A stretch of DNA of 64,000 bases from a virus (taxonomy: Duplodnaviria > Heunggongvirae > Uroviricota > Caudoviricetes). Of the stretch, positions 1-64,000 are shown in pieces. The DNA lies in the IMG/VR virus record IMGVR_UViG_3300045988_155182; one strand, written 5' to 3'. Both the position numbers and the translations under genes were made by a program. A model generated the notes under the pieces. That model saw only the letters and a list, made by a program, of their open reading frames with translations. It did no database searches and had not been told where the DNA came from. The number at the start of each line of letters is the position of its first letter. Positions within the stretch are counted from its first letter, which is position 1.

Positions 1-87
1 AGTGACTCTTCGCCGCAATCAAAACCGTTTAGATCATAATCTTTCTCTCCAGAGAAAATCTCTATCGTTGTATTGCTCACGAGTAAA

Positions 88-357
88 CTACTCCATGCTT
101 TTCAGACGATCAGCAGCTCGTTTCAGCTTGTCGTTCGGTGCCGGAGGATTGCTTATAGCGTCCATAACCAGATTCCAGGATTCTTCATTCAGAACTAGTC
201 TACGGTGTTGCTCTATAACTTTCACGGCACGTTCAGATGCACTGCTAACCATAAACTGAGTAATGCTCTGGTTAGACATTGCGGCAGCTTCCTCGATGAT
301 GCTTTTATCGTCATCGGTTAATCTCAAATCGATGCGCTGCTTTTTTAGTGCTGACAT
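88..357 (-). CDS. RHH antitoxin of the DUF1778/TacA type; the cognate GNAT toxin would lie downstream, off the left edge
   Basis: Protein MSALKKQRIDLRLTDDDKSIIEEAAAMSNQSITQF... fits the TacA-like antitoxin pattern; ATG at 355-357 preceded by a GGAGGA RBS; the ORF-track start at 396 is an upstream extension. Confidence 0.6.
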   Translation of the reverse strand: MSALKKQRIDLRLTDDDKSIIEEAAAMSNQSITQFMVSSASERAVKVIEQHRRLVLNEESWNLVMDAISNPPAPNDKLKRAADRLKSME

Positions 358-675
358 GTATTCCTCCTGATGGCCGTGATGTAGGAAGGCCATCAATCTC
401 CTCTGTTCAAACTGAGTTTTCGACTCAAAAATTACTTTAAAAGGCTATAGCCCATTACGTGTGCATTATCAAATTGTGTACGGCATAACACCGTACTTGT
501 AATATAGAGGTCATTGTTACTTTTTTCAACAGACAAATACAAGCTATGATTGCCAATTGTTAATCACAACCTACCATTTAACCTTTACACCGCAGCCGTA
601 GGCATTTAGGCTATATCACATATAAGAAAACAAGTTGTTTCAGACGATAATTATATACGCAAAGGGAACTCTCCA

Positions 676-1344
676 ATGACCAAGATCTTTGTGGTTGGCG
701 GCACAAAGGGCGGGCCTGGCAAATCCACCGTTGCCCAGCAAATTGCCGTTTGCCTGAAAGTCAAAAAGAAGAAGAAGGTTTATATTACCGATATAGATAT
801 TCAGCGCACGACAACGAGCTGGTGTGAAGACCGTCGACAGAACGAAGACCTTGAGCTGATTCCTTTTGCATACGTTCAGGATGACATCATTAAGCACCTA
901 AAATCGCTTCAGGGTAGAGCTGAGTTTGTAGTGGTAGATGCTGGTGGCTTCGACTCCGAAATTCAGCGACAAGCGATGCTGATGGCCGACGTTATCATTA
1001 TCCCGCTTCGTCCTAAGCGTCGTGATTTGAAATCTCTGCGTGATATCGATCCTATTATCGACAATGTTCGTAATGTAAACGATAAAGTGAAGGTCCGCGC
1101 GGTCATGAACCAGTGTCCGGCTTTGCCATCACAAGTGTCTCGCATTCTGGCGGCTAAAGAGATTGTTGAGACGTTTGGCATCGAGTCTGCGCCAGTCAAT
1201 CTATATAACCGCAACGTCTATGATGATGCGGAAGAGTCTGGTCGTTCTATCTTTGAAATGACCGGTAGCGAGCGCGACAAAAAGGCGGAAGCCGAGTTTG
1301 AAGAATTTGTAGATTATCTGTTGAGTCTGGAGGAAAAAGAATAA
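676..1344 (+). CDS. parA: ParA/Soj-family partition ATPase (small type Ib)
   Basis: Deviant Walker A KGGPGKST near the N-terminus (VVGGTKGGPGKSTVAQ); 222 aa; followed by a translationally coupled small gene. Confidence 0.85.
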   Translation: MTKIFVVGGTKGGPGKSTVAQQIAVCLKVKKKKKVYITDIDIQRTTTSWCEDRRQNEDLELIPFAYVQDDIIKHLKSLQGRAEFVVVDAGGFDSEIQRQAMLMADVIIIPLRPKRRDLKSLRDIDPIIDNVRNVNDKVKVRAVMNQCPALPSQVSRILAAKEIVETFGIESAPVNLYNRNVYDDAEESGRSIFEMTGSERDKKAEAEFEEFVDYLLSLEEKE

Positions 1345-1703
1345 TGTCCATGAAAATGGGTGACCTAGCAAAGCGCAAAGAGCCTGATGCACCGGCTAAG
1401 AACACAACTCCTTTGCGCCAACCAGTCAGACCACAGGGACGCCCGACTCGTGGCAAAGAGAAAATTAAAAGCCGCACAATGTCACTGGAGGACGAATACT
1501 TCGAACTGCTGGAGATGATGAAGTTCATCCCTCGCTTCGAGAAGTTCACTCGTTCTGACGTGATTCGTGCTGCTATTTTCCATCTTGCGGAGAAGACACC
1601 GCAGGAAATCGAGGACATCGTGAAACTTAACGAGGCGATCACCGCTGCCGATGTCACGATGCGTACCGATGAAATCAAACGCGAGTTGATGAAGAAAGGT
1701 TAA
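1344..1703 (+). CDS. Small ParG-like RHH DNA-binding partner of ParA (putative centromere-binding protein)
   Basis: Start overlaps the parA stop (TAATG); basic disordered N-terminus and an RHH-like C-terminal segment (FTRSDVIRAAIFHLAEK). Confidence 0.45.
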   Translation: MSMKMGDLAKRKEPDAPAKNTTPLRQPVRPQGRPTRGKEKIKSRTMSLEDEYFELLEMMKFIPRFEKFTRSDVIRAAIFHLAEKTPQEIEDIVKLNEAITAADVTMRTDEIKRELMKKG

Positions 1704-1710
1704 TTTTATT

Positions 1711-1735
1711 GAGGTGCTGCTTGGCACCTCTTTCT
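1711..1735 (+). terminator. Hairpin terminator after the par operon
   Basis: gaggtgctgc/ttggcacctc inverted repeat followed by tttct. Confidence 0.45.
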
Positions 1736-1747
1736 ATAGGTTCCCTA

Positions 1748-2467
1748 ATGCTCTACAAATATATTGGAAGTGAAGATTCGCAAAAAGTGTTACGTAACCT
1801 CAAACGGTTTGTAGAGGACGGCACTATCTCTGCTAGCGCACCTTCTTCATTCAACGACCCATCAGAGTTCAAAGTTTCGATAACGATGGGAGGTACAGAA
1901 GTGGAGCGCCGGAAACACTTTGAAGACAATGGATGTAAGGATTTTTCCTTTGAAGACTGGGATGCTGTAGCTCCTGAAGCTGCAAAATCGTTGGCTGTGG
2001 ATTTGCGGAAAGAATCATTAGGGGCTTTTGGTGTGGTGTGCTTGTCACCAAACGAAGATAACATCTTGATGTGGTCACATTACTCAGTGTCGCATAAAGG
2101 TTTCTGCATAGGCTTTGATGATGATTTTGTTACCTCTATTGAGGGGTATCACAGCTTTGATAATGTGAAATATATACCTTCTGTTCCCGTGTTCGATGAA
2201 GTTACAGATGAGTTTAAGGTACTTTTTGATAAGCTCTTTTTCTACAAGCACGAATGCTGGAAATATGAGGAAGAACAAAGGGTTATTACTAAAAAAATAG
2301 GCGCTCAGGCATTTGATAAGAAATATATTAGAGAGATCATTCTTGGACATAACGTTTCTCCTGAAGTAGAAGAATATGCCCGGACACAGCTAGACACGAG
2401 CATCGAGGTTTACAAAATGAGTACACCTGATGATGGTTATCTTCTTGTCAAAGAAAAGCTGAAGTAG
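1748..2467 (+). CDS. Hypothetical protein, possibly DUF2971-like; AT-rich cargo
   Basis: ATG at 1748 lies after the terminator hairpin (track start 1709 is TTG inside the hairpin); motif LMWSHYSVSHKGFCIGF recalls the DUF2971 signature; visibly lower GC than neighbours. Confidence 0.4.
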   Translation: MLYKYIGSEDSQKVLRNLKRFVEDGTISASAPSSFNDPSEFKVSITMGGTEVERRKHFEDNGCKDFSFEDWDAVAPEAAKSLAVDLRKESLGAFGVVCLSPNEDNILMWSHYSVSHKGFCIGFDDDFVTSIEGYHSFDNVKYIPSVPVFDEVTDEFKVLFDKLFFYKHECWKYEEEQRVITKKIGAQAFDKKYIREIILGHNVSPEVEEYARTQLDTSIEVYKMSTPDDGYLLVKEKLK

Positions 2468-2533
2468 CTCCAGACTTTCCTCAAATGATTATGTTGGGCG
2501 CTTTTCTTATTGAACTGGTTAGTGAGGCTAATA

Positions 2534-3706
2534 ATGGATTTGTTCTCAACCAAAATAGCAAAAAACAAGCTGCACGAATCTTTTAAACAGATTTATCAAG
2601 ATAATACATATGCTCCAGTAAGAGAAGTGATACAGTCGTGGGGGCGTGGGTTACTGGAGCGTAGCGGTGAGCAGACTAAATTCGTTAAAGAGTTTCAGAC
2701 AACCTTCAATTCCGCCTTATGGGAATTGTATCTGAACGAAATGTTTATTCGTCTCGATTATTCTGTCGACTACACAAAAGACAGTCCCGATTTCTGTGTT
2801 ACTACACCGTCAGGCTACCAGTTTAACGTCGAAGCTGTGATATCAGATCGGCCACATAATCCACCTGCAGGTGTTCTTTTTAGCGAATCAAAATTCAAAC
2901 ATCAATCAACGCTAAAATTAATCGGAAAAATCAAAGACAAACATGATCTTTTTACAGGAGTTAATGGCAAAAAATTCCCGTACTCTACGATGTCTCATGT
3001 AGTTAATAAGCCGTTTGTTCTGGCGCTTGCACCCTTTGACTCCGATTTATCATTGTCTCAAAATAACACAATCATCAATCGAGTGTTGTTTGGCATTGAG
3101 GAACCTACCACCAGAAATTTGGTGACTGGCAGCCAAACTAAAGTTACCTCAATCAAAAAGAATGAAGACGTTGAAATTCCATTAGGTATATTTACTAACG
3201 ACTCATATAAAGAAATAAGTGCGGTTATTTTCTCCACCACCGGCACTTTTGGAAAAGCCGTGGTTCAAAGCGGTATCGGTAGATATGTAAGGTCAACACG
3301 ATATCGAGCCATTGATGTGAATGATTTTATCGCCAATGAAGGGATGAAAAACGAGGGAAAGCACACACAAAGGATAGGACCTGATCATTTCATCACTACA
3401 TATCGGCATTTTTTAAATAACGAAGTCACTGGTGCGGATATTGTAGTTTGTCATTCCACTGCTCATGAAGAGACGCACTTTGACGGCCTTCATATTTACT
3501 ACAATCCTTTTGCGACAGTGCCACTGGACAGAAATATTTTCTTCCCCCCAGAGATAACTCATAATTTTTACGATATGGAAAAAGAACAGTCTGTTCAGAA
3601 TCATCCTGATGGAGCGCTGGTATCTAGACAGGTTTTTGAACCAACTAGAGCACATTTTAGGTATATCATGAAACATTGGTTTCCAGGCTTTCTAAAAGAT
3701 GTTTAA
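2534..3706 (+). CDS. Hypothetical protein, AT-rich cargo, no recognised domain
   Basis: ORF track 2510..3706 begins with TTG; ATG at 2534 is preceded by GAGG; 390 aa; same strand and close spacing to the upstream gene. Confidence 0.4.
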   Translation: MDLFSTKIAKNKLHESFKQIYQDNTYAPVREVIQSWGRGLLERSGEQTKFVKEFQTTFNSALWELYLNEMFIRLDYSVDYTKDSPDFCVTTPSGYQFNVEAVISDRPHNPPAGVLFSESKFKHQSTLKLIGKIKDKHDLFTGVNGKKFPYSTMSHVVNKPFVLALAPFDSDLSLSQNNTIINRVLFGIEEPTTRNLVTGSQTKVTSIKKNEDVEIPLGIFTNDSYKEISAVIFSTTGTFGKAVVQSGIGRYVRSTRYRAIDVNDFIANEGMKNEGKHTQRIGPDHFITTYRHFLNNEVTGADIVVCHSTAHEETHFDGLHIYYNPFATVPLDRNIFFPPEITHNFYDMEKEQSVQNHPDGALVSRQVFEPTRAHFRYIMKHWFPGFLKDV

Positions 3707-3729
3707 GCATCCTGCTGGTTGAATTTGGA

Positions 3730-3791
3730 ACCTGCTTCTGTATATAAATACTAAGTTACTTATTATTATTTATACGGAAGCAGGTCTTTTT
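3730..3791 (+). repeat. Conserved long hairpin element, copy 1 (also acts as a terminator after 2534..3706)
   Basis: cctgcttctgtatataaata ... tatacggaagcagg followed by tcttttt; near-identical arms recur at 49346..49408. Confidence 0.6.
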
Positions 3792-3903
3792 CTATGCCAA
3801 CTTCCCAGACACATTCCCTTCCGTTTCCACTTCCAAAAACTGCCACCAGTCGCTATCATCCGCTCATTGCAATAAGTAAGTAACTACCTATCTGGTGAGC
3901 CAC

Positions 3904-4644
3904 ATGAGCCAAATCTTTTTTGATACCATTGACAACGACCAGTACGACTTCATGACAGAGTGGAATACCGCTGTTATGGACAAGTGGGTCGCTGAAAACA
4001 TTGGTTTGTCGCGCTGCAAAGACGAGGCTGAACTCTTCGAGACGAAGTGGTTTGATTACCGCGATATGCATCCTCTCATGGCCACCTGTCTGTTTACGGA
4101 GGCGTACAAACGTCAGTACTCAAATATCATGCTGACGCACGGTCGCGAACACTTTGAAACAGCTCCGTTCACCACCGGGTTAAAACGCCTGCCTTATCAG
4201 GAGTTGTCGACTGCCAATAAAACGTCGCTATGGAAAGCACGCCAGTTTGCTGATCGCTATTGCTGTTCATACGACTACTTTATCTCCACGGTTCTTTCCG
4301 CAGCTGCACGGCGTCTGTGGGACAAGTTGCCGCGCCCACAGCATTTATGGCAGCCAGAACTGATTGAGATATTCGAAGAGAAATTATCCAGACGCGCAAC
4401 AACCCGTCTGGATGACTCTCTGGTTAGCTTTAAGCATATGGGAGACATGCAGTTCAACCCGATTCAGGAAAGCTATTTTGAGTGGATTCTGGAGCGTTTG
4501 CGCACCATCCCTCGCAGCAAGCGCATACGCGCAATTTTCTCCGCTATCTGGCTAATGGAAATCGTTCCAGAGCGCCTTATTTCCGCCCACTTTCCAGAAG
4601 AACTGGAAGAAGCACGGCGGTTTATTGATCCCCTATCTAATTAA
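3904..4644 (+). CDS. Hypothetical protein upstream of the helicase (helicase-loader role is only a guess)
   Basis: Track ORF starts with GTG at 3895; ATG at 3904; 246 aa; no recognisable motif. Confidence 0.4.
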   Translation: MSQIFFDTIDNDQYDFMTEWNTAVMDKWVAENIGLSRCKDEAELFETKWFDYRDMHPLMATCLFTEAYKRQYSNIMLTHGREHFETAPFTTGLKRLPYQELSTANKTSLWKARQFADRYCCSYDYFISTVLSAAARRLWDKLPRPQHLWQPELIEIFEEKLSRRATTRLDDSLVSFKHMGDMQFNPIQESYFEWILERLRTIPRSKRIRAIFSAIWLMEIVPERLISAHFPEELEEARRFIDPLSN

Positions 4645-4687
4645 CTAATACTAGAAAACAATTTGTTTAAAAAACAAAGGAAAGCAC

Positions 4688-6028
4688 ATGACCGAACTTT
4701 GCCATACAGGACGCGGGCTGTCCGAAGAGTTTGATGAAGATTTTCAGAACAGATTGACGGCCTATTTTTGTCGTGATCACGAGTTTCTTACTCGTGCTGG
4801 AGATCTGGTTGTACCTAGCCAATTTGCCAATGCGGCCAATGCCATATTGGTTAATATGGTTTCGGGCTATTACCGTATGTACAAGAGCGCGCCCTCTTCA
4901 TCTGCGATTCTGGATATGCTTAAGCGTGCGAAACGCGATAAGACTATCCGTGAGGAACTATTCGCCGATGTTGTTGCTGCGTTTAAGCGCATCCTTGCAG
5001 AAAAATTGTCTGATACCTCGTACATGGTTGACCAGGTATCAACCTTCGCAAAAAGCGTAGCGTTTGATGATGCTCTGATTAAGGCTGCTGAACTGAAAGA
5101 GAAGGGCGACTTTCAGGGGGCGATGGCAATCATGGCCAAGGTTCAGCAGATTGGATCGAACGAAGCGACCGGAATCTATGACTACTACACCTCCGCAAGT
5201 GAGCGATTGAAAGCGCGTGAATATGAGGCTTCAGAGGAGTATGTGCCAAACAGCATTACAACTGGACTCCCTCTGCTCGATAGGTTGCTGTACCAAAAAG
5301 GCTGGGCGAAGCGTGAAATGGTGCTCTTCATGGGGTTCGCTAAATCCGGTAAATCGACCGCAATGGGTGAGTTTTCCATAAACGCAACGCTTGCTGGCTA
5401 CAATGTTCTGTATCTCTCGCTGGAGGTTCACACCAACATTTTGTCCGACCGCTTTGATGCAAGATTGTCGGAGACGGAAATGTCCAAGCTGGTGGAACGG
5501 CGCGATGAAGTTCATCGTAAGTTGGCAGAGTTGGGAGCCACTAAGGGGATTGGTAGTTTGTGGGTTGTTGAGCGTCCGTCAGGAAGTATGTCACCTGCAG
5601 ATCTGGACCGTATGCTTAACAGTATGAAAGCCAATGGCATGGTGCCTGACATGGTTGTTGTCGACTACGCAGATTTGATGCGTGCCAGTTATGACCTTCG
5701 TGATGATCGCGCCAATATTCGTAGTATCTACACCGATTTACGTGCTCTTTATGACAAGCATAACGTTGCTGGGATCACGGCATCGCAGACAAACCGTGAA
5801 GGTGGCGCGTCAGAAGTTGCCACAATGATGCACGCCGCCGATAACATCGAAAAAGTACGTATTGCTGACCTGGTAATAACGATCAACAAAACCGAAGAAG
5901 AAGAAGCGAAAGGAGAGGCTCGTCTCTACTTTGCTGGTTCACGTAACCAGCAGGGTGGGATCAGCATTCGCGTTAAACAAAACCTCGAACAAATGCGTTT
6001 CATTGAGCGAATCTTAGACGTTACCTAA
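4688..6028 (+). CDS. Replicative DNA helicase, DnaB/gp41 family
   Basis: Walker A GFAKSGKST, RecA-fold C-terminal domain with VVVDYADLM; conserved AGGAAAGCACATG start context. Confidence 0.8.
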   Translation: MTELCHTGRGLSEEFDEDFQNRLTAYFCRDHEFLTRAGDLVVPSQFANAANAILVNMVSGYYRMYKSAPSSSAILDMLKRAKRDKTIREELFADVVAAFKRILAEKLSDTSYMVDQVSTFAKSVAFDDALIKAAELKEKGDFQGAMAIMAKVQQIGSNEATGIYDYYTSASERLKAREYEASEEYVPNSITTGLPLLDRLLYQKGWAKREMVLFMGFAKSGKSTAMGEFSINATLAGYNVLYLSLEVHTNILSDRFDARLSETEMSKLVERRDEVHRKLAELGATKGIGSLWVVERPSGSMSPADLDRMLNSMKANGMVPDMVVVDYADLMRASYDLRDDRANIRSIYTDLRALYDKHNVAGITASQTNREGGASEVATMMHAADNIEKVRIADLVITINKTEEEEAKGEARLYFAGSRNQQGGISIRVKQNLEQMRFIERILDVT

Positions 6029-6034
6029 AAAATA

Positions 6035-6058
6035 AGCGTGGAGAACACCTCCACGCTT
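6035..6058 (+). terminator. Hairpin after the helicase gene (weak T-tract)
   Basis: agcgtggag aacacc tccacgct. Confidence 0.35.
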
Positions 6059-6109
6059 GATTCATTTGTGAAACAACTTTTCTTTTGCCAAACCACAAAA
6101 GAAAAACAC

Positions 6110-7288
6110 ATGAGCCTTTATGTTATATCAACATTTAGGTTGGTCACAATATTGCCTGTTAAAAGTGGAATTATCGTGAGCGAGCTGAAAGAGCTAATTG
6201 CCGAATTAGATTTTGAACAATGGTTGGATACTGAAGGTATCGTTTATCGACGTGGAGGCGTGAGTGCTCGCGGTCGTGAAGTGAATATCAAGGAATGTCC
6301 GGTATGCGGCAGCTCCAACTGGAAGGTATATTTCAATCTGACCAGTGGCGTCGGCAAATGCTTTGCTGGTGATCATCCCGAAGAGATTCAGTTCAATAAG
6401 CTGGTCTTCCTCAAGCACTACAGCGGCAAATCACGACGACAGTTCGAGGAATATGTGCAGAACGCCCTTCTTTCCCAGGGGTGGGCACCAAAGAAAGAAG
6501 AGATAGTGCTTGCAAGCACAGTCGAGTTAGAGGGACCACTTGCACTCCCTCGTCATTACGAACTTCCTATAGATGGCCGTCTTCCAGACTATCTGGTTGA
6601 ACGAAACATATCGCCTGAAATGGCAAAGTATTTTGACCTACGATACTGCGTCGAAGGTAAGCACGCTTATGTAGATCCGTATACAGATCAGGTTAAAGGA
6701 CAGATATTCGATATGCGAATACTGATACCGGTTTACGATCTGGATGGGGTAATGAAGACATTTCAGGGACGAGACATTACCGGTACAGCAGAACGCCGCT
6801 ACCTCTTTCCTATGCAGCTTCCAGCTTCAGGTAAATTTCTCTACAACGGCCATAATGCAGTCGGCAAACAGACTGTAGTTGTCTGTGAGGGTGCGTTCGA
6901 TGTTATGGGGGTCAAACGAGCTATTTTCGACGAAGAAACATTACGTGATTACGTGGAGCCAATAGGAACGTTCGGGATGCATCTATCTGGCAACACCACT
7001 CAGGATGCAGAAGATCAGTTGGGCGCGTTCCTGACGCTCAAAGCGCGTGGATTACGTAATGTGATCATGATGTGGGATAGTGAAAAGCAAGCTATACGTA
7101 ATACGATGGCCGCAGCCAGGCGACTGACCAGTATTGGTCTTAATGTCAAAGTGGCGTGTTTGGGCGAGGAAGGACTCGACCCGGGCGATGCAACGCCAGA
7201 GCAAATCATCAAAGCCTATTATCGGGCAAAACCGTATACCAAGCAGTTGGAGTTACAAAGCAAGGTTTTGGGCATTAAGGCTCTATGA
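6110..7288 (+). CDS. DNA primase (zinc-ribbon plus TOPRIM)
   Basis: CPVCGSSNW...CFAGDH zinc-binding motif and a TOPRIM-like VVVCEGAFDVMG; start set at the ATG at 6110 that carries the conserved aaaaacacATG context (track start 6038 is GTG inside the upstream hairpin). Confidence 0.75.
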   Translation: MSLYVISTFRLVTILPVKSGIIVSELKELIAELDFEQWLDTEGIVYRRGGVSARGREVNIKECPVCGSSNWKVYFNLTSGVGKCFAGDHPEEIQFNKLVFLKHYSGKSRRQFEEYVQNALLSQGWAPKKEEIVLASTVELEGPLALPRHYELPIDGRLPDYLVERNISPEMAKYFDLRYCVEGKHAYVDPYTDQVKGQIFDMRILIPVYDLDGVMKTFQGRDITGTAERRYLFPMQLPASGKFLYNGHNAVGKQTVVVCEGAFDVMGVKRAIFDEETLRDYVEPIGTFGMHLSGNTTQDAEDQLGAFLTLKARGLRNVIMMWDSEKQAIRNTMAAARRLTSIGLNVKVACLGEEGLDPGDATPEQIIKAYYRAKPYTKQLELQSKVLGIKAL

Positions 7289-7366
7289 TAACAATCACCT
7301 TTAAAATAAGTAGATGATTACTTATCTTTCTGTGAGAATACTTTCATCTGTTAGCTAGGAGTTGGT

Positions 7367-8143
7367 ATGAAAGACGAAATTCAGAAATTAGCCTGCGACA
7401 TCATTGATAAAACTGGTTTAGAAATCAGCGAGAGCAATCGGCTAGACATCATTGAAAAAGCCGTAAAAACAGCAATGGATCATATCGCCACTCGTTTGGT
7501 CGAGATCCCGCTACCAGGGCTACCTTATCTGAAAGTTGAGTTACACGTATGGGGTGAACCTTCTTGTTCACGGCGTTCTGCATTAGTTGTTTTTATTAGC
7601 AAAGAAAACCCGCTCAGTCTTAAAGTGCAGGTTGGTGCATGGATGGATGGAAAAGTGATCTACACAAATACCGTTTTTTGTCTTTCAAACGACGAAACTA
7701 TTGAAGCGGCCATTCAAGAAGCAGTTCTAGCAATGCGCAGCAGCGGTTTGATGAAGAATAACTACGAAGAGTACTTGCGTTCGATAAGTGGTGAAAAGAC
7801 ATTATCTCTGAAAGCAGATTTCGTTACCCCGAAAAATCTGTTGGAAGTCTTGCTTAATAAAGGGGCTAATGATGCCGTAAATGTAATCAGAGAGAGTGAG
7901 TATGCGTCTCTTTGCGACATGTGCAAAAGCCAGTTGGATCTGGTGCATATCGTTATTGATGCTGGGAAGGCATGTGATGGCGTAATGGCGGAATTTGCTT
8001 GGAAGGTGGTCAGGATTGCTAACGAATTACCGATGATAGAGCAAGAGGCCAAATCATACGCCACCAATCATGTCACAGAGCTTCTTGTCCCCTATCGCTT
8101 AGAAAGCAATCAGCGCAAGATGGTTAGCTGGGGAAGTTGGTAA
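7367..8143 (+). CDS. Hypothetical protein
   Basis: 258 aa ORF with ATG start and GGAG RBS, in the operon orientation; no recognised motif. Confidence 0.4.
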   Translation: MKDEIQKLACDIIDKTGLEISESNRLDIIEKAVKTAMDHIATRLVEIPLPGLPYLKVELHVWGEPSCSRRSALVVFISKENPLSLKVQVGAWMDGKVIYTNTVFCLSNDETIEAAIQEAVLAMRSSGLMKNNYEEYLRSISGEKTLSLKADFVTPKNLLEVLLNKGANDAVNVIRESEYASLCDMCKSQLDLVHIVIDAGKACDGVMAEFAWKVVRIANELPMIEQEAKSYATNHVTELLVPYRLESNQRKMVSWGSW

Positions 8144-8198
8144 TCTCTCCGCGCGTCGTTTTTTACGCAAATAACGATAGGTAAGTACAAGATTATTT

Positions 8199-8681
8199 AT
8201 GGCGGTAGTTGTGAAAGCTGATTTGTCAAAAATCCCTTCTATTTCAGGAAATAACGGTTATTCACTTCGTTGTGAGGAAGTAAAGATAAACGGTGAGTCG
8301 GCATATTGCAGCTACTCCGTATGCCAGCACACCATTCTTGCCTTCAAAGAAAACCGTCTTCCTCGAACGTCTTTCCAGTCGTGCGCAACCGCTATTAAAG
8401 CAGGCAAATGCAAGGCGTTAAAAATGATGGTTGAAGAGATTCGTAAAGGAGAATCTCTGTATTTCGAAGATATGACCGCACTCATTAAGGAGGTTGAAGA
8501 ACGGAATAAACAAGCCAGAACTATAAAACGAAAACGTGACAGTGTAACGATTAATAGCATGGTTAAGAAGAGCGCCACATCACAAACAGCGATCACTGAC
8601 GTGTATGCGGCGTTGATTGAAGAAACAACAAAAGAAACACATGAGCAAATCGATCAACATATGGAGGCAAAACAACAATGA
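8199..8681 (+). CDS. Hypothetical protein
   Basis: 160 aa ORF; its stop overlaps the start of the ligase gene. Confidence 0.35.
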   Translation: MAVVVKADLSKIPSISGNNGYSLRCEEVKINGESAYCSYSVCQHTILAFKENRLPRTSFQSCATAIKAGKCKALKMMVEEIRKGESLYFEDMTALIKEVEERNKQARTIKRKRDSVTINSMVKKSATSQTAITDVYAALIEETTKETHEQIDQHMEAKQQ

Positions 8682-10000
8682 AAAAGTTGATCGCACTTAA
8701 GCATAAGCTGGACGAAATGAAAGCTATGGGAACCAATGCAAAAAAAGAGGCATTGGCCAACATGGATGACTTCGAGCAAAGCATGGTTTCATTGATGCTC
8801 AACCCTTTCATCCGTTTTGGGGTAAAGAAATACAAAGTGGCAGAGCCGCTTAGTGAGTCCGTCCCAAGTGACGAAAAAGCCATTGATATACTGAATAAGC
8901 TGGCCTCTCGCGAGCTGACGGGGAACGCAGCAATAGCTGCTGTTGAGTCTATCGTGGCGTCAATGTGCGCCGATGGGCAGGACGTGTTCCGTCGTTTCCT
9001 CTTAAAAGATCCGAAAGCTGGCGTTGGGATTAGCCTATGCAACAAGGTTTTTGAAAATCCCATTCCGAAATTTGAGGTGCAGCTGGCGTCACCGTATAAA
9101 GAAAAAGGCGACAAATACCCCTTCAAGCCAAATCCTAAAGCCAAATGGCCGATGATTGGCAGCCTTAAGCTCGATGGTTTGCGAGTAATTTGTGAGGTTA
9201 TTGTTGACGAGGAAGAGGTGAACTTCCTTTCTCGTACTGGTAATCCAATCACGTCTCTCGATCACCTAAAGCCAGCCATGCTCGAATTAGGCAAACTTTC
9301 AGGCCACAAACACATCTTCTTCGATGGTGAAGGAACAGCCGGTTCATTTAACCAGTCCGTATCTGCATTGCGCAAAAAGAACGTGCAGGCAATTGGCGCT
9401 ATTTATCATGTTTTCGACTTCTTCCTACCGGAATGGCGGGCACAGGCTAAATCCAAAGAGTATGCAAAGACAGGTATAAAGCTGAAAGAGCGCCTGGCTA
9501 TGCTCGTGGCGTTGTTCAAAAACGATCGCAGTGAAGGCTACGCACAAGACATTCACCTGCATCCGTTCTACATCATCCATAGCCACGAAGACTTCATCGA
9601 ACGCTTCATGAAACGCCTGGACGATAACGAAGAAGGGGAGATGGGCAAAGATCCGAACTCTGTTTACGAGTTTAAACGTACCCGCAGCTGGTGGAAGTTA
9701 AAAGACGAAGATTCAGAAGATGGTGAAATTATCGATTTTGAGCCTGGCGACCCGGACTCTGGTTTTGCCAACACGCTTGGAAAAATTGTTATTCGTCTTG
9801 AAAACGGCGTCATCGTTCGTGCGAGTGGCATTAAGCATAAATATCTGGACGAGATCTGGAACAACAAAGAGAAGTACCGTGGTCGTATTGTCGAGGTTCA
9901 TTGTCACGAGAAAACACCTGATGGCAGCTTACGCCACCCACGACTGAAATGGCCGCGTTGCTTACGCGATACCGAAGATCGAATCGGAGATAAAGAATGA
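8678..10000 (+). CDS. ATP-dependent DNA ligase
   Basis: Adenylation motif I KLDGLR (GSLKLDGLRVICEV); 440 aa. Confidence 0.7.
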   Translation: MKKLIALKHKLDEMKAMGTNAKKEALANMDDFEQSMVSLMLNPFIRFGVKKYKVAEPLSESVPSDEKAIDILNKLASRELTGNAAIAAVESIVASMCADGQDVFRRFLLKDPKAGVGISLCNKVFENPIPKFEVQLASPYKEKGDKYPFKPNPKAKWPMIGSLKLDGLRVICEVIVDEEEVNFLSRTGNPITSLDHLKPAMLELGKLSGHKHIFFDGEGTAGSFNQSVSALRKKNVQAIGAIYHVFDFFLPEWRAQAKSKEYAKTGIKLKERLAMLVALFKNDRSEGYAQDIHLHPFYIIHSHEDFIERFMKRLDDNEEGEMGKDPNSVYEFKRTRSWWKLKDEDSEDGEIIDFEPGDPDSGFANTLGKIVIRLENGVIVRASGIKHKYLDEIWNNKEKYRGRIVEVHCHEKTPDGSLRHPRLKWPRCLRDTEDRIGDKE

Positions 10001-10212
10001 TCGTATTAAGTAAAAGGGAGAAAGAAACGCTTCATGAAATCAGTAAGTGGCCGGAGTTCCCTGAGTACTGGAAGCCTAAAACGCGAGCTAAGTTAGAGCG
10101 TTTAGGGTTGGTTGCAAACGTTTCTGAAACGTGGTGCTCGGCCAACTACCAGTTAACTGATAAAGGGAAAGTATTGCTACAGCAATTAGTAGAATCAGGA
10201 GTGTTAAAATGA
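9997..10212 (+). CDS. Hypothetical small protein
   Basis: 71 aa; start overlaps the ligase stop (ATGA). Confidence 0.3.
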   Translation: MIVLSKREKETLHEISKWPEFPEYWKPKTRAKLERLGLVANVSETWCSANYQLTDKGKVLLQQLVESGVLK

Positions 10213-10361
10213 TTCCATACATCTCATTAGCTTTTATGGGTGGCTTCCTTGTCGGCTTCGGCATCTGTCGTGATTTAATTAAGCAGGAACTTAAAACCAA
10301 AACACTGTGCATCGGAAAGCGTGTGTATCGGGTAGTTCATGAAACAAAGGTTAGAAAATGA
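10209..10361 (+). CDS. Hypothetical small membrane protein (50 aa, below the ORF-track cutoff)
   Basis: ATGATTCCATAC... encodes MIPYISLAFMGGFLVGFGICRDL...; coupled to neighbours by overlapping start/stop codons. Confidence 0.25.
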   Translation: MIPYISLAFMGGFLVGFGICRDLIKQELKTKTLCIGKRVYRVVHETKVRK

Positions 10362-10648
10362 GCAATTTAACTTCTTGGGACTGGTGGTTGGCCACCTATT
10401 TCTTAGCGGCCGGAGTCGCATTCGCCTTTTACGTAGGTCAGTTAGTCGTAAAACTGCTGCTGATTAAATTTGCCAGTCATAAACGTATCGATGATGGTCT
10501 GTGGCGTCTTGGCACCCTGGTGGAAACTCGCTACGGGCAACTTAAGGAGAACGAAACCATTACTATCCAAGCGAAACGATTCACTGCCACCATCACAAGA
10601 ACACCTAGTCGTAGAGTGGCCTTGATCAAAAAAGTCACAACCGAATAA
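10358..10648 (+). CDS. Hypothetical membrane protein
   Basis: 96 aa with a hydrophobic N-terminal segment (WDWWLATYFLAAGVAFAFYVGQLVV). Confidence 0.3.
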   Translation: MSNLTSWDWWLATYFLAAGVAFAFYVGQLVVKLLLIKFASHKRIDDGLWRLGTLVETRYGQLKENETITIQAKRFTATITRTPSRRVALIKKVTTE

Positions 10649-10649
10649 A

Positions 10650-11426
10650 ATTACAATGATAAGTATTTACTTACTTATCTTTTATGTATAAGATGACTTT
10701 GTTTTCGTTGAGACGCGACTGTTTGAACTTAAATACAAGTGCAAACGAAGAAGTCTATCTGGCAGTAGCCTAATAAGCCAAACACCAGCGAGGTCAGTTT
10801 CCAGCCTCGTTACCGAAATGGGATACACTGAGCGAGTGTGATTACAGAACGCAGGAGGGAACATGAATGTTCCCTCCGATGAAGTAACAGAATGGGCGGT
10901 TGGTATATTTTCAACTCCATATGACTCCCGGATTCTTAGCCACTGACCGCCCATCCTGTTACGTCATTTTGTTCAATTATGTCGTTTATACTGGGTTAAA
11001 AAGCGGCGACGTAGCCCGGCTGGTATGGTTAGCCAGCACACAACGTTGAGGCCATTACATTTTTATCAATTCTAAGGTTCTATTCACAGAGATACCGGCG
11101 AGCGTTGATATGTAACATGTTGGGCAAACATTCAATCGGAGTAGTGGCCTCAACGTTGTGAAGACAGGATTGTTGTGTAGGTTTAACCACTGTTGCCATT
11201 GGTGCCTGTTTTCACAACAAATGATTCCATACATCACATTGTATAAATTACAAAGTAGGTGCTGTCCTCAGAAACATCATCTACTTAAAGAGTTTGCCTT
11301 CTACTATTGAGCGAAGTCGAAAGCGTCTGGCACTAACGAAAAGTGCAAGTAGCGGTGCGTTTCCTGGCAGAAACTAAACCGTCGCGATTGGCACTGTTGA
11401 GTAATGAATACAGGCAGTGCTGAATT
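10650..11426. other. ORF-poor structured region upstream of the tRNA cluster (candidate ncRNA or processing region)
   Basis: No convincing ORF in ~780 bp; several long inverted repeats including a 20-bp pair at 11037-11056 / 11141-11160. Confidence 0.3.
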
Positions 11427-11501
11427 GATGGTGTAGCTCAGCGGTAGAGCAGTTGGCTGTTAACCAACTGGTCGGTGGTTCGAATCCACCCACCATCGCC
11501 A
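11427..11501 (+). tRNA. tRNA-Asn (anticodon GTT)
   Basis: Cloverleaf by eye: acceptor gatggtg/caccatc, D-arm gctc...gagc, anticodon loop ctGTTaa, T-arm ggtggTTCGAATccacc, encoded CCA. Confidence 0.85.
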
Positions 11502-11503
11502 AT

Positions 11504-11579
11504 GCCGGTTTAGCTCAGTTGGTAGAGCGCCTGCCTTGTAAGCAGGATGTCAGCGGTTCGAGTCCGTTAACCGGCACCA
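11504..11579 (+). tRNA. tRNA-Thr (anticodon TGT)
   Basis: Acceptor gccggtt/aaccggc, anticodon stem-loop cctgc-cttGTaa-gcagg (anticodon TGT), T-arm agcggTTCGAGTccgtt, encoded CCA. Confidence 0.85.
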
Positions 11580-11803
11580 ATACAACGATAAGATCATTAC
11601 GGTTAATCGTCGTTCATGTGCACAATGACTGGTCGAAAGGTAGTGATCTTACCGTTGTGGTGGATTCGCAGACTGATGCGATAGCTTTCTTGGATGTTAG
11701 GGAAATGCGGCCGCAAATCTTCCCTTTCGCGAGCGGTGATCGTCCGTAGTCCTAATTGGCTGCACCGTATGCCGGAGATTCAGTACCGGCCACCACAACG
11801 GCC

Positions 11804-11890
11804 GGAGAGTAGGGAGCATGGTGCTCAAGCGGTCTTGAAAACCGTCCCATTGCGCAAGCGATGATGGTTCGATTCCATTACTCTCCGCCA
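11804..11890 (+). tRNA. tRNA-Ser (anticodon TGA), type II with long variable arm
   Basis: Acceptor ggagagt/actctcc, anticodon loop cTTGAaa, long extra arm, T-loop GGTTCGATTCC, encoded CCA. Confidence 0.75.
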
Positions 11891-12045
11891 GACACAGCGT
11901 TGAGCGGTTTGGCCTTTTAATCAACTCGATTAAGACTCCGCTAACATAAACCAGACCGCTCAACGCTGTGATAGACAATTACGGCAGACGTTCTTAACCA
12001 TAGCTTGCTAACATCCTAGCAACACTTTTTTAAGCGCAAAATCCA

Positions 12046-12068
12046 AAGGGGCTTCGGCCCCTTTTTTG
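12046..12068 (+). terminator. Rho-independent terminator after the tRNA cluster
   Basis: aaaggggc ttcg gcccc followed by ttttttg. Confidence 0.6.
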
Positions 12069-12977
12069 TTAATGATTGCCTAGATATGATTTTAGTTCTT
12101 CTTTAATGATTAGTGAGTATTCTAAAATATCACTTAGTAAAAATTTTGCTCTGTTAAAATACCCACCAAAAGAACCTAAAATTTCAGATGGTCTTTCTAA
12201 GAGCATCACAATATCATCTTCTTGCACTTTAGTAATGTAACTTCTAACAGCTCTTTCTCCAATAACTCTTTTCTTACCGTTTATTTCAGATTCATCTAAA
12301 ACCTTATTTATAAATTTTTCTGTATCATTGAATCGTCCACTATTGTGTACTATTGTATGTCTTAGTAGTTCAATTAGCTTGATGTTAAAGCGATAGTTTT
12401 TGCCAATCTTGTTGTTTGTTTCTATCTCTTTGAAGCCAGGTATTTTATTTCTGAAAATTTTAGTTATTTTTTTCGATGGGTTACTTTTTGCTTTTAATAA
12501 TCTGTAATAAACTTCCCTTTTCCCAATTTCATCATCTTCAACCTTACCAAAATCACTTGAGGACCATAAATCATTTCGAACACATACAGTATAGACATAT
12601 ATTGCCTCAATATAGTCTTCCAGTAACTCATAGGCTTCAGTAATAACCCACTGATATTGTTTATTTTTCAAAGTATTACACAATCTTATCTTTTCTTCTA
12701 AATCAATGGCGCTGTTACCTATCTCTAATGTTGAACCTGTATATGGGTTTGAACATAAATGGCGAGCTAACGTTGTGCCACACTTAATCTTAATAGTTTC
12801 ATTAATATTAATAATAGTATCTGGATTCTGTGCATACTCCACTTCTTTAAGAAGACGTTTTATATTTTTCTTTGTTGTATCATTTATCTGATTTAAATAG
12901 TCAAAAAGTAAAGATATTTCTTCTCTAAATTCGTTGTATTTATTTTCAATCAAAGAATCAGACAACTTACCAATCAT
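12069..12977 (-). CDS. Hypothetical AT-rich protein; possible HEPN-type Abi-like protein
   Basis: 302 aa; the only sizeable minus-strand gene in this segment; strongly AT-rich codon usage; Rx4H motif (RHTIVH) near the C-terminal third; AT-rich upstream region at 12978-13150. Confidence 0.4.
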   Translation of the reverse strand: MIGKLSDSLIENKYNEFREEISLLFDYLNQINDTTKKNIKRLLKEVEYAQNPDTIININETIKIKCGTTLARHLCSNPYTGSTLEIGNSAIDLEEKIRLCNTLKNKQYQWVITEAYELLEDYIEAIYVYTVCVRNDLWSSSDFGKVEDDEIGKREVYYRLLKAKSNPSKKITKIFRNKIPGFKEIETNNKIGKNYRFNIKLIELLRHTIVHNSGRFNDTEKFINKVLDESEINGKKRVIGERAVRSYITKVQEDDIVMLLERPSEILGSFGGYFNRAKFLLSDILEYSLIIKEELKSYLGNH

Positions 12978-13150
12978 TAAAACCTCTATAAAATGTACAT
13001 TTCAAGGCAATCCTTACTGTAATCTATTGTCGTAATCACTTCAATTGTTTACTAGTCAATCAATAAGTTACTACATACTTATCAAAAAAATCTGTTTGTA
13101 GTATAGTCTGATATGTTCGAATCAATATTTATAAAGGTATTTGTTAAGTT

Positions 13151-13396
13151 ATGACGATCACTATCTACGGACGAGATAACTGCTCATACTGCAAACGTGC
13201 GGTCGAGCTGGCGAAGCAACTAAAGGGACATGGCTACGGTGATTATGAGTACATCGACATCACCACTGCCGGTATCGACAAGGAAAAACTAAGTGAAATT
13301 GTTGGTAAACCGGTAGAGACTATCCCCCAGGTGCTGATCGATGGCCAGCCGATTGGCGGATACACAGAACTGGCTGCATACGTCAGCACCCTCTGA
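13151..13396 (+). CDS. Glutaredoxin (Grx1/NrdC-like reductant for ribonucleotide reductase)
   Basis: CSYC active site (CxxC), KPVETIPQVLIDGQPIGGYTEL closely resembles E. coli glutaredoxin 1. Confidence 0.85.
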   Translation: MTITIYGRDNCSYCKRAVELAKQLKGHGYGDYEYIDITTAGIDKEKLSEIVGKPVETIPQVLIDGQPIGGYTELAAYVSTL

Positions 13397-13401
13397 TTTT
13401 A

Positions 13402-13427
13402 ACGGCTCACAGGAGCCGTTTTTATTC
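13402..13427 (+). terminator. Rho-independent terminator after the glutaredoxin gene
   Basis: acggctc acag gagccgt followed by ttttatt. Confidence 0.6.
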
Positions 13428-13606
13428 CCACCAAACTCACTCCCATTTCCCTTAAAATTCAAAAAACAACGTCAAAATGATTCCATACCTACTATGTATG
13501 GAATCATTGCTGAAAATGAGTTACTTTTACTCTTGATCCTATAAGAATCTATGCCTAATATACTGTTTACTTATACAGTGCATCGGCGTAACTCGGTGAT
13601 TGTCAT

Positions 13607-14710
13607 ATGAAAAATAGCTTTGACAGAGCACGCGCTGCGGAGAACACCTCAAAAGAGGCGATAGAGTATCTCGAAAGAGCATCTCAAATGCAGGCCGTTA
13701 TGATCTCCCAGGTCAGCAATGACATGAGATTCTCGGACGCATTCATGTTATTCACTCGCTTATCTCTGCTGATAACCAGACGTCGGCCAGAGATCGCTGT
13801 TCATTGTATTTTGATACATGTTTTGCCGCACATTGCCGATGTAAAAGTAAGTGACATTAATAGGTTCATGGTGAACCAACTGGTCAACCCACTAATACTG
13901 GATGGCAAAATTGTTATGGGCCGCCGCGTTTTCTCTCTGATGAAGCAGTTCCTTAGCTGGTGCGCCTTCCAGGGGATGATAGACGTGTCACCGTTGAACG
14001 ATATGTCACTTAACAAAGTTGCCGGTGGCGCAAAGCCCACACCTCGCGAGCGGAAGCTGACCGACGCAGAGGTATGGGTGTTCTGGAATATATGGGACTA
14101 CTTCAATGTGTGTGCTGGTACAAAATGGGCGGCCAGGCTATGTCTTGTATCCGCAAGACGACCTGACGAAGTACTGCGGGCTAAAAAAAGTGAGTTCAAT
14201 CTTAAGCGTGGGGTTTGGAATCAAGGCAAGAGGAACAAATCTGCCCGTGAGCATTCTCTGCCTTTAAGCTCATTAATGCGCACTTGTATTGAAGAGTTGT
14301 TCGAATATGGTAAAGACAGCCAGTGGCTCGTGCCTTCGAATAAAAAAATCGGGAAAGACCTTCCTATGTCTAAAGTGGCAATAGCCCAGGCATTACGTCG
14401 TATTCTGGAACGACCAGAACTGATGGAGCTTGAGCCATTTACACCCCGAGATTTGCGCCGTACTGCGCGTAGTTACTTCCCAGCATTAGGCATAAGCCAG
14501 GAGGTATCACGTAAAATCATGAACCACAGTCTTGAGGGGATAGATCGGGTCTACGACCGGCACGATTATATGGACGAGATGCGAGACGCCTTAGAAAGTT
14601 TCTCGACGTACATCGCATCAATCGTAGAGCAACCGGATTTAGACGAAATTGACCACAAATTTAAGGGAGATCGTCTATCAACAGAGCTTATTCGTGTAAA
14701 TTTTTCATAG
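13607..14710 (+). CDS. Tyrosine recombinase (integrase or Cre-like resolvase family), divergent
   Basis: C-terminal catalytic region with RRPDEV..., TPRDLRRTARSYF (R in place of the usual H of HxxR) and NHSLEGIDRVYDRHDY (box II with the tyrosine); N-terminal third not recognisable. Confidence 0.6.
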   Translation: MKNSFDRARAAENTSKEAIEYLERASQMQAVMISQVSNDMRFSDAFMLFTRLSLLITRRRPEIAVHCILIHVLPHIADVKVSDINRFMVNQLVNPLILDGKIVMGRRVFSLMKQFLSWCAFQGMIDVSPLNDMSLNKVAGGAKPTPRERKLTDAEVWVFWNIWDYFNVCAGTKWAARLCLVSARRPDEVLRAKKSEFNLKRGVWNQGKRNKSAREHSLPLSSLMRTCIEELFEYGKDSQWLVPSNKKIGKDLPMSKVAIAQALRRILERPELMELEPFTPRDLRRTARSYFPALGISQEVSRKIMNHSLEGIDRVYDRHDYMDEMRDALESFSTYIASIVEQPDLDEIDHKFKGDRLSTELIRVNFS

Positions 14711-15091
14711 AGACTTTATGGCCTCAACAACCTTTTGTGATGCGCCTTTCTCTTTACCGAATCGCTCGTTATATGCAGCAAGAACCTGTTTTTCGTCCTC
14801 GTTAAGAGGAGCAGTGCCTTCTTTGTATAAAAATGCTGCGAGTTCGGGTTGGCGTTCTTCCAGCACCATCATCATAAGACGACTTGGCTCAATGCCCAGT
14901 GCCAGCGCCAGCGGACGAACCTTATCGATAGGCAAAGGAATTTTGCCGCTTTTAATTAAAGAAAGGTTGTTGGCGTTTTTATACCCAATTGTTTTGGCTA
15001 TCTGGGCCTGGCTCATAGGTGAGGATTCAATCAACCCTGCGATAAAAGCAGCGTAGCGACTTTCTATAAATTCAATCTTGTTATCAGACAT
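14705..15091 (-). CDS. HTH (XRE/Cro-CI-like) transcriptional regulator
   Basis: N-terminal helix-turn-helix MSQAQIAKTIGYKNANNLSLIKSG; convergent with and overlapping the 3' end of the recombinase gene. Confidence 0.6.
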   Translation of the reverse strand: MSDNKIEFIESRYAAFIAGLIESSPMSQAQIAKTIGYKNANNLSLIKSGKIPLPIDKVRPLALALGIEPSRLMMMVLEERQPELAAFLYKEGTAPLNEDEKQVLAAYNERFGKEKGASQKVVEAIKSL

Positions 15092-15342
15092 GGTTACAAC
15101 CTTTGCGCGTTCAATTCTCTCTGGTAAGTGCTTACCGATATTACATCAAAGGTTAGGGTTGTAAAGCTATTATCATTTTTTTCGATAGGCACTTAAAAGA
15201 CCGGTTAAAGGCCATTGCACGGAGAAAAATTAGCCCAAAACAGGTAAGAAAATCAACTTGCATATGATATGAATGTATTCAGTATTGATACAAATTTTAG
15301 TAGTATTCCTTACCATAGTATAAGTTAGAATGGATTGATTGA

Positions 15343-15555
15343 ATGAACACCACTATTTCCAGCCTAATCGCTCTTGAGATCGGACACGTACAGAAATTAG
15401 CTGATGAGTGTGTAGCTGACATCCTCACCGATCTACCGAATGAGCAGATTCAGGTTGGTGTGAATGACACAACTGGATTTATATTCGAACTTAACAACAA
15501 ACGCTTCACGCTTCTCAATACCGGCTCCGGGTCTTTAGCCGTCAGAATCTGTTAA
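15343..15555 (+). CDS. Hypothetical small protein
   Basis: 70 aa ORF with ATG start between the regulator and the vWA gene. Confidence 0.25.
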   Translation: MNTTISSLIALEIGHVQKLADECVADILTDLPNEQIQVGVNDTTGFIFELNNKRFTLLNTGSGSLAVRIC

Positions 15556-15653
15556 CCCCTCTTCTCCCTGCGCGAATGGCTTAGTTCCCTGTTCGCGCAG
15601 TGCTACATTAAACACACTAGTAAATAATTTGTTTTCATAACAAAGGATTAGCC

Positions 15654-17762
15654 ATGTCTAAAAAACGTTCCATCAAAGAGGTTCAGGACTTCCGTGACAG
15701 TGTAAAACGAGTAGTCGCTCTCCTTTCAGGTAAAAACATCCCTGTTGCAGAACGAGGGGACGACGCTTATGTACGCTATAACGATGATGGAGAGCCAATT
15801 CTCGTAAACATCCCATCAATCCCGGATAACGCAACACCGGCATTGATGAATGCTGTGCGCGGATTTCTCGATCATGAGGTTGCTCACATTTTGTTTACCG
15901 ATATTCGTGTGTCCAACAAAATGAGAGAAAAAGGACGCGTTCCTTCCTGGTCGCTATGGAATGCCTTAGAAGACGTGTTCATCGAGCGAAAAATGGGTCA
16001 GGTCTTTAACGGAACAAGACGTAATCTGATGGCAACTCAGCGCCTTATAATCGAAAAAGTCTTTAAACCAAAGGCTTCAGAGGCTATTGCTTATTGTGGC
16101 AAAGATCAGCGCGCGCTTTTTCTAAACTTCTTTCTCTGTCCGGTTGTAAGAGCCTGGGATGGCCAAGCACCGTTCGTAGACTTCATGGATGAATATTGGC
16201 CTGTCATTGAGAAACCAATTTCATTATTAAAAGAACATGGTATCGATGTGGCCGTGCGTAACATGTCTTGCACCGAGGATTGTGTAAAGGTGGCTGCGAC
16301 CATAGCTAAGATCCTCAAAGACACTGAAAGTGAAAGCAAAGGTAAGGAGTCAGCTCCGGGAAAAACTTCCGATCCTTCAGACGCTGACCAGACGGATGCC
16401 TCTGGAGAAAACAATGAAGACAACGAAGATCATGAGACACCCTCATCGTTAGATAATCACAAATCTATTAAATCAGAGTCACATAGTAAGTACAAACATG
16501 ATAATAACGACAGTGATGACTCAGATAATCCTGAATCATCAGAAACAATATTCGATGATACAGAAAATGATAAAGCGGTATCAGATTCTGATGCTTCTGA
16601 TAACGCGGCGTCAGAATCATTAACCGCTGACCACGAAAAAAGAAAAACGACAGAAGACGGCTCTTCAGACATTCCAACTCCGTCAAAAATGAGTCTGGAA
16701 GAGGCTTTAGAGGAGTTGGATAGCATGGAAGATGAAGTCGGAGGCATGACAGAAGATGCGCTATCCGAAACGATTAAAAGCGAGTTAACAGAAAGCTCGA
16801 AAAGCGAATACAGGCCATACAATCGCTCATACGACTTCATCGGCTCGATTGATCAGGCAGAAGCCCATATCAAACGGCTTATTAAAACATTCTCCGATAT
16901 TGATTTAGGTGGATATCCAATCAGCCGTTATCGCATCGTTCCTGAAGGCAACCAACTCTTCGACAAATATATTGAAAAGCACCTTTCGTCAGGTGTTTCG
17001 TCGACGCTGGCAAAAGACCTGGAACGTGCAATAGCAAGCAGAAACAGAGTTCAGTTTATACCTGGCCAGCGTCGGGGGCGCATTCATGGTTCAAGTATCT
17101 ACAGATTAACAATGAATGATGATCGCGTGTTTCGTAAAAAAGAAGAATCTAAAGCCGTTAACGCCTGTGTTCAACAAGTGATTGATTTATCGGGTTCAAT
17201 GAGTGGCGAAACGATAAAACTAGCTCTTGCAAGTGCATATACCATCGCCGATGCACTTGATCGAATAAATGTTCCCAACATTATCACCGGCTTCACTACA
17301 TTTGGCAGTCATATGGCAGCAGGAGAACTTAAGGCTATCAAATATGAGTTCTCTCGCTTTGAATCTTTAATGCTACCTATCATCAAAAATTGGAATGAAA
17401 AAGCAAATTCTCGCGAAGTTCGCTCACGTATGGGGTGCGTAGGCTACACATTCCCACTTCTTAATAACGTGGATGGTGAAAGCATAGCCAGCCTTGCATC
17501 GTTATTTTCCGGTCGCTTGGAGGACAGGAAGATCATGCTTGTTCTGAGCGATGGCGCGCCGTGGGCTGTTGGGAGAGGTTTTGACGCCCATTTGCGGTCG
17601 GTTACGAAGCAAATTGAAACGCAGACTGACATTGATTTGATGGCAATTGGCATCATGACTGATGCACCGGAGAGATTTTACGCAAATCATGCCCTGGTAA
17701 CTAGTGTTGATAGTCTTGGTTCATCTGTAGTTACTGAACTATCTCGTATCATTTTGAAATAA
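15654..17762 (+). CDS. vWA-domain protein (CobT-like) with a long acidic S/D/E-rich disordered insert
   Basis: MIDAS-type DxSGS motif (VIDLSGSMSG) in the C-terminal half; ~150 aa low-complexity acidic region (DSDDSDNPESSE...); paired with the downstream AAA+ gene. Confidence 0.65.
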   Translation: MSKKRSIKEVQDFRDSVKRVVALLSGKNIPVAERGDDAYVRYNDDGEPILVNIPSIPDNATPALMNAVRGFLDHEVAHILFTDIRVSNKMREKGRVPSWSLWNALEDVFIERKMGQVFNGTRRNLMATQRLIIEKVFKPKASEAIAYCGKDQRALFLNFFLCPVVRAWDGQAPFVDFMDEYWPVIEKPISLLKEHGIDVAVRNMSCTEDCVKVAATIAKILKDTESESKGKESAPGKTSDPSDADQTDASGENNEDNEDHETPSSLDNHKSIKSESHSKYKHDNNDSDDSDNPESSETIFDDTENDKAVSDSDASDNAASESLTADHEKRKTTEDGSSDIPTPSKMSLEEALEELDSMEDEVGGMTEDALSETIKSELTESSKSEYRPYNRSYDFIGSIDQAEAHIKRLIKTFSDIDLGGYPISRYRIVPEGNQLFDKYIEKHLSSGVSSTLAKDLERAIASRNRVQFIPGQRRGRIHGSSIYRLTMNDDRVFRKKEESKAVNACVQQVIDLSGSMSGETIKLALASAYTIADALDRINVPNIITGFTTFGSHMAAGELKAIKYEFSRFESLMLPIIKNWNEKANSREVRSRMGCVGYTFPLLNNVDGESIASLASLFSGRLEDRKIMLVLSDGAPWAVGRGFDAHLRSVTKQIETQTDIDLMAIGIMTDAPERFYANHALVTSVDSLGSSVVTELSRIILK

Positions 17763-17857
17763 TTAAAACAGCCTTAATGATAAGTAACTACTTATCATAG
17801 TTAATGGTATATTTATATAAGAACTTGAACGCTCATTAGAGAACAAAGGAAAAGCGC

Positions 17858-19093
17858 ATGACTACTACTGCACTGCAAAATGATAAAAATCCTTCTGATT
17901 ACCTTGTTTGCAAGTGGTGCGGCAAATCATTTCACTATTTTAAGTCCCATGTAGCCAATGGTAATTGCGAGGGCATTCCTGAGTCAGTAAAAAATGCCGA
18001 TCCTGACACCGTACTGAAAATGTACACAACGCAGTTTCCAGATGAACCAACGCTATCGAAAAAGGCACTTGATGCAATTCAAGCTAAACGTGCCGAGCAA
18101 AAAAGCGAAATGGCGAAATCTTCTGGCTTGACCAGTAGCCCAGGCTACACAGGCACAGTTGAGTACAAGACAGATCTGGTCGCAGCTCACGAACTGCTAA
18201 ACGTAACGGTGGAAGAACTCGGAACAAAACGTGGGACGCCGCTCATGGTTAGCGTCAACGTCAATACGCCGTATCCAGAGTTCGTTCCAGAAGTGAAGAA
18301 GGGCTACGTATATGGCGACTTCGAACTGATCAAAGATATTTTCATGATGCTTGAACTTGGCATACCTGGCTATTTGTGGGGTCATGCAGGAACAGGCAAA
18401 TCGTCATTGCCTACACAGCTATGTGCTTTGCTCAATCGTCCGTTGATCCGTGCCCAACATACAGCATCAATGGAAGAGGCACATGTTACGGGGCAAATTC
18501 TGGCGCGTGATGGCTCTACGTATTTCGAGCCTGGCTTGCTTGCGCTCGCAATGAAGCATGGCTGGGTTTACCTCGCGGATGAATACGACTTTGCGTTTCC
18601 ACAAATTCTTGGCGTGTATCAGCCAGTGCTGGAAGGTGAGGCGTTGGTCATCAAAGAGGCAACTCCAGAATGGCGTCGCATTACTCCGCATGAACGGTTT
18701 GCTTTCATTGGCACTGGCAACACAAACGGTTCTGGTGATGAAACCGGCTTGTACCAGGGTACAAACATCCAGAACGCCGCGAACTTTTCGCGTTTTGGCA
18801 TCGTTTCGAATGTGAAATACATGAGCAAAGAGGCAGAGATCAACATGTTGATAAATGCCGGTATCGTGGATGAATACGCAGAAAAGATGGTTAAGTTTGC
18901 CGGTATCGTTCGCGATGGATACGAAGAACACCTTATCAGTCAGCCAATTGGCCCTCGTGAACTTTTGTTGTCGGCCAAGATTGGAATGATGCGAGGCGAC
19001 TTTGTGACAGGTATTGAGCGTTCTTTCATTAACAAACTCCCTTCAGCTTCTGCACAAGCGGCTCGTGAAGTTGTTCAAAAAATATTTGGTTAA
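17858..19093 (+). CDS. AAA+ ATPase (CobS/MoxR-like)
   Basis: Walker A GHAGTGKSS, Walker B VYLADEYDFA; gene pairing with the vWA protein is typical of CobS/CobT-like phage pairs. Confidence 0.7.
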   Translation: MTTTALQNDKNPSDYLVCKWCGKSFHYFKSHVANGNCEGIPESVKNADPDTVLKMYTTQFPDEPTLSKKALDAIQAKRAEQKSEMAKSSGLTSSPGYTGTVEYKTDLVAAHELLNVTVEELGTKRGTPLMVSVNVNTPYPEFVPEVKKGYVYGDFELIKDIFMMLELGIPGYLWGHAGTGKSSLPTQLCALLNRPLIRAQHTASMEEAHVTGQILARDGSTYFEPGLLALAMKHGWVYLADEYDFAFPQILGVYQPVLEGEALVIKEATPEWRRITPHERFAFIGTGNTNGSGDETGLYQGTNIQNAANFSRFGIVSNVKYMSKEAEINMLINAGIVDEYAEKMVKFAGIVRDGYEEHLISQPIGPRELLLSAKIGMMRGDFVTGIERSFINKLPSASAQAAREVVQKIFG

Positions 19094-19273
19094 TCGTGCG
19101 TAAAGGATGTTTCGGCTCTCTTATCGCTGCTTCTGAAACTGGCAAGGCTTGTCTGGGGTGTCCAGACAAGCCCGATTGTCACCAATCAGCAAAAGAAGTT
19201 GCGATTTCGATGTATGGGAAGTTCGTAGGCTTCCCCAATGACAAAATCAAAAAAACCAGAAAGGTAAAAACAC

Positions 19274-22200
19274 ATGAAGGCACTGATGGTTCGAACTGAC
19301 TTCTCACTTGGGGAGTCGGCTCTAAAAGCAGAAAACGCGGTGAAGATTGCCAGAGAAGCTGGCTACACCGCTGTAATTTCAGCAGATAGCATGAATATTG
19401 CAAGTGTTATTCCACTACAACGTGCCGCTGGTGACGACATGGCGGTTATTTGTGGTGTGAAACTAAACATTGTTGATGATCCCACATACGAGCACCGGGC
19501 TAAACTTGCTAAAGAATCTATGAGATGTATGGAATCATTAGAGCGGGGACGTAACTACTCGTTTACCGCTCTAATTAAAAATGAGCAAGGATATCGCGAC
19601 ATCTGCGAACTAATGACGGCGGCCAACACACGAGAACAGTTCTACTTTGTACCGCGTCTCTCGCTCGAACAGTTGGTTTCTACATATGCCAAAGGCAACA
19701 TCATCCTGCTTACTTCCGACATCGGTAGCGTGTTCCAACGCAACGATTTTGCAAAAATCATAAGCACACTGATTACAGCGGGTGGAAAAGACAACTTCTA
19801 TAGTGTGGTTTATCCGCATCCTACCCCATTCTACGACCAGATTAACGTCCGGGCGATGAAAGTCGCCAGCGCATTGAAAATAGAGCCAGTGGCGTTCTAT
19901 CCCGCTTATTACGAATCGATCGACGATGCAGACATTAAAGACATTGCGCACATGGTTACGAACAACATCAAAATCGACCAGCCGCATCGTCTGCGTATCC
20001 CCCACCAGCGAGATAACGCCGTCAATGGTCGCCGCCATCTCCTTGAGGCGCTTAAAGCCTTCTCCGTTCGCATGGATGTGCCGGTAACAGCTGCAATGGC
20101 CTCAACAACGCAGGATACCATTATCGATGCCTGCACATGGCGCTGGCATGAATTGCCGCCAGCACTGCCAAAGATGGCAGACGACGAGCCTGCAACGCTT
20201 ATGAAACTGGCTGTTGCAGGGCTGCGTAAACGTCTTACCACAAAAGAGTTTGGATACACACCACCTGCTTCAGAGAACAGGGTTTATGTTGAGCGGCTAA
20301 AGTACGAAATGGACACGCTGACTCGCCTGGGATTTTGTGGTTACTTCCTGATGGTACGCGATCTGATGAATCATAGTCGTGAAACTGGCATTCCCGTTGG
20401 GCCTGGTCGTGGTTCCTCTGCCGGTTCTCTGGTGGCGTGGTGCATAGGCATAACCAACGTCGACCCAATCCGTCACGGTCTTCTGTTTGAGCGTTTCATC
20501 AACCCTGAGCGTCTCGACTTGCCGGATGCGGACTTGGACTTCAGCCAGGCACGTCGCCATGAGGTGATCGAGTATCTGAATGAACGCTACGGCGAAGATT
20601 ACGTTGCGGGTATTCCGAACTTCACCTACCTGGGCGCAGCCTCTGCACTACGTGATACCGCTCGTATTTATGGTGTGGAGTCCGCAGATATGGCGGTATC
20701 AAAAGAACTGAAGAACGCTGAGGATGATAGCCTTCCATTGGAAGAACTGCGCGAACAACTGGCAAGTCTCGACAAATACGCAACAAAATATCCTGATGCA
20801 TTCAATGCAGCCTGCAAGTTACAAAGCCTTATGCGTGGCTTTGGTAGACATGCGGCAGGGATGATCGTAGCAGGTGTTCCTCTGACAGAACGTACACCGG
20901 TTGAGCGCCGTGGTGACGCGCGTTGTATCGCATTTGACAAGCGTTACTGCGAGGCTATGGGCCTAATTAAGCTGGACGTGCTTGGCCTGGCAACTCTCGA
21001 TTTGCTCGATAGTGCAAAACGCTACATAAAAGAGAACACAGGTGAAGATATCAATCTTGATGCCATTTCTCTTGAAGATCGCAAGGTGCTGGATGGTTTT
21101 GCTGCTGGGTACACTCAAGGTGTTTTCCAGCTTGAATCAGGCCCAATGCGCAAGCTGCTTAAAGATTTAGGTGGTGGAATTGAGCCAATGAGCTTTAAAA
21201 CGGTCGTCGCTACAACTGCGCTCTTCCGGCCGGGGCCAATTCAATCAGGCATGTTGGATGACTATGTTTCTGTCGCCAAAGGCTTTATGACGCCGGAATC
21301 ATTACACCCCGTTCTTGATGAACTTACCGCGGAAACAAATGGCGTGATTCTCTATCAGGAACAGACGATGAACGCGACTCGATTGCTTGCCGGCTTCACA
21401 ATGGCTGAAGCTGACGCTGTGCGTTCCGCAATCGGTAAGAAGAACATGGAAAAAATGAAGAGCATGGGCGAGAAGTTCATCGTTCAGGCTCAAGCTGGCT
21501 GGATAGACGTTGAGCTGGAAGATGGCACTACACAGCGCATTCACCGTGCGGAACATTTTAAATGCGAAGACGGAACTCTGAAAACTGTCGAAGAGGCACT
21601 TGAGCACGGCGCAAAACTACCTATAAACGCAGTACGCGTTACAGCGTCACATCCAGGGCTATCAGAGATGAAAGCGAAGGAGATCTGGACCGCATTTGAG
21701 AAAAACGGAGCCTATCAGTTCAATAAATCACACTCCGTTGCTTATTCTTTAATCAGTTATCAGTCTATGTGGCTAAAGACGCACTACCCTGCTGAGTTCT
21801 TCGCAGCTGCGCTCACCATTCTGGGCGAGGATAAGCATCAGGGGCTGGTGAAGGATGCGCTGACCTATGGCATTCGCGTATTGCCACCAGACGTTAATGT
21901 GTCATCTAACCGAATTGAGATCCGCACACTCGAAGACGGCAGTCAGGCACTGTATGCGCCATTCTCTGCTGTGAAAGGCTGTTCTGAAAATGGTTGTCAG
22001 GCAATTATGCGTGCGCGTGAGAAAGTTGGTGGCAAATTCGAGTCAGTGGCACAATTCGATGAAGCGGTCGAGAAGCGTGCATGTAACAGTCGTGTACGCG
22101 AGTCGCTTCATAAAGTAGGGGCTTTTGCGTCAATTGAGCCAGGCAGTCTGCCAGCAACTGATCCTGAACGACTGCGCGACCAGGCTGAGCTGATGGGCAA

Positions 22201-22792
22201 TCTCATCATTGACGCTGTTAAAGCATCACGTCCGTTCGAAATGAATCCTAAGCGTTCTGCCGAAATCAACGTACTCATGACACGTATGGCGGCTGAAATG
22301 GGCTTGGGTGAGGAGTTGATACGCCCGACTATTGGTATTAAACCCAAAATCATGATCATTCTGGACAATGCGAACGGCAATGACGCTCGTACCGGCTACT
22401 TCATGGAGAACGGATACGACGACTTTAAGGCAAAACTACTGACAGTTGGAGATCTGCGCATGGGCGATCTTTATGTCACGGGTGTTTGTAAGAAGGTTAA
22501 GGACAAAGAGAAAGACTATACCAAAGACGAGATAGGCCAGTTCACAGACTTTATGCGGGAAGAAATTAATCTTGTACGACCAACCTACATTTTGACGTGT
22601 GGTAGTCGTTCAACCGCACTATTTAACAATAAGAGTAAACCATCAGATCTGATTGGTCGTAAGGAGTACTTCCCAGAGCTTGATGCAACCGTCTTCTACG
22701 GATTTAACCCGAATATCCTGTACTTCCGACCGGAAGAAGGAGAGCGACTGGAGGCCATTCTGGCTGATATCGCGGAGACAATGAATAAGTAA
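19274..22792 (+). CDS. dnaE: DNA polymerase III alpha subunit (DnaE-type, PHP domain plus polymerase core)
   Basis: 1172 aa; GFCGYFLMVRDL...IPVGPGRGSSAGSLVAWCIGIT...LLFERFINPER and YQFNKSHSVAYSLISYQSMWLKTHYPAEF closely parallel E. coli DnaE motifs. Confidence 0.92.
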   Translation: MKALMVRTDFSLGESALKAENAVKIAREAGYTAVISADSMNIASVIPLQRAAGDDMAVICGVKLNIVDDPTYEHRAKLAKESMRCMESLERGRNYSFTALIKNEQGYRDICELMTAANTREQFYFVPRLSLEQLVSTYAKGNIILLTSDIGSVFQRNDFAKIISTLITAGGKDNFYSVVYPHPTPFYDQINVRAMKVASALKIEPVAFYPAYYESIDDADIKDIAHMVTNNIKIDQPHRLRIPHQRDNAVNGRRHLLEALKAFSVRMDVPVTAAMASTTQDTIIDACTWRWHELPPALPKMADDEPATLMKLAVAGLRKRLTTKEFGYTPPASENRVYVERLKYEMDTLTRLGFCGYFLMVRDLMNHSRETGIPVGPGRGSSAGSLVAWCIGITNVDPIRHGLLFERFINPERLDLPDADLDFSQARRHEVIEYLNERYGEDYVAGIPNFTYLGAASALRDTARIYGVESADMAVSKELKNAEDDSLPLEELREQLASLDKYATKYPDAFNAACKLQSLMRGFGRHAAGMIVAGVPLTERTPVERRGDARCIAFDKRYCEAMGLIKLDVLGLATLDLLDSAKRYIKENTGEDINLDAISLEDRKVLDGFAAGYTQGVFQLESGPMRKLLKDLGGGIEPMSFKTVVATTALFRPGPIQSGMLDDYVSVAKGFMTPESLHPVLDELTAETNGVILYQEQTMNATRLLAGFTMAEADAVRSAIGKKNMEKMKSMGEKFIVQAQAGWIDVELEDGTTQRIHRAEHFKCEDGTLKTVEEALEHGAKLPINAVRVTASHPGLSEMKAKEIWTAFEKNGAYQFNKSHSVAYSLISYQSMWLKTHYPAEFFAAALTILGEDKHQGLVKDALTYGIRVLPPDVNVSSNRIEIRTLEDGSQALYAPFSAVKGCSENGCQAIMRAREKVGGKFESVAQFDEAVEKRACNSRVRESLHKVGAFASIEPGSLPATDPERLRDQAELMGNLIIDAVKASRPFEMNPKRSAEINVLMTRMAAEMGLGEELIRPTIGIKPKIMIILDNANGNDARTGYFMENGYDDFKAKLLTVGDLRMGDLYVTGVCKKVKDKEKDYTKDEIGQFTDFMREEINLVRPTYILTCGSRSTALFNNKSKPSDLIGRKEYFPELDATVFYGFNPNILYFRPEEGERLEAILADIAETMNK

Positions 22793-22796
22793 TAAA

Positions 22797-22822
22797 GAAA
22801 ACCCGCCTGTTGGCGGGTTTAT
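22797..22822 (+). terminator. Hairpin terminator after the polymerase gene
   Basis: aaacccgcc tgtt ggcgggttt. Confidence 0.55.
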
Positions 22823-23095
22823 AAAGAATTATGGCGCTTGTTGAGGAAGTCACTCCTCTTACGCACTTTGTTTTGCCATGCCGGCAGTTAGCTTCTGCCT
22901 TTGACTATTCATGCGGCAACCCCGCATTTCGCCACAATGGGCAATTCACTTTTATGGAATAAACTGGCCGTTGTGTCGATTTAATTAGCATGGCCTTACC
23001 ATGCTAATTTATTCAACTTGTACAATCCTACAAATCTATCCACTCAGGCTTACACCGTCTTCGTTATTGTAGAAATGAGGATCATCAGCGTTGAA

Positions 23096-23311
23096 TCAGC
23101 TTAGAGCAACGACATTTGCTGCTGCTGGGCCTTTAGCACCATTCTCGATAGAGAATTCGACCTGCTGGCCTTCTTCCAAAGTGCGGAAATTATTACTCTG
23201 AATTGCCGAAAAATGTACAAAAACATCTTTACTGCCATCAGCAGGAGAAATAAAGCCAAAGCCTTTATCAGAGTTAAACCATTTTACTAAACCAGTCATT
23301 TTATTAGACAT
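23096..23311 (-). CDS. Cold-shock protein, CspA family
   Basis: [38 protein letters not shown]... with RNP motifs; start reassigned to the internal ATG at 23309-23311. Confidence 0.85.
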
Positions 23312-23640
23312 AGATATTACCTTCTTAATTTTGTGAGCCACATAGTGCGGCGAGAATTTGATCTGTATAGATTGGGACTTACTTAGGCACTTAAGGAGGA
23401 GACTCACGAAGAAGGGAAATCAGAAGATAACACTGAACTGAGACTGCTTTACTAAAACTGCTTACATAAGGTCTGTCTTGCAAACCAACGATGCTATTAA
23501 CGCATACCCCTTCTTTTCATGCAACCTTTATTTTTCAAAGATAACTAATTTTTGTCACCATTGGTTTAGTAAACGTTAACGAACCAGACGATGCCAGACA
23601 CCTTTACAGAGAACAGATGCCCGCCAATTGGCGGGCATCA

Positions 23641-24204
23641 TTATGCGCATTTCGCAATATCTTTGCGGCGTTTAATCAGTTTCTCCGCAATTTGCTCTAT
23701 TTCGTTGAAATCTTTCGAGACGCTGTTTCGAAGCGCCAGATTCCATTTACTCAAAGTTCGGGCATTTTGGACAATTTGATCGCCCTCTTTAAGTCGTCCG
23801 TTATTCATGAGCCATTCAGCCACATCAGCCCAATCCCAGAGAGGAGACTGGCCTTTTATGCGTTGTACAGGGCAAGGGAAGTCGCCGCTTCCGCGCTTAC
23901 CGTCTTTGAGCAACGCCACTGCCTGGCGAGACAGGTCTGTCAGTTCCGCGATATCACTTAAGCCCACAAGAGCCGAGTCGACGGATTCAACAATTGCACC
24001 GATACCGGCTGATTCAATATTGTCGACCGCAGATGCGATAGCTGCATCAAGTGATTGTGCTTCGCGGTCAAATTCTACATAGACGGAGTTTCCATATGCG
24101 CAAATTAGCGCATCGTCACAGCCGTTTTGGTACAGCGCGTCTTCCAGTCCTTCCGTCTCATACGATACGCCTGAGAGCGTCAGAGTGAAGTTATAAAGCG
24201 CCAT
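23641..24204 (-). CDS. Hypothetical protein; possible antitoxin partner of the upstream HicA-like gene
   Basis: 187 aa from MALYNFTLTL...; ATG at 24202-24204 preceded by an AGGAAAA RBS; immediately downstream of 24265..24489 on the same strand. Confidence 0.35.
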   Translation of the reverse strand: MALYNFTLTLSGVSYETEGLEDALYQNGCDDALICAYGNSVYVEFDREAQSLDAAIASAVDNIESAGIGAIVESVDSALVGLSDIAELTDLSRQAVALLKDGKRGSGDFPCPVQRIKGQSPLWDWADVAEWLMNNGRLKEGDQIVQNARTLSKWNLALRNSVSKDFNEIEQIAEKLIKRRKDIAKCA

Positions 24205-24264
24205 AGTTTTCCTTTGAAGATAGTTGGACAGTTTCTGCAAAAGGCGGCTAATGCCGCCTTGAAA

Positions 24265-24489
24265 TCATTTACAACGATCAACCATTCGTTTGATCTGTTT
24301 GGCATGGTTTTCGGGATTACCCGGAGTCGACCATACGCTCATTTGGTGAGTTTTGTGTTCACCTTCTGGATTACCGCATCGCAGTCTGCAAAAACAATGT
24401 GCAGCACCACCAGCAGCTACCCAGATCCAGCCTTTACTTAATGCATAGTCAATGGCTGCTTGAATATGCTTATTCGGATGTTGCTTCAT
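24265..24489 (-). CDS. Small HicA-like (YcfA-fold) protein, putative toxin
   Basis: 74 aa; LSKGWIWVAAGGAAH resembles the HicA KxGW...GSHH region. Confidence 0.3.
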   Translation of the reverse strand: MKQHPNKHIQAAIDYALSKGWIWVAAGGAAHCFCRLRCGNPEGEHKTHQMSVWSTPGNPENHAKQIKRMVDRCK

Positions 24490-24770
24490 TCGCCTCCGAT
24501 AATAGTATTCTATTCACAGTGTTGACATCTGTCAACGGCGACTGAATTTCATCCGTTCATGCCACACCCCCATCCATCTCATGTATGTGACCTAAAGATG
24601 GTCAGCACAGCTTACCAAAATAAGACAACTAATTATCTTCGGTGATCTCAATATTTTCCCCTGAACAAAGTTGACATGACGCCATAAACCCGTTCTCTGT
24701 TTGATATAATTGATACAGATTTTATAAGTAGGAACCTATTAGAGTGAACACTGATATTTTTTCTAAAATC

Positions 24771-25175
24771 ATGGCCGATCTGGAGTTCGACCGCGACAAC
24801 CTTGAGGAAGTATGGCGTAAACAGCCACGGCTTTTAATGGAGTATGGGTCAAAACTAGCGCAGGCAGATCGAGATGTCGCAGAGGCAAAACTTAACCTTG
24901 AAGCTGTTGAAGCAAAGCTATACGACACAGAGCGTAAGAACTTGAGTATGAACGGCATTAAGTTCAACGAGTCTGTACTGGACGCTAAGGTTAAAACAAA
25001 CCCACAGTATCTGTCTAAACGGCAGAAGTTGGATGAAGCACGGCACATCGCAGACATATACAAACATGCTGTCGCCGCCTTTTCGCATCGCCGAGACATG
25101 ATCGTTCAGGCGTCAAAGATGGCCATCGTTGAATTAGAGCGATTAGGCTCTGAACGCTTTATTACTCCCCGTTGA
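24771..25175 (+). CDS. Hypothetical coiled-coil protein
   Basis: Track ORF 24744..25175 starts with GTG; first ATG at 24771; start uncertain. Confidence 0.3.
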   Translation: MADLEFDRDNLEEVWRKQPRLLMEYGSKLAQADRDVAEAKLNLEAVEAKLYDTERKNLSMNGIKFNESVLDAKVKTNPQYLSKRQKLDEARHIADIYKHAVAAFSHRRDMIVQASKMAIVELERLGSERFITPR

Positions 25176-25292
25176 TTTTTGATAGATAATAAGTAAGTAC
25201 TGATCTATCATTTAACAGCTCGAAAGAGCCACGAATGAACGAAAGCCCAACGCGCATAGCGCCATCGGCCAAATCACAACAAGGAGAAACAC

Positions 25293-26321
25293 ATGTCTAA
25301 GACATTACTTGATTTGCTTAACAAAACTCGTGAAGACATTGCCGCCAAACGTGGTAACAACGTTGATCTGACTCGCTTAAAAGATGGCGTCAACTATATC
25401 CGTATCTTCCCGAATAAGGACGACCCAAACGGTAAGTTCTTCCAGACTTTCGGTATGCACTACGTTAAGTATCAGAACGAGGACGGTAAAGAAGCCACCA
25501 ACGCTTATATTTGTGAGCAACATACTCACGGTCGCGCTTGTCAGCTATGCGAAATGGTGATGGAAGGTCGCGCTCGTCACAAGGGTAACAAAGCAATGGA
25601 AGAGCGCATCGGCCAAATGCGCGCCACTCCTCGCTACCTGGTCAATGGCATTCTTTCTGCTCGTGAGGATTTCGCAGATGCTGAGAAATGCCAGTTAATC
25701 GAGCTGCCGTCTACTGTATTCGATGATATCTGCAAAGCAATCACCGAAGACATCGCTGATGATATCGGCAATCCACTGAGCAAAGAGGAAGGCTACGCAT
25801 TCCTGATTAAACGTACTGGCTCTGGTCGCGATACCAAATATGACGTCTCGCCTAAGCGTAAAGTCTACAAAGGCGATATCGAAGATAAATTCTGGAACAC
25901 CCAGCATGATCTGATCGCATACGCAAATCAGGCTGATGAAACTCGTCTTCTGTCGACAGTTCGCACTATGGGTCGTCTGATTGGCATCGCTGCACCAACT
26001 GCCGCAGCATCTGCACCAGCAATTTCCTCAACCGCGAAAACATCGGCTGCGGCACTACCTGGATTTGGCTCTGTCACTGGTCATACAGAAGGAGCGACGG
26101 CTGTAGCAACCGCGCACACACCGGCTTCTGAACCAACCAGTCTGGTTGATGAAGAAATCCTCCGTGCCGTTGAAACTGAATTTAAACCAGAGGCAAGTTC
26201 CGCTGCCGTTGCCGTATCAGTCAAAGAGTCTGAAGCAGTCGCAGCGACATCTGTAGCAACCGCATCTGCGACGGAAGATGAAGGTCTGGATGACCTACTG
26301 AGAGAGCTGGACTCTCTGTAA
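25293..26321 (+). CDS. Single-stranded DNA-binding protein, T4 gp32-like
   Basis: N-terminal basic region, Cys/His cluster (CEQHTHGRACQLC) resembling the gp32 zinc subdomain, long A/S/T-rich linker and acidic C-terminal tail (EDEGLDDLLRELDSL). Confidence 0.55.
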   Translation: MSKTLLDLLNKTREDIAAKRGNNVDLTRLKDGVNYIRIFPNKDDPNGKFFQTFGMHYVKYQNEDGKEATNAYICEQHTHGRACQLCEMVMEGRARHKGNKAMEERIGQMRATPRYLVNGILSAREDFADAEKCQLIELPSTVFDDICKAITEDIADDIGNPLSKEEGYAFLIKRTGSGRDTKYDVSPKRKVYKGDIEDKFWNTQHDLIAYANQADETRLLSTVRTMGRLIGIAAPTAAASAPAISSTAKTSAAALPGFGSVTGHTEGATAVATAHTPASEPTSLVDEEILRAVETEFKPEASSAAVAVSVKESEAVAATSVATASATEDEGLDDLLRELDSL

Positions 26322-26337
26322 TCCCATTACGTGACCA

Positions 26338-26367
26338 GTAAGGCGTCTACGGACGCCTTACTTTTTG
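26338..26367 (+). terminator. Hairpin terminator after the SSB gene
   Basis: taaggcgtc tacg gacgcctta followed by ctttttgg. Confidence 0.5.
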
Positions 26368-26381
26368 GAAGGAATGTACCG

Positions 26382-27326
26382 GTGAATTATCTCTTCGTAG
26401 ATGGCAATAGCCTGGGTTATTACCACCAACAATCTGACAAATTGCACAACGGCGAAATGGAAGTACAGGCTGCTTTCGGCTTTGTTAAGAACGTCCGTCG
26501 TTATGCCTCCATCCTCCATGCCCGACCTATGATTCTTTGGGATGGATTTAGTGACAAGCGTCGCGACTTTTACCCGGACTACAAGGCAAATCGCGACGAC
26601 GATCCTGATATGAAAAAGATGAAGGAAGGCTTTGCTATCCAGAAGCCATACATCCTCAAAATGATGACCGCGCTTGGAGTTACCCAACTCATTGCAAAAG
26701 ATGCAGAAGCGGATGATCTGGCCGGGCTGCTGGTATCCCGCATGGCACCGCAGCCAACCGTTGAACACATCTATCTGTTAACAGGCGATAGCGACTGGCT
26801 TCAGTTAGTTCGCGAAAACGTAAGCTGGGTAAGCCTGCGTGAAGAAGCCAAAAACAAGCAGGTTAATTTTGAGCAATTTGCGGAGCTGACAGGATTCGCC
26901 ACGCCTCGCGCATTTTTGGAAGCAAAAGCATTACAAGGCGATAACTCGGACAACATTAGCGGTGTTGGTGGCATTGGTGCTGGCGGTGCGAAAGAGCTGC
27001 TGCATGAATGGGGAAGTGTCGCAACGATGGTACGCGGCATCAACGACGGCTCAATCGTGGTTAATAAAGGGCGTCATAAGACCGCCTTCAACAAACTAGC
27101 GAAGAATGCCTTCAACGAGAAAACAGGCTGTCGAATGCTCGAAGCGTTCAAGAGAAACATCACGCTAATGAACCTGATTGAGACGAAGTTTCCGCCTACC
27201 GAAATCGAAACAATCAAAGGCAATCGTGACGTGAAAGCATTCGAGCAACTGTGCTACGAGCTGAATTTCCGTTCGTTCCTTGAAGACCTTGAAGTGTTTG
27301 TTCTTCCATTCGAAAGGTATTGCTAA
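26382..27326 (+). CDS. Flap endonuclease / 5'-3' exonuclease (T4 RNase H, Pol I 5'-exo family)
   Basis: Motifs YKANRDDDPD, LIAKDAEADDLAG, LLTGDSDWLQL, QGDNSDNISGVGGIGAGGAKEL; start set to the GTG at 26382 after a GGAAGGA RBS because the track start lies inside the upstream terminator. Confidence 0.8.
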   Translation: MNYLFVDGNSLGYYHQQSDKLHNGEMEVQAAFGFVKNVRRYASILHARPMILWDGFSDKRRDFYPDYKANRDDDPDMKKMKEGFAIQKPYILKMMTALGVTQLIAKDAEADDLAGLLVSRMAPQPTVEHIYLLTGDSDWLQLVRENVSWVSLREEAKNKQVNFEQFAELTGFATPRAFLEAKALQGDNSDNISGVGGIGAGGAKELLHEWGSVATMVRGINDGSIVVNKGRHKTAFNKLAKNAFNEKTGCRMLEAFKRNITLMNLIETKFPPTEIETIKGNRDVKAFEQLCYELNFRSFLEDLEVFVLPFERYC

Positions 27327-27592
27327 TGCTTAAATCGATTATCAATGGCGCTACAACCACCCCTGCCCAACTGGCAAAAGAGATTGTCTTTTATCACGGT
27401 GAGTACGCTGTCATCGCACTGCCGTCAATTCTAGGCGCTGCCGGAATGAAAGCGACAGATCGCGAGTTTGGATTAGTCAGCGAGCAGGTCGTAAAAATCC
27501 TCGCTCGTGTATCCAGACTCCTTAACCACGATGCGATTGTATTCGATGAATCCGCCGCTTTAAAACGAATCAACGAAACAAAAGGAGCCTGA
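27326..27592 (+). CDS. Hypothetical protein
   Basis: ATG at 27326 overlapping the upstream stop (TAATG); 88 aa. Confidence 0.3.
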   Translation: MLKSIINGATTTPAQLAKEIVFYHGEYAVIALPSILGAAGMKATDREFGLVSEQVVKILARVSRLLNHDAIVFDESAALKRINETKGA

Positions 27593-27594
27593 TC

Positions 27595-28668
27595 ATGGCA
27601 AAAGGAAAATCCGCACTGGCACTTGCTCTGAAAAAGAAAATCGGTAGCAACGACGAAATTCAGAAAGTAACTCATTGGATTGATACAGGCTTTCCACCGT
27701 TAAACAAAGCTATTTCTGGTCGTTACGATGGCGGCTTCCCATGTGGTCGTATCGTCGAAGTATTCGGTCCTCCAAGTGCAGGGAAAACGTTCCTTGCAAC
27801 AGCAGCGATGATCTCCGCTCAAAAACAAGATGGTCTGGCGGTATTCCTCGATCATGAAAACAGTTTTGACGTTGGCCTGGCTGTCGCCAATGGCCTGAAC
27901 GCAGATGAGGATGACGGTCAGTGGGTATACAAGCAGCCAGATACCTTCGAAGACTCTGTAGAGTTGATCGGCACAATACTTAAATTGGTTCGTGATGAAG
28001 AGCTTATCCCTGAATCAGCACCTATCTGTATCGTGGCTGACTCTCTTGCGTCTATGGTTCCGAACTCCAAAGCCGAGAAGTTCGAAAAGATGGCTGAAGG
28101 CACTGCCAAAGACAAAGATCAGCTAAACATGAACGACAATACGGCACTGGCTCGTGCGACGAGTGCGAACTTCCCTACTCTGGCTTTGTGGGCACGCAAA
28201 TACAACGCCTGCATCATCTTCTTGAATCAGGTTCGCACAAAAATCGGTGTAATGTTTGGCGACCCTACTACGTCGCCAGGTGGAGATTCACCGAAGTTCT
28301 ACGCTTCTGTACGTATCCGTCTTGGTGCATCGGTGATGAAGGATGGTAAAGAGAAGATCGGCCAGGACGTAGGCGCAGAATGCATCAAAAACAAAGTTGC
28401 ACCACCGTATGGCAAATGCACCTGGAAATTCTACTTCGATCCTACTCGTGGCCTCGACGTTATCGAATCGCTCGTCGAGTACATGCTGGAAGAAGGATAC
28501 CTGCCAAAGAACGCCAGCGGGCGAGTTGAAATTGGTGACAAGAAATACACCAAATCGCAGATCGTTGAGATGTATCGGGAGAAGCCACTGGCTGAAATCA
28601 TTGCGGCTTTGCAGGCAATCGACGACCGAAGAGCAAAAGACAACCCCACCGAGTCAGTAGAAGAGTAA
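27595..28668 (+). CDS. RecA-superfamily recombinase (RecA/UvsX-like)
   Basis: Walker A GPPSAGKT in a RecA-like core (EVFGPPSAGKTFLA); 357 aa. Confidence 0.8.
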   Translation: MAKGKSALALALKKKIGSNDEIQKVTHWIDTGFPPLNKAISGRYDGGFPCGRIVEVFGPPSAGKTFLATAAMISAQKQDGLAVFLDHENSFDVGLAVANGLNADEDDGQWVYKQPDTFEDSVELIGTILKLVRDEELIPESAPICIVADSLASMVPNSKAEKFEKMAEGTAKDKDQLNMNDNTALARATSANFPTLALWARKYNACIIFLNQVRTKIGVMFGDPTTSPGGDSPKFYASVRIRLGASVMKDGKEKIGQDVGAECIKNKVAPPYGKCTWKFYFDPTRGLDVIESLVEYMLEEGYLPKNASGRVEIGDKKYTKSQIVEMYREKPLAEIIAALQAIDDRRAKDNPTESVEE

Positions 28669-28675
28669 ACACAAG

Positions 28676-28700
28676 GCGTCCACAGGACGCCTTTTTTATC
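28676..28700 (+). terminator. Rho-independent terminator after the recombinase gene
   Basis: ggcgtcc acag gacgcc followed by ttttttat. Confidence 0.65.
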
Positions 28701-28760
28701 TCTTGAAAATATATAAGTACTTACTTATTATTTTCGCATAACAACCACATAGGAAAACAC

Positions 28761-28961
28761 ATGATCAAAATCTATCTATTGGCAGTAGCCACAGGCCTTT
28801 CAGTGGCTCTCATCTACGGTTTACTGGTTCCGTCGCTGATTTCTACCAAGAGTGATTTAGCCGTCATGTTTGGAGTTATCGTTGGTTTTGGTGCTCCTGT
28901 AATCGGTCTTATTGCTGGTCGTAAGTTTATCAACTCATTAATCAAAGCAAAGGGGAAATAA
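28761..28961 (+). CDS. Small membrane protein
   Basis: 66 aa, two predicted hydrophobic helices; conserved aaaacacATG start context. Confidence 0.35.
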   Translation: MIKIYLLAVATGLSVALIYGLLVPSLISTKSDLAVMFGVIVGFGAPVIGLIAGRKFINSLIKAKGK

Positions 28962-28964
28962 GTA

Positions 28965-29795
28965 ATGAAGAAAGGTTTACTTGCAGTTGCTCTGGCGGCT
29001 ATTTGCACAATGGGTCTTACTGGCTGCGATCGCGTGGAGCCTGGATACGTTGGCATCAAAGTAAACAAATTAGGTGAAGACAAAGGGATTGGTGAAGTGG
29101 TTGGCGTTGGTCGCCAATGGACAGGTCTTAACACCGAACTTTACGTATTCCCGACCTTCAAACAAATGAAGACCTACGACGAGCCGTTCACATTCCAGAT
29201 GAGTGACGGTACTGCTATTGGTCACAAAATTGGCGTTGCGTATCTGGTTAATCGTGACAAGGTAACGACGGTGTTCCAGACCTATCGCAAAGGCGTAGAC
29301 GATATCACCGAATCAGATCTGCGTCAGAAAATTGCCGACTCTCTAAACCGTTTGGCCAGCCGTATGACCACTGACTCATTTATCGACGGTGGTAAGGCAC
29401 AATTGCTGGACAACGCACTGAAAGATATTCAGAAAGAGATGTCTCCGGTTGGTATTGAGGTACTGAGCCTGTCATGGGTTGGAAAGCCTGATTACCCAAA
29501 AACTGTCATTGAATCTATTAACGCCAAAGTAACGGCTAACCAGCGTACTCTGCAACGTCAGCAGGAAGTTGAACAACGTAAAGCTGAGGCGAATATGCTA
29601 CGTGAACAGGCTAATGGTGAAGCTGATGCTATCCGTGCTCGTGCGCAAGCAGAAGCAGACGCCATTCGTCTGCGCGGTGAAGCTCTGCGTCAAAACCCGA
29701 ACGTTATGGAACTGGAAGCCATCAATAAATGGAATGGCCAGTTACCGCAGTACATGACTCAAGGGGCTAACACTCCTTTCATTACAGTGAAATAA
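28965..29795 (+). CDS. SPFH/band-7 (prohibitin-like) lipoprotein
   Basis: Signal peptide with lipobox LTGC; A/E/R-rich coiled region (EADAIRARAQAEADAIRLRGEALRQNP) typical of HflK/C-like SPFH proteins. Confidence 0.55.
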   Translation: MKKGLLAVALAAICTMGLTGCDRVEPGYVGIKVNKLGEDKGIGEVVGVGRQWTGLNTELYVFPTFKQMKTYDEPFTFQMSDGTAIGHKIGVAYLVNRDKVTTVFQTYRKGVDDITESDLRQKIADSLNRLASRMTTDSFIDGGKAQLLDNALKDIQKEMSPVGIEVLSLSWVGKPDYPKTVIESINAKVTANQRTLQRQQEVEQRKAEANMLREQANGEADAIRARAQAEADAIRLRGEALRQNPNVMELEAINKWNGQLPQYMTQGANTPFITVK

Positions 29796-29811
29796 CTCCC
29801 CTTAAAAGTTC

Positions 29812-29838
29812 AGGCGTCCAGTTGGACGCCTTTTTTAT
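29812..29838 (+). terminator. Rho-independent terminator
   Basis: aggcgtcc agtt ggacgcc followed by ttttttat. Confidence 0.65.
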
Positions 29839-29886
29839 CGCAATTATCTTATTAAGAAAACAATTTGTTTAAAGGGTTAAGAAAAT

Positions 29887-30312
29887 ATGACAGCTATTAA
29901 GAAACTCTACGATGCCGCAAACGCGGCTCTGGATGTTATTGATGATGAAGTATCAAAAGGCTTTCCTGAACCTGATTGGGCGCATCAGCTACGAAACGCT
30001 ATCGCCGAAATGAATCCACCAGATCCGACCACCGAGGAGACAGACTGGCAGCGATTCATCCGTATGTACGCTCAGGAAATAGGTCCAACGCCAACGGCAG
30101 AGCAGGCAATGCTGCTGAAATACTTCAAAGAGGCGGGAGAGGATTTACCAATTGATGACTCAGCATATTGGTTCCACTGCGCATGGCGTAAGTATGACGT
30201 GATATTCACACAAGGCATGGGAAGCAAAGATATGGTTGTGTGGCATCTACTCCATATAGACACAGCCGTTGACAGAGTTATTGAACAGTTTTTCCCTAAA
30301 CAAGAAGATTGA
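29887..30312 (+). CDS. Hypothetical protein
   Basis: 141 aa; AAACAATTTGTTTAAA motif about 30 bp upstream. Confidence 0.4.
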   Translation: MTAIKKLYDAANAALDVIDDEVSKGFPEPDWAHQLRNAIAEMNPPDPTTEETDWQRFIRMYAQEIGPTPTAEQAMLLKYFKEAGEDLPIDDSAYWFHCAWRKYDVIFTQGMGSKDMVVWHLLHIDTAVDRVIEQFFPKQED

Positions 30313-30367
30313 TCGCCTATTCATAACTAACAAAATAAGTAAACACTAACCACAAAAGGAAAAACAC

Positions 30368-30643
30368 ATGAGAGTTTTAGTTCGAATCGTTACCAGCACT
30401 GTCTATGACGTGTTTCCGGTTTTTATGGTCAAAGCCGATGGCCTTAACGACGAAGAAACTGACGCGCTGATCCAGCGTATTCTCGTTGAATATACAGGTC
30501 ATGACGCTGATTCAGTGATGGTTGATGATGATGGTGTTTGTTGGCATAACGGCAACTGTTGGTACGTAGAAGAGACTCAACAAATCAGTGATGAAGATGC
30601 CGAACATCTTGAGCGTATTTTAAGCATCAGCACTTTTGAGTGA
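30368..30643 (+). CDS. Hypothetical acidic protein
   Basis: 91 aa; conserved aaaaacacATG start context. Confidence 0.35.
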   Translation: MRVLVRIVTSTVYDVFPVFMVKADGLNDEETDALIQRILVEYTGHDADSVMVDDDGVCWHNGNCWYVEETQQISDEDAEHLERILSISTFE

Positions 30644-30858
30644 GTTTACAGTAAAATTTATATAAGTTAGTATCTACCTATCATGAAGATTTTTATTGAA
30701 TACTTGTTACTCATCGTTTCAATAGCTTTTGTCATCGACTGCATTTTCACTGGTGTCATTCGTAAAGTCTTTTCCCCGGTGCACGACGTAGTCATAAACG
30801 CTTTGGCTATCGTGCTCGTATTTAATTCAGCATTTGATGTAATCAAAGAGGTGGCAGC

Positions 30859-31194
30859 ATGAAGGCCATCCCATTCGCGCTGTTGTTCCTTTCTTCGATC
30901 GTTGTGGCCGACACCACTGTTTATCAGTGTGAAATGTCTGTAGCCGACGTTAAGAATGGCGCTCTTACCGACGTCATAAAAGCACCATATGGAGCGATGG
31001 TCGTAGACAGCGGCGACCAGTTCTATGTTGTGCGTGACGATCGAGTGTTGTCATCCCCATATCTCACAAATCGTAATGGCAAATTAACCGGCGTCGGAGA
31101 AGACCACTTCGTATACAACAAATACAAGGGCTTCTATGGCGTTCACGCTTCTCAGCAAAGCTACCTTTTCGATGACTGCAAGGAGGTTGGATAA
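30859..31194 (+). CDS. Hypothetical secreted protein
   Basis: N-terminal signal-peptide-like segment MKAIPFALLFLSSIVVA. Confidence 0.35.
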   Translation: MKAIPFALLFLSSIVVADTTVYQCEMSVADVKNGALTDVIKAPYGAMVVDSGDQFYVVRDDRVLSSPYLTNRNGKLTGVGEDHFVYNKYKGFYGVHASQQSYLFDDCKEVG

Positions 31195-31406
31195 TGGCAT
31201 TAACACTGGCAGGTCTGGAAATCGAGAAAACAAGCGGCTACTGGCGTGCTAAGGGTTTCAAGCAGCCTGGCATTCTTGAGCGTCTGGAACGTGAAGATGG
31301 GTATATCGTCCACCAGCGGCGTGAATGGCGTATGTACGATCCAGAAACAGGAAAACTGACTACAAAAGCCGGAACACTTTGGGGTCTGTTGAAGAAAATA
31401 CACTAA
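31194..31406 (+). CDS. Hypothetical small protein
   Basis: 70 aa; start overlaps the upstream stop. Confidence 0.3.
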   Translation: MALTLAGLEIEKTSGYWRAKGFKQPGILERLEREDGYIVHQRREWRMYDPETGKLTTKAGTLWGLLKKIH

Positions 31407-31413
31407 TAGCACC

Positions 31414-31895
31414 AACCACTGCGGTGAGTAGTCTGCTCACCGCATTCGTATCCAGCTCATTATCCACTGTAGTCAGTAACAAAACCTTCCTACATATCTG
31501 CTAACCACTGTAGCGAGTAGACAGCCTTTCATTCGCATCAAACAACCACTATGGTGAGTATTGGAGTGAGATGTCCAGCGGGTATCCACTATGGTGAGTA
31601 AGCCTTTGCTGTTTTCAGTGGATATCCACTCGCCACAGTGGATACGCTCAAAGATGAGGGCGACAACAACCACTATAGACAGTAAATTTTCCAAGATACC
31701 CAGTGACCACTAACCTCGCAGCCCTTGTTTCATCAGTGTTAGTGATCACTAACATTTAATTCAGTATTTGCATTCTACTGCCTACAGTGGTTATCAACAG
31801 ATAACGATACTCACTATAGTGGATAGCGAATTACAGATATAAGTAAGGCTCACTACAGTGGATAGTGAGCCTTACTACTAACTACAGTGGTTGGG
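31414..31895. repeat. Iteron array downstream of repA (copy-control/inc-like), about 12 units in mixed orientation
   Basis: Repeated CCACTATAGTG / CACTATAGTGGATA-type units, e.g. aaccactgcggtgagtag, atccactatggtgagta, ctcactatagtggatag. Confidence 0.75.
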
Positions 31896-32951
31896 CTATT
31901 TGCGAGTCTTTGCCTTGCGCAACTCTTCGAGAAGCGCCAGTTCTTCTTTACTCAACATGACCATTTTGCCTTCTTTTTCGTCAGGCACAACGTCGATAAT
32001 GTCATCTTGATTCTCATCTGGGAGGCTATATTCCGTCTCATCATTATCGATTTTTGTTGATATTTGTGCCTGGCGTAACTTTGGCCGCCTATAGTGGATG
32101 ACGAAGTAGACCGAGTTTCCGCGCTTAACTTCCGTGTAATCGAGATATCCTATCTCTCGCAGCTGTTCCATAGCCTTTCTTACCGTCGCATTCTGAGTAA
32201 TAGTGCGACTTGTCAGATTAAGTCTGGCGCGTAAACGGGCTAGTGATATTGGTGCCGGATCAGGCGGCAAACTTTCAATAAAAGTATAAAGCGCCTGAGC
32301 GGATTCTTTTCTTGAGAGTTCGTTTATAGCCCGGAGTTGCAGAAGAACCTTTTTGTCGAACTGGTAGAGTTCGAAAATCTTGGGATCTGCTTTCAGTTCG
32401 ACCGTATCGTGCTTGACACTATATTTTGCCGTTTGCACAAGATGCGTTACGTAAAACTCATCAGAGCCTTTGCTACGGAACGAGATGGTATTTGTGGCAA
32501 TACGGCTTAGCGAACTGTCCAGGCGTTTGCGTAACTTCGCTGATGACCTGGCGGTCGGAATGCCACACAGCCTTACAAACTCAACGAACGGCAACGTGAC
32601 AGTATCGCCAACGACCTTGTGTTTGGCAAACGCGTGGATTATTCCCACCCACGTTTTAAAGTCGTTATCCATATCAAGCCGAAGGCCAGAGATCCTTATG
32701 TCTTCGTACCCTTCGGCTTTTGCCAGAGACAGCTGTTTGAGTTCAGCAGAGGCATCCATAGAGACCATTTGCCCCTTTCTTCCTCTGGATGTCGATTTCA
32801 GCGTCGGAACGAAGAGGCCCAGACGCATCAAAGCAACAGGCTGAACAGTGTTATTAGTGTTAGGAACCAACGTAACAACTTCGCCTGTCTTTTTATCTGT
32901 TTCTGAAAATGCTTCAACGATCGCTATGTTTTTATTGCCGTTTTCGCTCAT
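31896..32951 (-). CDS. repA: Iteron-binding plasmid replication initiator (RepA, P1/IncFIB-like architecture)
   Basis: 351 aa gene flanked on both sides by arrays of 21-22 bp iterons, with DnaA boxes and GATC clusters upstream of its 5' end; protein reads as RepA-like ([18 protein letters not shown]) from memory. Confidence 0.75.
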
Positions 32952-32995
32952 TCCAAATGTCTCTTGTTATTCGACGGCTTTGGTGGCCTTTGCTG

Positions 32996-33115
32996 ATTAC
33001 AGTGGATAGTAGCACTCATCACAGCGGTTATCCTACCGTCTATAGTGGTTTTTCTCCTCTCTATAGTGGTTGCTTTGCTCCCTATAGTGGATTATTCGCT
33101 CTCTATAGTGGATAT
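32996..33115. repeat. Origin iterons: six direct repeats of about 21 bp upstream of repA
   Basis: Units ending in ctatagtggWT spaced 20-22 bp apart (ctctctatagtggttgc, ccctatagtggatta, ctctctatagtggatatc). Confidence 0.8.
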
Positions 33116-33149
33116 CGATCATGTCTGAAGGCAGATGGCACAACGGTTT

Positions 33150-33285
33150 GAGGTGGGCGGGGATCTTATTGGGTCTTTATGGGTCTCTTTGGTTCTCTTT
33201 GTGATCTGAATTACTGGATCGGGCCTGTGGATAAAAATCAGAGGATTTCAAGAACAGGTAACTCTACTCTTCTGTGGATATTTAA
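33150..33285. promoter_or_regulatory. Origin accessory region: GATC sites plus DnaA boxes
   Basis: GATC at 33163, 33204, 33217; perfect DnaA box tgtggataa at 33227-33235 and an 8/9 box at 33274-33282. Confidence 0.65.
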
Positions 33286-33392
33286 GGACATAAGAATCAT
33301 GACTAAGAGTAGAGTTTAAAATATATCTATGTATATCAGTATGTTAATGAAGAATTAAGTCATTAAGTTATCCATAAAAGACAATGTGCTCT

Positions 33393-33610
33393 ACTCTCTA
33401 CAGTGGATATATACAGCTCTCCAGAGTGGTTGTTTTACTCTTCATAGCGGTTATTCAGCTCTCTACAGAGGTTTCTTTGCTCTCCATAGTGGATGGCAAC
33501 ACCCTTTCAGACCAGTAACCGCAACGGCTAGAGGCGATCGGGGATCTCTTTGGATCTTCTATTTGATCTTACTTGGGATCTCTTATTTGGATCTATCCAG
33601 TGGATAACTG
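33393..33610. repeat. Second origin-like module: five iterons, five phased GATC sites and a DnaA-box-like site
   Basis: Iterons at 33393-33496 (ctctctacagtggatat, ctctccatagtggatgg); GATC at 33543, 33553, 33565, 33577, 33590 at 10-13 bp spacing; agtggataa at 33598-33606. Confidence 0.65.
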
Positions 33611-33694
33611 GGATAAGTAAAACAGGCAAATGCAGATTAAGGTATGCCTAATGAGTTATCGTAGCATCGGCCAATAACTACTGAAAAAACGATT

Positions 33695-34339
33695 ATGGAT
33701 CTAAAACGCACGCGCTGGGTTCGTCGTCTTGAGGACGGCTCCTACACTATCGAATCAAATTCCAACCTGAATAAGCAGAAGTTACTTTGTGATATCTGCG
33801 GTATAGCGGCGAAGTGCCCGATCTACGAAACCAGAATTAAACTTGATAAGGCTGGTGTGAACTTTCATTTGAATAGTTGTATCAGGTACGTTCCATTGCT
33901 CGCATTTCGTAAACCGATCATCGGATTGGATGCGCCCTACTTCAACACACTCCGTTCAGGAGTAACGTGGCGAGATCGTTTATCACCAGACAAACTGATT
34001 TGCCTTGTATCCGCAGATACAGGAAAAATCATTCGTTTTGGGAAAGTAGACAAGGTTTACTCAGGCCCAGTTGACGAGATGTTGCGGAAACACAGCCGGT
34101 TTAATCACCTCTGCATGGGTGGTGAGAAAATCGAGAAGGTTGAAGAAGTGATCCGCAAATCCTACGGACACTTCCTGACCAAAGATAGCCTGCTCACTGC
34201 AATCTACATCAGACATGTAAAACGTGAGTTCGACCTTGAATACCATAGCGAAGAAGAACTGAACCTTGTCGATCCACGTCCTAAAGCTGGCGTCATAAGC
34301 ATAAATGCAGCGCGTAAAAAGCCCACTGACGCGCTGTAA
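33695..34339 (+). CDS. Hypothetical protein adjacent to the origin
   Basis: 214 aa ORF with ATG start. Confidence 0.35.
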   Translation: MDLKRTRWVRRLEDGSYTIESNSNLNKQKLLCDICGIAAKCPIYETRIKLDKAGVNFHLNSCIRYVPLLAFRKPIIGLDAPYFNTLRSGVTWRDRLSPDKLICLVSADTGKIIRFGKVDKVYSGPVDEMLRKHSRFNHLCMGGEKIEKVEEVIRKSYGHFLTKDSLLTAIYIRHVKREFDLEYHSEEELNLVDPRPKAGVISINAARKKPTDAL

Positions 34340-34593
34340 CCCTCCAGATCGTATATTGGCGTAGATAGAATCTACGCCCCCTCAAAATAGCTCTCATAGC
34401 GTTCTACAGTGATCCTGTCTTATTTTTAGTCATACAGACAAGCAAAGTTGCGCCACGATAAATAGGTATATACTTACTTATAAATTTTGTATATTAAGGC
34501 GCTCGTTTCATTCCTAACATACCGTTATGCATAGTTGTTTACCTCCTCATTGCTCTTAGAATTTGTATCAAAATAACCACAAAGGAAAAACAC

Positions 34594-35679
34594 ATGACTT
34601 TGCCATACGGCGTCATTTCTGACTGCCACTACCACAAATGGGATGCGTTCTCCACGACGAACGCTGAGGGGCTTAACTCCAGACTTGAAATACAGTTGGA
34701 AGCAACGAAAGAAGCAGCCATCGCCATGAAGAAGGCCGGTTGTAAGTACATGTTGGTTGCCGGTGATACATTTCACGTCCGAGGAACTGTGTCCCCTTCT
34801 GTTTTGCATTACGTAACTGAAACGTACAAGTGGATTATCAACGAGCTTGATCTGACAGTAGTAATGCTGGCCGGTAATCACGATCTTGAAACCAACGATT
34901 CAGTATATAGCGCCAACGCAGCAGCATCGCTGAGTTCTATCGGCGTGGTAATCGTATGTGGCAAGCGCCCACACTCAATAAAAATTGGCGATGTGACTGT
35001 CCACCTGATTAGCTGGCGTAACAATCATGCGGAGCTTATCAGCGATCTGAAAGCATTACGTAAGAGCGTAGAAGGTGATAATCATGACGTTGTTATCCAT
35101 ACATCCATTAACAAAGCCATTCCAACAATGCCTGACGTCGGTATCGATGCGCAGGAGTTAAAGGATATCGGCTTTCGTCTCGTGCTTAGTGGGCATTACC
35201 ACAACCACAAAGAGGTCATTCCTGGAGTTATCAGTGTCGGTGCACTGACTCATCAAAATTGGGGAGATGTTGGATCTCTGGCTGGCTACATGATCGTAAA
35301 CCCGGACGGCAGTTTCAGTCACTACGAAACCAGTGCGCCTAAATTCATTAACCTGGAAGATGATGTTGCTGATGACCAAATTCGCGGCAACTACGTGCGT
35401 TTCCGCGCCGTAATTGAGAACGATGAAGAAGGCATTAAGTACCAGAACATCCTCAAAACAATGGGTGCAAAAGGTGTCGTGTGCAACTTCATCCGTAAGT
35501 CATCAATGATGGAAGGTACAGCCAGCACAACTGAAACCAGCAAAATCGATAGCCTGGGAGAGTCGGTATCTGCTTATTGCAAGATTGTCCACGATACTGA
35601 CGGCGGATTTGATCTGAGCAAATTGGATATTTTGTGTCAGGAAATCCTCACCGAAGCGGAGAGTTCGGAGGCTGTGTGA
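34594..35679 (+). CDS. SbcD/Mre11/T4 gp47-like nuclease (calcineurin-like phosphoesterase)
   Basis: Phosphoesterase motifs DCHYH, GDTFHV, GNHDLE, SGHYHNH; conserved aaaaacacATG start. Confidence 0.75.
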   Translation: MTLPYGVISDCHYHKWDAFSTTNAEGLNSRLEIQLEATKEAAIAMKKAGCKYMLVAGDTFHVRGTVSPSVLHYVTETYKWIINELDLTVVMLAGNHDLETNDSVYSANAAASLSSIGVVIVCGKRPHSIKIGDVTVHLISWRNNHAELISDLKALRKSVEGDNHDVVIHTSINKAIPTMPDVGIDAQELKDIGFRLVLSGHYHNHKEVIPGVISVGALTHQNWGDVGSLAGYMIVNPDGSFSHYETSAPKFINLEDDVADDQIRGNYVRFRAVIENDEEGIKYQNILKTMGAKGVVCNFIRKSSMMEGTASTTETSKIDSLGESVSAYCKIVHDTDGGFDLSKLDILCQEILTEAESSEAV

Positions 35680-35908
35680 AGCAAAGTCGTTATGGGAGCT
35701 TTCGAGACTTTGCCATCACGATGAAAAGACTTGAACGAGGCCAGACGGTGATGTTTCACAAGCCCTACCCGCCACAAGGAAATCCCGTAGCGTTTTATCT
35801 TGGAAGGTTAACAAGAAAAGGCGTATTGAGGCGCAGATCCTTCCCGGCGCATACGGAGTTCAGATTGAAAGAAGGCCAAAAGCTAACACACGGTATCAGA
35901 GGTGTTAT

Positions 35909-37825
35909 ATGAAGTTTTTAAAGCTCCAGGTTGAGAATTTTATGGCTATCGCCAGCGCGGAGGTCGAGTTAGATCAGCGTGGTTTAGTGCTTATTCAGGG
36001 TGTTAATAGTGATGATAGTTCCGCATCAAGTAATGGCTCTGGAAAGTCAACTCTAATGAATAGCCTGATGTGGTGTCTTTATGGCGAAACAGCTCATGGT
36101 GTGAAGGGTGACGATGTGTTGTCTACCGACCATGAAAAGAACTGTCGTGTTGCAGTAACCATCGAGGATGAAGGCAAGAGATACGCAATCATTCGTCACC
36201 GTAAACACAAAGAGTTCAAAAATCGTCTTATCGTTCGTGGTGAAGATGGCGATATGACGAAAGGCAAAGATGCGCTGACGCAGGAGTTCGTCGAGCGTCT
36301 GATCGGTGCATCTAAAGAGGTTTTCATGGCTTCCATCTATGCGAGCCAAGAAGCTATGCCAGATTTACCTGGAATGTCCGACAAAAACCTCAAAACCATC
36401 GTAGAAGAAGCCGCTGGCGTTGACAGACTGACACGCGCCTACGCTATTGCTCGTGAGCGAGCTAATGCAGCTGCCGCACGTATGGATGTGGTTAAAACCA
36501 AATTGGAGTCGACAATCTCGACCATTGAGGCAACACAGTCAGAAATTGAGTCAGCGAAAGCCTCCTCTGAATCATGGGAGCAAGAGCGTTCTAAACGTTA
36601 TGACGATGCCCTGGCTGGGCTGGCCAGTGCCGAAGTTGAGTTAACGGAAGTTGAACTTGAGATCCGCACTCTTCCCGAACAGATACGTGATACCGAGAAG
36701 GCAATCGAAAGTGAGCGCAAAAAGTTAGCCTCAAAAGAAGAACATGACGCCAAGTTGCTCAAAGTTCGTGGTGCGATAACTGATATTCGGGCAAGCATCA
36801 AAGCTACAGAAAATAGTCAGGCTGATGCAATGAACCGCGCGCGTAATTTTAAGACCAAAGCAGAAGAGGTTGGTACTAAAGTGGGATCACCATGCCCTAC
36901 TTGTGGCAAAGCCTACTGCGAAGAAGATCTATCAACGGTGAAGGAGAGTTTCATTGAACAAGCACGTCAGGAAATTGGTCAGGCGAAGACACTTGCAGAG
37001 GCAATGGCTAAACACAAAACGAATCTTGAGAAAGCGTTAAGCATTGAGTCTGCCCTTGTTAAAACGACACCTGATGTAACGGCTATCATTGCCCGGATTG
37101 AAGAGCTTACGAAACAACTCTCATCTTTGCGTCATCGTGAGAAGGAGGTTGTTGCTATTGAGTCTCTTGTGACTCGTGCTCGTACTGAGGTCGATCGTAT
37201 ATCAAAAGAGATTAATCCGTTTATTGCTCTTATCGCCAGACACGAAGATAACTTGGTATCCAGTAAGTCTACCTTCAAGTCCTTAAAAGATGAGTTGAAG
37301 GCTATTCAGGAACAAACGTTGCTATTGGAAAAAGCTCGTCAGGTCTACTCTCCTGCCGGGGTGCGTTCTCATATTTTGACGTCTGTTACGCCTTTCCTGA
37401 ATACACGCACTGCCGAGTATCTCAATACGTTGTCTGACGGGAATATTACTGCTGAGTGGTCGACGATGGATGTCACTAAAAAAGGTGAGTATCGCGACAA
37501 ATTCAACATTAGTGTGCAGAAGAAAGGTTCAAGTAAGTCGTTCCAGACCCTCTCTGGTGGTGAGAAGCGGAAGGTTCGCATTGCGTGTTCTTTGGCATTG
37601 CAGGATCTGGTTAGTAACCGGGCTAGTAAAAACATCGATTTGTTTATCGGCGACGAAATTGACGATGCACTCGATACAGCCGGTCTTGAACGCCTCATGG
37701 GTATTCTGGAGTCCAAAGCTCGCGAGCGAGGTACTGTGCTGATTATCTCCCATAAAGAGATGAAGTCATGGTTCAGGGAAACTATTACGCTGGAAGTTAA
37801 AGAGGGGCGCAGCTATGTCGTTTAA
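35909..37825 (+). CDS. SbcC/Rad50/T4 gp46-like ATPase
   Basis: N-terminal Walker A NGSGKSTLMNSL, central coiled coil with CxxC zinc hook (CPTCGKAYC), C-terminal ABC signature LSGGEKRK and Walker B LFIGDEIDDALD. Confidence 0.8.
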   Translation: MKFLKLQVENFMAIASAEVELDQRGLVLIQGVNSDDSSASSNGSGKSTLMNSLMWCLYGETAHGVKGDDVLSTDHEKNCRVAVTIEDEGKRYAIIRHRKHKEFKNRLIVRGEDGDMTKGKDALTQEFVERLIGASKEVFMASIYASQEAMPDLPGMSDKNLKTIVEEAAGVDRLTRAYAIARERANAAAARMDVVKTKLESTISTIEATQSEIESAKASSESWEQERSKRYDDALAGLASAEVELTEVELEIRTLPEQIRDTEKAIESERKKLASKEEHDAKLLKVRGAITDIRASIKATENSQADAMNRARNFKTKAEEVGTKVGSPCPTCGKAYCEEDLSTVKESFIEQARQEIGQAKTLAEAMAKHKTNLEKALSIESALVKTTPDVTAIIARIEELTKQLSSLRHREKEVVAIESLVTRARTEVDRISKEINPFIALIARHEDNLVSSKSTFKSLKDELKAIQEQTLLLEKARQVYSPAGVRSHILTSVTPFLNTRTAEYLNTLSDGNITAEWSTMDVTKKGEYRDKFNISVQKKGSSKSFQTLSGGEKRKVRIACSLALQDLVSNRASKNIDLFIGDEIDDALDTAGLERLMGILESKARERGTVLIISHKEMKSWFRETITLEVKEGRSYVV

Positions 37826-38558
37826 ATTAAGCCGCTCGCAGTTTTTGCAGGTATTTGCAGTGATGCAGTCGATAAAACTGATCAATGGGCATACTTCCAA
37901 TGGTGCGGCTCCACGTATTCTGTGGGGCAGCAACAATATTGACGGAGTACAATTCGCCGCGTTGCTTGGTCTAATATCCGAGACGCCATTGATGCAAAGT
38001 TTGAAATCACTACCACCTGGATGTATTGCGCCGATCCTGATTAATCCTTTTGTTGAGGGGGGATATCTTCCCAACGTCGGGCCTGGGTTTATTGCATCCC
38101 ATGAAACTGAAGATCTTAACATTAATAGCGAAGGGTTCTTTGGGGGAATGGGTGCGCATCACTGTATGGCTTTCACGAACCTTATTCGACTTGCCAATAA
38201 GCGGGTGGATAGTTTGGCATCGCCAGGTGATGCTTTTACTGGTTTCCTTATCCAAAGGAGGGATAAAAAGTACAGTGCGGACAAACTACAGTTTGTTGGT
38301 AAGTATGGAGAAATGGTAGAAATCGAACTTCAGCTCCCTCATGTTTTAGCAAACGATAGTGCAGACAGTCGGAGGCTATTGGGCATCATGCGTCATTTCA
38401 TAGCAAGTGGTGTTAAACATGCCGCAGATAAACGTGTCACGCAGGAAAATGAGTATTCAGACTTTGCAAACTATCCCCAACCAACGTTGCAAACGGCAAT
38501 AGTAGCCAATTCGTTGGAGGCGAGATTATTGGAAAACCCTATATGGGGAACATGGTAA
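37815..38558 (+). CDS. Hypothetical protein
   Basis: 247 aa; start overlaps the upstream gene's 3' end. Confidence 0.35.
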   Translation: MSFKLSRSQFLQVFAVMQSIKLINGHTSNGAAPRILWGSNNIDGVQFAALLGLISETPLMQSLKSLPPGCIAPILINPFVEGGYLPNVGPGFIASHETEDLNINSEGFFGGMGAHHCMAFTNLIRLANKRVDSLASPGDAFTGFLIQRRDKKYSADKLQFVGKYGEMVEIELQLPHVLANDSADSRRLLGIMRHFIASGVKHAADKRVTQENEYSDFANYPQPTLQTAIVANSLEARLLENPIWGTW

Positions 38559-38567
38559 GGAGACTAT

Positions 38568-39137
38568 ATGAGTAAAAAAATCAGCGTAGTTGGTGTTGAT
38601 CCCTCAATGAGCAACTTTGGGCTTGCTGTGGGCACTTTAGACCTTGAGACGGACGAACTTGAGATTCACGGCCTTACTCTTGTTGAGACTAAAGCGGGGA
38701 GTAACAAAAAGACCGTTCGTGTGAACAGTGACGATCTGCGCCGCGCCAGTGAAATATGGCGTGTTGCGAAGCCAATCATTGATAAGGCAAATATGGTTTT
38801 TTGTGAGCTACCGGTTGGGAGCCAAAACTCTCGTTCGCAGACGTCTTACGGTATTTGTATAGGTGTACTTGCGTGTGTGGATAAGCCATTGATCCAGGTT
38901 ACTCCAAACGAAATCAAGCATTTTGTCGGCAATAAACTTACTACATCGAAAGAAGAGATTATCCAGTGGGCTACGAAAAAACACCCTAAAGCACCGTGGC
39001 TGCGTCGTAAGCAATCTGGACAGGATGTTCTCGTGAACAAAAACGAACATTTGGCTGATGCGGTGGCTGCCATCCATACCGGTATGCAAACAGATCAGTT
39101 CCGCCAGGTGCGCGATGTTCTTAAGTCTCTCATTTGA
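38568..39137 (+). CDS. RuvC-like Holliday-junction resolvase (tentative)
   Basis: N-terminal VVGVDPSMSNFGLAV resembles the RuvC GIDPG start; position after the SbcCD-like genes fits a recombination module. Confidence 0.45.
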   Translation: MSKKISVVGVDPSMSNFGLAVGTLDLETDELEIHGLTLVETKAGSNKKTVRVNSDDLRRASEIWRVAKPIIDKANMVFCELPVGSQNSRSQTSYGICIGVLACVDKPLIQVTPNEIKHFVGNKLTTSKEEIIQWATKKHPKAPWLRRKQSGQDVLVNKNEHLADAVAAIHTGMQTDQFRQVRDVLKSLI

Positions 39138-39171
39138 TTTCATTGATAGGTAAGTGCTTATCTATTAACAT

Positions 39172-39202
39172 GGGCCACTATATTTAGTGGCCCTCTTTAT
39201 TT
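39172..39202 (+). terminator. Hairpin terminator before nrdA
   Basis: gggccacta tattt agtggccc followed by tctttattt. Confidence 0.55.
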
Positions 39203-39210
39203 GGTGATAC

Positions 39211-41526
39211 ATGATAAGCATCGTAAAACGTAACGGCCAAACAGAGCCGTTATCCGAAGAAAAATACAACCGCGTCGTAATGTATGGCGTAGAAGGCATT
39301 CGTGGTGTAAGCGCATCCGCTGTAGCAATGGGAGCTGCGGCCAGCATTTTTGATGGGATTACCACCAGCCAGTTGCATGAGGCTTTGGTTAAATCTGCCG
39401 CTGATTTGATCTCACCAGAAGCACCAAATTACTCACAGGTGGCTGCCCGCCTGAACATTTTTAAAATCCGCAAAGATGCCTTCGGTCGTTACGACTATCC
39501 GAACTTCTACCAACACATTGTCAAGAACGTTAACAAGGGCGTTTATGACAAGGATTTGCTGACACATTATTCGTTTGAAGAGATCGAAGAACTCGGCAAT
39601 TACATTAAGCCGAAACGTGACGATCTTTTTGGCTATGCAGCTACGGTGCAGTTGCAAAGCAAATACCTCGTTCAAAACCGTGTTACTGGTGAGATTCATG
39701 AGGGGCCGCAACATATCTATATGCTGGTAGGCATGTGTCTGTTCCAGAATTGGGAAGACGACTGCGCTGGCAAAACACGTATGGAGATGGTCAAAGGTTT
39801 CTATGACGTTACAAGTACGTTCAAACTGTCTCTGCCCACACCAATCATGGCCGGCGTCCGTACTCCAACCCGTCAGTTCTCCAGTTGTGTGCTGATTGAG
39901 TCTGGCGATAGTCTGAAAGGGATTAGTGCAGCTTCAGCCGCAATTATCGACTACGTTTCACGTCGTGCTGGAATTGGTATTGGTTTTGGCCGTATCCGTG
40001 CGCTGGGCAGCGAGATCCGCAATGGTGAAGCCACCCATACCGGAGTTATTCCATTCCTGAAGCATTTCCAGACGGCTGTTAAATCTTGTTCGCAAGGTGG
40101 TGTTCGTGGTGGCGCAGCAACAGCGTTTTACCCGATCTGGCATCTTGAAGTTGAAAGTCTGCTGGTGGTGAAAAATAACCGTGGTATTGATGAAAACCGC
40201 GTTCGCCATCTTGATTACGGCGTCATGAGTAACCGTCTAATGTACCGTCGACTCGTCAGAAGCGAGAACATCACTCTGTTCAGCCCGCATGATGTGCCTG
40301 ATATGTACGAAGCCTTCTTCACAGACCAGGAGCTGTTTGAAAAGCTGTACCATAAATACGAAGCCGATGATTCAATTCGCAAGAAGTCAGTACCTGCCAT
40401 TGAGCTGTTCTCATCTCTGATGCAGGAACGAGCGTCCACGGGCCGAATTTATATTGCGAACGTCGATCATATTAACGAGCATGGCGCTTTCATTCCTGCT
40501 CTTGCACCTGTTCGCCAGTCAAACCTGTGCATGGAGATCACTCTACCCACTCGTCCACTGGCATTTACCGACGACCCGAACGGTGAGATCGCGCTATGCA
40601 CTTTATCCGCTTTTAACCTCGGAGCCATCCGTTCACTGGAGTCTCTTAAAGAGGTGGCGTTCTATGCCGTTGCTGCACTGGATTCGTTACTGGATTATCA
40701 AGACTATCCGATGGAGGCAGCCGAAGTGCCTGCCAAAGCTCGTCGTAGCTTGGGAATTGGTGTAACCAACTTTGCTTATTACCTGGCAAAGAATGGCGTT
40801 CGTTATTCTGATACCGCTGGCAATAAACTGGTGCATGAAACGTTCGAAGCTATCCAGTATTACCTTCTTGATGCCAGCTGCCGACTTGCTGAAGCAAAAG
40901 GTGAGTGTGACTGGTTTGAGCAGACCAAGTACGCAATTGGTCAGTTGCCGATCGACCATTACCGTTCTTCATTAGACGAAAGTGGCGAAACCAACTTTGA
41001 GTTAAAGATGCCGTGGGAAGAACTGCGTGAACGTATTGCAAAATACGGCCTTCGCAACTCCACACTGACGGCACAAATGCCATGCGAGACTTCCAGCCAG
41101 ATCACTAATTCCACCAACGGCATCGAACCGCCTCGTGGCCCGGTGTCGGTGAAATCTTCTAAGGACGGCATCGTTAAGATGGTCGTGCCTGAGTTTGAAA
41201 AACTGAAGGAACAGTATGAATACCTGTGGGATATGCCGGACAACCGCGGCTATCTGACAAAGGTGGCGATCATCCAGAAGTTCTTTGACCAGGCTATTTC
41301 AGCCAATACCAACTATGACCCTTCTCGCTTTGAAGGCGATAAAGTCCCAATGATGACGCTACTGTCAGATTTGCTTCTCGCCTACAAGATGGGAGTTAAA
41401 ACGCTTTACTACCACAACACCAGAGATGGGGCAGGAAAGCGTGATGACGACGAACCGCAGAATCCACTGACGCAAGCTGTAGCCGTCGAGCCAGAAGATG
41501 AGTGCGACGGAGCCTGCAAAATCTGA
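39211..41526 (+). CDS. nrdA: Ribonucleotide reductase class Ia alpha subunit
   Basis: 771 aa; active-site region NLCMEITLP and C-terminal Cys pair (CDGACKI); adjacent nrdB. Confidence 0.9.
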   Translation: MISIVKRNGQTEPLSEEKYNRVVMYGVEGIRGVSASAVAMGAAASIFDGITTSQLHEALVKSAADLISPEAPNYSQVAARLNIFKIRKDAFGRYDYPNFYQHIVKNVNKGVYDKDLLTHYSFEEIEELGNYIKPKRDDLFGYAATVQLQSKYLVQNRVTGEIHEGPQHIYMLVGMCLFQNWEDDCAGKTRMEMVKGFYDVTSTFKLSLPTPIMAGVRTPTRQFSSCVLIESGDSLKGISAASAAIIDYVSRRAGIGIGFGRIRALGSEIRNGEATHTGVIPFLKHFQTAVKSCSQGGVRGGAATAFYPIWHLEVESLLVVKNNRGIDENRVRHLDYGVMSNRLMYRRLVRSENITLFSPHDVPDMYEAFFTDQELFEKLYHKYEADDSIRKKSVPAIELFSSLMQERASTGRIYIANVDHINEHGAFIPALAPVRQSNLCMEITLPTRPLAFTDDPNGEIALCTLSAFNLGAIRSLESLKEVAFYAVAALDSLLDYQDYPMEAAEVPAKARRSLGIGVTNFAYYLAKNGVRYSDTAGNKLVHETFEAIQYYLLDASCRLAEAKGECDWFEQTKYAIGQLPIDHYRSSLDESGETNFELKMPWEELRERIAKYGLRNSTLTAQMPCETSSQITNSTNGIEPPRGPVSVKSSKDGIVKMVVPEFEKLKEQYEYLWDMPDNRGYLTKVAIIQKFFDQAISANTNYDPSRFEGDKVPMMTLLSDLLLAYKMGVKTLYYHNTRDGAGKRDDDEPQNPLTQAVAVEPEDECDGACKI

Positions 41527-41632
41527 CATATGGTGGGGGATATCCCCACCTTCTCTTTGATTTGTAAGCCTTGTTTAAACACATAAGATAACAACTTGTT
41601 TAAACGCACCAAAAAAGAAAAAGGAAAAACAC

Positions 41633-42775
41633 ATGTCATATTCAACGTTCCGTTTGGGTGCTAATGATGCAACCAAAGAGCCTATGTTCCTCGGACAATC
41701 TGTCAACGTGGCACGTTACGATCAGCAAAAATACCGTGATTTTGAAAAGTTGATTGAACGTCAATTGTCTTTCTTCTGGCGGCCGGAAGAAGTTGATATT
41801 TCGAGCGATCGTATCGACTTCAACACGAAGCTGCGGGACCACGAACGTCACATTTTTCTGAGCAATCTCCGTTATCAAACGTTACTCGATTCAGTTCAGG
41901 GACGTAGTCCAAATGCAACGCTGCTGCCGCTTATCTCTATTCCTGAACTGGAAACGTGGGTTGAAACGTGGTCTTTCTCTGAGACTATCCATAGCCGCAG
42001 CTACACCCACATTATTCGTGGCATGGTGGACGATCCGAGCATTGTTTTTGACGGTATTGTTACGGATGAAGAAATCATCAACCGAGCGATCAGTATCTCT
42101 GCTGAATATGACAGGCTTTATGGGATGACCTGCGAGCGCCAGTCGTTAGGTGAGAAGGAGTTTGAACGTCTGTACGTAAATGAATATGGCTGGGAGCCAT
42201 ACCCTTTGCACCGTCAGCTTTTCCGCACGTTGGTGTCCATTAATGCGCTTGAGGCGATCCGTTTCTATGTAAGTTTTGCATGTACGTTTGCCTTTGGCGA
42301 ACGGAAGTTGCTTGAGGGTAACACCAAAATTATGCGCTTTATTGCCCGTGATGAAGCTCTGCATTGCGAAGGAACTGAACGCATGATCCGCTTCATGCGT
42401 ACCGGTCGCGAAGGTTTATTGTGGAAAGAGATTGCTGCTGATGAAGAAAACGTCATTTACGACACCATGAAATCAGTCGCCGAACAAGAAATGAACTGGG
42501 CAGACTATCTCTTCAAAGACGGTTCGATGATTGGTTTAAACGCGGATATTCTCAAAACCTATGTAAAATACCGCACCAATCTGGCTATGAATCGTCTTGG
42601 CCTGAAGGCTTTATTTCCAGAGGTTACCACCGATCCGCTGGTCTGGATGAACAAGTGGTTGTTAACCGACACACTGCAAATTGCACCACAAGAGGCAGAG
42701 CAAAGCACATATCTGGTAGGTCAGATCGATTCTACCGTGGATAAGGCTTCTCTAAGCCAGTTTGCTGACCTGTAA
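41633..42775 (+). CDS. nrdB: Ribonucleotide reductase class Ia beta subunit
   Basis: 380 aa; near-colinear with E. coli NrdB ([53 protein letters not shown]). Confidence 0.9.
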
Positions 42776-42852
42776 ACCGATACAAAGCATTATGTGGCCT
42801 GGCAACGCTGGGCCACAATGGATCACAAGAATTAAGAAGGAACAAAACTAGC

Positions 42853-43722
42853 ATGAACTTTACCAAACTGACTGACCACCTGAAACTTGCCACCGATCGA
42901 CTCATTGGATTTAAGCCAGAACCATATGAGTTGCATGAAGGTCATGGTGTAGCTACTGAAAGTATTTACAAGATGGTCGATCAGTTTCATGAACTCTTCC
43001 AGCATCCGAGACGCGTTATGCCGACACCAGAGCTGCTTCGTCTCCGTGCAAGCCTGATTCATGAAGAAGCTGTAGTGGAAGGTATTCCAGCCGCAATGAA
43101 TGGGGATATTGAGCAACTGCTGGATGCAATGGCCGACTTTTTATACGTTGGTGTTGGTACGATGGTCGCCATCAAAGGTGGTATTTCTACCGGCATGACC
43201 TATTACACGCAGGAACAGAGCATTGATCGCTTTATGCAGACAATTTTTGTGCCTGGTAACACTGTTTTCGATGATATGGCAATGCCATTTCAGGAAGCTC
43301 GTGAGGCGTCATGTATGCTCGAAGAGCTGGCAGATAAACTTGAGAACAAGACTGTTAAGGATTCTGAGCTGATTCAGGAACTGCGCCGTGTCATGAACAA
43401 AATCTATGTGGCGTGCATGATGACCTATCGACTGGCTGATTTCCTCGGTATCAATGTAGTCGAGCTGGTTGGCGAAATTCATCGGTCTAACATGACAAAA
43501 TTATGGCCTGCTGATGTTGAGGAACGTCGCCAGGCTGTGGCCAACTGCAAATACGACTCTTCAGATCTGGGATTCCGCCATGCTGATGGCACCGATAAGA
43601 TGATCGGTTTTCGAATTTCCGATGGAAAGATTCTGAAGTCTCCAACCTATAGTGATGTCGATTTATCCTCCTTTGTTGAGCAAGCTAAAGCCTCAGCAAT
43701 GTACGGAATGATCAAAAAATAA
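42853..43722 (+). CDS. Hypothetical protein, possibly a MazG-like all-alpha NTP pyrophosphohydrolase
   Basis: EE..VEG.......EQLLDAMADFLYV resembles MazG/HisE helices; weak. Confidence 0.3.
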   Translation: MNFTKLTDHLKLATDRLIGFKPEPYELHEGHGVATESIYKMVDQFHELFQHPRRVMPTPELLRLRASLIHEEAVVEGIPAAMNGDIEQLLDAMADFLYVGVGTMVAIKGGISTGMTYYTQEQSIDRFMQTIFVPGNTVFDDMAMPFQEAREASCMLEELADKLENKTVKDSELIQELRRVMNKIYVACMMTYRLADFLGINVVELVGEIHRSNMTKLWPADVEERRQAVANCKYDSSDLGFRHADGTDKMIGFRISDGKILKSPTYSDVDLSSFVEQAKASAMYGMIKK

Positions 43723-43791
43723 TTGTAGGTAGTTATCTATCTGTGTATATTGCGTTGGCGCGTTAAATTTCTGAAACAACTATTCGTTTTT

Positions 43792-43818
43792 GGTGGCCTA
43801 TGGCCACCATTTTTTTAT
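43792..43818 (+). terminator. Rho-independent terminator
   Basis: ggtggcc tat ggccacc followed by atttttttat. Confidence 0.65.
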
Positions 43819-43893
43819 CTGTCTGGTCTTGTTCTCTCAATAAATGTAAACTCACGCAATGAATAAGTGGTTACTTATCTTTGTGAGGTTTTT

Positions 43894-44997
43894 GTGTCAC
43901 TCCTTTTGAATCGTGAGCATACGAACGGTCAGGTAACAAACGCATCGTATGCAAAAGTTATTGAGACGGTGCTTAAAAGCGGCGTGCAGGCTGATGATCG
44001 CACAGGCACTGGTACTTTAAGCACCTGCTACGTTCCCTCTTACTACATGCTTACTGGTGGGACTGTGCCGCTTATTTCTGGAAAGGCGGTAAATCTTAAG
44101 CCACTGCTTGTCGAACTTGAGTGGTATCTGAAAGGCACGGGCAACATCCAATTTCTCAAGGATAACGGCGTTAAGATTTGGGATGCATGGGCCGATGAGA
44201 ATGGCGATTTGGGGCCGGTTTACGGTAAGCAGTGGCGTCGATGGGAAGATACCCGCATCGTGAGCCATAGTGAATATCTGAGCAAGATCGCTACTTTCCG
44301 TGAACGCGGGTACAAAGTCGAGGGATACCTGGGTATCAGTGAAGATCGCGTAGTGCTGTCCCGTGAAATCGATCAGCTACAGCGTATTGTCGATACACTG
44401 CGCACGAACCCTACCGATCGTCGCATCATGCTTAACGCATGGAACGTAGGCGAGCTTGAGGATATGAAACTGCCACCTTGCCACTTTGTCTTCTCTTTGT
44501 GGAGTCGTGAGCTGGATTTTGAAACCCGTTTAACGATGGCAACTGACATTGGTCTTCAACACAGTCGCCTCGGTTACGAGTCTATCTACACCAAGATGCT
44601 ATACGATCTGGAGATGGACGGCAGTGTTACTGAAGCTGAACTGGATGAACTTGGAATCCCCAAACGCATCCTCAACTCCTGCCTCGTACAGCGTAGCGTA
44701 GACACTTTTGTTGGTATGCCATTCAATATTGCTGGCTATGGCATTCTCACTCATTTTCTCGCGAAGATTACGGGTCACATGGCCGGTGCATTTGTGCATT
44801 TTGGCTTTGACGTGCATTTGTACAACAACCACATGGAAGGTGTGTGTGAGCTAATGAAACGACAGGCTCCAGAGCATTCAGATCCGGTCGTTATTTTCCC
44901 TCATGAATGGTCAGAGTTGGATGATTTCAAATGGGACGAGGTTTTAATTCTTGGCTATGACCCTCTATCGTGGATCAAGGTTCCAGTGGCGGTGTGA
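43894..44997 (+). CDS. Thymidylate synthase (ThyA) family enzyme with two internal insertions
   Basis: DRTGTGT, WADENGDLGPVYGKQWRRW, RRIMLNAWNVGELEDMKLPPCH and QRSVD...GMPFNIAGY match ThyA motifs; about 50-aa inserts interrupt the alignment; start uncertain (GTG at 43894 after GAGG; track start 43867 is also GTG). Confidence 0.8.
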   Translation: MSLLLNREHTNGQVTNASYAKVIETVLKSGVQADDRTGTGTLSTCYVPSYYMLTGGTVPLISGKAVNLKPLLVELEWYLKGTGNIQFLKDNGVKIWDAWADENGDLGPVYGKQWRRWEDTRIVSHSEYLSKIATFRERGYKVEGYLGISEDRVVLSREIDQLQRIVDTLRTNPTDRRIMLNAWNVGELEDMKLPPCHFVFSLWSRELDFETRLTMATDIGLQHSRLGYESIYTKMLYDLEMDGSVTEAELDELGIPKRILNSCLVQRSVDTFVGMPFNIAGYGILTHFLAKITGHMAGAFVHFGFDVHLYNNHMEGVCELMKRQAPEHSDPVVIFPHEWSELDDFKWDEVLILGYDPLSWIKVPVAV

Positions 44998-44998
44998 T

Positions 44999-45412
44999 AT
45001 GGCAAGAGGTATGTATGTCTTATGCGAAATTGAAGGTGTGCTGGCAAATGCCAGCCATCGTAAATCAGTATCTGACGCGGATGCAGGCCAGCTCATTGCC
45101 GGTGATGAACTCATTTTCCCCACCAGCCGTATGTTGCGTGGTTTTGCTCGCTCAGGGGCTGAAGTGGTGCTTATCAGTAGCCGCTCTGAAACTCTTGAAG
45201 CGCCAACTAAACGATGGCTGAAAGATTTTGGCGTTGATTATGACTGGCTTCATCTCGTACCGAATGGCACCAGTTATGAGAAGCATATTAAGCGCACATT
45301 AGCGGAGCATAAAGGCGATCTGCTTATCGCTGCGCTGGTGCACGATCCTCGACTCCGTGCCGCTTTAGCCGACTCTCACCATCGACCGGTCATCTATGAG
45401 GTGAGCAAATGA
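44999..45412 (+). CDS. Hypothetical protein (possible HAD-like nucleotidase; weak)
   Basis: ATG immediately after the ThyA stop; 137 aa. Confidence 0.3.
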   Translation: MARGMYVLCEIEGVLANASHRKSVSDADAGQLIAGDELIFPTSRMLRGFARSGAEVVLISSRSETLEAPTKRWLKDFGVDYDWLHLVPNGTSYEKHIKRTLAEHKGDLLIAALVHDPRLRAALADSHHRPVIYEVSK

Positions 45413-45885
45413 AGATGATCGCTGCTGTTGGCCGTAACTATGAGATCGGCATAGCGAATGAACTCCCCTGGCGTTGTTCTACCGATCTGAAGCTATTTAA
45501 GAGACTCACCAAAAACGCCACTGTCGTTATGGGGCGTAAAACGATGGAAAGTCTCAAACGCCCTCTTCCAGAGCGTCATAACCTCGTTTTGACGCGCTCT
45601 CATGGCTTTGTACCAAATGGATTCTACCCTGCTGGTGTGGATGATGTGTTGCGATTACCAGAGCCTGTGTGGGTGATTGGCGGGGAACAAATTTACTCGC
45701 TATTCATGCCGCATGTTGAAGAGATTTGGCTCTCCCACATCGGCGTTGATGTGCCAAACGCCGATGCATTCTTCCCGGCAAGCATGATGCGTAATTTAGG
45801 CTTTGTGCCTGTTGAAACAGCTTATACCCAACGAGCCAGCGAGGAAGAGCCTGGCTTTTCGCAGATCGTATACAGAAGGTCGTAA
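45409..45885 (+). CDS. Dihydrofolate reductase
   Basis: IAAVGRNYEIGIANELPW...VVMGRKTMESLKRPLPER...VIGGEQIY pattern of FolA/T4 Frd. Confidence 0.8.
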   Translation: MKMIAAVGRNYEIGIANELPWRCSTDLKLFKRLTKNATVVMGRKTMESLKRPLPERHNLVLTRSHGFVPNGFYPAGVDDVLRLPEPVWVIGGEQIYSLFMPHVEEIWLSHIGVDVPNADAFFPASMMRNLGFVPVETAYTQRASEEEPGFSQIVYRRS

Positions 45886-46529
45886 TGGATTACCGGATTG
45901 GGATCACTGGTGCTCAGGGCAGTGGGAAAACAACCCTGGCTAAATATATCGACAAACATTACGGAATCCCTTACGTGGATGCTGGTGTCGGAAGTTTGAT
46001 GAGCCGCCTCGGTGTTCGAGTAGGTGATTCTATGCCTCTATATGAGCGGCTTCAGATTCAAATGGAAATAGCAAAGCATATAGAGCTACTTACGCGTGGT
46101 GTTGAAGGCTTTGTTATCGATCGCACACCTGCTGATGTTATGGCCTACACGTTGGATTTGGTCGGCCATACAAATGAAGATCGGTGTATTGAGTTAGCCC
46201 TCGATATCGAAAAGTTTTGCCACAAAACTGCTATTTCAAACTTTAACGCCATTGCTGGCTTACGCCCGGGAGTCGCTCTCTCAGAGCGAGATTACTTGCG
46301 ATCACAACGAGCATCATTAGACCGTCTGTATGTCGCTCGTATTGATGCGTTGATGTGCGGGGAACTGACAAAAATTCACCTGCATCCGCAAAGGGGAGAT
46401 CTGCAAACCTTCGTCGTTTCCAACCGATATCGCACGGTTGAAGCAAGAGCCAGATCAGTAATGAGAATGCTAGATAACGCTGTAGAAAAGATAGAAAACC
46501 GGTTCTGTGGCCGAGTGACCGTTCATTAG
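45885..46529 (+). CDS. P-loop nucleotide/nucleoside kinase (dNMP-kinase-like)
   Basis: Walker A GITGAQGSGKTT at the N-terminus; sits in the nucleotide-metabolism block. Confidence 0.5.
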   Translation: MDYRIGITGAQGSGKTTLAKYIDKHYGIPYVDAGVGSLMSRLGVRVGDSMPLYERLQIQMEIAKHIELLTRGVEGFVIDRTPADVMAYTLDLVGHTNEDRCIELALDIEKFCHKTAISNFNAIAGLRPGVALSERDYLRSQRASLDRLYVARIDALMCGELTKIHLHPQRGDLQTFVVSNRYRTVEARARSVMRMLDNAVEKIENRFCGRVTVH

Positions 46530-46590
46530 AAATTGTTCGCCTCTTCGACATTGCGACAATAAAACTCTCAAAATGGGTTAAGGATAAAAA

Positions 46591-47010
46591 ATGTTTAGTG
46601 AAATGTTGCTTGAAGATGAACTGGATCGGAAAACAACAGAGGCTTTGATTCGTGTAGCGGACGAACATTCCCGGTCGCTTATGAGCGATCGAGAGGCTCG
46701 TCTGGCTATTCGTGCCATATTCGAAACTGCGCAGGGGCTTGTTGGTACACAAGTGGGTGAAGCCATTAACATCGCCATGTCTCAGTTCAGTGAAGGCAGT
46801 AAAAAGCCTCTGTTTCCTATGCATTTGATGCTGGCTGGTGGCACGGTGCTTTATATCTCTGTTTGTCTGGATAGCAACCAAATCAATATTCTCAACACTG
46901 TGTCAGGTAAGTGGAAAGATCCGATTGTCTGTGAAACCAGTGAAGAAACTTTGAAAAAAGCGGCTCAATTTGTACGTAGCGCACTACTTAAGGGCGCTAA
47001 GAAGTTGTAA
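46591..47010 (+). CDS. Hypothetical protein
   Basis: 139 aa ORF. Confidence 0.35.
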   Translation: MFSEMLLEDELDRKTTEALIRVADEHSRSLMSDREARLAIRAIFETAQGLVGTQVGEAINIAMSQFSEGSKKPLFPMHLMLAGGTVLYISVCLDSNQINILNTVSGKWKDPIVCETSEETLKKAAQFVRSALLKGAKKL

Positions 47011-47019
47011 GGAGTTCTG

Positions 47020-47577
47020 ATGACAACGATTGTTGCAGGCATCGATATCGAGTCTACGGGACTGGATTTCCTTGCTGGTCATAAAATTATTGAAATCGCA
47101 ATTACCCGCTATGAACTGGAGACACAGAGACATATTGATAGTCTGGAGATGCGTTTTAACCCTCGCAGAAACATAGATCCGAAAGCTCAAGCCGTTCATG
47201 GCATTTCATTGGAACAGCTCGCAGCTGAACCTTTGTTGTCAAATCATGCCAGCGAAATTGGCGCTTATATGGGGGCATGTAGTGTGTGGGTTGCTCATAA
47301 CGGCGAAGCATTTGATATACCATTTATTCGACACGAGTTTTCAGGGTATGGAGTAAGACTGCCAGAAGTTCCTGTTATAGATACTATGTTATCGGGATTG
47401 TGGGCCACAGAAGACGGTAAACGTCCCCGCCTTGAAGAGTTGGCCTTCTCTCTTGGCTTTATATACGATCATGCCAAAGCACATAGTGCCTTATATGACA
47501 CAAACTTAATGATGCAATGCTTCTTTAAGGCACGTAATAAGTACGGATTTTTTAAATTACCCTCTGAAATTGTGTAA
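47020..47577 (+). CDS. DnaQ-like 3'-5' proofreading exonuclease (DEDDh)
   Basis: Exo I IDIESTG, GHKIIEIA, Exo II VAHNGEAFDIPF, Exo III HSALYDTNL; closely parallels E. coli Pol III epsilon. Confidence 0.8.
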   Translation: MTTIVAGIDIESTGLDFLAGHKIIEIAITRYELETQRHIDSLEMRFNPRRNIDPKAQAVHGISLEQLAAEPLLSNHASEIGAYMGACSVWVAHNGEAFDIPFIRHEFSGYGVRLPEVPVIDTMLSGLWATEDGKRPRLEELAFSLGFIYDHAKAHSALYDTNLMMQCFFKARNKYGFFKLPSEIV

Positions 47578-47581
47578 AACA

Positions 47582-47620
47582 AAAGCCTACTTTAAAAAGT
47601 TTAAAGTAGGCTTTCTTTTA
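47582..47620 (+). terminator. Rho-independent terminator
   Basis: aaagcctactttaaa aagt ttaaagtaggcttt followed by ctttta. Confidence 0.65.
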
Positions 47621-47735
47621 AAGAACAGTCGCCTTTTAATCATTTCCTGCCTGTATTTAATACTTTTCCGCCTGATAGGTTTAGTCAAAATGTAGCCATC
47701 GAAACGCAAATGTAACCAAACAGAAGGAGACTTAC

Positions 47736-48545
47736 ATGAGTTCGGTTGAAAATGTAATGACAAATGATGATCTGGACGAGCTGACAGCCATGTTGCAATC
47801 ACTTGATGAACCAGTAAAAAAAGCTGCACAGGTTGAAAATACTGATGATATTGACGATCTGCTGCTCGGCCTAGATGCTGGCGTAGCCATGAGTTCTGAT
47901 GATGTTGCCGAAGAACTGTTCAATGAAGAAAAAGCAGGTGATTTCAGCTCTGCTTTAAATGAGTTGGAGTTAGCGCATGAGCCTATAAACGTAATTAACG
48001 CTGAAAGTGTTGAAGCTGCCGAAAACGAGCCAGAACAATTGGGATTTATTGAGGTTGAAGAGTGTGTTGAGGTTAATGATGAATTAAAAGTTCAACAGTC
48101 AAATGATAGCAATACAAATAAAAAAGCTCGTACTGCAAGAGGTCCTCGTTTTACTTTAAGTGATAAAGATGATTCGTTTTTCAATAAAGCGGGCTTAGAA
48201 AAAGATATTTTCTTAGACGCTTACGATAACGCGCCTGTCAAAGCAAAGGATAAGATATTAAACCTTCTTAATTGGTTTAGCGGAGGTCCAGATATTAGTG
48301 TTTACACGGTAATTTCCATGAGACACCTTCTCACAGAAAAGAAGGCTACAAGTAATAGTATTAAGATTGCTTTAATGAGCAATCCAGAAAAACCGTATCC
48401 GCTTAACACTGCGTCAACTCAGGCTGGGCAAATGATGGCTGTATTTCCAGCGACAGGAATTGCCGTTAGAGACGGTGGAAATCTAACATTGAACGAAGAA
48501 TCACCGATCGTTAAGAAGTTTGTCGCGGAGTACACTATTGGATGA
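47736..48545 (+). CDS. Hypothetical acidic protein
   Basis: 269 aa, D/E-rich N-terminal half. Confidence 0.35.
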   Translation: MSSVENVMTNDDLDELTAMLQSLDEPVKKAAQVENTDDIDDLLLGLDAGVAMSSDDVAEELFNEEKAGDFSSALNELELAHEPINVINAESVEAAENEPEQLGFIEVEECVEVNDELKVQQSNDSNTNKKARTARGPRFTLSDKDDSFFNKAGLEKDIFLDAYDNAPVKAKDKILNLLNWFSGGPDISVYTVISMRHLLTEKKATSNSIKIALMSNPEKPYPLNTASTQAGQMMAVFPATGIAVRDGGNLTLNEESPIVKKFVAEYTIG

Positions 48546-48728
48546 CGTTCCCCTACTGAAAATAAAGCCCATAGAGAGCTTTATAGTGCTGGGCAAGCCA
48601 ATCACATACCCAGCACCACAAAAACGCGCCAGAGAGCTTCTCGTTTGCATTTCTGGCGTGTTTTATTTGATTGCCAGACATAAAATCAAATGCAAAAATA
48701 GGTATTTACTTACCTATCGAGAAAGAAG

Positions 48729-49322
48729 ATGATTGCAGCCGAAAAAATCAAACAGCGAAAGCGCGACAACTCTCTTCGTGACCTCTGGAGAACACCTGAC
48801 TGGCTGTTTTCTGCCATTCAACGTTATCTTGGGGTGACATTTGATGTTGACGTTGCCTGCAACAAGGACAATGCAAAGCTGCCTAATTTCATAGGCGTTG
48901 AGCGTGATGCTTTGAAATCTGAATGGGGACAGCCAGGTACAATTGCCTTCCTCAATCCCCCCTACTCCAAAATCTCCCCCTGGATTGATGCGGCTATACG
49001 TGAGCAGGCTCGCGGAGTTACAACAGTGATGCTAATTCCTCAATCCCTAGATACAAAGTGGTATGAGCGTGCAACAGAGTGTGCGAATGAGACGATTATT
49101 CTGTCTGGTGGCCGCGTAGCGTTTGTCGAGCCTGACGTCAATCTGGGTCAGGTAGAAGTAAACATCAACCCAGGTGGCAGTATGCTCGTTGTTTTTCGAG
49201 GATTCTGTCAGGACGCTGGGCACTCTATAAGCAAGATCCCTTTGGACGTCATGAAAAGTCTGGGAGGGTATGATCCTGCGAATGTGATCAGGAAAAAAAG
49301 ACCATCAAAGAAGGCTGCTTAG
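48729..49322 (+). CDS. Phage-type DNA N6-adenine methyltransferase (Dam_N6 family)
   Basis: WRTPDWLF, FDVDVACN and catalytic NPPYS motifs. Confidence 0.7.
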   Translation: MIAAEKIKQRKRDNSLRDLWRTPDWLFSAIQRYLGVTFDVDVACNKDNAKLPNFIGVERDALKSEWGQPGTIAFLNPPYSKISPWIDAAIREQARGVTTVMLIPQSLDTKWYERATECANETIILSGGRVAFVEPDVNLGQVEVNINPGGSMLVVFRGFCQDAGHSISKIPLDVMKSLGGYDPANVIRKKRPSKKAA

Positions 49323-49345
49323 TTTGTTCTGGCGTCTGTAATTAG

Positions 49346-49408
49346 CCTGCTTCTGTATATATAAATAACTACATATTAATTATTAATATACGGAAGCAGG
49401 CTGTTTTG
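49346..49408 (+). repeat. Conserved long hairpin element, copy 2 (terminator-like, after the methyltransferase)
   Basis: cctgcttctgtatatataaata ... tatacggaagcagg followed by ctgtttt; arms match 3730..3791. Confidence 0.6.
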
Positions 49409-49507
49409 TATCAGAGACTCCAGACCTGAACATCACTACAGAATCCACTAGAACCCCTTCCCAGACGCTTTAAAATCGATTTTATGAATCACTTTAAGGA
49501 AACTAAC

Positions 49508-49738
49508 ATGTCATACCCGACTAATGTCGTTGCGCTCGTAGAGAGCGATTTTCTGGCCCAGGCCCGTGAAATGATGAAAGATCGCGAGCAGGCTTTCAAC
49601 TTGTACGAATGGGCAATTAAGTGCTTGCATCTTGGGGAGCATCGCGAACTTGTTGAACAGCTTTTAGGTGAGTTGATCAACGAGGTGTTTGCCTTGAATG
49701 TTCAACTACATGGTCGAGAAAATAATCAATCGAAATGA
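49508..49738 (+). CDS. Hypothetical small protein
   Basis: ATG at 49508 with AAGGA RBS 7 nt upstream. Confidence 0.3.
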   Translation: MSYPTNVVALVESDFLAQAREMMKDREQAFNLYEWAIKCLHLGEHRELVEQLLGELINEVFALNVQLHGRENNQSK

Positions 49739-49744
49739 TAGATA

Positions 49745-50290
49745 AGTACAAACTATTCATAAAGTGAATTGTAAGTGCTAAGATCTGATAGTTTCCAGTC
49801 GTAGACTGGAGACTCGACCTGATGGGTGGGGGTAAGCGTCACTGGCGTCAGGTTTAAAAAAGCTCACTACCAGCGTAGAACCGGTGCCGTTTAGGTGTCG
49901 GGGAAGGGGGAACCAAAGTGAGCGGAGACAAGGGTCACTTTATGATTGTCGAGTCTGGGGTGTTTCGAGAGGTTGAATCCAGTACTCCCCTTCATAAAGT
50001 GTGGGAAGATCTCGGTTCTGGGGTGCTGTCATCCATAACTTCCCAAGTCTAAGCTGGCAGTAGACTTAGGCCATAACTTTTTCAGGTTATGAAACGACCA
50101 GGTTGGTGAGGGATTTTTATACTCACCTCCCTGGGAGAGTATTACCTGAAAAGACAACCTCTCACTTCGTTCGAGGTGAACTTCACTCACTTCGTTCGTT
50201 CAGTTCAGGTTTATAAAAACCTGTTCTGGGAAGTAATTTGTTTATTTTAATAATTATTAACACGCACGCGTGTGCGCACGCGCGAGGAAA
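49745..50290. other. ORF-free, GC-rich structured region with an alternating purine-pyrimidine tract (candidate ncRNA or origin)
   Basis: About 540 bp with no ORF in a gene-dense element; multiple hairpins; cacgcacgcgtgtgcgcacgcgcg at ~50261-50284; short direct repeats ctcacttcgttcg. Confidence 0.3.
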
Positions 50291-50322
50291 AAATCGGCGC
50301 GGCGCTTGATTCAGGAGTTTAT

Positions 50323-50913
50323 ATGACGACGAAGACACCAGCCCGATCGCAAGAAAAAACTCGCAAAAAAGCCAAAAACAAAAATTCTCCCCGCACCAAT
50401 TCCACAACGCCTGTCGTAGAGTTCAATCCCCAGCTTAAAACCGTGAAAATCTTCAGTGATGGCTCTTGCCTTAAAAATCCGGGTGGCCCGGGCGGTTACG
50501 GTATAGTTCTCCAGTATCGTGGTGAGGAACGCGAGTTCTCAGATGGTTTTCATAGCACCACCAATAACCGCATGGAGATGATGGGGGCACTTATCGGGCT
50601 GGAGCGTTTGAAATATCCATGCAACGTTATTTTGCACTCTGATAGCCAGTATCTGAAAAACGGCATGACACAGTGGATGAAATGGTGGAAACGCAATGGA
50701 TGGGTGACTTCTGACAAAAAACCGGTAAAGAATGTTGATCTGTGGAAGCGTCTGGATGAGGCCGCAAGTCGACATAATGTTCGCTGGAAGTGGGTTAAAG
50801 GCCACGCCGGGCATCGTGAAAATGAAATATGTGATCGACTCGCGAAGATCGCAGCTTTTTCCGCAGCAGATATGCCTCACAAGAAAGATATTGGTTTTGT
50901 TTATAACAAATAG
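50323..50913 (+). CDS. rnhA: Ribonuclease HI
   Basis: [18 protein letters not shown]...[10 protein letters not shown]...[21 protein letters not shown]...[13 protein letters not shown]...KGHAGH closely matches E. coli RNase HI; start at the ATG with AGGAG RBS (track start 50272 is GTG). Confidence 0.85.
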
Positions 50914-51061
50914 TAAGTAAGTGTTTACCTATCATTTTAAATCATGTATCTTATCGGCGTCAGGATGACAATGTGTCGGTAAGACACAGTTCCAGGATGG
51001 AACGAGAAAGGCGGCTGGCAATCGCCAGCCGCAACTCTTTCTGACACTGGATGGAGTCCAC

Positions 51062-51556
51062 ATGGCACGTCAAACCTATTTCACTTCTGCAACTAAACGT
51101 CCTCGTTCTTTACGTCAAATTTTGGCCGAATTGTTTAGCGGTCGTGTTATGTCACGTCTTGATGAACTAGAGACTACCGTTCGGTTGCTGAATGAACGTT
51201 TAGATAATCAAGCGTCAGTTGTTGCGAACGTGGGGGCGATTGTTGCCTCTGGTTCTTCACGCGAAGCGAAAAGTACACGGCCTTTAGTGAAGGAGAAAAA
51301 CAACAAGGACAGTTCGAATGGAAAATTTTCAAAGAAAGAGGCTGAAACCAATGGCCTACGTTCTCATTATAGTTTCACTGGCGACGGTAGCCGTTCCAGC
51401 CGGCCAGAGCCTTTTGATGCCGGGTTCATCCATCACCACACCTCCGTCGACGACAATTACCACCACTACAGTAGAGCGTCCTGTCACTCTGGATGGGATG
51501 ACGGTGGATGCGATACCTCAAGTTCATCCAGTTACTCAGGATCATGCTGTGACTAA
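51062..51556 (+). CDS. Hypothetical protein with S/C-rich C-terminus
   Basis: 164 aa ORF. Confidence 0.3.
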   Translation: MARQTYFTSATKRPRSLRQILAELFSGRVMSRLDELETTVRLLNERLDNQASVVANVGAIVASGSSREAKSTRPLVKEKNNKDSSNGKFSKKEAETNGLRSHYSFTGDGSRSSRPEPFDAGFIHHHTSVDDNYHHYSRASCHSGWDDGGCDTSSSSSYSGSCCD

Positions 51557-51565
51557 GGCGGTTGT

Positions 51566-51754
51566 ATGAACTGGTTTTCAAATCACTTTGGAAAAATTTG
51601 GCTGGCAATTCTTGCCCTCATGGCCGCCGGTTGGGTATCGAACATTATAAAACTTGTTTGCTCTGGCGATCTCCAGTTTCAGGCTGGTATGACCTTGGCT
51701 CGTGTTGTTGGGATTTTTGTTTTTCCAGTTGGTTCGGTACTTGGTTATTTCTGA
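51566..51754 (+). CDS. Small membrane protein
   Basis: 62 aa, hydrophobic. Confidence 0.3.
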   Translation: MNWFSNHFGKIWLAILALMAAGWVSNIIKLVCSGDLQFQAGMTLARVVGIFVFPVGSVLGYF

Positions 51755-51847
51755 CGGCTGTTAGTGCATATGCATTGACCATCTCTGCGTAAGCAATTTA
51801 TGTAATTAGAAAACAACTTGTTTTGACAAATAATAAAAGGAAAACAC

Positions 51848-52273
51848 ATGTTAGGTTTCTTCAAAAAGAAAACTCGTAAAGCTGTTATCGAAGTCAAAAA
51901 AATGGAGAACCGTGATGCGGTTGAGGCCACCGTGTGGGGCGCGTACATGATCTCCTATGCCGACGGCACATGTGACGCAAAAGAAATTGCCATTCTTGAG
52001 AAGACAATTGCAGCTCTGCCTGCGTTTTCTCCGTTTGCTGGTGAAATTGCCCAAATGAGCGCCAATATCCGTGCTCGTTACGAAGCGTCCCCTCGTTCTG
52101 CTAATGCACAGGCTATTCGTGAGCTGTCTGATATTGCGGGTACTCCAGAGGCGGTCGATGTTCTGTGTCTGTGCCTTGATATTGCCGATCAGGACGGCAT
52201 TGGTGAACAAGAAGAGCAGGCACTTAAAAAGATCGCCCAGGCGCTTCAGTTGTCACTGGATGCTTATCTCTAA
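51848..52273 (+). CDS. TerB-like domain protein
   Basis: YADGTCDAKEIAILEKTIAALP and later EQEEQALKKIAQALQL resemble the tellurite-resistance TerB fold. Confidence 0.45.
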   Translation: MLGFFKKKTRKAVIEVKKMENRDAVEATVWGAYMISYADGTCDAKEIAILEKTIAALPAFSPFAGEIAQMSANIRARYEASPRSANAQAIRELSDIAGTPEAVDVLCLCLDIADQDGIGEQEEQALKKIAQALQLSLDAYL

Positions 52274-52431
52274 TGCTTGAGAGATTCCGGCTTGTGATCG
52301 TCATTGCTCTTCTGGTGATGGCGGTGTTGGTGGATTTTACGGGAAAGATGATGTCTGTCATTTCTGATGGCGTCCTCATTGGTCTGGCGATCTACTTCGC
52401 TTATCCGCTAGTCCGTAAAGCAACGTGTTAA
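52273..52431 (+). CDS. Small membrane protein (52 aa, below the ORF-track cutoff)
   Basis: ATG overlaps the upstream stop (TAATG); MLERFRLVIVIALLVMAVLV...; terminator follows. Confidence 0.25.
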   Translation: MLERFRLVIVIALLVMAVLVDFTGKMMSVISDGVLIGLAIYFAYPLVRKATC

Positions 52432-52433
52432 TG

Positions 52434-52464
52434 ACAAGGGCCATTTGGCCCTTGTGTTTCGTTG
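52434..52464 (+). terminator. Hairpin terminator
   Basis: acaagggcc attt ggcccttgt followed by gtttcgtt. Confidence 0.5.
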
Positions 52465-52570
52465 ACCGAAATAGAGAGTTTGCACCTTTACGTTTAGCTT
52501 GCTCCCCTTTTATGCCACATCACAATAAAGCCAATAAGAAAACAACTTGTTTAAGCATTAGGAAAAACAC

Positions 52571-53140
52571 ATGTGCAAGAAATGCAAAGCAATAGCTGAT
52601 GAACAAAACGCCTTATTCGAAGAAATGGATGCTAATGAACTGGTCAAAATGTTAGCCATTCTTCGAGGAATAGAAGACGTTTCCATATTTGAGAGAGTGG
52701 TTACAGCACTTAATTTTGAGTCCACCTTTGAAGAGCCAACTCAGGTTGTAGCTTTAGCACATCATTTCGGTGTTCATTATCTTGCTGAAAAAGAGCGCGC
52801 TGATAAGTTGCAGGCGACTTTGGATATGGTGAGCGAGACTCAACGAACTGATGACACTAACAAGAGTGAGGCGATTATTGCCAGCAAAGATCGTGAAATT
52901 GCTGGGCTTAAATCCTCTCTAACGATGTTGATGTCTGCGTTCAATCTTATGTCTTCTCAGGCGGGTTATAAAATGCCATCACTAAACAGCGATGATCCGA
53001 TGGCCGTTCGTCAGCTTTTGGGAGCAATGGCCGACCAACTCGACGACACAAAGAGTCGGCTTGAAGACATGATGCGTGAGTTAAGCCATCGACATAACCT
53101 CGCAACACAGCCACACAAAGCCTTTCAAAGCTCTAATTGA
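52571..53140 (+). CDS. Hypothetical protein
   Basis: 189 aa; AAACAACTTGTTTAA motif and conserved start context upstream. Confidence 0.35.
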   Translation: MCKKCKAIADEQNALFEEMDANELVKMLAILRGIEDVSIFERVVTALNFESTFEEPTQVVALAHHFGVHYLAEKERADKLQATLDMVSETQRTDDTNKSEAIIASKDREIAGLKSSLTMLMSAFNLMSSQAGYKMPSLNSDDPMAVRQLLGAMADQLDDTKSRLEDMMRELSHRHNLATQPHKAFQSSN

Positions 53141-53195
53141 TCTGATATGGCCGCATGATCGGCCATATTGTGTTGATAAAAAACAAGGATGAAAA

Positions 53196-53477
53196 ATGGC
53201 ATACGGTACAGGGATTTACAACAATAAAGGAATTAACGTTACTGGCTTCCTTACTCCTATTTTTTTTCTTGATCGATTTACTGCGTCATCAGGCTCTAAG
53301 ACGTACTCCAATCCGCCACCGGGTAAATCGCTACATGCCGTGTGGTCATTGATGCCTCTTAACAACGACAACTACATTAATTTACCTGTTCCAACAGTTA
53401 CTATTAATGGAAATACGGTTAGTTGGTCAAATTTATATACGGGGCTTGGTTCTTACATATACACATACTGGGGATAA
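53196..53477 (+). CDS. Hypothetical protein (AT-rich cargo)
   Basis: 93 aa, N/T/G/Y-rich. Confidence 0.3.
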   Translation: MAYGTGIYNNKGINVTGFLTPIFFLDRFTASSGSKTYSNPPPGKSLHAVWSLMPLNNDNYINLPVPTVTINGNTVSWSNLYTGLGSYIYTYWG

Positions 53478-53479
53478 TT

Positions 53480-54094
53480 ATGTTCGGGATGTCAATTACT
53501 CAATCAGATGGAAGTTTGTGGATGAGTCCAGAATTTACTCCGCAAAATCTGATTAATAAAGGGACAATGTCTACATCTAAAGGTTCTGTTTTTCAAACAT
53601 CAATCCCATCAAACAAATCATGCTTTTTCTTCATAAAAAGCAGTAATAAGGCGAACATGATGTTTATTCATGAGCATAGTAACGGATACAATGCTCTCAG
53701 ATTGCATCAGGTAAATGGTAGCCCCGGAACAATAACAGTTTATGCTTTTTCTGATATGGTGTTACCACATTCTGGCTATGGCATTGCCATGTATAACAGC
53801 GCAGGCGCAATGGTGTATCACGGTGAGATGATGCCCCTTGATGCGAAACTTATCACTATTTCTGACCCTCAATTTACAATAGATATGGGGTATCCATGTG
53901 CGGTAATGCCTGCTATGGTTGGGGTATATAACTATAGACGAACCGATTACGACAGACCTGTCTATGTAACAATGACAGGTGCAACTGGAAACCAAGTATA
54001 TAACGGTCAATGGTATTCCGGTAATGTCACATGGGATATTAAGAAGATTTATACAAACAAAATTCTGGTGATAAATACCTCCAAGTATGATTAG
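53480..54094 (+). CDS. Hypothetical protein (AT-rich cargo)
   Basis: ATG at 53480 just after the upstream stop; 204 aa. Confidence 0.35.
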   Translation: MFGMSITQSDGSLWMSPEFTPQNLINKGTMSTSKGSVFQTSIPSNKSCFFFIKSSNKANMMFIHEHSNGYNALRLHQVNGSPGTITVYAFSDMVLPHSGYGIAMYNSAGAMVYHGEMMPLDAKLITISDPQFTIDMGYPCAVMPAMVGVYNYRRTDYDRPVYVTMTGATGNQVYNGQWYSGNVTWDIKKIYTNKILVINTSKYD

Positions 54095-54197
54095 CCAATG
54101 CCTTTATTTGAAGGATTGCCTGTTTATTTCTATTTAGTACCTTTTCATTTTTGAAATAATTGCACCATTAAACAAATCACTTCTTAATGGTGCAATT

Positions 54198-55883
54198 ATG
54201 AATACAGCCCTTTCCATCATCGACGATGCCAACTCAAACACTGCTATCGACTATCGGAAGGAAATGAACGTCATCCACGAAATTGTGGCCGAGTGCGAGA
54301 AAGAGATCGCCTTCATGTATCAGGTTCACGACTTCGTTTATGGCGACGAACGCCACAACATGATTAATCGCCTGCTGAGACTAAACCATCGACCAGATGA
54401 AGATCGCTCGCGTTTAAATCGAGGTTGGTTGGATAAAGTCGATCTGGAATGGGTGAAACAGAATATTTGGGCCGAGTACTGGAGGAAGGTCACGGACATG
54501 ACTAACGTTTTGCTGATCATGCCAGCTTCCCGTCGAGATGAGTGGCGCGAGCAGTTTATAGAGGGCAAACAGGAAGTCATCAAAACTGACAGAACCGGCT
54601 ACCAGATGAAGGTTAAAGAGTTCGTTGGTGTACCGGAGTTCAAAGCAGAAACGGTCATACCCACGATGCTTAATTTGCTGAATGACAGGCACAAATATCT
54701 CTCTGAGCGCGTGTATGGCTTGTTTAAGGCGCTGAGTCCTGCGCACAAGACAAATAAGACAAACGGTTTCAGCGAGCGTCTGATAATCGCTGACTGCATT
54801 TCTGATTTCTGGCGGGACAGCGTTAGCGTGAACTATCGCAAAGAGGACTACATCGACGATCTGCGTGTCTTGCTTCATTTCTTCGCGCACAAAGAATTTA
54901 TTACCATCAACCGCACTGCTGAGGTGCTATCAGCTGCGTATCGAGCAAACGACTGCCAGACCGGTGACTGGATGAACGTCGATGGAAATCTGATGCGCGT
55001 GAAGATGTTCAAGAACGGCAACGTTCACTTTGAAATACATCCTGACGTGGCCTGGAAGTTGAATGAGGTGCTGGCTTACAGTATGCCTGCTGCAATCCCC
55101 GCGCCATGCCGAACTGCGCCAAAAACACGGGCACCAAAGCAGTTCGGGTTAATCCAGAAGACGATCTCCGTGCCGGTTCGCACTGCGCTTCGTGACGGGC
55201 GATTGAGCAAAGACAAAGGCGTATGGTACTTCTCTGATTCAGCTCTCCAGAAGTCGCAGGTGGAAGAGCTTGAGCGCACACTGAGCTTCATTGGCGGCGT
55301 GCAGGAGAAAAAGCACTGGCAGTTCCCGTATGACATCGGCCATACGCTAAATACGATTGTGGCTACCGGTTTAATACCGGATACAAAATCACACCAGTTC
55401 TACCCTACCCCACGCTTGATTGCTGAGTACGTTGCCAGAGCCACTGAATTGAAGCCTGGTGAGAAGCTGCTGGAGCCTCAAGCCGGACGTGGGGATCTTC
55501 TGGCCTATATTAACGCCGATCTGGAAGATGTTACCTGCATAGAAATCGCACCTCTCTTCGCTGATATCCTGCGTGGAAAAGGGTATACGAACACGATTTG
55601 CTGCGACTTCATAAAGTGGTCTGAGGACAACGCAGGTTATCAGTTCGACAAAATCGTTATGAACCCGCCGTACTCGCTTGGTCGTCATAGAGAGCACACG
55701 CTGGCTGCGCTGGGGCATCTGAAAGTCGGCGGGCGTCTTGTAGCAGTATTGCCGGGCACTGCGCCAATACTGGACTGGATGACGATGGATAATTACGTTT
55801 ATGCCAGAGGGAAGTCGTTTACCAACGAGTTTGAAGACACAGGGATCACAGTCAGCGTATACGTTTTCAAACGCGTTAAATGA
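54198..55883 (+). CDS. Putative SAM-dependent N6-adenine DNA methyltransferase with a large N-terminal domain
   Basis: C-terminal motif I-like LEPQAGRGDL and catalytic NPPYS; 561 aa. Confidence 0.55.
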   Translation: MNTALSIIDDANSNTAIDYRKEMNVIHEIVAECEKEIAFMYQVHDFVYGDERHNMINRLLRLNHRPDEDRSRLNRGWLDKVDLEWVKQNIWAEYWRKVTDMTNVLLIMPASRRDEWREQFIEGKQEVIKTDRTGYQMKVKEFVGVPEFKAETVIPTMLNLLNDRHKYLSERVYGLFKALSPAHKTNKTNGFSERLIIADCISDFWRDSVSVNYRKEDYIDDLRVLLHFFAHKEFITINRTAEVLSAAYRANDCQTGDWMNVDGNLMRVKMFKNGNVHFEIHPDVAWKLNEVLAYSMPAAIPAPCRTAPKTRAPKQFGLIQKTISVPVRTALRDGRLSKDKGVWYFSDSALQKSQVEELERTLSFIGGVQEKKHWQFPYDIGHTLNTIVATGLIPDTKSHQFYPTPRLIAEYVARATELKPGEKLLEPQAGRGDLLAYINADLEDVTCIEIAPLFADILRGKGYTNTICCDFIKWSEDNAGYQFDKIVMNPPYSLGRHREHTLAALGHLKVGGRLVAVLPGTAPILDWMTMDNYVYARGKSFTNEFEDTGITVSVYVFKRVK

Positions 55884-55944
55884 TAGGTAAATACTTACTT
55901 AATTTGTGTAAGAATGTAATAACTAAACGATAAGAGAAAAACAC

Positions 55945-56649
55945 ATGAACAACCTCCAGTTAGAGCATTTTAACGTCACAGGCCATTCTGATTTTCCTTT
56001 CAAGTTTACATTGAAAGGTTATGCAGAGGATGCGGTAGGCCAGATCATTATTGATAAAGGCATCGTTAAGTTTGAGGGGGATTTTGATGAATCCGCGAAA
56101 ACATTCATAGACTTCGTTGCCAAACGTTGGAGCGAGCAATGGAAAGACCTGGAAAAGCGCGCTAGTGAGTTTGATCGGTTCATGGATGCAATGAATACAG
56201 CAAAAGAGGCTCTTGCTGCCGGGACTCCGTTAGATCTGGAGTCACTTTTCAACGGCGAAGTGGCCTCTGCGATGTTCGCCACCATGTTCGCGGGTGAGTT
56301 CGTCCGCAGCGGTGCCAAAAACTACCTTGAGCTGGATTACAACGTCCCTGCAATTGGCGATTTCGTCGTTACCATCCAACGCAAAGAAGGTAAGACGCCA
56401 GGTGAACGCGTCGCAGAGCTTGAGGCCGTTGTGGATCAGCGTAACGGAGAGTGTGACCGTTTGATCAACGAGCTTCATGCACTTCGGGAAGAAAGAATAT
56501 GCGCGGGTAGCAATACACGTAATGCAGCGGATATCTACTTCCAGTTAGTTGAGGAATGCCAGATTCCACCAGGCGGCTCTCTTGTCGATTACGTCAGACA
56601 TTTAATGACGGAAGTTAACTCCAGCCATAAAGATGGTGAGGTGCGCTGA
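55945..56649 (+). CDS. Hypothetical protein
   Basis: 234 aa; conserved aaaaacacATG start. Confidence 0.35.
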   Translation: MNNLQLEHFNVTGHSDFPFKFTLKGYAEDAVGQIIIDKGIVKFEGDFDESAKTFIDFVAKRWSEQWKDLEKRASEFDRFMDAMNTAKEALAAGTPLDLESLFNGEVASAMFATMFAGEFVRSGAKNYLELDYNVPAIGDFVVTIQRKEGKTPGERVAELEAVVDQRNGECDRLINELHALREERICAGSNTRNAADIYFQLVEECQIPPGGSLVDYVRHLMTEVNSSHKDGEVR

Positions 56650-57029
56650 TGTTTGGCATTGACGCACAGCGTGTAGCCGCTTTTGCAAAAAGCCCTCTTG
56701 ATAATCCCTTGTCTCGTAGTGAGCAAATGGAGCTGGCAAGGCTTTTTCTTCACATTCAAAAACAGGCAGACATTTTCAATAACATGCCTAATCAACCTAT
56801 TCTGGATGGTCACATCCAGATGGTCATTAACAGTCATGAGAAAGGCTGGGCTGCAATCGTCCCCTGCACAATTACATACAAGTTGGCGAAAGAGGTTCAA
56901 GAGTTTCGAAAAGCCAGTGTCGAATCGGAGTCTACCAAAGCCGCAATAAACACTCTTATTCGCATGGGGTTCACATGGACCGGTGGAGCCTACTGGCAAG
57001 CACCTCAACCCATTTTATCCGGCAATTAG
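56649..57029 (+). CDS. Hypothetical protein
   Basis: 126 aa; coupled start. Confidence 0.3.
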   Translation: MFGIDAQRVAAFAKSPLDNPLSRSEQMELARLFLHIQKQADIFNNMPNQPILDGHIQMVINSHEKGWAAIVPCTITYKLAKEVQEFRKASVESESTKAAINTLIRMGFTWTGGAYWQAPQPILSGN

Positions 57030-57167
57030 GCGCTACAAATCCTTCTGCATGAATAAATAAAGGCCATAACTTATGGCCTTAAATAAATTGTTTTCTACCT
57101 TTTCTTATTTGTGAAAATAAACCAGCACTTGGTAGTGCTTATGTAACAGCAAAGAAGAGAAAAACAC

Positions 57168-57668
57168 ATGAGTAACAAAATCGAAAATCCCGTAGTTCTC
57201 ATTCACAAGCGCGAGAACCACGACTCCTATGCGGTGGCGATCACCAATGGGAGTCACGATTTTTACGATGGCCTGCTAATGGCCTCAGTGTCGCCTGATG
57301 AGGCAGATAACTCTTTTGCCGTCTTCGCTATGGTTGGTTACTACATGGCTGCCGAAATTGAGAAGTTGCTGGCGCAAAGAGACGCATTAGCGGCGGAGAA
57401 TGCAGCCCTGAAAGAATCTGAGCGAGCATTCGATGCGATGTGTGCCGAGGAACACGGAGATAATTGGGTTAGCGAATTGACGGAGACTCCAGCCACCGAT
57501 GCTTTTCTGGCTGAAGTACGTGCGCAGGGCGTGGATATGGCTCGTAACGCGATGATTGATTTTGTTGATGGTGAAGTTGGGCCAAACAAGAACGTTCCGG
57601 GGCTGATTAGAGGCGCAGAGATATGCGTAAGTATTGCTGAACAGCTTCGTAAAGGAGTCATCCAGTGA
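57168..57668 (+). CDS. Hypothetical protein
   Basis: 166 aa; conserved aaaaacacATG start. Confidence 0.35.
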   Translation: MSNKIENPVVLIHKRENHDSYAVAITNGSHDFYDGLLMASVSPDEADNSFAVFAMVGYYMAAEIEKLLAQRDALAAENAALKESERAFDAMCAEEHGDNWVSELTETPATDAFLAEVRAQGVDMARNAMIDFVDGEVGPNKNVPGLIRGAEICVSIAEQLRKGVIQ

Positions 57669-58066
57669 GCAAGATTGACTATCAGGCACTGCGTGAGGCG
57701 GCAGAGCGTGCAATTCCGGCAATGGAACGCCTGTTAATGTTGCCAGTTGATGATGATCTGATATGCGAACAGGAACTTAAAGATAGCGGTGTTGATATTG
57801 ATGCCCTCAACGCCTTCAAATTTCTGGCCGGACCAGAAACCGTGCTGGCACTACTGGATGAGATCAACGCATTAGAGGAAACGCGTATCAACGATGTTTG
57901 CCGTATTGCGGAACTAACAAAACAACTGGAGTTGGCAAAATCAAAACTCAACGAGCAGCGTGAGTATTACGAGGGCGTTATCTCGGATGGAAGTAAGCGC
58001 ATAGCCGCTCTTCTTCGCAAGGACAATCTTGCCAGCGCCACGAACATTGAAGGTGAAAGAAAATGA
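57665..58066 (+). CDS. Hypothetical protein
   Basis: GTG start overlapping the upstream stop (GTGA); 133 aa. Confidence 0.3.
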
Positions 58067-58386
58067 CCACATCGCACTCTGCTATTACCCAAGAAAAAGT
58101 CTTCAACATACTCGAACGACTAGAGACGCTCGCTACGGAGGAGGATATATCCCCGGAGAAACTGGTTGAGTTCAGCCGTGTGATATTGCGTCGCAAGAAC
58201 GATATGGAGCGGCTGACATCTGGCGCTCCATCCTTATCAGTCAGGCGAACACTTTGTTGCAGCTTCTGCAACAAATCCCAGTACGCCGTCAAAAAGTTAA
58301 TTGCTGGGGACGCCGTTTTCATCTGCGACGAGTGTGTGGATGTGTGCAACAGAATTATCCGGGGAGAGAAAGAGGGATCAGCATGA
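58063..58386 (+). CDS. Small protein with a C-terminal ClpX-type zinc-binding domain
   Basis: C-terminal 45 aa [39 protein letters not shown] are nearly colinear with the E. coli ClpX N-terminal ZBD ([36 protein letters not shown]). Confidence 0.6.
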
Positions 58387-58913
58387 AATTTTCCAAATTT
58401 TCTGAGTTGGTGAATCGTATTTTGTCCAACAACCACAGCCATCGTCGCGATATGGATGTAACGATCGTTGTTCATTCGCCTGGTCGCATCGGTTCAACAC
58501 CATCAGTTGAGGTTCAGTCAATTCAGGCGGGTTTTGATTGGGATGCCGGGCAAGTGATGATTTTTCCAGCACAGCCACTGACCACGCTAACACCAGAGCA
58601 GGTTGCTGATATCACTGATAGTGTGCGCAAAGGTCAGTCTTGGCACGCGTATCAGGAATACAAGAAGCATAAAGAGCAGTTGGAAAAATTGTCGATGGAG
58701 TTGGAAGGCGCTAAACAGCGGGAAAAAGATCTGTTTATGGAAAATGTTCGACTTAAGTCAGGTATAGCCGGTCTGATACACCTCGGTATTCGATATGCGG
58801 ATGTTGAGGTCATGAAAATTGCTGGAGATGCCCAGCTTTCTACTCCATGCACTGACAGCATCATAAACAGCATTGCAGCAGGCATTTTCACCAAAGAGGG
58901 GGCAGCACGATGA
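58383..58913 (+). CDS. Hypothetical protein
   Basis: ATG overlapping the upstream stop (ATGA); the track ORF 58254..58913 extends upstream in the same frame. Confidence 0.3.
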
Positions 58914-59095
58914 GAACACTAGAGGTTCGCGCTGAAGACGTAATCCCTGGTGATGTGCTCATAACATCTAAAGGTCAACAATGTGCGGTTAAATCTTTTT
59001 GGATGGAAAATGACAAAGTGACTCTGTTCGGTACGGATGGTTCCGAAACTGATTATGACTACGACGAATTGCTTGTTGTTGAGAGAGCTGCCTAA
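58910..59095 (+). CDS. Hypothetical small protein
   Basis: 61 aa, coupled. Confidence 0.3.
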   Translation: MRTLEVRAEDVIPGDVLITSKGQQCAVKSFWMENDKVTLFGTDGSETDYDYDELLVVERAA

Positions 59096-59748
59096 TGACC
59101 ACCGTTAACAATAAGAAATGCTACCCAAGCGAGAAATATCTTAATGAGCTGATCACCAACATTGAGTTTGCTGCAAGAGCACCAGTTGAAGTCGTGAGAG
59201 CGATTGCAGCAGAGCTACAGAAGCACCGTAAGGCCTATGCCAATACAGCCGCATCTAAGGATGGTTGGATAAGCTGTAGTGAGCGAATGCCTGTAATTGG
59301 CGAGCTAAATTGGAGAACTAGTTTTCCTTTACTGGTTACGTGTGAGATCGGCGTTATACCTGCTTATTACGGCTTTGTGAGCGTTAATGGTGATAGGCAT
59401 TATGGCTTTATGGAGAGTCTTAAATACGGAGACGCTAACGGCAACCATCCTCAAACTAATGAATATGGTCTGATTAGCAATGTCACACACTGGATGTCAC
59501 TACCAGAACGCCGCAGGAGTCGAACAGTGAATAATGCAGAGTTATTTCAGAAAATATCGGCTCTCGCGACTGAATGCCACGCTATAGCATCTGAGCTTGA
59601 TGTTGGCGATGAACGAACCGAGATGTTCGAAATATACAGTGTGCTGCGCAATCTCTGTCGGCGTGGCTACGCCACTCAAGTAGGGCGAATGACTAACCCA
59701 CTACTCTCATCCTGTGATGAGGATGACTCGGATGAGGATGACGAATGA
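59095..59748 (+). CDS. Hypothetical protein with acidic C-terminal tail
   Basis: 217 aa ending DEDDSDEDDE. Confidence 0.35.
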   Translation: MTTVNNKKCYPSEKYLNELITNIEFAARAPVEVVRAIAAELQKHRKAYANTAASKDGWISCSERMPVIGELNWRTSFPLLVTCEIGVIPAYYGFVSVNGDRHYGFMESLKYGDANGNHPQTNEYGLISNVTHWMSLPERRRSRTVNNAELFQKISALATECHAIASELDVGDERTEMFEIYSVLRNLCRRGYATQVGRMTNPLLSSCDEDDSDEDDE

Positions 59749-60128
59749 TGCATAAATCAGTAGCCGGTGAGTTTCAGAAGGAAGTCGATAATACTACCGT
59801 TCTATTGGACGATATTTTAAGCATTCTCGCGCTGCTTGAGGCTGGCGATTGGTCAGAACATTGCACTAAAACAGAGCTAGGCGGTCGGCTTGAAAGAGAG
59901 ATTACACGACTGATTAGCGATGCCCAAAATGATTTGTCACCTGAGCATCTCCCCTGCGATGTAGTTCTTGTGCCAGGGATGAGGATACACGAAGGCGTCA
60001 GAACGAAAACATTATTAACCGCATTACAGAGAAGAGCCGAACTAAGCTCGCGGATAAAGTTGATGCCATCCAAAATATTTGATGTCGTCAAATTTACGCC
60101 ATCGCAACATACTGAGAGAGATAAATGA
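59745..60128 (+). CDS. Hypothetical protein
   Basis: 127 aa, coupled. Confidence 0.3.
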   Translation: MMHKSVAGEFQKEVDNTTVLLDDILSILALLEAGDWSEHCTKTELGGRLEREITRLISDAQNDLSPEHLPCDVVLVPGMRIHEGVRTKTLLTALQRRAELSSRIKLMPSKIFDVVKFTPSQHTERDK

Positions 60129-60751
60129 GCACGGTAGCGAAAGATCTCACAGAAGATATTCTCAATGAAATTATTGCTGGTGCAAATACCTCGCTTGAGC
60201 AACTTCTTGCGTTAGCACTGATAGCCGAACGTCGAGACAGAAATCGTTTTTATGAGCGATTACCAGGGAAGCGACCAGATAGATCGGATGAAGAAGGTTG
60301 CGATATAGACTACATGGAGCCTTCAGAGATTTATCAACTTGGTAAAGATGACGGCTGGAACGCTTATCACGATGCTGTGATGAAGTTGGATGAAAAAGTT
60401 AAACCTCTTTCTCGACCGGTAGATCACGGTTTCCGCGATAACTGCGAATGCTCTAGTTGCCAGACCACGGCCCGTATTTGTTCCGAATTGACAGATAAGT
60501 CCAGCCTAATCTACGAAGTTAATGTAGGCGGTAATACATGGGTCGAATGCACAAGAGCTGCATACGTAAGAGCAAAAGACAAGGGTGAATTAACCAGAGT
60601 TGTTGCCCATCACCCAAATAATGAGCTTAAAGATCACCAGATTAGAGAACTGGTGAACGAGTTGCGGGATATTGCGGTTCAGTACCACGGAACGCAGCAA
60701 TTGCGGGAGAAAATTGCCAGAGCAGTGAACAACTCAGTCCGTAAAAAATAA
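60125..60751 (+). CDS. Hypothetical protein
   Basis: 208 aa; last gene of the long plus-strand block. Confidence 0.35.
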   Translation: MSTVAKDLTEDILNEIIAGANTSLEQLLALALIAERRDRNRFYERLPGKRPDRSDEEGCDIDYMEPSEIYQLGKDDGWNAYHDAVMKLDEKVKPLSRPVDHGFRDNCECSSCQTTARICSELTDKSSLIYEVNVGGNTWVECTRAAYVRAKDKGELTRVVAHHPNNELKDHQIRELVNELRDIAVQYHGTQQLREKIARAVNNSVRKK

Positions 60752-60964
60752 GCAATAGTACGATAAAGAGGCCCCATGCTCTTGATGGGGCCTGTAGCAA
60801 CTAGCGTTATGGACGCTGGTTTACGTACTCAATGATCGCTTTGATAATCGCGAACATCGGCGGCACGATTTTGAACAGTAAGTTAACCATAACAGGCCTC
60901 ACTTAGTTTTATCGCGCCTAGCTGCAAATACCTTTGGGCTTGCCTTTGCAGTTGCAATATCTGT

Positions 60965-61153
60965 AGTCGCCAGATACTTACGGCACGATTTCGAGTTAAG
61001 GTAAGGTTTTAGAGTCACCAAAAACCTGGACTTAAATCTTCTTTGAGAACAACGATGTTTAGTAAATGGTCATTATTACCTGGTATGACCACTCAACCTT
61101 TCTTGATGAATCCAGTACATTCGGTTAATCTTAATTCAGTCGCCAGATACTTA
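60965..61153. repeat. Pair of 16-bp direct repeats (AGTCGCCAGATACTTA) 173 bp apart in the ORF-free junction region
   Basis: Exact copies at 60965-60980 and 61138-61153; the second is followed by two tandem hairpin plus T-tract terminators (61161-61190, 61192-61222). Confidence 0.5.
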
Positions 61154-61516
61154 TGGCTCAGGAACAGAGCCGCAAACTCTGTTTCCTTTTAAAAAGCCCA
61201 GCCTAGTCAACTGGGCTTTTTAATGTCTATTTTTAACCCAACATACCCTCAATACTGCAACATCAGTGTCTTGCGAATTAAGATAGTGTGAATAGATTTT
61301 TCATGCAAGTGCATAAGCCTGTGGATAACTCAGGAAGGAAAAAGTGACTTCTGCGCACTTTAGACCGGACAAGGCGTTCGAAAAAGTCAATGGGAAGAAA
61401 AAATTTGTTAAAAATAACGTTTGTTTGAATTGTATATATTTATGCCTTTCAATAGTTAGCATCTTATTAACATCTTTTTTAAGAGATAGAGTTCAAAAAT
61501 ATATAGCTTCAATATA

Positions 61517-61536
61517 TACTGTATGTGTATACAGTA
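61517..61536 (+). promoter_or_regulatory. LexA (SOS) box upstream of the UmuD'-like gene
   Basis: tactgtatgtgtatacagta = CTGT-N8-ACAG palindrome, 16 bp upstream of the ATG, with AAGAGG RBS between. Confidence 0.65.
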
Positions 61537-61552
61537 TTAAGAGGCGAGTATT

Positions 61553-61942
61553 ATGGGCTTCCCTTCTCCTGCGGCGGATTATGCTGAGAGCCGTATTTCT
61601 CTTGATCAGCAGATAATTAGACATCCTTCAGCGACCTACTTCATGAGGGCAGCTGATAGTCATCATCGTGAGGGAATATTACAGGGTGCATTGCTGGTGG
61701 TCGATTCCTCACTTACCCCGGTTGATGGTTCTCTGCTTGTATGCGCTCTGGATGGGGAATATCGCGTAAAAAGATACCGGAAGTACCCACGTCAGCATCT
61801 GGAGGATTTAAGAACCGGTAAGAAGGAAGCATTGCCAAAGGATGACGATGGATGCACGGGCAGCAATGCCGTGTTTGGTGTGATCACTCACATTATCAAC
61901 GACGCAAGAAGTGGCGAGTTTGATGATTGTCCCGTGATGTAG
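61553..61942 (+). CDS. UmuD'-like protein (S24 peptidase fold, HumD-type, encoded already in the processed form)
   Basis: Begins MGFPSPAADYAE, which corresponds to UmuD immediately after its Cys-Gly self-cleavage site; conserved Ser (ADSHH) and Lys (GEYRVKRYR) positions present; no umuC follows. Confidence 0.8.
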   Translation: MGFPSPAADYAESRISLDQQIIRHPSATYFMRAADSHHREGILQGALLVVDSSLTPVDGSLLVCALDGEYRVKRYRKYPRQHLEDLRTGKKEALPKDDDGCTGSNAVFGVITHIINDARSGEFDDCPVM

Positions 61943-61953
61943 GAGAACTGATT

Positions 61954-61979
61954 AGGCGGTGCAATGCACCGCCTTTTTA
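61954..61979. terminator. Hairpin terminator between the UmuD'-like gene and the convergent mrp gene
   Basis: aggcggtgc aa tgcaccgcct followed by ttttat; abuts the mrp stop codon. Confidence 0.6.
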
Positions 61980-63080
61980 TCACACTGCGCGGAATGCGAT
62001 TTCGCTAGGTATTACTTCACCTTGCCAATACATTTGGGCAGCAACGCGATCTGCGAGGTCACGATAAATAGCTGTAAATTCGCTATCTGGACGACTAATA
62101 ACGGTTGGTGTTCCGTTATCCAGATCTTCACGAAGAGAGATATGAAGTGGCATTTGGCCTAACAACTGCGTGTTGTATTTCTCGGCCAGTTTCTGTGCGC
62201 CACCGGTGCCAAAAATTGGCTCGTGATGACCGCAGTTACTGCAAATATGCACACTCATGTTTTCGACGATACCCAGTACCGGCACTTCGACTTTTTCGAA
62301 CATCACAATGCCTTTCTTCGCATCGATCAGCGCGATGTCTTGCGGCGTAGTTACCACAACCGCACCAGTTACAGGAATGTTCTGCGCCAGCGTCAACTGA
62401 ATATCACCAGTGCCCGGCGGCATATCGAGAACGAGATAGTCCAGATCAGGCCATAGAGTTTCCTGCAACATCTGCATCAGCGCCTTGCTGGCCATCGGTC
62501 CACGCCACACCATTGCATTGTCGTCGGTGACCAGATAACCAATAGAGTTGGTTGCCAGGCCATGAGACATGATAGGTGCCATGTGAGTACCGTCAGGTGA
62601 GGTTGGACGTTGGTTTTCCGCGCCCAGCATGGTTGGAATTGATGGCCCATAGATATCGGCATCCAAAATACCAACTTTCGCACCTTCAGCAGCCAACGCC
62701 AGTGCCAGGTTTACCGCCGTTGAGGATTTACCCACGCCGCCCTTGCCTGAGCTGACGGCGATAATGTTCTTAACGCCATTAATGCCTGGTTGGTTTTTGA
62801 CGCGCTTAAGCGTGGCAATGTTGTACGACAGCTTCCAGTCAATAGCCTTTGCGCCAGTGATACGGAGCAGATCACCACTACATTGCTCTTTCAGGTCTTC
62901 AAAAGGCTTATTCCACACGAAAGGCATGATTAGTTCGACATGCAGTGTGTCATCCATCAACGCAACATGGTGTAACGCTTTAAGCGTAGTCAGGTTGTGT
63001 TTCAGGGTTTGGTGCTGAAAATTAGCCAGCGTACCGGCTACCATTGCTCTCAGGGCATCCGGCGATTTGGACTCGCTCAT
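61980..63080 (-). CDS. apbC: Fe-S cluster carrier ATPase Mrp/ApbC (chromosomal housekeeping gene)
   Basis: 366 aa; deviant Walker A SGKGGVGKSST, C-terminal CSNCGH motif; typical divergent arrangement with metG. Confidence 0.9.
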   Translation of the reverse strand: MSESKSPDALRAMVAGTLANFQHQTLKHNLTTLKALHHVALMDDTLHVELIMPFVWNKPFEDLKEQCSGDLLRITGAKAIDWKLSYNIATLKRVKNQPGINGVKNIIAVSSGKGGVGKSSTAVNLALALAAEGAKVGILDADIYGPSIPTMLGAENQRPTSPDGTHMAPIMSHGLATNSIGYLVTDDNAMVWRGPMASKALMQMLQETLWPDLDYLVLDMPPGTGDIQLTLAQNIPVTGAVVVTTPQDIALIDAKKGIVMFEKVEVPVLGIVENMSVHICSNCGHHEPIFGTGGAQKLAEKYNTQLLGQMPLHISLREDLDNGTPTVISRPDSEFTAIYRDLADRVAAQMYWQGEVIPSEIAFRAV

Positions 63081-63237
63081 CCCGTCTCCTTTATTTTAAT
63101 TTGCGCAATTGTCGCCTTGTAGTGTACTCCAGCTACGACATTTAATCATTTATGAGAAATGCTGTTATCACATGGCAGACATAAGGCCATTTTGTTACTA
63201 TCAAGCCCCTTTTCACTACAAAGAAGTAATGCCTACT

Positions 63238-64000
63238 ATGACCCAAGTCGCGAAGAAAATTCTGGTGACGTGCGCGCTGCCGTACGCTAACGGCTCAATC
63301 CACCTCGGCCATATGCTGGAGCACATCCAGGCTGATGTCTGGGTTCGTTACCAGCGAATGCGCGGCCACGAGGTTAATTTCATCTGTGCCGACGATGCCC
63401 ACGGTACGCCGATCATGCTGAAAGCGCAGCAGCTTGGTATCACACCGGAGCAGATGATTGGCGAAATGAGTCAGGAACACCAGACTGATTTCGCAGGCTT
63501 TAACATCAGCTATGACAACTATCACTCGACGCACAGCGAAGAGAACCGTCAGTTGTCTGAGCTTATCTATACTCGCCTGAAAGAGAACGGTTTTATTAAA
63601 AACCGCACTATCTCTCAGTTGTACGACCCGGAAAAAGGCATGTTCCTGCCGGATCGTTTTGTAAAAGGCACCTGCCCGAAATGTAAAGCGCCAGATCAAT
63701 ACGGCGATAACTGTGAAGTCTGCGGCGCGACCTACAGCCCGACTGAACTGATCGAGCCGAAATCGGTGGTTTCTGGCGCTACCCCGGTAATGCGTGATTC
63801 CGAACACTTCTTCTTTGATCTGCCTTCTTTCAGCGAAATGTTGCAGGCATGGACCCGCAGCGGCGCGTTGCAGGAGCAGGTGGCGAACAAAATGCAGGAA
63901 TGGTTTGAATCCGGCCTGCAACAGTGGGATATCTCCCGAGATGCGCCTTACTTCGGTTTTGAAATTCCGAACGCGCCGGGCAAATATTTCTACGTCTGGC
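63238..64000 (+). CDS. metG: Methionyl-tRNA synthetase, 5' portion (gene continues beyond the window)
   Basis: [46 protein letters not shown]... with HIGH-type motif (SIHLGH) and zinc knuckle CPKC...C..CG; no stop before the window end. Confidence 0.9.

Follow-up and report, generated by a model that had tools for sequence, protein, structure and literature searches.

The window, by which we mean the whole 64 kb stretch of viral DNA that was analysed, is coded mostly on the + strand, and its cumulative GC skew climbs steadily along its length, in keeping with the almost unidirectional coding described in a first-pass annotation. Its genes and other features are collected in Table 1. When this inventory was checked by Pfam, PHROG, ARAGORN and repeat searches, all of the functions listed earlier were recovered, with a single exception. 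The RHH fold that had been assigned to the ParA partner found no Pfam match, no PDB sequence match and no support in PHROGs; a single-sequence AlphaFold model of the protein consists of helices only, at low confidence (pLDDT 63.8), and offers no clear alternative fold. A search for centromere-like repeats near parA produced nothing convincing.

Table 1. Features of the 64 kb window, in order of position.
Feature	Position	Strand	Basis or remark
GNAT acetyltransferase toxin gene, 3' end	1-80	-	cut by window start; annotation of 99.6% identical pHXH-2
DUF1778 antitoxin gene	88-357	-	pHXH-2 annotation
ParA-type Walker ATPase	676-1344	+	matches MipZ, AAA_31, CbiA
ParA partner, 119 aa	1344-1703	+	sole match phrog_5111 (unknown function)
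DUF2971 / PDC-S31 candidate defence gene	1709-2467	+	PADLOC E-value 4e-38
PD-T7-5 defence gene	2510-3706	+	PADLOC E-value 2e-139
DnaB-like helicase	4688-6028	+	
DnaG-like primase	6038-7288	+	phrog_47
ATP-dependent DNA ligase	8678-10000	+	two further genes between primase and ligase
tRNA-Asn(GTT), tRNA-Thr(TGT), tRNA-Ser(TGA)	11427-11890	+	ARAGORN; Rfam finds 2/3
Glutaredoxin (Grx)	13151-13396	+	
Tyrosine recombinase	13607-14710	+	
HTH regulator	14705-15091	-	annotation of relatives
CobT-like VWA protein	15654-17762	+	
AAA_5 ATPase	17858-19093	+	
DnaE-type Pol III alpha	19274-22792	+	
cspG-like cold-shock gene with complete cspA-type 5'UTR thermoregulator	23071-23489	-	Rfam RF01766, 187.6 bits; pHXH-2 annotation
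gp32-like SSB	25293-26321	+	
5'-3' exonuclease/FEN	26331-27326	+	
RecA/UvsX-like recombinase	27595-28668	+	
Plasmid replicon, repA flanked by iterons	31400-33620	-	Rep_3 match, repeat search
Downstream iterons of repA	31462-31892		repeat search
repA (Rep_3)	31896-32951	-	matches Rep3_N and Rep3_C
Two diverged origin-like copies upstream of repA	32985-33300 and 33360-33680		predicted
SbcD-like	34594-35679	+	
SbcC/Rad50-like	35909-37825	+	one further gene, then RuvC-like
RuvC-like resolvase	38568-39137	+	phrog_159
NrdA	39211-41526	+	
NrdB	41633-42775	+	
MazG-like pyrophosphatase	42853-43722	+	
ThyA	43867-44997	+	aligns to solved ThyA structures with two insertions
HAD phosphatase-like protein	between ThyA and DHFR in dNTP-supply block 39211-47577	+	
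DHFR	45409-45885	+	100% identical to WP_000781810.1, annotated DfrA51
P-loop kinase-like ATPase	45885-46529	+	weak AAA_28/AAA_17 matches
DnaQ-like 3'-5' exonuclease	47020-47577	+	
Dam-type N6-adenine methyltransferase	48729-49322	+	
RNase HI	50272-50913	+	
TerB-domain protein	51848-52273	+	
DUF4942 methyltransferase-like protein	54198-55883	+	
humD (UmuD'-like S24 peptidase)	61553-61942	+	
Terminator-like hairpin between humD and apbC	61954-61974		plausible, predicted
apbC/mrp	61980-63080	-	plasmid-borne cargo
metG	63238 onward	+	cut by window end; 677 aa in relatives

The homologues of the GNAT/DUF1778 pair in phage Cyrano have been named KacT and its antitoxin (PMC9928086). The defence islet (1709-3706) is variable, and another gene occupies the same site in relatives. 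Calling the P-loop kinase-like ATPase beside the DHFR gene a dNMP kinase is a guess. Over the whole window, Rfam returned nothing beyond the tRNAs and the cspA thermoregulator.

The iteron-type RepA origin that had been proposed is upheld by the Rep_3 match of repA and by the repeats that surround it: the iteron core CTAYAGTGGWT occurs 23 times in the window (2.74 expected), with 19 of the occurrences inside 31462-33494. Each of the two origin-like copies contains 21-bp-spaced iterons, GATC-rich repeats and a DnaA box (one of these is TTATCCACA, at 33226-33234). The roles given to both copies, like those of the recombinase and the ParA partner, are inferred. A Rep_3 initiator with iterons, in DNA whose near-identical records are typed IncFIB, is also the kind of replication module that belongs to the SSU5 supergroup, which is of IncFIB type and siphovirus-like (defined in PMC7969092).

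Sequence searches against plasmid and phage records, which the first-pass annotation had put forward as a check, identify the window as part of a known type of circular plasmid with relatives in Cyrano and SSU5. Along its full 64 kb the window is collinear with IncFIB-typed circular plasmids of E. coli and E. albertii, 107-112 kb in size, to which it is 99.1-99.7% identical. Positions 1-25000 match the circular plasmid pHXH-2 (NZ_MH257954.1) in one collinear piece at 99.6% identity, 25001-50000 likewise match a circular plasmid at 99.7%, and 45001-64000 match the circular plasmid pAVS0223-B (NZ_CP124417.1) at 99.1%; E. albertii plas1 (NZ_CP099899.1) is collinear with the entire window. These two E. 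coli plasmids, that of E. coli strain DFL.5 (NZ_CP104844.1) and plas1 have gene order, IncFIB typing and humD-apbC-metG in common with the window. No single one of the four matches all three window thirds at 100% coverage; small variable islets account for the differences, among them the PD-T7-5/DUF2971 site and the gene at 12069-12977.

The element had previously been given a boundary at 61950, and the mrp (apbC)-metG pair beyond it had been taken for chromosome, which left the element either integrated or part of a chimeric contig. Near-identical plasmid DNA, however, continues through apbC-metG to base 64000 and past it. Complete circular plasmids and phage records show the humD-apbC-metG arrangement at 98-100% identity. 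A 5.5 kb probe that spans it with its flanks is covered to at least 80% by 149 E. coli records, and the phages Cyrano, CMS-2020a and PhiR41_1 carry the arrangement as well. In circular relatives, the apbC-metG pair, with metG at full length, has humD on one side and, on the other, more plasmid genes that continue round to the module for terminase, portal, capsid and tail. Chromosomal copies, in contrast, match the window across apbC and metG only, at ~90% identity, and this homology begins at the apbC stop codon and finishes at the metG stop codon. A promoter/terminator scan of 60.6-63.4 kb stayed at chance level overall, the hairpin between humD and apbC excepted. On these alignments the mrp-metG pair at the right end is plasmid cargo, not chromosome, and with that the choice between integration and chimera falls away.

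Insertion of the element into the chromosome beside a resident mrp-metG, as prophage or genomic island, might be argued from the tyrosine recombinase and from the fact that each of the 5,426 E. coli genomes has apbC-metG as a conserved chromosomal pair. It is made very improbable by the higher identity of the window's pair to plasmid copies than to E. coli chromosomes and by what flanks that pair: the chromosomal neighbours yehE and DUF4132 are missing from the plasmid context, where humD and phage-plasmid genes stand instead. Moreover, the CobT-AAA-DnaE core (probed with 15654-22792) occurs at 263 places in 245 of the 5,426 complete E. coli genomes, and 263 of the 263 are on plasmids. That an assembly error joined plasmid to chromosomal mrp-metG has a negligible probability; it can point only to the presence of housekeeping-type genes, and the same junction lies within one unbroken alignment in independent circular plasmids and phage records from several countries and hosts.

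Compared with E. coli K-12, the metG of the window has 94.2% DNA identity and its protein 669/677 (99%); the values for apbC are ~84% and 344/365 (94%). The plasmid genes are paralogues of the chromosomal ones, and the excess of protein over DNA identity indicates that MetG and ApbC are under strong purifying selection. To look for a donor of the pair, 185,579 species representatives, with one genome for each species, were scanned and the best 80 matching loci compared; no donor emerged from these. Among the matches listed, those to metG are best in Escherichia (93-94% DNA identity). The identity of apbC to all genomes compared is 80-84%, and for the intergenic region Citrobacter comes closest, at ~72%. 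None of these 80 loci is a close donor of apbC or of the intergenic promoter region, and metG looks Escherichia-like, which suggests a mosaic origin of the block.

It is conceivable, but we consider it doubtful, that humD-apbC-metG is a selected cargo cassette, not a passive passenger. A selected cassette could make the charging of methionyl-tRNA, or the delivery of Fe-S, vary with the copy number of the phage-plasmid; this in turn could give E. coli antibiotic tolerance, as reported for Shigella sonnei pWPMR2, or it could aid lytic growth. By the description available through citing work (PMC12452169, bioRxiv 10.1101/2025.09.12.675607), pWPMR2 is an SSU5-group phage-plasmid with an extra metG and a reported effect on antimicrobial survival.

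That no virion genes had been seen in the first 62 kb agrees with the near-identical records, on whose matching stretches none are annotated, and the expectation that the element extends leftwards is borne out by collinear relatives: their virion module is situated ~2 kb to the left of position 1, and E. albertii plas1 likewise has it beside that point. In pAVS0223-B the remaining arc of ~45 kb, which runs from metG round to the toxin-antitoxin pair of the window start, bears the genes for tail fibre, tape measure, major capsid, portal and large terminase. Because the window itself holds neither virion module nor circular junction, it is from near-identical relatives that we infer its extrachromosomal state and phage competence. 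A defective derivative, with the same backbone but with its virion module partly or wholly lost and therefore behaving as a plasmid only, would also fit a window that leaves the structural genes out of view, and some E. coli records carrying the CobT-AAA-DnaE core are only 72-76 kb long, perhaps through deletion. Nevertheless, of the relatives that reach 99% identity or more, the majority measure 107-112 kb and have a complete structural module, and the defective alternative is accordingly unlikely.

With high confidence, then, we regard the window as an arc, ~60%, of a circular temperate siphovirus-type phage-plasmid of ~107-112 kb, belonging to the E. coli/Shigella branch of the SSU5 supergroup near pHXH-2, pAVS0223-B and Cyrano/pLF82. 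Besides a self-contained gene set for replication, recombination and dNTP supply, the window carries as cargo the tRNAs, cspG, humD, apbC, metG, the PD-T7-5 defence gene and the methyltransferases. In lysogeny, such an element would replicate at low copy from its RepA/iteron origin, with ParA partitioning it, the toxin-antitoxin pair stabilising it and the tyrosine recombinase serving to resolve dimers and not to integrate. Upon induction, lytic replication would be the work of the element's own DnaE, DnaQ, DnaB, primase, gp32, ligase, RNase H and FEN, with help from the RecA-like, SbcCD-like and RuvC-like proteins together with NrdAB, Grx, ThyA and DHFR; the virion module, in the ~45 kb beyond the window, would then package the DNA. 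The apbC-metG block would be a captured and still functional copy of the chromosomal pair that travels with the element.

The element type is already known, and the finding is real but ordinary. It adds nothing new on how such elements work; the metG of phage-plasmids and their dfrA51-type DHFR have both been described before. There is a lesson for annotation: where housekeeping-type genes (apbC, metG, cspG, tRNAs) border a mobile element of this family, they are no sign of a chromosome junction. SSU5-like phage-plasmids are nevertheless clinically important. They are present in 245 of 5,426 complete E. coli genomes. They carry a DHFR identical to the RefSeq protein named DfrA51, and expression of phage SSU5 dfrA51 in E. 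coli raised the MICs of trimethoprim (PMC12217456). They may also bear blaCTX-M-15, and their extra metG has been linked, in the citing accounts referred to above, to antimicrobial survival in Shigella; all of these points have been published.

The first-pass annotation likened the element to large enterobacterial phage-plasmids with a maintenance backbone and their own replisome and dNTP genes, and matches to SSU5-type relatives (measured as alignment coverage and identity) confirm this. Membership of the P1-like group was considered and rejected: matches to P1, P7 and D6 are confined to the tRNA block (2% of the query) and to humD, a P1-type backbone is missing, and replicon, replisome and virion type all differ. 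The tRNA-Asn/Thr/Ser block is 94-95% identical in P7 and D6, and humD ~85% identical in DNA in all three. Salmonella phage SSU5 and plasmid pHCM2, which typify the supergroup, share backbone architecture and replication genes with the window, SSU5 at 53% coverage and 80.8% identity; the sequence search returned no SSU5 match to the apbC-metG region. Both type members are much more diverged from the window than is Escherichia phage Cyrano (= pLF82, OV696614). Phage CMS-2020a reaches 82% coverage at 96.8% identity, and Cyrano 85% at 97.5% over positions 1-25000, the unshared ~15% of that stretch being variable cargo. Cyrano has the same genes for the S24 peptidase, 'MinD' (= ApbC) and MetRS as the window; it exists as a plasmid (~5.5 copies per cell), gives rise to siphovirus particles and is inducible by ciprofloxacin (PMC9928086).

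In megablast searches of PLSDB with the window in parts, each part aligned without a break to a complete circular plasmid: 1-25000 to pHXH-2 (NZ_MH257954.1, 111,915 bp; 100% coverage, 99.6% identity), 25001-50000 to NZ_CP104844.1 (100%, 99.7%) and 45001-64000 to pAVS0223-B (NZ_CP124417.1, 108,564 bp; 100%, 99.1%). In the E. albertii plasmid NZ_CP099899.1, positions 8200-70943 are collinear with the window over its full length. Matching plasmid records are typed as IncFIB and non-mobilizable. There are phage matches as well: Escherichia phage Cyrano (85% coverage, 97.5% identity), phage CMS-2020a (82%, 96.8%), PhiR41_1 and, more distantly, Salmonella phage SSU5 (53%, 80.8%). On pAVS0223-B, the ~45 kb without a counterpart in the window carry the virion genes (tail fibre, tail assembly proteins, tape measure, major capsid, portal, large terminase) along with genes for a DEAD-box helicase and two ParB-like proteins. 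Because this virion arc bridges metG and the DUF1778/GNAT toxin-antitoxin pair at the opposite end, the window is, judged by its alignments, about 60% of a phage-plasmid of the SSU5 supergroup (described in Pfeifer et al. 2021, PMC7969092, and Nair et al. 2025, bioRxiv 10.1101/2025.09.12.675607), and the first-pass annotation was correct in proposing a phage-plasmid. Every part is at least 99.1% matched in existing records and there is therefore no novel insertion; the element is already known, and everything essential about it (the SSU5 supergroup, Cyrano/pLF82, dfrA51, phage-plasmid-borne metG) has been published. PMC12452169 credits Tam et al. 2024 with an effect of phage-plasmid-borne metG on antimicrobial survival in S. 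sonnei, and Nair et al. 2025 mention pWPMR2.

The same annotation took mrp (apbC) and metG for chromosomal genes abutting an element that ended at 61950, so that the element would be integrated or the contig chimeric. Four results contradict this. pAVS0223-B aligns with 57000-64000 as a single piece (99.4%); on that plasmid, humD lies on one side of apbC and a complete metG (677 aa), and more plasmid genes lie on the other. A 5.5 kb probe comprising the apbC-metG block plus flanking DNA finds 149 E. coli records that cover 80% or more of it; in E. coli chromosomes the match (~90%) is confined to the stretch between the stop codons of apbC and metG. Compared with E. coli K-12, metG is 94.2% identical as DNA (669 of 677 residues as protein) and apbC ~84% (344 of 365 residues), the intergenic region reaching only ~60%; by this comparison the window's copies are diverged paralogues under purifying selection rather than the resident genes. 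Finally, yehE and DUF4132, the neighbours of chromosomal apbC-metG, are absent from the plasmid context. Position 61950 is not a boundary. Integration into the chromosome is effectively excluded: a core probe (CobT-like VWA protein, AAA_5 ATPase and DnaE; 15654-22792) matches at 263 places in 245 of 5,426 complete E. coli genomes, none of them chromosomal. The apbC-metG block is also borne by the Cyrano, CMS-2020a and PhiR41_1 phage records, and an assembly chimera is likewise effectively excluded.

The cassette (61980-64000 in the window; 16981-20272 of locus L001) looks mosaic in its sequence. Plasmid metG has 94% DNA identity to E. coli and apbC 80-84% to each of the genomes compared; for the intergenic region, Citrobacter comes nearest among the matches listed (~72%). 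No donor appears among the matches listed from a scan of species-representative genomes. Both proteins are strongly conserved. CP170191.1, deposited as 'Enterobacter hormaechei strain B56 chromosome', has apbC-metG identity values that equal, in each segment aligned, those of a chromosome like that of E. coli K-12; that record may be mislabelled or contaminated.

The remainder of the original observation stands essentially as made. Coding is mostly on the plus strand, with cumulative GC skew climbing steadily, and nearly all the functions named have Pfam and PHROG support: ParA, DnaB-like helicase, primase, ATP-dependent ligase, glutaredoxin, tyrosine recombinase, CobT-like protein with AAA_5 ATPase, DnaE, gp32-like SSB, FEN, RecA-like recombinase, Rep_3 RepA, SbcD- and SbcC-like proteins, RuvC-like resolvase (phrog_159), NrdA, NrdB, ThyA, DHFR, DnaQ-like exonuclease, RNase HI, ApbC and the N-terminal 254 residues of MetG. 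Only the ribbon-helix-helix fold assigned to the ParA partner lacks support. The CobT-like/AAA_5 pair lies immediately upstream of dnaE and is conserved family-wide. Two E. coli plasmids, NZ_CP050499.1 (76,269 bp) and NZ_CP024264.1 (72,060 bp), carry the core at ~95% identity; typical members are longer by 30-35 kb, and these two may be deletion derivatives without phage functions.

Positions of features in the window
Feature	Position	Strand	Remark
DUF1778/GNAT toxin-antitoxin pair	1-357		
Variable islet	1709-3706		directly after partition genes
tRNA-Asn(GTT), tRNA-Thr(TGT), tRNA-Ser(TGA)	11427-11890		ARAGORN
302-aa ORF	12069-12977	-	~36% GC; adjoins tRNA block
CobT-like VWA protein, AAA_5 (CobS/MoxR-like) ATPase	15654-19093		
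cspG-like cold-shock gene	23071-23489	-	cspA 5'UTR thermoregulator: Rfam RF01766, 187.6 bits
Main iteron cluster	31462-33494		19 of 23 iterons; both sides of repA
Iteron field downstream of repA	31462-31892		
Origin-like copies upstream of repA	32985-33300; 33360-33680		period ~375-381 bp
ThyA	43867-44997		376 aa
DHFR	45409-45885		100% identical to WP_000781810.1
humD	61553-61942	+	
apbC (mrp)	61980-63080	-	
metG	from 63238	+	cut by window end

An iteron-type RepA origin is borne out by the CTAYAGTGGWT core, which turns up 23 times in the window, where 2.74 occurrences would be expected; some copies are spaced at 21 bp, and GATC-rich repeats and a perfect DnaA box accompany the cluster at repA. 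The two tandem origin-like copies have diverged; both contain iterons at 21 bp intervals and GATC-rich repeats, along with a DnaA box or near-box. With the downstream iteron field, this arrangement is reminiscent of P1 oriR/incA.

From these parts we infer a life cycle. In lysogeny, RepA and the iterons, with host DnaA, would keep the plasmid at low copy (its relative Cyrano is present at about 5.5 copies per cell; PMC9928086), ParA and its partner would segregate it, the toxin-antitoxin pair would penalize its loss and the tyrosine recombinase would most likely resolve multimers. After induction (by ciprofloxacin in the case of Cyrano; PMC9928086), an element-encoded replisome (DnaE, DnaQ-like exonuclease, DnaB-like helicase, primase, gp32-like SSB, ligase, RNase HI, FEN), a recombination set (RecA-, SbcCD- and RuvC-like proteins) and a dNTP set (NrdAB, Grx, ThyA, DHFR, MazG-like protein, P-loop kinase-like ATPase) would drive lytic replication, after which the DNA would be packaged by the virion module, which lies beyond the window.

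The variable islet encodes a 398-aa protein with a PADLOC match to PD-T7-5 (E = 2e-139) and a DUF2971 protein with a match to the PADLOC candidate PDC-S31 (4e-38); close relatives have another gene at this site, annotated in pAVS0223-B as a GIY-YIG protein. The 302-aa ORF, replaced in the E. albertii relative by a Gp49-family gene, has no Pfam or PADLOC match, its sole match being phrog_35492 (unknown function). The cspG-like gene, which keeps a full-length cspA 5'UTR thermoregulator, is a further host-type gene that was captured along with its regulatory leader. Solved ThyA structures lack two insertions present in the window's ThyA (approximately residues 128-165 and 213-270), which retains the active-site Cys-His motif. 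The RefSeq protein identical to DHFR carries the annotation trimethoprim-resistant DfrA51; trimethoprim MICs rose when the SSU5 homologue was expressed in E. coli (PMC12217456). The tRNA-Asn/Thr/Ser block (11423-11913) is 94-95% identical in the P1-like phage-plasmids P7 and D6, and humD of P1, P7 and D6 has ~85% identity to 61507-61942; these likenesses suggest gene exchange between P1-like and SSU5-like phage-plasmids.

Follow-up and report, generated by a model that had tools for sequence, protein, structure and literature searches.

A conserved AAACAA-N-TTGTTT palindrome marks one of two predicted promoter classes in SSU5-like phage-plasmids and may be the operator of a plasmid-encoded repressor

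Why does the same short palindrome recur ahead of partition, replication and nucleotide-metabolism genes in a phage-plasmid? The DNA that raises this question, a stretch of 64,000 nucleotides that we analysed whole and refer to as the window, belongs to an SSU5/pHCM2-like phage-plasmid of E. coli and is 97% identical to phage Cyrano. Phage-plasmids of the SSU5/pHCM2/pMT1 type are frequent in clinical E. coli, Klebsiella, Salmonella and Yersinia, two small proteins of the family each match about 800-865 PLSDB plasmid records, and resistance genes have also been found on such elements (PMC9600943). Our full-text literature searches gave no account of gene regulation in SSU5/pHCM2/pMT1-like phage-plasmids, and the palindrome AAACAA-N-TTGTTT (motif-1) was not described in the literature searched. 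An initial annotation of the window had listed six copies and two degenerate ones as a perfect palindrome at a fixed distance from start codons. Its non-random occurrence upstream of genes is borne out here, whereas the fixed distance, the pure palindrome and one of the degenerate copies are not. The copies that we recognise in the window, with their distances to the start codon and the terminators that adjoin two of them, are the following.

624..641, + strand: motif-1 copy AAGA-AAACAAGTTGTTT-C, exact core, matrix score 30.9, 35 nt 5' of the parA ATG (676)
4652..4669, + strand: motif-1 copy, exact core, score 30.5, 19 nt 5' of the ATG (4688) of a DnaB-like helicase gene
15618..15635, + strand: motif-1 copy AAATAATTTGTTT with one mismatch, 19 nt from the ATG, 5' of a cobT-like/cobS-like/PolIII-alpha unit
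29812..29831, + strand: intrinsic terminator, immediately 5' of the motif-1 promoter region at 29858
29854..29871, + strand: motif-1 copy, exact core, score 28.3, 16 nt 5' of the ATG at 29887 (141-aa protein)
41532..41550, + strand: intrinsic terminator, 3' of nrdA and immediately 5' of the nrdB motif-1 copy
41585..41602, + strand: motif-1 copy TAACAACTTGTTT, 31 nt 5' of the nrdB ATG (41633)
51807..51824, + strand: motif-1 copy, exact core, score 29.8, 24 nt 5' of a TciA-like gene (51848)
52536..52553, + strand: motif-1 copy, exact core, score 32.4, 18 nt 5' of the ATG at 52571 (189-aa protein)
57077..57097, - strand: inverted 'upstream-type' motif-1 copy, score 20.2, 5' of the gene at 57168

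The exact sequence AAACAANTTGTTT occurs five times in the window (628-640, 4656-4668, 29858-29870, 51811-51823 and 52540-52552) against 0.01 expected, and none of 100 shuffles reached five. The sixth copy listed initially, at 41589-41601, departs from it by one mismatch. Two further sites had been overlooked. One, at 15622-15634, has a single mismatch and lies 5' of a cobT-like gene coding for 702 aa; the other, at 57081-57093, is inverted. The total is thereby seven gene-proximal copies and one inverted copy. With a 27-nt weight matrix these eight sites score 20-33 and the rest of the window at most 12.3. All eight fall in non-coding DNA, which makes up 12% of the window; seven sites are non-coding by our own gene call, and the copy at 52540, which fell inside an ORF call because our greedy ORF caller placed a spurious ORF there, is intergenic by the Cyrano annotation. 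The seven gene-proximal copies, among them all those listed before, stand 15-60 nt 5' of a + strand start, a zone that makes up 5% of the window (P about 1e-9). As for the degenerate copies, we attribute the one at 43776 to chance, since it has no conserved counterpart in SSU5 and directly adjoins a terminator hairpin; at 6071 the left half is kept, and is conserved in SSU5 and Cronobacter, but the sequence does not score as a site.

The conserved block is longer than the palindrome and lacks its symmetry, since it reads (c/t)TA(a/t)GA-AAACAA-N-TTGTTT-A with TA(A/T)GA on the 5' side only. Over AAGA-AAACAA/TTGTTT-A the information content is 1.3-2.0 bits per position in 80 non-redundant family sites; all 12 core positions are near-invariant among family sites, and the centre base is uniform in the same 80 sites (A23 C20 T19 G18). 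Where an arm deviates, the change is one-armed in 35 of 35 cases among family sites and never compensated. The leader RNA at motif-1 has no stable fold (-0.6 to -5.2 kcal/mol; z-scores -0.9 to +1.0) and no Rfam family matches at any motif-1 site; weak folds, the lack of an Rfam match and the lack of compensatory arm changes all speak against a structured cis-regulatory RNA. The random centre base and the non-folding RNA suggest that a protein probably reads motif-1 as double-stranded DNA.

The distance to the start codon is variable, 16-35 nt in the window and 6-54 nt across the family (57 non-redundant sites, measured from the palindrome end to the ATG), and at nrdB, where the copy forms a conserved island in the orthologous alignment A1, a 25-bp indel falls between motif and start codon. 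At 30 of the 57 family sites a -10-like hexamer (GATAAT, TATTAT) ends 14-15 nt 5' of motif-1; the hexamer is TG-extended at 25 of the 57, as in TGAGATAAT and TGCGATAAT, and a T at -14 is conserved at 88% of family sites. For the half of family sites with a recognisable -10-like hexamer, this element rather than the start codon appears to be the anchor of motif-1, and from the spacing we infer start sites that put the motif-1 centre near +14 of the predicted promoters. Within the window the hexamers are weak at most copies (GGCTAT, CTAATT, CGCAAT, CTTGTT, AGCAAT, CACAAT), and only the copy at 15622 is preceded by an extended -10-like element (TGCTACATT). A simple sigma-70 scan of the window called no promoter at any motif-1 site, so an activator could be required instead. 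At 29858 and 41589 motif-1 lies directly 3' of the intrinsic terminators, and the downstream genes therefore need a promoter there. A second copy is found either 51 bp away (about 12 distinct modules, from about 4-5 promoters) or 25 bp away (terS), and at no other distance. The 51-bp copy lies upstream, and the AGA flanks of the paired copies are mirrored inward, an arrangement that makes sense only on duplex DNA. The inverted copy at 57077..57097, conserved in Cyrano (85830) and SSU5 (85614), has flanks that match the upstream copies of these paired modules; it is laid out as a terminator hairpin, AAATAAATTGTTT, then TCTACCTTTT with a -10-like AAAATA, and a search for a partner copy downstream at +51 found none.

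Motif-1 follows the predicted start site and precedes the Shine-Dalgarno (SD) sequence, which it often abuts as TTGTTTAAGGAG; such a position would also suit an operator read in the RNA, that is, a 5' UTR site at which a translational repressor such as the FljA-like CYRAN_114 lowers translation and mRNA stability. The gene for CYRAN_114 is located outside the window; its product matches Pfam Flag1_repress (FljA) with an E-value of 1e-80 and has Hfq/LSM-like similarity, and the Salmonella/Citrobacter fliC leader AACATCAAGTTGTAATTGATAAGGAAAAGATC-ATG shares CAAGTTGT beside the SD. FljA-like genes are present in four motif-bearing genomes (Cyrano, SSU5, pMT1, Cronobacter) and absent from two motif-less ones; this phyletic pattern, however, amounts to a single split, and the fliC match of 7-8 nt was noticed post hoc. 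We consider this reading quite improbable, as the leaders do not fold and an RNA has no use for a dyad with a 1-nt spacer, the mirrored upstream copies lie 51 bp away and outside the transcript, and the spacing follows the -10-like hexamer and not the SD. A search for a RegA homologue, made with an approximate query sequence, found none.

Motif-1 is conserved well beyond the window: Cyrano has 14-16 copies and SSU5 about 20, compared with 8 here, and every copy is intergenic. Orthologous sites are kept in Cyrano, SSU5, a Cronobacter plasmid and Y. pestis pMT1, and their flanks diverge. The copies upstream of parA and of the helicase gene have orthologues in Cyrano, SSU5 and Cronobacter, those at parA being among the best-scoring sites there, and the 15622 copy has orthologues in SSU5 (42729), pMT1 (2492) and Cronobacter (22859). 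The coordination of partition, replication and nucleotide-metabolism genes that had been proposed fits these data, but the regulon is larger, as it also takes in the cobT-like/PolIII operon, the terminase operon and a small-gene cluster outside the window, and it represents one of two interleaved promoter classes. A second dispersed palindrome, motif-2, is found at the remaining promoters and defines the other class.

Motif-1 is confined to plasmids whose hosts are Enterobacteriaceae and Yersinia, and is missing in Morganellaceae relatives. This distribution would suit a palindrome bound by a nucleoid or regulatory protein of the host, either IHF-like or Enterobacteriaceae-specific. The core does resemble both the consensus for IHF, WATCAANNNNTTR, and the H' site of lambda. 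However, AAACAANTTGTTT differs from that consensus at two defining positions (A for T in ATCAA, T for the terminal R), for which reason an IHF site is rejected, and the near-invariance of the 12 core positions far exceeds what IHF needs; we regard a host factor as very improbable. In Moellerella and Providencia motif-1 is absent elsewhere, and the hexamers TTGTTT and AAACAA are found everted 5' of parA, where the enrichment of AACAA in Moellerella is modest (top 1.2% of windows). The left half TAAGAAAACAA persists without the right arm at a few Moellerella promoters, which hints at an older promoter element.

Expression data are available for a lysogen of E. coli LF82 (Cyrano), in which the genes behind motif-1 are at background, including those with near-consensus extended -10 promoters (7-25 normalised reads versus a median of 9.8), and the parA operon is the only motif-1 unit expressed, with 50-89 normalised reads (PMC9928086 supplement). 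Such silence is compatible with a bound repressor and with an absent activator equally. If an activator were involved, motif-1 would define a middle/late promoter class served by host RNA polymerase together with a phage-encoded activator or specificity factor that acts on the palindrome and is not made in lysogens. Most window copies have neither a good -10 nor a -35, motif-1 heads replication, nucleotide-metabolism and terminase units like conserved middle/late phage promoter motifs, and the isolated left halves of Moellerella also agree with this possibility. We nonetheless find it rather doubtful. If the -10 assignment holds, centres at about +14/-38 are where repressors typically bind, activators being placed at -41.5 or -61.5; a strong TG-extended -10, which should fire unaided, is present at about half of the family sites, and these are silent in the lysogen; the annotations contain no sigma-like or known activator gene; and the parA operon bears motif-1 yet is expressed.

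The explanation that we prefer, and to which we give roughly an even chance, is that motif-1 is the operator of a plasmid-encoded repressor that keeps the motif-1 units silent in the plasmid-prophage state, a double-stranded-DNA operator that would be built into one promoter class of SSU5-like phage-plasmids. The earlier interpretation as an operator or promoter element agrees with the dyad core, the free centre base and the intergenic, gene-oriented and conserved placement, and needs correction in that the start codon is not the anchor. Because the palindrome starts 14-15 nt after the hexamer, a bound dimer would span roughly +8 to +20 relative to the predicted start. The strongest promoters combine a TG-extended GATAAT, no -35 and a mirrored second copy with a predicted centre near -38, which, being exactly 51 bp upstream, lets two sites bracket the -10 element. 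A sequence-specific protein encoded by the plasmid, bound as one dimer or two, would then block initiation or escape. About 13-15 units would be silenced in this way, comprising helicase/primase/ligase, cobT-like/PolIII, nrdB/thyX/DHFR, small early genes and terminase, and the parA operon would be autoregulated by the motif-1 binder. Several observations speak against a repressor: the hexamers in the window are weak and no sigma-70 promoter is called at motif-1, a simple symmetric dimer leaves the asymmetric flanks unexplained, and SSU5 grows lytically yet keeps all candidate binders but the cI-like repressor.

The search for a binder leads to the operon behind the 628 copy.

676..1344, + strand: ParA-type partition ATPase, 222 aa, first gene behind the 628 copy (Cyrano annotation)
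1344..1703, + strand: 119-aa protein co-transcribed with parA, candidate motif-1 binder

The parA product matches NCBIfam ParA_partition with an E-value of 1.9e-33, below the curated cutoff, and the order motif-1, small parA, small partner gene also occurs in SSU5 and Cronobacter. We tentatively name the 119-aa protein as the leading candidate for the motif-1 binder, possibly as a ribbon-helix-helix (RHH) centromere-binding protein. Its gene is expressed in the LF82 lysogen (PMC9928086 supplement). Of 797 plasmids, 736 encode it with 90% identity or more, and its I-SRTMS-EDE segment, the predicted DNA-reading strand, and its FTRSDVIRAAI helix stay unchanged in homologues with as little as 48% identity. 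The everted hexamers 5' of parA in Moellerella and Providencia also speak for the candidate. There is a weak NCBIfam match to the RHH regulator aCcr1 (E 2e-4, below cutoff), and an AF2 model with a mean pLDDT of 65 has helices at 48-61 and 70-82; Pfam, PDB, Foldseek and hhalign gave no significant match for an RHH fold. Against the candidate, pMT1 retains motif-1 sites but is without a homologue of it.

A high-scoring copy stands 5' of parA in every motif-bearing genome, and no repeat array near the par genes, tandem repeats included, could act as a classical centromere, there being a single palindrome 5' of parA. The dispersed copies might for these reasons be sopC-like partition sites of the ParA/small-protein system, with no primary role in transcription. 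This seems to us highly improbable, since partition would not require copies at more than 12 promoters to be positioned with respect to -10-like hexamers and oriented with the genes, and pMT1 has sites without this ParA par system.

A repressor bound at scattered sites and linked to partition would have partial counterparts in known systems. Omega (pSM19035) and ParG (TP228) are type Ib RHH centromere binders encoded after a small ParA, as the 119-aa protein is, and autoregulators, and omega is also a global repressor; their half-sites are short, with about 7-bp periodicity, inverted or everted. Their binding sites are clustered as 4-12 repeats close to the par operon, whereas motif-1 forms single or paired palindromes at many promoters, and hhalign found no similarity of the 119-aa candidate to ParG, omega or CopG, nor did a fold search find a PDB match. 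In P1, likewise a plasmid-prophage with many scattered promoter operators, C1 has more than 14 dispersed operators at promoters, including that of the replicative helicase gene ban, and all of them are held off by this one repressor. The P1 operators are 17-bp, asymmetric and monomer-bound, and the annotations of these phage-plasmids contain no C1 homologue; motif-2 rather than motif-1 is more likely the counterpart of an immunity-repressor operator. N15 is another plasmid-prophage with palindromes scattered in promoter regions, where dispersed sopC sites link partition proteins to phage gene control, but it has four sites and an F-type SopAB system (type Ia), whereas motif-1 counts 15-20 sites, many of them with a constant spacing to the -10-like element. 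In RK2/RP4 the OB operator is TTTAGCSGCTAAA and the KorA operator is GTTTAGCTAAAC. The KorB/KorA system resembles motif-1, with no claim of homology, in having a 13-bp 6-N-6 palindrome at about a dozen promoters, in coordinating replication, partition and other functions, and in a regulator tied to the partition system. KorB is a ParB-type HTH protein acting from -39 or from afar, whereas motif-1 sites are predicted at +14 (and -38) and lie on a phage-plasmid. KorA is described as a global repressor of the IncP plasmid RK2/RP4 in PMC2665229.

A bolder version of the repressor model, which we think unlikely, would make the ParA-linked small protein both centromere binder and global lytic silencer at about 15-20 sites (+14/-38), with motif-2 serving a cI-like repressor, in a two-key control of all lytic units. 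If this were true, the partition/copy state and the plasmid-versus-lytic decision would be read through one protein. Motif-1 provides a testable regulon map that specifies promoters, bases and spacing, and motif-1 and motif-2 together suggest the wiring of the plasmid-lytic switch. The palindrome is also usable as a simple sequence marker for the clade, and its position corrects some annotated start codons (CYRAN_105, CYRAN_110).

Over its first 20 kb the window is 97.5% identical to Escherichia phage Cyrano (OV696614.1, the pLF82 phage-plasmid) and about 80% identical to Salmonella phage SSU5, which makes it part of an SSU5/pHCM2-like phage-plasmid; by annotation it runs from parA through replication, recombination and nucleotide-metabolism genes to a MinD-like gene. 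The initial annotation had reported at least six copies of a palindrome, AAACAA-N-TTGTTT (with its flanks, motif-1), upstream of genes, and this stands: the exact form AAACAANTTGTTT occurs five times against 0.01 expected, a count never reached by shuffles, and the sixth copy (41589) carries one mismatch, as do two copies that can be added to the list, at 15622 and 57081. A 27-nt weight matrix scores eight sites at 20–33 and the rest of the 128 kb (both strands) at 12.3 or less; the matrix was built from seven of the sites, whose own scores are circular, a reservation that touches neither the score gap nor the eighth site. Motif-1 is not equally frequent in coding DNA: all eight sites are non-coding, in a window of which 12% is non-coding (one was flagged as coding by a crude ORF caller and is intergenic in the Cyrano annotation), and the seven gene-proximal ones all lie 15–60 nt 5' of a + strand start (P ~1e-9). 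Counts, score gap and non-coding placement rule out chance or a coding-sequence repeat as its origin. As for two proposed degenerate copies, the one at 43776 is a chance match, and the one at 6071 has a conserved left half and lacks the right.

The conserved block is asymmetric and exceeds the palindrome, (c/t)TA(a/t)GA-AAACAA-N-TTGTTT-A, its AGA side always being upstream with respect to gene direction. Scanned for exact matches to AAGAAAACAANTTGTTTA, IMG/VR gave at least 120 loci, of which blastn shows about 100 to be SSU5-like, and these loci together with Cyrano and SSU5 yielded a family set of 80 sites, non-redundant below 70% flank identity. Across this set, information content is 1.3–2.0 bits at every core position and in the AAGA flank, all four bases are about equally common at the centre (23 A, 20 C, 19 T, 18 G), and all 35 departures from the arm consensus are one-armed, none being compensated. 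The seven window leaders fold no better than shuffles, and Rfam gives no match at the motif-1 leaders of the window. An RNA hairpin or known RNA family is rejected on the missing Rfam match, the lack of compensation and the non-folding leaders. The one-armed uncompensated changes, the uniform centre and the unfolded leaders are what would be expected if a sequence-specific protein read two half-sites on duplex DNA, not of a hairpin.

The distance to the start codon, initially described as fixed, varies from 16 to 35 nt in the window and from 6 to 54 nt over 57 gene-proximal family sites, and in the nrdA-nrdB spacer of one relative a 25-bp indel lies between motif and start codon with the motif and upstream sequence still aligned. 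The clearest positional regularity is a –10-like hexamer ending 14–15 nt before the palindrome at 30 of the 57 family sites; GATAAT (n=16) and TATTAT (n=9) are the types seen, TG precedes the hexamer at 25 of 57 sites, and T at –14 is 88% conserved. Transcription would start about 7 nt past the hexamer, at a conserved CCA, placing the palindrome at about +8 to +20; the window's own hexamers are weak at this position. Intrinsic terminators lie 27 nt before the 29858 site and 39 nt before the 41589 site, so the genes behind these sites need a promoter exactly there. Where a second motif-1 copy is present, its centre lies 51 bp or 25 bp from that of the first, apart from a single case of 105 bp. 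The 51-bp modules (about 12 distinct sequences from roughly 4–5 promoters, many being orthologues) are mirror images, CCTT-AAACAnnTTGTTT-TCT ... TTGA-GATAAT-AAC ... AAGA-AAACAAnTTGTTT-AAGG, with AGA flanks pointing inward around the –10. Judged from sequence, motif-1 is real and strongly conserved, a probable cis-regulatory site embedded in predicted promoters.

Within the window all copies are single, and the one at 57081 is an orphan of the upstream type. At 57120–57145, in a promoter with the upstream-type motif-1 only, an inverted repeat (AGCACT-TGGT-AGTGCT) replaces the downstream copy. A near-identical start context, (A)GGAAAAACAC-ATG, is found at 10 genes in the window against 0.8 expected, and this shared context suggests an ATG start at 6110 for the primase in place of the GTG at 6038.

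Start contexts (A)GGAAAAACAC-ATG in the window
4679–4690
6101–6112
28752–28763
30359–30370
34585–34596
41624–41635
51839–51850
52562–52573
55936–55947
57159–57170

In the LF82 lysogen transcriptome, where values are compared with a median of 9.8, the genes that immediately follow motif-1 show background expression (PMC9928086, supplementary table): terS 7.1, helicase 21, CYRAN_47 7.8, CYRAN_58 5.7, nrdB 12.9, CYRAN_85 7.0, CYRAN_87 7.1, CYRAN_101 7.5, CYRAN_105 12.8, CYRAN_106 12.2, CYRAN_110 6.7 and CYRAN_111 25.5 (PMC9928086). Only the parA operon departs from this, with 50–89 (PMC9928086). Several of the silent promoters carry a TG-extended GATAAT, expected to be active unaided, and their silence favours repression over missing activation. 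The likeliest reading, that motif-1 is the operator of a plasmid-encoded repressor, has in our judgement an even chance of being right. An activator site or promoter-class element, with which the weak window hexamers at the expected –10 position and a consensus scan calling no sigma-70 promoter at the window motif-1 sites would agree, appears unlikely, because the silent TG-extended promoters should fire alone.

Cyrano has the seven window sites and extra copies, including a tandem pair 5' of terS, and carries motif-1 before five small genes at 93–98 kb; SSU5 has the same sites as Cyrano plus others, at least 12 are present in a divergent Cronobacter plasmid whose parA is 68% identical, and Y. 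pestis pMT1 keeps six. No motif-1 was found at orthologous positions in two Morganellaceae relatives (Moellerella, Providencia). The predicted regulon is that of the partition, replication, nucleotide-metabolism, early and packaging units of SSU5-like phage-plasmids, similar in kind to the KorA/KorB, omega/ParG, P1 C1 and N15 SopB systems. In the literature searched, none of four motif variants appears, and no account of operators or promoters in SSU5 came up.

In the terS leader (L003 57–134 in Cyrano, L004 56–133 in SSU5) the two motif-1 copies are 25 bp apart, and a terminator-like hairpin, AGAGCGC..GCGCTCT followed by GTGTGTTTT, lies between the pair and the start codon, which hints that antitermination also controls the late operon. 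Elsewhere, a half motif-1 (AAGAAAACAAC/A) precedes the conserved sequence ATCAACGAAACGTCAACG in Cyrano (L002 16382–17632, record ~94.4–95.6 kb) and in SSU5 (L005 ~40500–41700). CYRAN_103 and CYRAN_104, annotated over this region, look spurious, and it may hold a non-coding RNA or an origin. For CYRAN_105 and CYRAN_110, the annotation places the start across or ahead of a motif-1 copy (L002 17806 and 19904; record 95805 and 97903); their SSU5 orthologues start downstream of it, which makes a wrong start call in Cyrano probable.

The best candidate for the motif-1 binder is the 119-aa protein encoded after parA (1344–1703), which is expressed in the LF82 lysogen (PMC9928086). Among 797 plasmids, 736 carry it at 90% identity or more; it has an invariant I-SRTMS-EDE segment followed by two predicted helices, and weakly matches an RHH regulator family. 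For an RHH fold, phmmer and hmmsearch against PDB gave nothing significant, nor did Pfam, Foldseek, or hhalign against ParG, omega and CopG. The parA operon has a top-scoring site in each motif-bearing genome. In the two relatives lacking motif-1, TTGTTT and AAACAA hexamers stand everted 5' of parA and the KSRTVS strand is nearly unchanged; AACAA pentamers 5' of Moellerella parA are just modestly enriched. Two further readings, a host-factor site and a centromere, we each regard as very improbable. A 71-aa winged-helix protein (9997–10212) is an unlikely binder, as the Cronobacter plasmid without it has >12 sites. Against a T4 RegA-type translational operator stands a weak negative, a tblastn search with an approximate query sequence that brought up no RegA homologue.

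FljA is the phase-1 flagellin repressor, and its target is the fliC leader. Cyrano encodes a full-length homologue:

L002 22781–23302 (record 100780–101301), – strand, outside the window: FljA homologue, Pfam Flag1_repress E 1e-80

This protein co-occurs with motif-1 and is absent from the Morganellaceae relatives, and the fliC leader shares CAAGTTGT with motif-1 beside its SD; the homologue could repress fliC of the host or have phage leaders as its targets. Both observations would suit an operator read in RNA, which we nevertheless hold to be quite improbable in view of the mirrored DNA copies upstream of the –10.

Intergenic regions without motif-1 mostly carry a second palindrome, ATARGTArnn.nnyTACYTAT, or a 16-bp form, ATAAGTAnnTACTTAT (motif-2). 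Its half-site ATARGTA is present in 36 copies where 10.3 would be expected. Complete motif-2 sites number about 16 in the window; SSU5 has about 30, some inside the late operon. The sites are intergenic, mostly right behind the preceding stop codon, and three fall within the –35/–10 spacer of predicted promoters.

Motif-2 sites and the cI-like module
3872–3891
7306–7325
10659–10678
13063–13082
17780–17795
24724–24739
25189–25208
28713–28728
30662–30681
34462–34481
39146–39165
43863–43878
48698–48717
50913–50932
55883–55902
15123–15136: motif-2-related copies
14705–15091, – strand: cI-like HTH repressor gene, adjoining an integrase and divergent from a 70-aa gene
15092–15342; 15343–15555 (+): further coordinates of the repressor/integrase/70-aa module

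The alternation of motif-1 and motif-2 along the genome points to two promoter/operator classes. Motif-2-like GGTAAGTGCTTACC copies lie in the divergent region beside the cI-like repressor gene, where motif-1 is absent; with the alternation, this makes the cI-like repressor a better fit to motif-2, which may be its operator, than to motif-1. As the motif-1 binder it is unlikely: SSU5 lacks it yet keeps all sites, its conservation is just 56–66%, and its own control region has no motif-1. Its expression in the LF82 lysogen is 96 (PMC9928086). Macrophage RNA-seq columns do not separate the two regulons, whose changes overlap. The repressor/integrase module has no tblastn match in SSU5, which is reported to be virulent, and its lack could explain the lytic behaviour of that phage.

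The 21-bp iterons at 33039–33492 (3.7 and 4.6 copies), adjoining repA (31896–32951, – strand), mark what is by sequence a plasmid replication origin. A full-length Rfam match to the cspA thermoregulator at 23071–23489 (– strand; 187.6 bits, E 7e-50) identifies a predicted gene for a cold-shock protein, 5' UTR included, on the phage-plasmid.

Follow-up and report, generated by a model that had tools for sequence, protein, structure and literature searches.

A DUF2971 and PD-T7-5 gene pair as a probable anti-phage cassette in an exchangeable slot of SSU5-like phage-plasmids

Two co-oriented genes lie just behind the partition genes in a 64,000-nucleotide stretch of viral DNA (referred to here as the window), and the question they raise is what such a cargo does for the element that carries it. 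A sequence-only reading had proposed that they are AT-rich, foreign genes with an anti-phage, exclusion or anti-defence function. We examined the element, the position of the cargo in its relatives, the two encoded proteins and the company that these proteins keep elsewhere.

Over its first 8 kb, the window is 100% identical to the E. coli plasmid pHXH-2 (NZ_MH257954.1, 111.9 kb). The backbone of these 8 kb is 96–97% identical to the Escherichia phages CMS-2020a and Cyrano and 82% identical to Salmonella phage SSU5. There are 724 plasmid records that match the first 8 kb, and these are mostly non-mobilisable plasmids of ~105–130 kb from Escherichia, Klebsiella, Enterobacter and Salmonella. These matches place the window in an SSU5-like phage-plasmid. 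Table 1 gives the order of the genes around the cargo. The cargo had been placed between the partition and replication modules; this is correct for the phage-type helicase and primase module but not for the plasmid Rep3 initiator, which is found at 31896–32951, far from the cargo. A TacAT-type toxin-antitoxin pair and the par genes, which are maintenance functions, adjoin gene 1. Elsewhere in the window, a PADLOC match to PDC-M06B at 23641–24240 was set aside because an excisionase/regulator family (phrog_2620) is the better fit.

Table 1. Features in and around the two-gene cargo
Feature	Position	Strand	Remarks
TacA-type antitoxin gene	88–396	minus	First in the local gene order
parA	676–1344		Partition gene
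parB-like gene	1344–1703		119 aa; stop codon ends at 1703
Terminator-like hairpin	1711–1730, with TTTCT tail to 1735	plus	Stem GAGGTGCT/GGCACCTC; consensus scan
Gene 1	1748–2467	plus	239 aa; DUF2971 protein; PADLOC candidate PDC-S31
Intergenic spacer	2468–2533	plus	66 bp; Shine-Dalgarno GAGG at 2524–2527
Gene 2	2534–3706	plus	390 aa; PD-T7-5 homologue
Long hairpin	3730–3791 (stem-loop 3730–3785)	plus	~19-bp stem and T-run; closes the cargo slot
rep249	3895–4644		249-aa replication-module gene; downstream of cargo and hairpin
DnaB-like helicase gene, then primase gene	beyond rep249

The two open reading frames had been recognised correctly, and the RefSeq calls in pHXH-2 coincide with them (WP_061358315.1 for gene 1 and WP_053886728.1 for gene 2). 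The start of gene 1 (MLYKY) is also the start of all of its homologues. As had been noticed, the cargo is more AT-rich than the backbone. The GC content of 1748–3706 is 39.8% compared with a window mean of 45.5% (sd 2.5% for windows of the same size), and 2.9% of same-size windows have a GC content as low as this. GC3 is 0.40 in gene 1 and 0.36 in gene 2 compared with 0.46–0.575 in parA, parB, rep249, dnaB and the primase gene. The ORF at 12069–12977, with 29% GC, is far more AT-rich than the cargo. The terminator-like hairpin is located directly 3' of the parB stop codon and 13 nt 5' of the start of gene 1. The GAGG in the spacer is six bases 5' of the ATG of gene 2, and a consensus scan of the spacer found no convincing terminator between the two genes. 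A consensus scan for promoters returned 5 promoter-like sites against 5.2 expected by chance, and no site stands out.

Relatives that hold other cargo align with the window up to the parB stop codon and again from ~3728 onwards. Between these breakpoints, with conserved flanks on both sides, the relatives carry unrelated inserts. These include a P-loop NTPase-fold protein of 568 aa, a 352-aa protein encoded on the minus strand, IS elements, PD-T7-5 alone, DUF2971 alone (Cyrano) and two hypothetical proteins with DUF2971 (SSU5); the slot's other occupants are varied and mostly uncharacterised. The two-gene cargo itself is rare: 11 of the 724 related plasmid records have it, as do 13 of 5426 complete E. 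coli genomes, in which it is always plasmid-borne, always at least 99.7% identical and has both ORFs intact in every case. The hairpin at 1711–1735 differs among cargo variants at this position. Because of this and because similarity already stops at 1703, we assign this hairpin to the variable cargo rather than to the backbone. The sharp breakpoints, the low GC and GC3 and the divergence of the cargo proteins within a nearly identical backbone (described below) all agree with the foreign origin that had been proposed. No direct or inverted repeats, IS ends or att-like sites were found flanking the cargo, and for this reason homologous recombination in the conserved flanks appears to be the simplest and more likely route of cargo replacement. 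The defence hotspots of P2 and P4 (Fig. 4 of PMC9519451) likewise have a fixed backbone position, sharp borders and alternative, fast-evolving, AT-rich immunity genes, but the present slot sits in SSU5-like phage-plasmids and runs from parB to a conserved hairpin. A non-exhaustive literature search found no earlier description of this slot.

The hairpin that closes the slot has a predicted folding energy of –24.2 kcal/mol (3730–3785; z = –5.4), and none of 200 shuffled sequences folds as well. It is the first part of a conserved block of 165 bp (3728–3892) upstream of rep249. When 1704–3894 was used as a query, 464 plasmid records matched, nearly all of them only over this block. The block is conserved in ~450 plasmid records without the two-gene cargo, and the cargo is present in 11 of the 464. 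The cargo is thus bordered by a terminator-like and a conserved hairpin, as the sequence-only reading had it. An Rfam scan of 1–8000 assigned no family to the hairpin or to anything else; the only match was RAGATH-12, which at 23 bits is far below its gathering score of 75. Because a strong stem with a T-run lies between the cargo and the replication genes and is kept whatever the cargo, this hairpin may be a terminator that insulates the replication module. One prophage each of Proteus and Yersinia, as well as a defence island, also have this hairpin 3' of their PD-T7-5 homologues. Either these cassettes came from phage-plasmids or the hairpin first belonged to the PD-T7-5 module.

No domain had been recognised by eye in gene 2. 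A PADLOC search, which had been suggested as a check on the cargo, matched both genes, and gene 2 is a full-length homologue of PD-T7-5 (PDLC04110; E = 2e-139, 462.5 bits, residues 9–379 against positions 1–342 of the 346-position profile). Residues 9–249 also match positions 108–347 of the PD-T7-1 profile (E = 1.9e-42). PD-T7-5 was obtained in a functional selection of E. coli DNA for resistance to T7 and was labelled a nuclease. The clone used for its validation held one ORF (UMB0934, RRM82777.1), flanked by 143 bp of upstream and 119 bp of downstream DNA; phage resistance conferred by PD-T7-5 by itself was shown for the UMB0934 allele only (PMC9519451). Gene 2 resembles this protein (Vassallo et al., 2022; PADLOC, DefenseFinder) in its length of 390 aa, its predicted nuclease nature and its location on a mobile element. 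It differs in that the tested clone was a single ORF, whereas gene 2 is the second gene of a two-gene cassette; the tested allele is either that of gene 2 or a ~76% identical relative, and contig sizes hint that it is of the chromosomal cluster. PD-T7-1, from the same study, has an N-terminal module of ~240 residues that contains the predicted nuclease and is common to gene 2, but it is extended further at the N terminus, differs in its C-terminal part and belongs to a different family by full-length match. According to a 2025 preprint, DefenseFinder hits in E. coli SSU5-group phage-plasmids already include PD-T7-5.

In 30 close and 37 distant relatives of gene 2, with identities down to 24%, E64, P85-D86 and E100 are invariant. 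K136 is nearly invariant, and there is no lysine at its customary place two residues after E100. The structural model suggests a nuclease-like fold with an N-terminal PD-(D/E)xK-like core and a beta-rich C-terminal half, which is variable across the superfamily. A profile search of all PDB sequences returned no solved structure related to gene 2. A profile search of 1.84 billion representatives returned 1197 relatives; among the best 150 of these, most cover only residues ~1–245 and lengths differ. For this reason, gene 2 may combine a conserved effector module with a variable C-terminal part that presumably has a sensing role. The nuclease chemistry is predicted, and defence by the family is documented in the literature. 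PD-T7-5 occurs in only ~14 enterobacterial records. Exact copies of the cargo proteins are found on hundreds of contigs, and the 90%-identity cluster spans Salmonella, Citrobacter, Enterobacter and E. coli.

Gene 1 had been likened to DUF2971 on the basis of its MWSHY stretch, and this proved to be right. It matches the Pfam family DUF2971 (PF11185; E = 1.3e-6, 30.1 bits, cut-off 22) and, over its full length (residues 2–234), the PADLOC candidate family PDC-S31 (PDLC04990; E = 4.7e-38). The stretch itself, ILMWSHYSVSHKGFCIGF (residues 105–122, with MWSHY at 108–112, and of the form MWSHY...HKGFCIGF), is the core of the DUF2971 match. PADLOC PDC systems are candidates that were picked because they occur inside BREX, DISARM or type I RM loci. 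Residues N36-D37-P38, W109-S110-H111-Y112, H116, G118, W171-x-Y173-E174 and R178 are invariant in gene 1 homologues; among 35 sequences with identities down to 23%, Y112 and E174 are invariant and E176 is nearly so (at least 90%). The solved folds nearest to the model of gene 1 are those of the ADP-ribosyltransferase DarT, and the model combines this fold with a conserved tyrosine (motif II) and an ExE (motif III). DUF2971 has been placed in an H-Y-E clade of ADP-ribosyltransferases (ARTs) beside DarT and AbiGi (PMC12522546), and the conservation of Y112, E174 and E176 agrees with this assignment. The likeness to DarT is one of fold. The profiles of the gene 1 and gene 2 families gave nothing meaningful against all PDB sequences, no solved DarT among them, and the gene 1 model has large helical inserts. 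Together, the model and the published classification suggest that gene 1 is an NAD+-dependent ADP-ribosyltransferase of the DarT-like H-Y-E kind. It does not form a DarTG system, which combines a DarT-family sequence with an adjacent DarG; the neighbours of gene 1 are parB and PD-T7-5, and neither a macrodomain gene nor any other antitoxin-like gene is next to it.

One DUF2971 protein has been tested: Aristaios, from lactococcal plasmids, which is a validated single-gene abortive infection (Abi) system and interferes with phage transcription (PMC11381338, PMC13064643). Gene 1 and Aristaios are alike in Pfam family, in a predicted ART-like fold and in being single plasmid-encoded proteins of ~240–320 aa; the likeness is one of Pfam family membership, and Aristaios comes from a Gram-positive host (Lactococcus) and, with 316 aa, is 77 residues longer. 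DUF2971 homologues with 40–52% identity to gene 1 occur in ~268 plasmid records, most of which are phage-plasmids, and the family diverges fast, with 40–54% identity in near-identical backbones.

We then compared the loci in which PD-T7-5 occurs. Most of the sampled loci whose PD-T7-5 has 73% or more identity to gene 2 also have an ART-like gene on the same strand, 41–86 bp upstream. The combination of DUF2971 and PD-T7-5 occurs in three SSU5-type alleles, which are those of the window, L090–92 and L103/104. In an E. coli phage-plasmid whose ParA, ParB, 249-aa protein, DnaB and primase are 98–100% identical to those of the window, the slot holds a DUF2971 protein that is 54% identical to gene 1 and a PD-T7-5 that is 76% identical to gene 2. 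Because both genes differ this much in such a backbone, DUF2971 and PD-T7-5 were exchanged as a pair here. The third allele (L103/104) has identities of 73% and 80% and a more diverged SSU5-type backbone. Its pair lies beside a CbtA toxin gene and was considered as an independent context; this was rejected, since a 3' remnant of parB upstream and the hairpin and the start of rep249 downstream show it to be SSU5-type.

In four contexts outside the phage-plasmids, the upstream gene belongs to the AbiGi family. This is seen in a Proteus lambdoid prophage, in two Yersinia prophage contexts and in a defence island near ScoMcrA-like genes. At these loci PD-T7-5 is 76–77% identical to gene 2, and the AbiGi gene encodes 228–242 aa and lies on the same strand 65–86 bp upstream; the PADLOC AbiGi model detects these genes in Proteus, in Yersinia and in the island. 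The four contexts match one another over ~155 bp in front of AbiGi and in the hairpin behind PD-T7-5 and are unrelated beyond these. Promoter, AbiGi, PD-T7-5 and hairpin therefore move as one unit. The spacer in front of gene 2 has only ~25 nt 5' of the ATG in common with the AbiGi-type and solo loci. AbiGi and DUF2971 are reported to be related ART-like families (PMC12522546); in a profile comparison of DUF2971 with one AbiGi protein, only the W/F-x-YE-x-E-x-R motif aligned. At L098, a homologue with 64% identity is preceded by a gene for a 239-aa protein that resembles an ART on inspection (STS...ENE); it had no Pfam, PADLOC or DUF2971-profile support and is kept as a lead.

The two genes also occur apart. 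DUF2971 is found without PD-T7-5 in the same slot of SSU5 and Cyrano, and PD-T7-5 is found without an intact DUF2971 in Salmonella, Cronobacter and Enterobacter phage-plasmids and in an E. coli P4-like satellite. At three such solo PD-T7-5 loci, decayed 3' ends of DUF2971 that contain in-frame stops lie immediately upstream (E = 1e-13, 6e-14 and 4e-5); such a remnant is seen at the solo E. coli P4-like locus (L093). The persistence of these remnants indicates that the solo state in the clade of gene 2 is derived from the pair. More distant PD-T7-5 homologues were looked at in 79 diverse genome loci; none of these had DUF2971 within 6 kb, and the upstream ORFs were heterogeneous. What is new here is that Enterobacterales PD-T7-5 usually follows closely behind an ART-like gene and that the pair travels as a unit.

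These data are probably best explained by a two-gene anti-phage cassette (1704–3727) that consists of two autonomous, co-mobilised effectors in the SSU5-like slot. The anti-phage part of the original proposal is supported by the matches of both proteins to defence families and by the variable slot; we found no support for an anti-defence function. That each protein can be selected alone is suggested by the decay of gene 1 where gene 2 was kept, by the published single-gene activity and by the abundance of lone DUF2971. That the combination is favoured is suggested by co-mobility and by the repeated ART-like partner. Upon infection, gene 1 would modify nucleic acid or the transcription or replication machinery so that phage development is aborted, a step that we base on its fold, its motifs and the Aristaios precedent. 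The predicted nuclease core of gene 2 would cut phage nucleic acid, and its variable C-terminal half would provide sensing or specificity. The two genes probably share a weakly expressed transcript that starts in the plasmid-state par region and/or at a promoter inside the end of gene 1, and the conserved hairpin would halt read-through into the replication genes. The cassette would shield the host from competing phages, from which the phage-plasmid would benefit.

What speaks against autonomy is that PD-T7-5 repeatedly has an ART-like gene in front of it and that the pair is co-mobile. This could mean that the pair is one cooperative, two-component operon like AbiG, in which the ART-like protein senses for, regulates or complements the PD-T7-5 nuclease and the single-gene activity seen in the laboratory is partial. 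The exchange of both genes together, the movement of the AbiGi-type unit from promoter to terminator among unrelated elements and the DUF2971 pseudogene ends at the three solo loci, which point to an ancestral pair there, all favour this idea. The lactococcal AbiG system (AbiGi and AbiGii) likewise has two co-oriented genes of similar sizes and is listed as a two-component system, and close PD-T7-5 homologues follow true AbiGi-family genes. The sizes of AbiGi and AbiGii are presumably echoed by the 239 and 390 aa of the cargo proteins. However, in Pfam and PADLOC searches gene 1 matched no AbiGi model and gene 2 no AbiGii model. A clone of PD-T7-5 by itself, with 143 bp from upstream, was enough to protect E. 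coli (PMC9519451). PD-T7-5 also stays intact after DUF2971 has decayed and has no ART-like neighbour in its distant homologues, and lone DUF2971 is the commoner state of the slot. Stacked independent defence genes also predict co-mobility. We therefore regard a cooperative operon as rather unlikely, though it is worth keeping in mind. The same modest probability applies to the wider idea that PD-T7-5 in Enterobacterales belongs natively to a mobile operon, as the second gene behind an interchangeable ART-like one (DUF2971 or AbiGi) that acts, for example, as a sensor or co-effector. The tested PD-T7-5 clone may come from a locus with a decayed partner, as at L093. If the pair is cooperative, PD-T7-5 would be the surviving half of an ART-plus-nuclease pair and not a single-gene system, and an AbiG-like class would so far have gone unrecognised because PD-T7-5 was defined from a single-ORF clone.

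Two further explanations give the cargo less of a role in defence. Phage ARTs that modify host proteins, such as Alt, ModA and ModB of T4, are well known. With this precedent, gene 1 could be a tool of the phage-plasmid (an ART for host take-over, an anti-plasmid factor or an addiction toxin), with only gene 2 acting in defence. Its place next to maintenance functions is consistent with this, as is the prediction that ~18% of DUF2971 proteins are effectors in pathogens (PMC12522546). By contrast, its family is a defence candidate because of where it is embedded, the one tested DUF2971 protein (Aristaios) is an Abi defence, and gene 1 lacks an antitoxin-like partner. Its fast divergence and a slot in which PD-T7-5 also sits fit immunity genes, and we consider this explanation improbable. 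The rarity of the cargo in plasmid records and in E. coli genomes would fit an inert hitch-hiker with no selected function in the phage-plasmid. This is very improbable given that both ORFs are intact and highly conserved in all of the E. coli genomes that carry them, that catalytic-type residues are invariant in the relatives of both proteins (nearly so for E176 of gene 1) and that exact copies of the proteins occur on hundreds of contigs and their cluster in four genera. Stacked effectors in one mobile cassette are the reading that we favour, since they are likely to account for the evidence of autonomy as well as that of linkage.

Both gene families are already catalogued; standard tools flag both, and PD-T7-5 is experimentally validated. 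The practical value of the finding is thus modest. The cargo does provide a natural context for trying the candidate PDC-S31/DUF2971 in E. coli beside a validated partner, and the analysis has usefully defined, as a by-product, the slot between parB and the hairpin in SSU5-like phage-plasmids. For the biology of these elements, which form a clinically widespread group, this would mean that they have a site beside their partition genes that is dedicated to immunity genes and whose content can be exchanged.

A discrete cassette of ~2.2 kb, in which a PD-T7-5 homologue is partnered by AbiGi (another ART-like family) upstream, was found at three comparison loci (L086, L087 and L106). It consists of a common upstream flank of ~155 bp, the AbiGi gene, the PD-T7-5 homologue and the same hairpin that closes the cargo slot at 3730-3785 in the window. 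The cassette is carried by prophages in Proteus (a lambdoid one) and Yersinia, and it also lies in a defence island; outside the cassette borders the three loci show no relation in sequence. At three loci where PD-T7-5 appeared to be solo (L093, L094 and L105), its upstream side is directly adjoined by the 3' end of a DUF2971 gene, pseudogenised and with in-frame stop codons. In a GmrSD/NOV_C island (L098), the PD-T7-5 homologue has 64% identity to the window's own (gene 2), and the 239-aa protein encoded upstream of it had no match in Pfam or PADLOC. STS and ENE motifs, picked out by eye in this protein, give it a candidate likeness to R-S-E ADP-ribosyltransferases.

Coordinates of features in the window and in the comparison loci
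Feature	Location	Strand	Details
AbiGi/PD-T7-5 cassette	L086 5032-7254; L087 5094-7260; L106 2094-4249
DUF2971 remnants at 'solo' PD-T7-5 loci	L094 3796-4000; L105 2799-3000; L093 ~5860-5990		Hosts: Cronobacter and Enterobacter phage-plasmids, E. coli P4-like satellite
239-aa protein	L098 1944-2663		338 bp upstream of PD-T7-5 homologue
TacA/DUF1778 antitoxin	Window 88-396	-	8.6e-26
Hairpin after parB stop codon	Window 1704-1740
Inverted TAAGTAACT-type motif	Window 3744-3764; 3871-3891		Hairpin loop; just 5' of 249-aa rep-module gene
Second variable position	Window ~7290-7366		Compared with L002 7782-9574
302-aa ORF	Window 12069-12977	-	29.3% GC, window's lowest
199-aa protein	Window 23641-24240	-	PADLOC candidate PDC-M06B, 1.6e-32; phrog_2620, 3e-105
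Rep3-type plasmid replication initiator	Window 31896-32951	-

The sequence-only reading placed the two-gene cargo between partition and replication modules. Because the Rep3-type initiator lies ~28 kb from the helicase/primase module, this description holds for a phage-type replisome and not for the plasmid initiator. The par genes are adjoined by a TacAT-type toxin-antitoxin pair, made up of the TacA/DUF1778 antitoxin and a GNAT acetyltransferase toxin whose gene is found in pHXH-2 just past the left edge of the window.

A second variable position lies 3' of the primase gene. In pUTAK-6-1 and a number of further relatives, this site is occupied by a TPR protein gene on the minus strand plus a hypothetical gene; the window lacks both. 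The product of the 302-aa ORF matched phrog_35492 (function unknown) over its full length and nothing in Pfam or PADLOC; this ORF is probably a further foreign cargo gene. The 199-aa protein is more likely to be a regulator than a defence gene, phrog_2620 being an excisionase/transcriptional-regulator family.

Both copies of the TAAGTAACT-type motif are kept in relatives, and the motif may be a regulator binding site. Straight after the parB stop codon, the window and the equivalent sites in four comparison loci (L003-L006) have a GC-rich hairpin that differs with each cargo variant. It follows that the exchangeable segment includes the parB terminator.

Follow-up and report, generated by a model that had tools for sequence, protein, structure and literature searches.

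Genes and features at the two loci

The window, i.e., the whole 64,000-nt stretch of DNA that was analysed, is an SSU5/pHCM2-type phage-plasmid of E. coli. Phage-plasmids of this type are common in clinical Enterobacterales and carry defence and resistance cargo, and we found no published regulatory map of them. The window contains two copies of a palindromic element, designated s1 and s2, which lie among the following features:

676..1703, + strand: parA (222 aa) with a 119-aa gene (orf119) translationally coupled to it, a lysogenically expressed operon that s1 would close
1709..3706, + strand: variable cargo slot bounded by the par operon and s1, with two anti-phage defence genes
1709-2467, + strand: PDC-S31/DUF2971 (PADLOC E-value 4e-38; GC 41%)
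2510-3706, + strand: PD-T7-5 (PADLOC E-value 2e-139; GC 39%)
3731..3784, + strand: s1 copy of the element; the GC-rich clamp is CCTGCTTC/GAAGCAGG, the upper stem is AU-rich and position 9 is U.G
3785..3793, + strand: s1 T-tract TCTTTTTCT, directly 3' of the stem; proposed release site of an intrinsic terminator
3801..3810, + strand: s1 right-hand CCAGA-type box CTTCCCAGAC
3831..3859, + strand: sigma70-like promoter of the replication module (TTCCAA-17 nt-TATCAT), predicted from sequence only; all s1 loci conserve this region
3872..3891, no strand assigned: operator-like palindrome ATAAGTAAGTAACTACCTAT, 20 bp, of the dispersed ATAAGTA-N6-TACTTAT motif family
48729..49322, + strand: Dam-type adenine methyltransferase (Pfam Dam E-value 2.5e-38), the last gene before s2
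49328..49337, + strand: s2 left flanking box TCTGGCGTCT, 9/10 complementary to 49415-49424
49346..49400, + strand: s2 copy of the element, with G49345/C49401 as one extra pair
49401..49409, + strand: s2 T-tract CTGTTTTGT, directly 3' of the s2 stem
49415..49424, + strand: s2 right flanking box AGACTCCAGA, paired with 49328-49337 in the extended fold
49457..49466, + strand: s2 second right-hand box CTTCCCAGAC

The genes flanking the hairpins are co-directional. The parA product is a ParA/MipZ-type ATPase (Pfam), and PHROG 5111 is the sole match of the 119-aa protein. Both cargo genes are AT-richer (41% and 39% GC) than the window (45.5%), and the interval 1709..3706 is matched in none of 10 related phage records, whose homology begins at most ~16 nt from the left end of the hairpin. 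In relatives that lack cargo (L016, L096), s1 lies ~30 nt past the orf119 stop. The initial annotation placed a cargo-type gene before each hairpin, which is correct for 2510-3706 but not for dam, a core gene of the lineage that adjoins s2 in all relatives.

A TAAGTA-like promoter motif had also been proposed for both loops. The s1 loop does contain TAAGTT and ACTTATTA, but the s2 loop of this genome contains neither exactly (Salmonella-type s2 alleles carry TAAGTA). Rather than within the loop, the promoter-like and operator-like sites are found 47-107 nt downstream of the s1 hairpin.

Structure of the element

The s1 hairpin has 54 nt (3731-3784) and the s2 hairpin 55 nt (49346-49400). The layout of s1 is CCTGCTTCTGTATATA, 22 nt of AT-rich sequence and TTTATACGGAAGCAGG, followed by TCTTTTTCT; that of s2 is CCTGCTTCTGTATATA, 25 nt and TATACGGAAGCAGG, followed by CTGTTTTGT. 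The 16-nt left arm and the 14-nt right arm are each identical between the two copies. The hairpins with identical arms and T-tracts that were initially placed at 3730-3791 and 49346-49408 are thus real, with the correction that the cores stop at 3784 and 49400, and no shuffle of the window reproduced them. When up to three mismatches are allowed, the left-arm 16-mer has four matches in the window, which are both arms of s1 and s2 (shuffle mean 0.38; four matches reached in 0/100 shuffles), and a 14-mer search gives five matches versus 0.25 expected. RNA folding, suggested earlier as a check, yields a long hairpin for both copies (-24.2 kcal/mol, z -5.6 for s1; -27.8 kcal/mol, z -7.0 for s2), and 0/200 shuffles are equally stable.

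In both copies the GC-rich base of the stem, 8-10 bp, is formed by CCUGCUUC(U/C)G paired with CGGAAGCAGG, and stem position 9 is a single U.G pair. The apical regions are AU-rich and have internal loops, rather than the compact 3-8-nt loop of efficient terminators, and continuous stems of the element reach ~20-25 bp on folding. As RNA, the s1 tract is UCUUUUUCU (7/9 U) and the s2 tract CUGUUUUGU (6/9 U), each beginning right at the end of the stem. A comparison with Rfam returned no family at or above the gathering threshold, and sub-threshold matches were to generic long-hairpin miRNA models only.

Boxes of the CCAGA type flank the hairpins; the window has seven GTCTGGG/CCCAGAC sites, of which three are no more than 90 nt from a hairpin. 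The inverted partner of the 49457-49466 box, GTCTGGGAG, is at 49258-49266, within dam. Outer complementarity is weak in the window copies, with pairing that does not reach significance at s1 or at the window s2. For the SSU5-type s2, the outer boxes are complementary at 27/31 positions, and the inner arms are separated from the outer ones by the T-tract, which resembles a 15-nt insertion.

Three orthologous sites

A profile search finds no further copy within the window; the search for additional copies that the initial annotation had called for does, however, reveal a third one in related plasmids. In the public data covered (IMG/VR, GTDB genomes and 260 E. coli genomes), each copy lies in an SSU5-like plasmid at one of three orthologous positions:

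s1: between variable cargo, which follows the parA operon, and the replication genes; in the window
s2: after dam; in the window
s3: before terS; outside the window

The element is specific to SSU5/pHCM2-type phage-plasmids, and those of E. coli, Salmonella, Klebsiella and Kluyvera have exactly three copies at these same sites. Among complete E. coli genomes it occurs in 260 of 5426, and 1169 of its 1171 places are plasmid-borne (two are chromosomal). Core genes lie on both sides of s2 and s3, the latter being 3 kb from two ParB_N genes, and the left flank of s1 is hypervariable (at least 12 different cargo flanks). We saw neither target duplications nor presence/absence polymorphism at the element sites.

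The T-tracts differ in their distribution. Of 78 orthologous s1 loci, nearly all have TCTTT(T) 3' of the hairpin, and Moellerella has it despite its altered arms. Most s2 loci of E. coli, Salmonella and Klebsiella have CT(G)TTTT after the hairpin, a tract that is absent in distant lineages. At s3 the full palindrome is present in every lineage and a T-tract in none; here the boxes form a symmetric array (TTACTGG..GGTCTGGG..core..CCCAGACC..CCAGAAA).

Conservation and probable sequence exchange

Arm positions 1-14 are almost invariant across 69 distinct cores from the three paralogous sites and several genera. The window s1 is 97% identical to that of SSU5, versus 82% for the flanks; it is a Salmonella SSU5-type allele which, together with ~35 nt downstream, is set within E. 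coli-type flanks. Many E. coli relatives have s1 and s3 cores that match at 55/55 positions, and in Cyrano and one Kluyvera plasmid the AT-rich centre is inverted. The copies appear to exchange sequence occasionally. A recombination hotspot had been among the initial suggestions, and it is partly supported by the mixed origin of the window allele, the s1/s3 identity, the inverted centres and the variable left flank of s1; only that flank is a hotspot for cargo.

In Moellerella the arms are GCCTAGCTCCCATA and the boxes CCGCAG/CTGCGG, i.e., arms and boxes have been replaced together. In this genome, as in L308 and L309, both arms are altered in a compensated manner, and the new arms are common to all copies of one genome. 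Moellerella also has three solo half copies at non-orthologous intergenic sites. The spacing between arms ranges from 22 to ~110 nt, with loops of 50-110 nt in distant relatives.

Probable transcription termination

Expression data are available for Cyrano, a close relative (96-98% identical phage-plasmid) in which CYRAN_28-30 are parA, orf119 and cargo, and CYRAN_31 directly follows s1. The RNA-seq values for CYRAN_28, 29 and 30 are 50, 89 and 55, and that of CYRAN_31 is 6.2, with a background of 9.8 (PMC9928086 S1 Table). Across the Cyrano s1, which is a different allele, gene-level expression drops ~9-fold on average and up to ~230-fold; in one condition the log2 values are 10.4 upstream and 2.6 downstream (PMC9928086 S1 Table). 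The 194-nt gap between the flanking genes contains only the s1 hairpin and T-tract, and this hairpin folds at -33 kcal/mol (z -9.7). Across the T-less s3 of Cyrano the drop is only 2.5-3.5 fold. The Cyrano dam is already at background, hence there is no informative RNA-seq signal at s2.

Because expression in Cyrano falls across s1, we interpret s1 as an intrinsic terminator that insulates modules, and s2 as probably another. More fully, we consider both to be factor-independent terminators at module borders, s1 closing the par operon and cargo, with the copies being old paralogues (probability about 0.6). Termination had been one of the roles put forward initially, and the strong hairpins, the sense-strand T-tracts and the fall in Cyrano from 50-89 to 6 support it. 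A consensus terminator scan lists neither s1 nor s2.

According to this model, RNA polymerase arriving from upstream would transcribe the GC-clamped, AU-rich hairpin and be released at the adjoining U-tract, the likely point of termination. At s1 this would close the lysogenically expressed parA-orf119 operon along with any cargo inserted behind it (here PDC-S31 and PD-T7-5), and would shield the repressed helicase/primase module, which may be under a promoter and operator of its own, 47-107 nt downstream. The s2 copy presumably terminates as well, and would end the DNA-metabolism/dam block. The three copies would be old paralogues kept alike by descent and by occasional exchange between them. 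Since s1 is a conserved anchor adjoining a variable slot, it may also mark the right-hand border of the cargo-exchange hotspot. If s1 does insulate constitutively expressed cargo from repressed lytic replication genes, this would explain the build-up of cargo at that slot, and would provide a 55-bp marker for finding the slot in any member of the lineage.

Termination leaves several features unexplained: the T-less s3, the near-invariant arms, the compensated arm changes, the CCAGA-type boxes and the flipped centres. The near-invariant arms count against a plain terminator because a terminator needs structure only, not sequence; so does the position of the right-hand inverted boxes, which would be missing from a terminated transcript. 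The 50-110-nt loops of distant relatives are poor for termination, and s2 lacks a T-tract there. The lack of an overall sense-strand advantage in folding energy also counts against a terminator. A second role, at the DNA level, is possible.

Alternative roles

The main role might lie in the DNA itself, with the palindrome extruding as a hairpin or cruciform, or being bound by a putative phage-plasmid protein that also reads the CCAGA-type boxes; we regard this only as a tentative alternative. The sites could then be dispersed centromeres (as in N15), a lytic origin or unwinding element, or programmed break sites for T4-like recombination proteins (SbcCD-like, UvsX/Y/W-like, RuvC-like), with termination at s1 and s2 being secondary. 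Arms that are nearly invariant across paralogues and genera fit this idea, as do the joint replacement of arms and boxes in Moellerella and the compensated changes in L308 and L309, except that arm covariation can also arise by quasipalindrome template switching and gene conversion. The range of arm spacings is more compatible with intrastrand pairing than with a duplex dimer site. Copies without a T-tract (s3 and distant s2), the symmetric boxes at s3, the absence of a sense-strand bias, the inversion of the AT centre in two lineages and the Moellerella solo halves point in the same direction, but the weak outer complementarity of the window copies does not. The position of s1 beside the par operon and the two ParB_N genes near s3 add gene context in its favour, but repeats upstream of parA could themselves be the centromere. 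Cumulative GC skew, which has no inflection at the element sites, counts against a DNA-level role. A more specific form of this proposal, which we find doubtful, is a lineage-specific DNA structure system rather than primarily a terminator: three GC-clamped palindromes with symmetric CCAGA-type boxes would be extruded, or bound by a putative co-evolving protein, and would serve either as dispersed centromeres or as sites of initiation or breakage for T4-like recombination-dependent replication, with a defence-gene slot parked beside one of them.

An unlikely role is that of an RNA processing or retroregulation site, in which read-through RNA would form a long hairpin of 20-45 bp, mostly double-stranded and putatively cut by RNase III, uncoupling or destabilising the neighbouring mRNAs (as for T7 R-sites and lambda tI/sib). 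Termination would occur at the inner hairpin, and the outer boxes could pair up only in RNA that has read through it. The continuous stems do reach the 20 bp length of dsRNA, the outer boxes lengthen the stem in the window s2 and strongly in the SSU5-type s2, and s3 lies without a T-tract in a co-directional row of genes. Against this, G.U is not preferred over C.A on the sense strand overall (wobble pairs favour the sense strand at s1 alone, with no bias or the opposite one at s2 and s3), the folding energies give the sense strand no overall advantage, with the s2 antisense strand folding on average 6 kcal/mol better, and both the outer pairing in the window and the Rfam comparison are negative, as described above. 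We consider it very improbable that the element spreads within and between genomes as a selfish or mobile miniature palindrome of the MITE or REP kind. The inverted boxes do end a unit of ~100-150 bp, and the solo halves in Moellerella are extra copies at non-orthologous places, but the three fixed orthologous sites, the near absence from chromosomes, the core genes flanking s2 and s3, and the lack of target-site duplications and of sites empty of the element all contradict it, and with it the initial idea of a miniature mobile element or cassette travelling with cargo genes.

Comparison with known systems

The element resembles rho-independent terminators in that a U-tract directly adjoins its GC-rich stem base, in its position behind co-directional genes, and in the sharp expression drop across the orthologous s1. 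It differs in being 54-55 nt long with an AU-rich upper half (typical terminators have a short GC stem and a 3-8-nt loop), in being kept in sequence at three paralogous sites and across genera, and in lacking a U-tract at s3. The ends (CCTGCTTC/GAAGCAGG) and boxes (TCTGGGAG/CTCCCAGA) do not fit an integron attC site, an imperfect palindrome behind a cassette gene whose ends carry the R''/R' core sites RYYYAAC ... GTTRRRY; there is no GTTRRRY.

Like the PeSL cassettes of T4-type phages (PMC2839356, PMC4122927), the element is a repeated, sequence-conserved intergenic stem-loop terminator beside variable accessory genes, is a plausible homology anchor for cargo exchange, and is followed by a predicted promoter at s1. 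PeSLs, however, are short and occur in many copies within hyperplastic regions, and a near-consensus early promoter is part of their repeat (PMC2839356, PMC4122927), whereas the element has three copies at fixed sites, of which only s1 borders a variable region. It is therefore not a PeSL-type cassette: copies are not numerous or clustered at indel borders, and no repeat that includes the promoter could be demonstrated. The downstream flanks of s1 and s2 have only a 10-mer in common and are not significantly alike (59/2000 shuffles score equally).

Lambda tI/sib and the T7 RNase III sites similarly combine long intergenic stems with a terminator hairpin nested in a longer dyad that can form only in read-through RNA, but they have no sequence relation to the element, which shows no sense-strand bias and weak outer pairing, and its cleavage is putative. 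In N15, a few short SopB-binding palindromes related to F sopC are scattered as centromere sites, one of them near the partition operon. The element likewise consists of a few palindromic copies across a phage-plasmid genome with one near the partition operon, but its palindromes are at least 54 nt with AT-rich centres, and any link to ParB/SopB would be one of gene context. REP/BIME sequences are also intergenic palindromes able to terminate transcription or stabilise transcripts; they are 20-40 bp long, occur in hundreds of chromosomal copies and have RAYT transposases, whereas the element has three copies in one plasmid lineage.

Sequence, position and distribution of the hairpins

The window is 96-98% identical to the Escherichia phage-plasmids CMS-2020a, Cyrano (pLF82) and PhiR41_1 and about 80% identical to Salmonella phage SSU5, and nearly all of its genes lie on the + strand. 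The two palindromic hairpins noted in the initial annotation, here called s1 and s2, are confirmed at the following positions:

3731-3784: s1 hairpin, with the T-tract TCTTTTTCT directly 3'
49346-49400: s2 hairpin, with the T-tract CTGTTTTGT directly 3'

The s1 hairpin is preceded by the parA-orf119 operon and two cargo genes, and is followed by a conserved gene (ATG 3904) and then by genes for a DnaB-like helicase and a primase; s2 follows the Dam methyltransferase gene, and the next gene downstream is small and conserved (ATG 49508). The two hairpins have in common a left arm of 16 nt (CCTGCTTCTGTATATA) and a right arm of 14 nt (TATACGGAAGCAGG); in both, position 9 of the stem is a U·G pair and the centre is AT-rich, and RNA folding gives long hairpins for both (s1, -24.2 kcal/mol, z -5.6; s2, -27.8 kcal/mol, z -7.0). 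Within the window the arm patterns are confined to these two sites (observed counts reached in 0/100 shuffles), a sequence profile built from at least 100 related copies finds no further copies there, and the element matches no Rfam family.

SSU5 and Cyrano each contain orthologous s1 and s2 hairpins and one more copy, s3, which has a small gene on one side and terS on the other. The loci gathered by one IMG/VR pattern scan and three protein-anchored scans (78 s1, 65 s2 and 74 s3) all fall at those three sites. In GTDB, with one genome per species, no copies fall outside the SSU5-like plasmids of Kluyvera, Buttiauxella and Yersinia pestis (pMT1), the Kluyvera plasmid having three copies on a single 108.7-kb contig. 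Among complete E. coli genomes it is present in 260 of 5426, where 1169 of 1171 places are plasmid-borne, and the plasmids listed as carrying it are mostly about 105-115 kb. This distribution, at fixed sites of SSU5-like plasmids, shows that the hairpin is not a general bacterial repeat. Nor does it bear out the earlier proposals of a cassette travelling with cargo genes or a miniature mobile element, since the copies are confined to three orthologous positions in these plasmids. Identification as an attC, REP or MITE was rejected because the defining features are absent. No account of the element, or of how SSU5-type plasmids are regulated, turned up in the literature searched; among described systems the PeSL cassette of T4-type phages comes closest, but its size, copy number and layout are different.

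Probable transcription termination at s1 and s2

The reading we favor for s1 and s2 is that of intrinsic terminators insulating one module from the next, for which the case is good at s1 and plausible at s2. The terminator idea first put forward for them holds, based on the hairpins with their U-tracts and on the fall of Cyrano expression across s1. The U-tract 3' of s1 is nearly universal, and is retained even in a Moellerella plasmid despite different arms; it is also present at most s2 copies of E. coli, Salmonella and Klebsiella. In cargo-free relatives (L016, L096) about 30 nt separate the orf119 stop from s1; s1 thus seems to have terminated the par operon originally, cargo having entered between the two. 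Expression in Cyrano upstream of s1 is 50 for CYRAN_28 (parA), 89 for CYRAN_29 (orf119) and 55 for CYRAN_30 (cargo) (LF82 study, S1 Table, PMC9928086), and 6.2 for CYRAN_31 downstream, where background is 9.8 (PMC9928086); the contrast across s1 in one condition is log2 10.4 vs 2.6 (PMC9928086). CYRAN_30 and CYRAN_31 are 194 nt apart, and the s1 hairpin (-33 kcal/mol, z -9.7) with its T-tract is all that lies in this interval. At s3, which is without a T-tract, expression falls by no more than 2.5-3.5 fold (PMC9928086).

For s2, the Cyrano values are 6.0 for dam, before the hairpin, and 9.5 for CYRAN_80, after it (PMC9928086). With dam itself at background level and somewhat more expression in the gene that follows, these data are uninformative on termination at s2; the higher value for CYRAN_80 suggests a promoter downstream of the hairpin. 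A promoter-like sequence lies 3' of s1 and is conserved in all s1 loci:

3831-3859: putative sigma70-like promoter TTCCAA-17-TATCAT, downstream of s1

A promoter shared by the downstream flanks of s1 and s2 was rejected, as pairwise alignment of these flanks is not above shuffles. Between s2 and the next gene there is a perfect 12-bp palindrome, AAAATCGATTTT (49472-49483), which is conserved in SSU5 and Klebsiella relatives and partly coincides with what may be a -10 element, TAAAAT (49471-49476).

Features beyond termination

Several features are not explained by termination. Arm positions 1-14 are almost invariant across 69 distinct cores (the palindrome proper, with arms and centre), and a T-tract is never present at s3. 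The hairpin after dam persists in distant relatives whose Dam is 61-75% identical, with arms altered on both sides (GCCTTGCTCCCATA/TATGGGAGCAAGGC and GCCGTG.../...CACGGC), loops of 50-60 nt and no T-tract; another lineage has the right half of the palindrome alone, with a small and distinct canonical terminator after it. In the complete Moellerella plasmid, the arms GCCTAGCTCCCATA are common to s1, s2 and (approximately) s3, the loops measure 50-110 nt, and the flanking boxes are CCGCAG/CTGCGG in place of TCTGGGAG/CTCCCAGA. The s1 and s2 hairpins belong to a lineage-specific palindrome family of three copies, and the conservation of its sequence suggests an additional role. The Moellerella plasmid (NZ_CP093251) has three solo left halves, all intergenic (original coordinates about 575, 26057 and 51934; L510-L512), each made up of a box, the arm GCCTAGCTCCCATA and the AT-rich start, and its nrdA contains the exact 14-nt right arm.

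Because arm spacing varies and arm changes are compensated, intrastrand pairing is favored. At s1 arm positions, wobble pairs on the sense strand number 32 vs 3 C·A, but s2 and s3 show no such bias or the opposite one and whole-element folding gives no advantage to the sense strand, so that the bias was rejected as support for an RNA-level role. A DNA-level role is possible given the lack of strand bias and the flanking boxes. Of the window's seven GTCTGGG/CCCAGAC sites, three fall no more than 90 nt from a hairpin, where about 0.06 would be expected by our own estimate, and this enrichment is real. Complementarity outside the core is highly significant in SSU5-type s2 (27/31; 0/1000 shuffles); for some of the s3 copies it is moderate, and for s1 and s2 of the window it is weak. 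As for the hairpins acting as a centromere, the region upstream of parA has repeats of its own: two copies of AGGCTATA(G/T)C(C/A)CAT (442-455 and 608-621) and a palindrome, GTACGG-N7-CCGTAC (480-498). These are candidate centromere or operator sites for the small partition system formed by ParA and the 119-aa protein.

The cargo slot and possible exchange between copies

The s1 hairpin borders a variable region. Homology of the window with all ten related phage records begins within about 16 nt of its left end, and among 60 distinct s1 regions at least 12 unrelated sequences occur as the left flank, although a TCTGG-type box is kept in the roughly 30 nt adjoining the core. In the window the slot holds two anti-phage defence genes of low GC (39-41%), both with strong PADLOC matches:

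1709-2467: PDC-S31 (DUF2971), PADLOC E 4e-38
2510-3706: PD-T7-5, PADLOC E 2e-139

Other relatives have different genes there, and the slot thus looks like a defence/cargo hotspot. The window's s1 core and about 35 nt downstream are of the Salmonella SSU5 type within E. coli-type sequence, and in Cyrano and one Kluyvera plasmid the AT-rich centre of s1 is flipped with respect to the sequence on either side. The commonest s1 core of E. coli relatives is identical (55/55) to a common E. coli s3 core, which suggests that hairpin copies exchange sequence. The recombination hotspot raised in the initial annotation stands at the s1 border only; s2 and s3 have conserved genes on either side.

Record ends at s3 and other motifs

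The linear records of SSU5 (NC_018843) and Cyrano (OV696614) have both ends inside the s3 loop (L003/L001 and L006/L004), cut 134 nt upstream of terS and 9 nt off the dyad centre, and several IMG/VR contigs also terminate at or near a hairpin. A cos site or hairpin telomere was rejected: the cut is off-centre, a third phage record starts at a gene ATG, and TerL is of the Terminase_6/T4 type, which usually packages by headful. The cut probably reflects assembly breakage at the palindrome followed by re-orientation rather than a physical end. The motif ACAAGTTGTTT(C/T)AG is found just upstream of parA (629-645) and, as a direct repeat of two copies, 60-100 nt upstream of terS in Cyrano and SSU5, where a small GC hairpin (AGCGCA-N4-TGCGCT) and a T-run follow.

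A 20-bp palindromic motif, ATAAGTA-N6-TACTTAT, recurs ahead of many window genes:

3872-3891: motif downstream of s1, conserved in all s1 loci
8177, 10659-10678, 13063-13082, 17780-17795, 25189: further sites
28713-28732, 30335, 30662, 34470, 43725, 55883: further sites

With up to 2 mismatches, a 12-mer has 25 matches vs 6.8 expected. Like the C1 operators of P1, these sites look like dispersed operators for a master repressor. The motif is also found in the distant Moellerella plasmid, where it follows two of the three solo halves. Cumulative GC skew rises near-monotonically and was uninformative. Elsewhere in the window are a full-length Rfam cspA thermoregulator (188 bits) before a cold-shock gene (23071-23489, - strand) and two tRNA genes (11427-11576, + strand).
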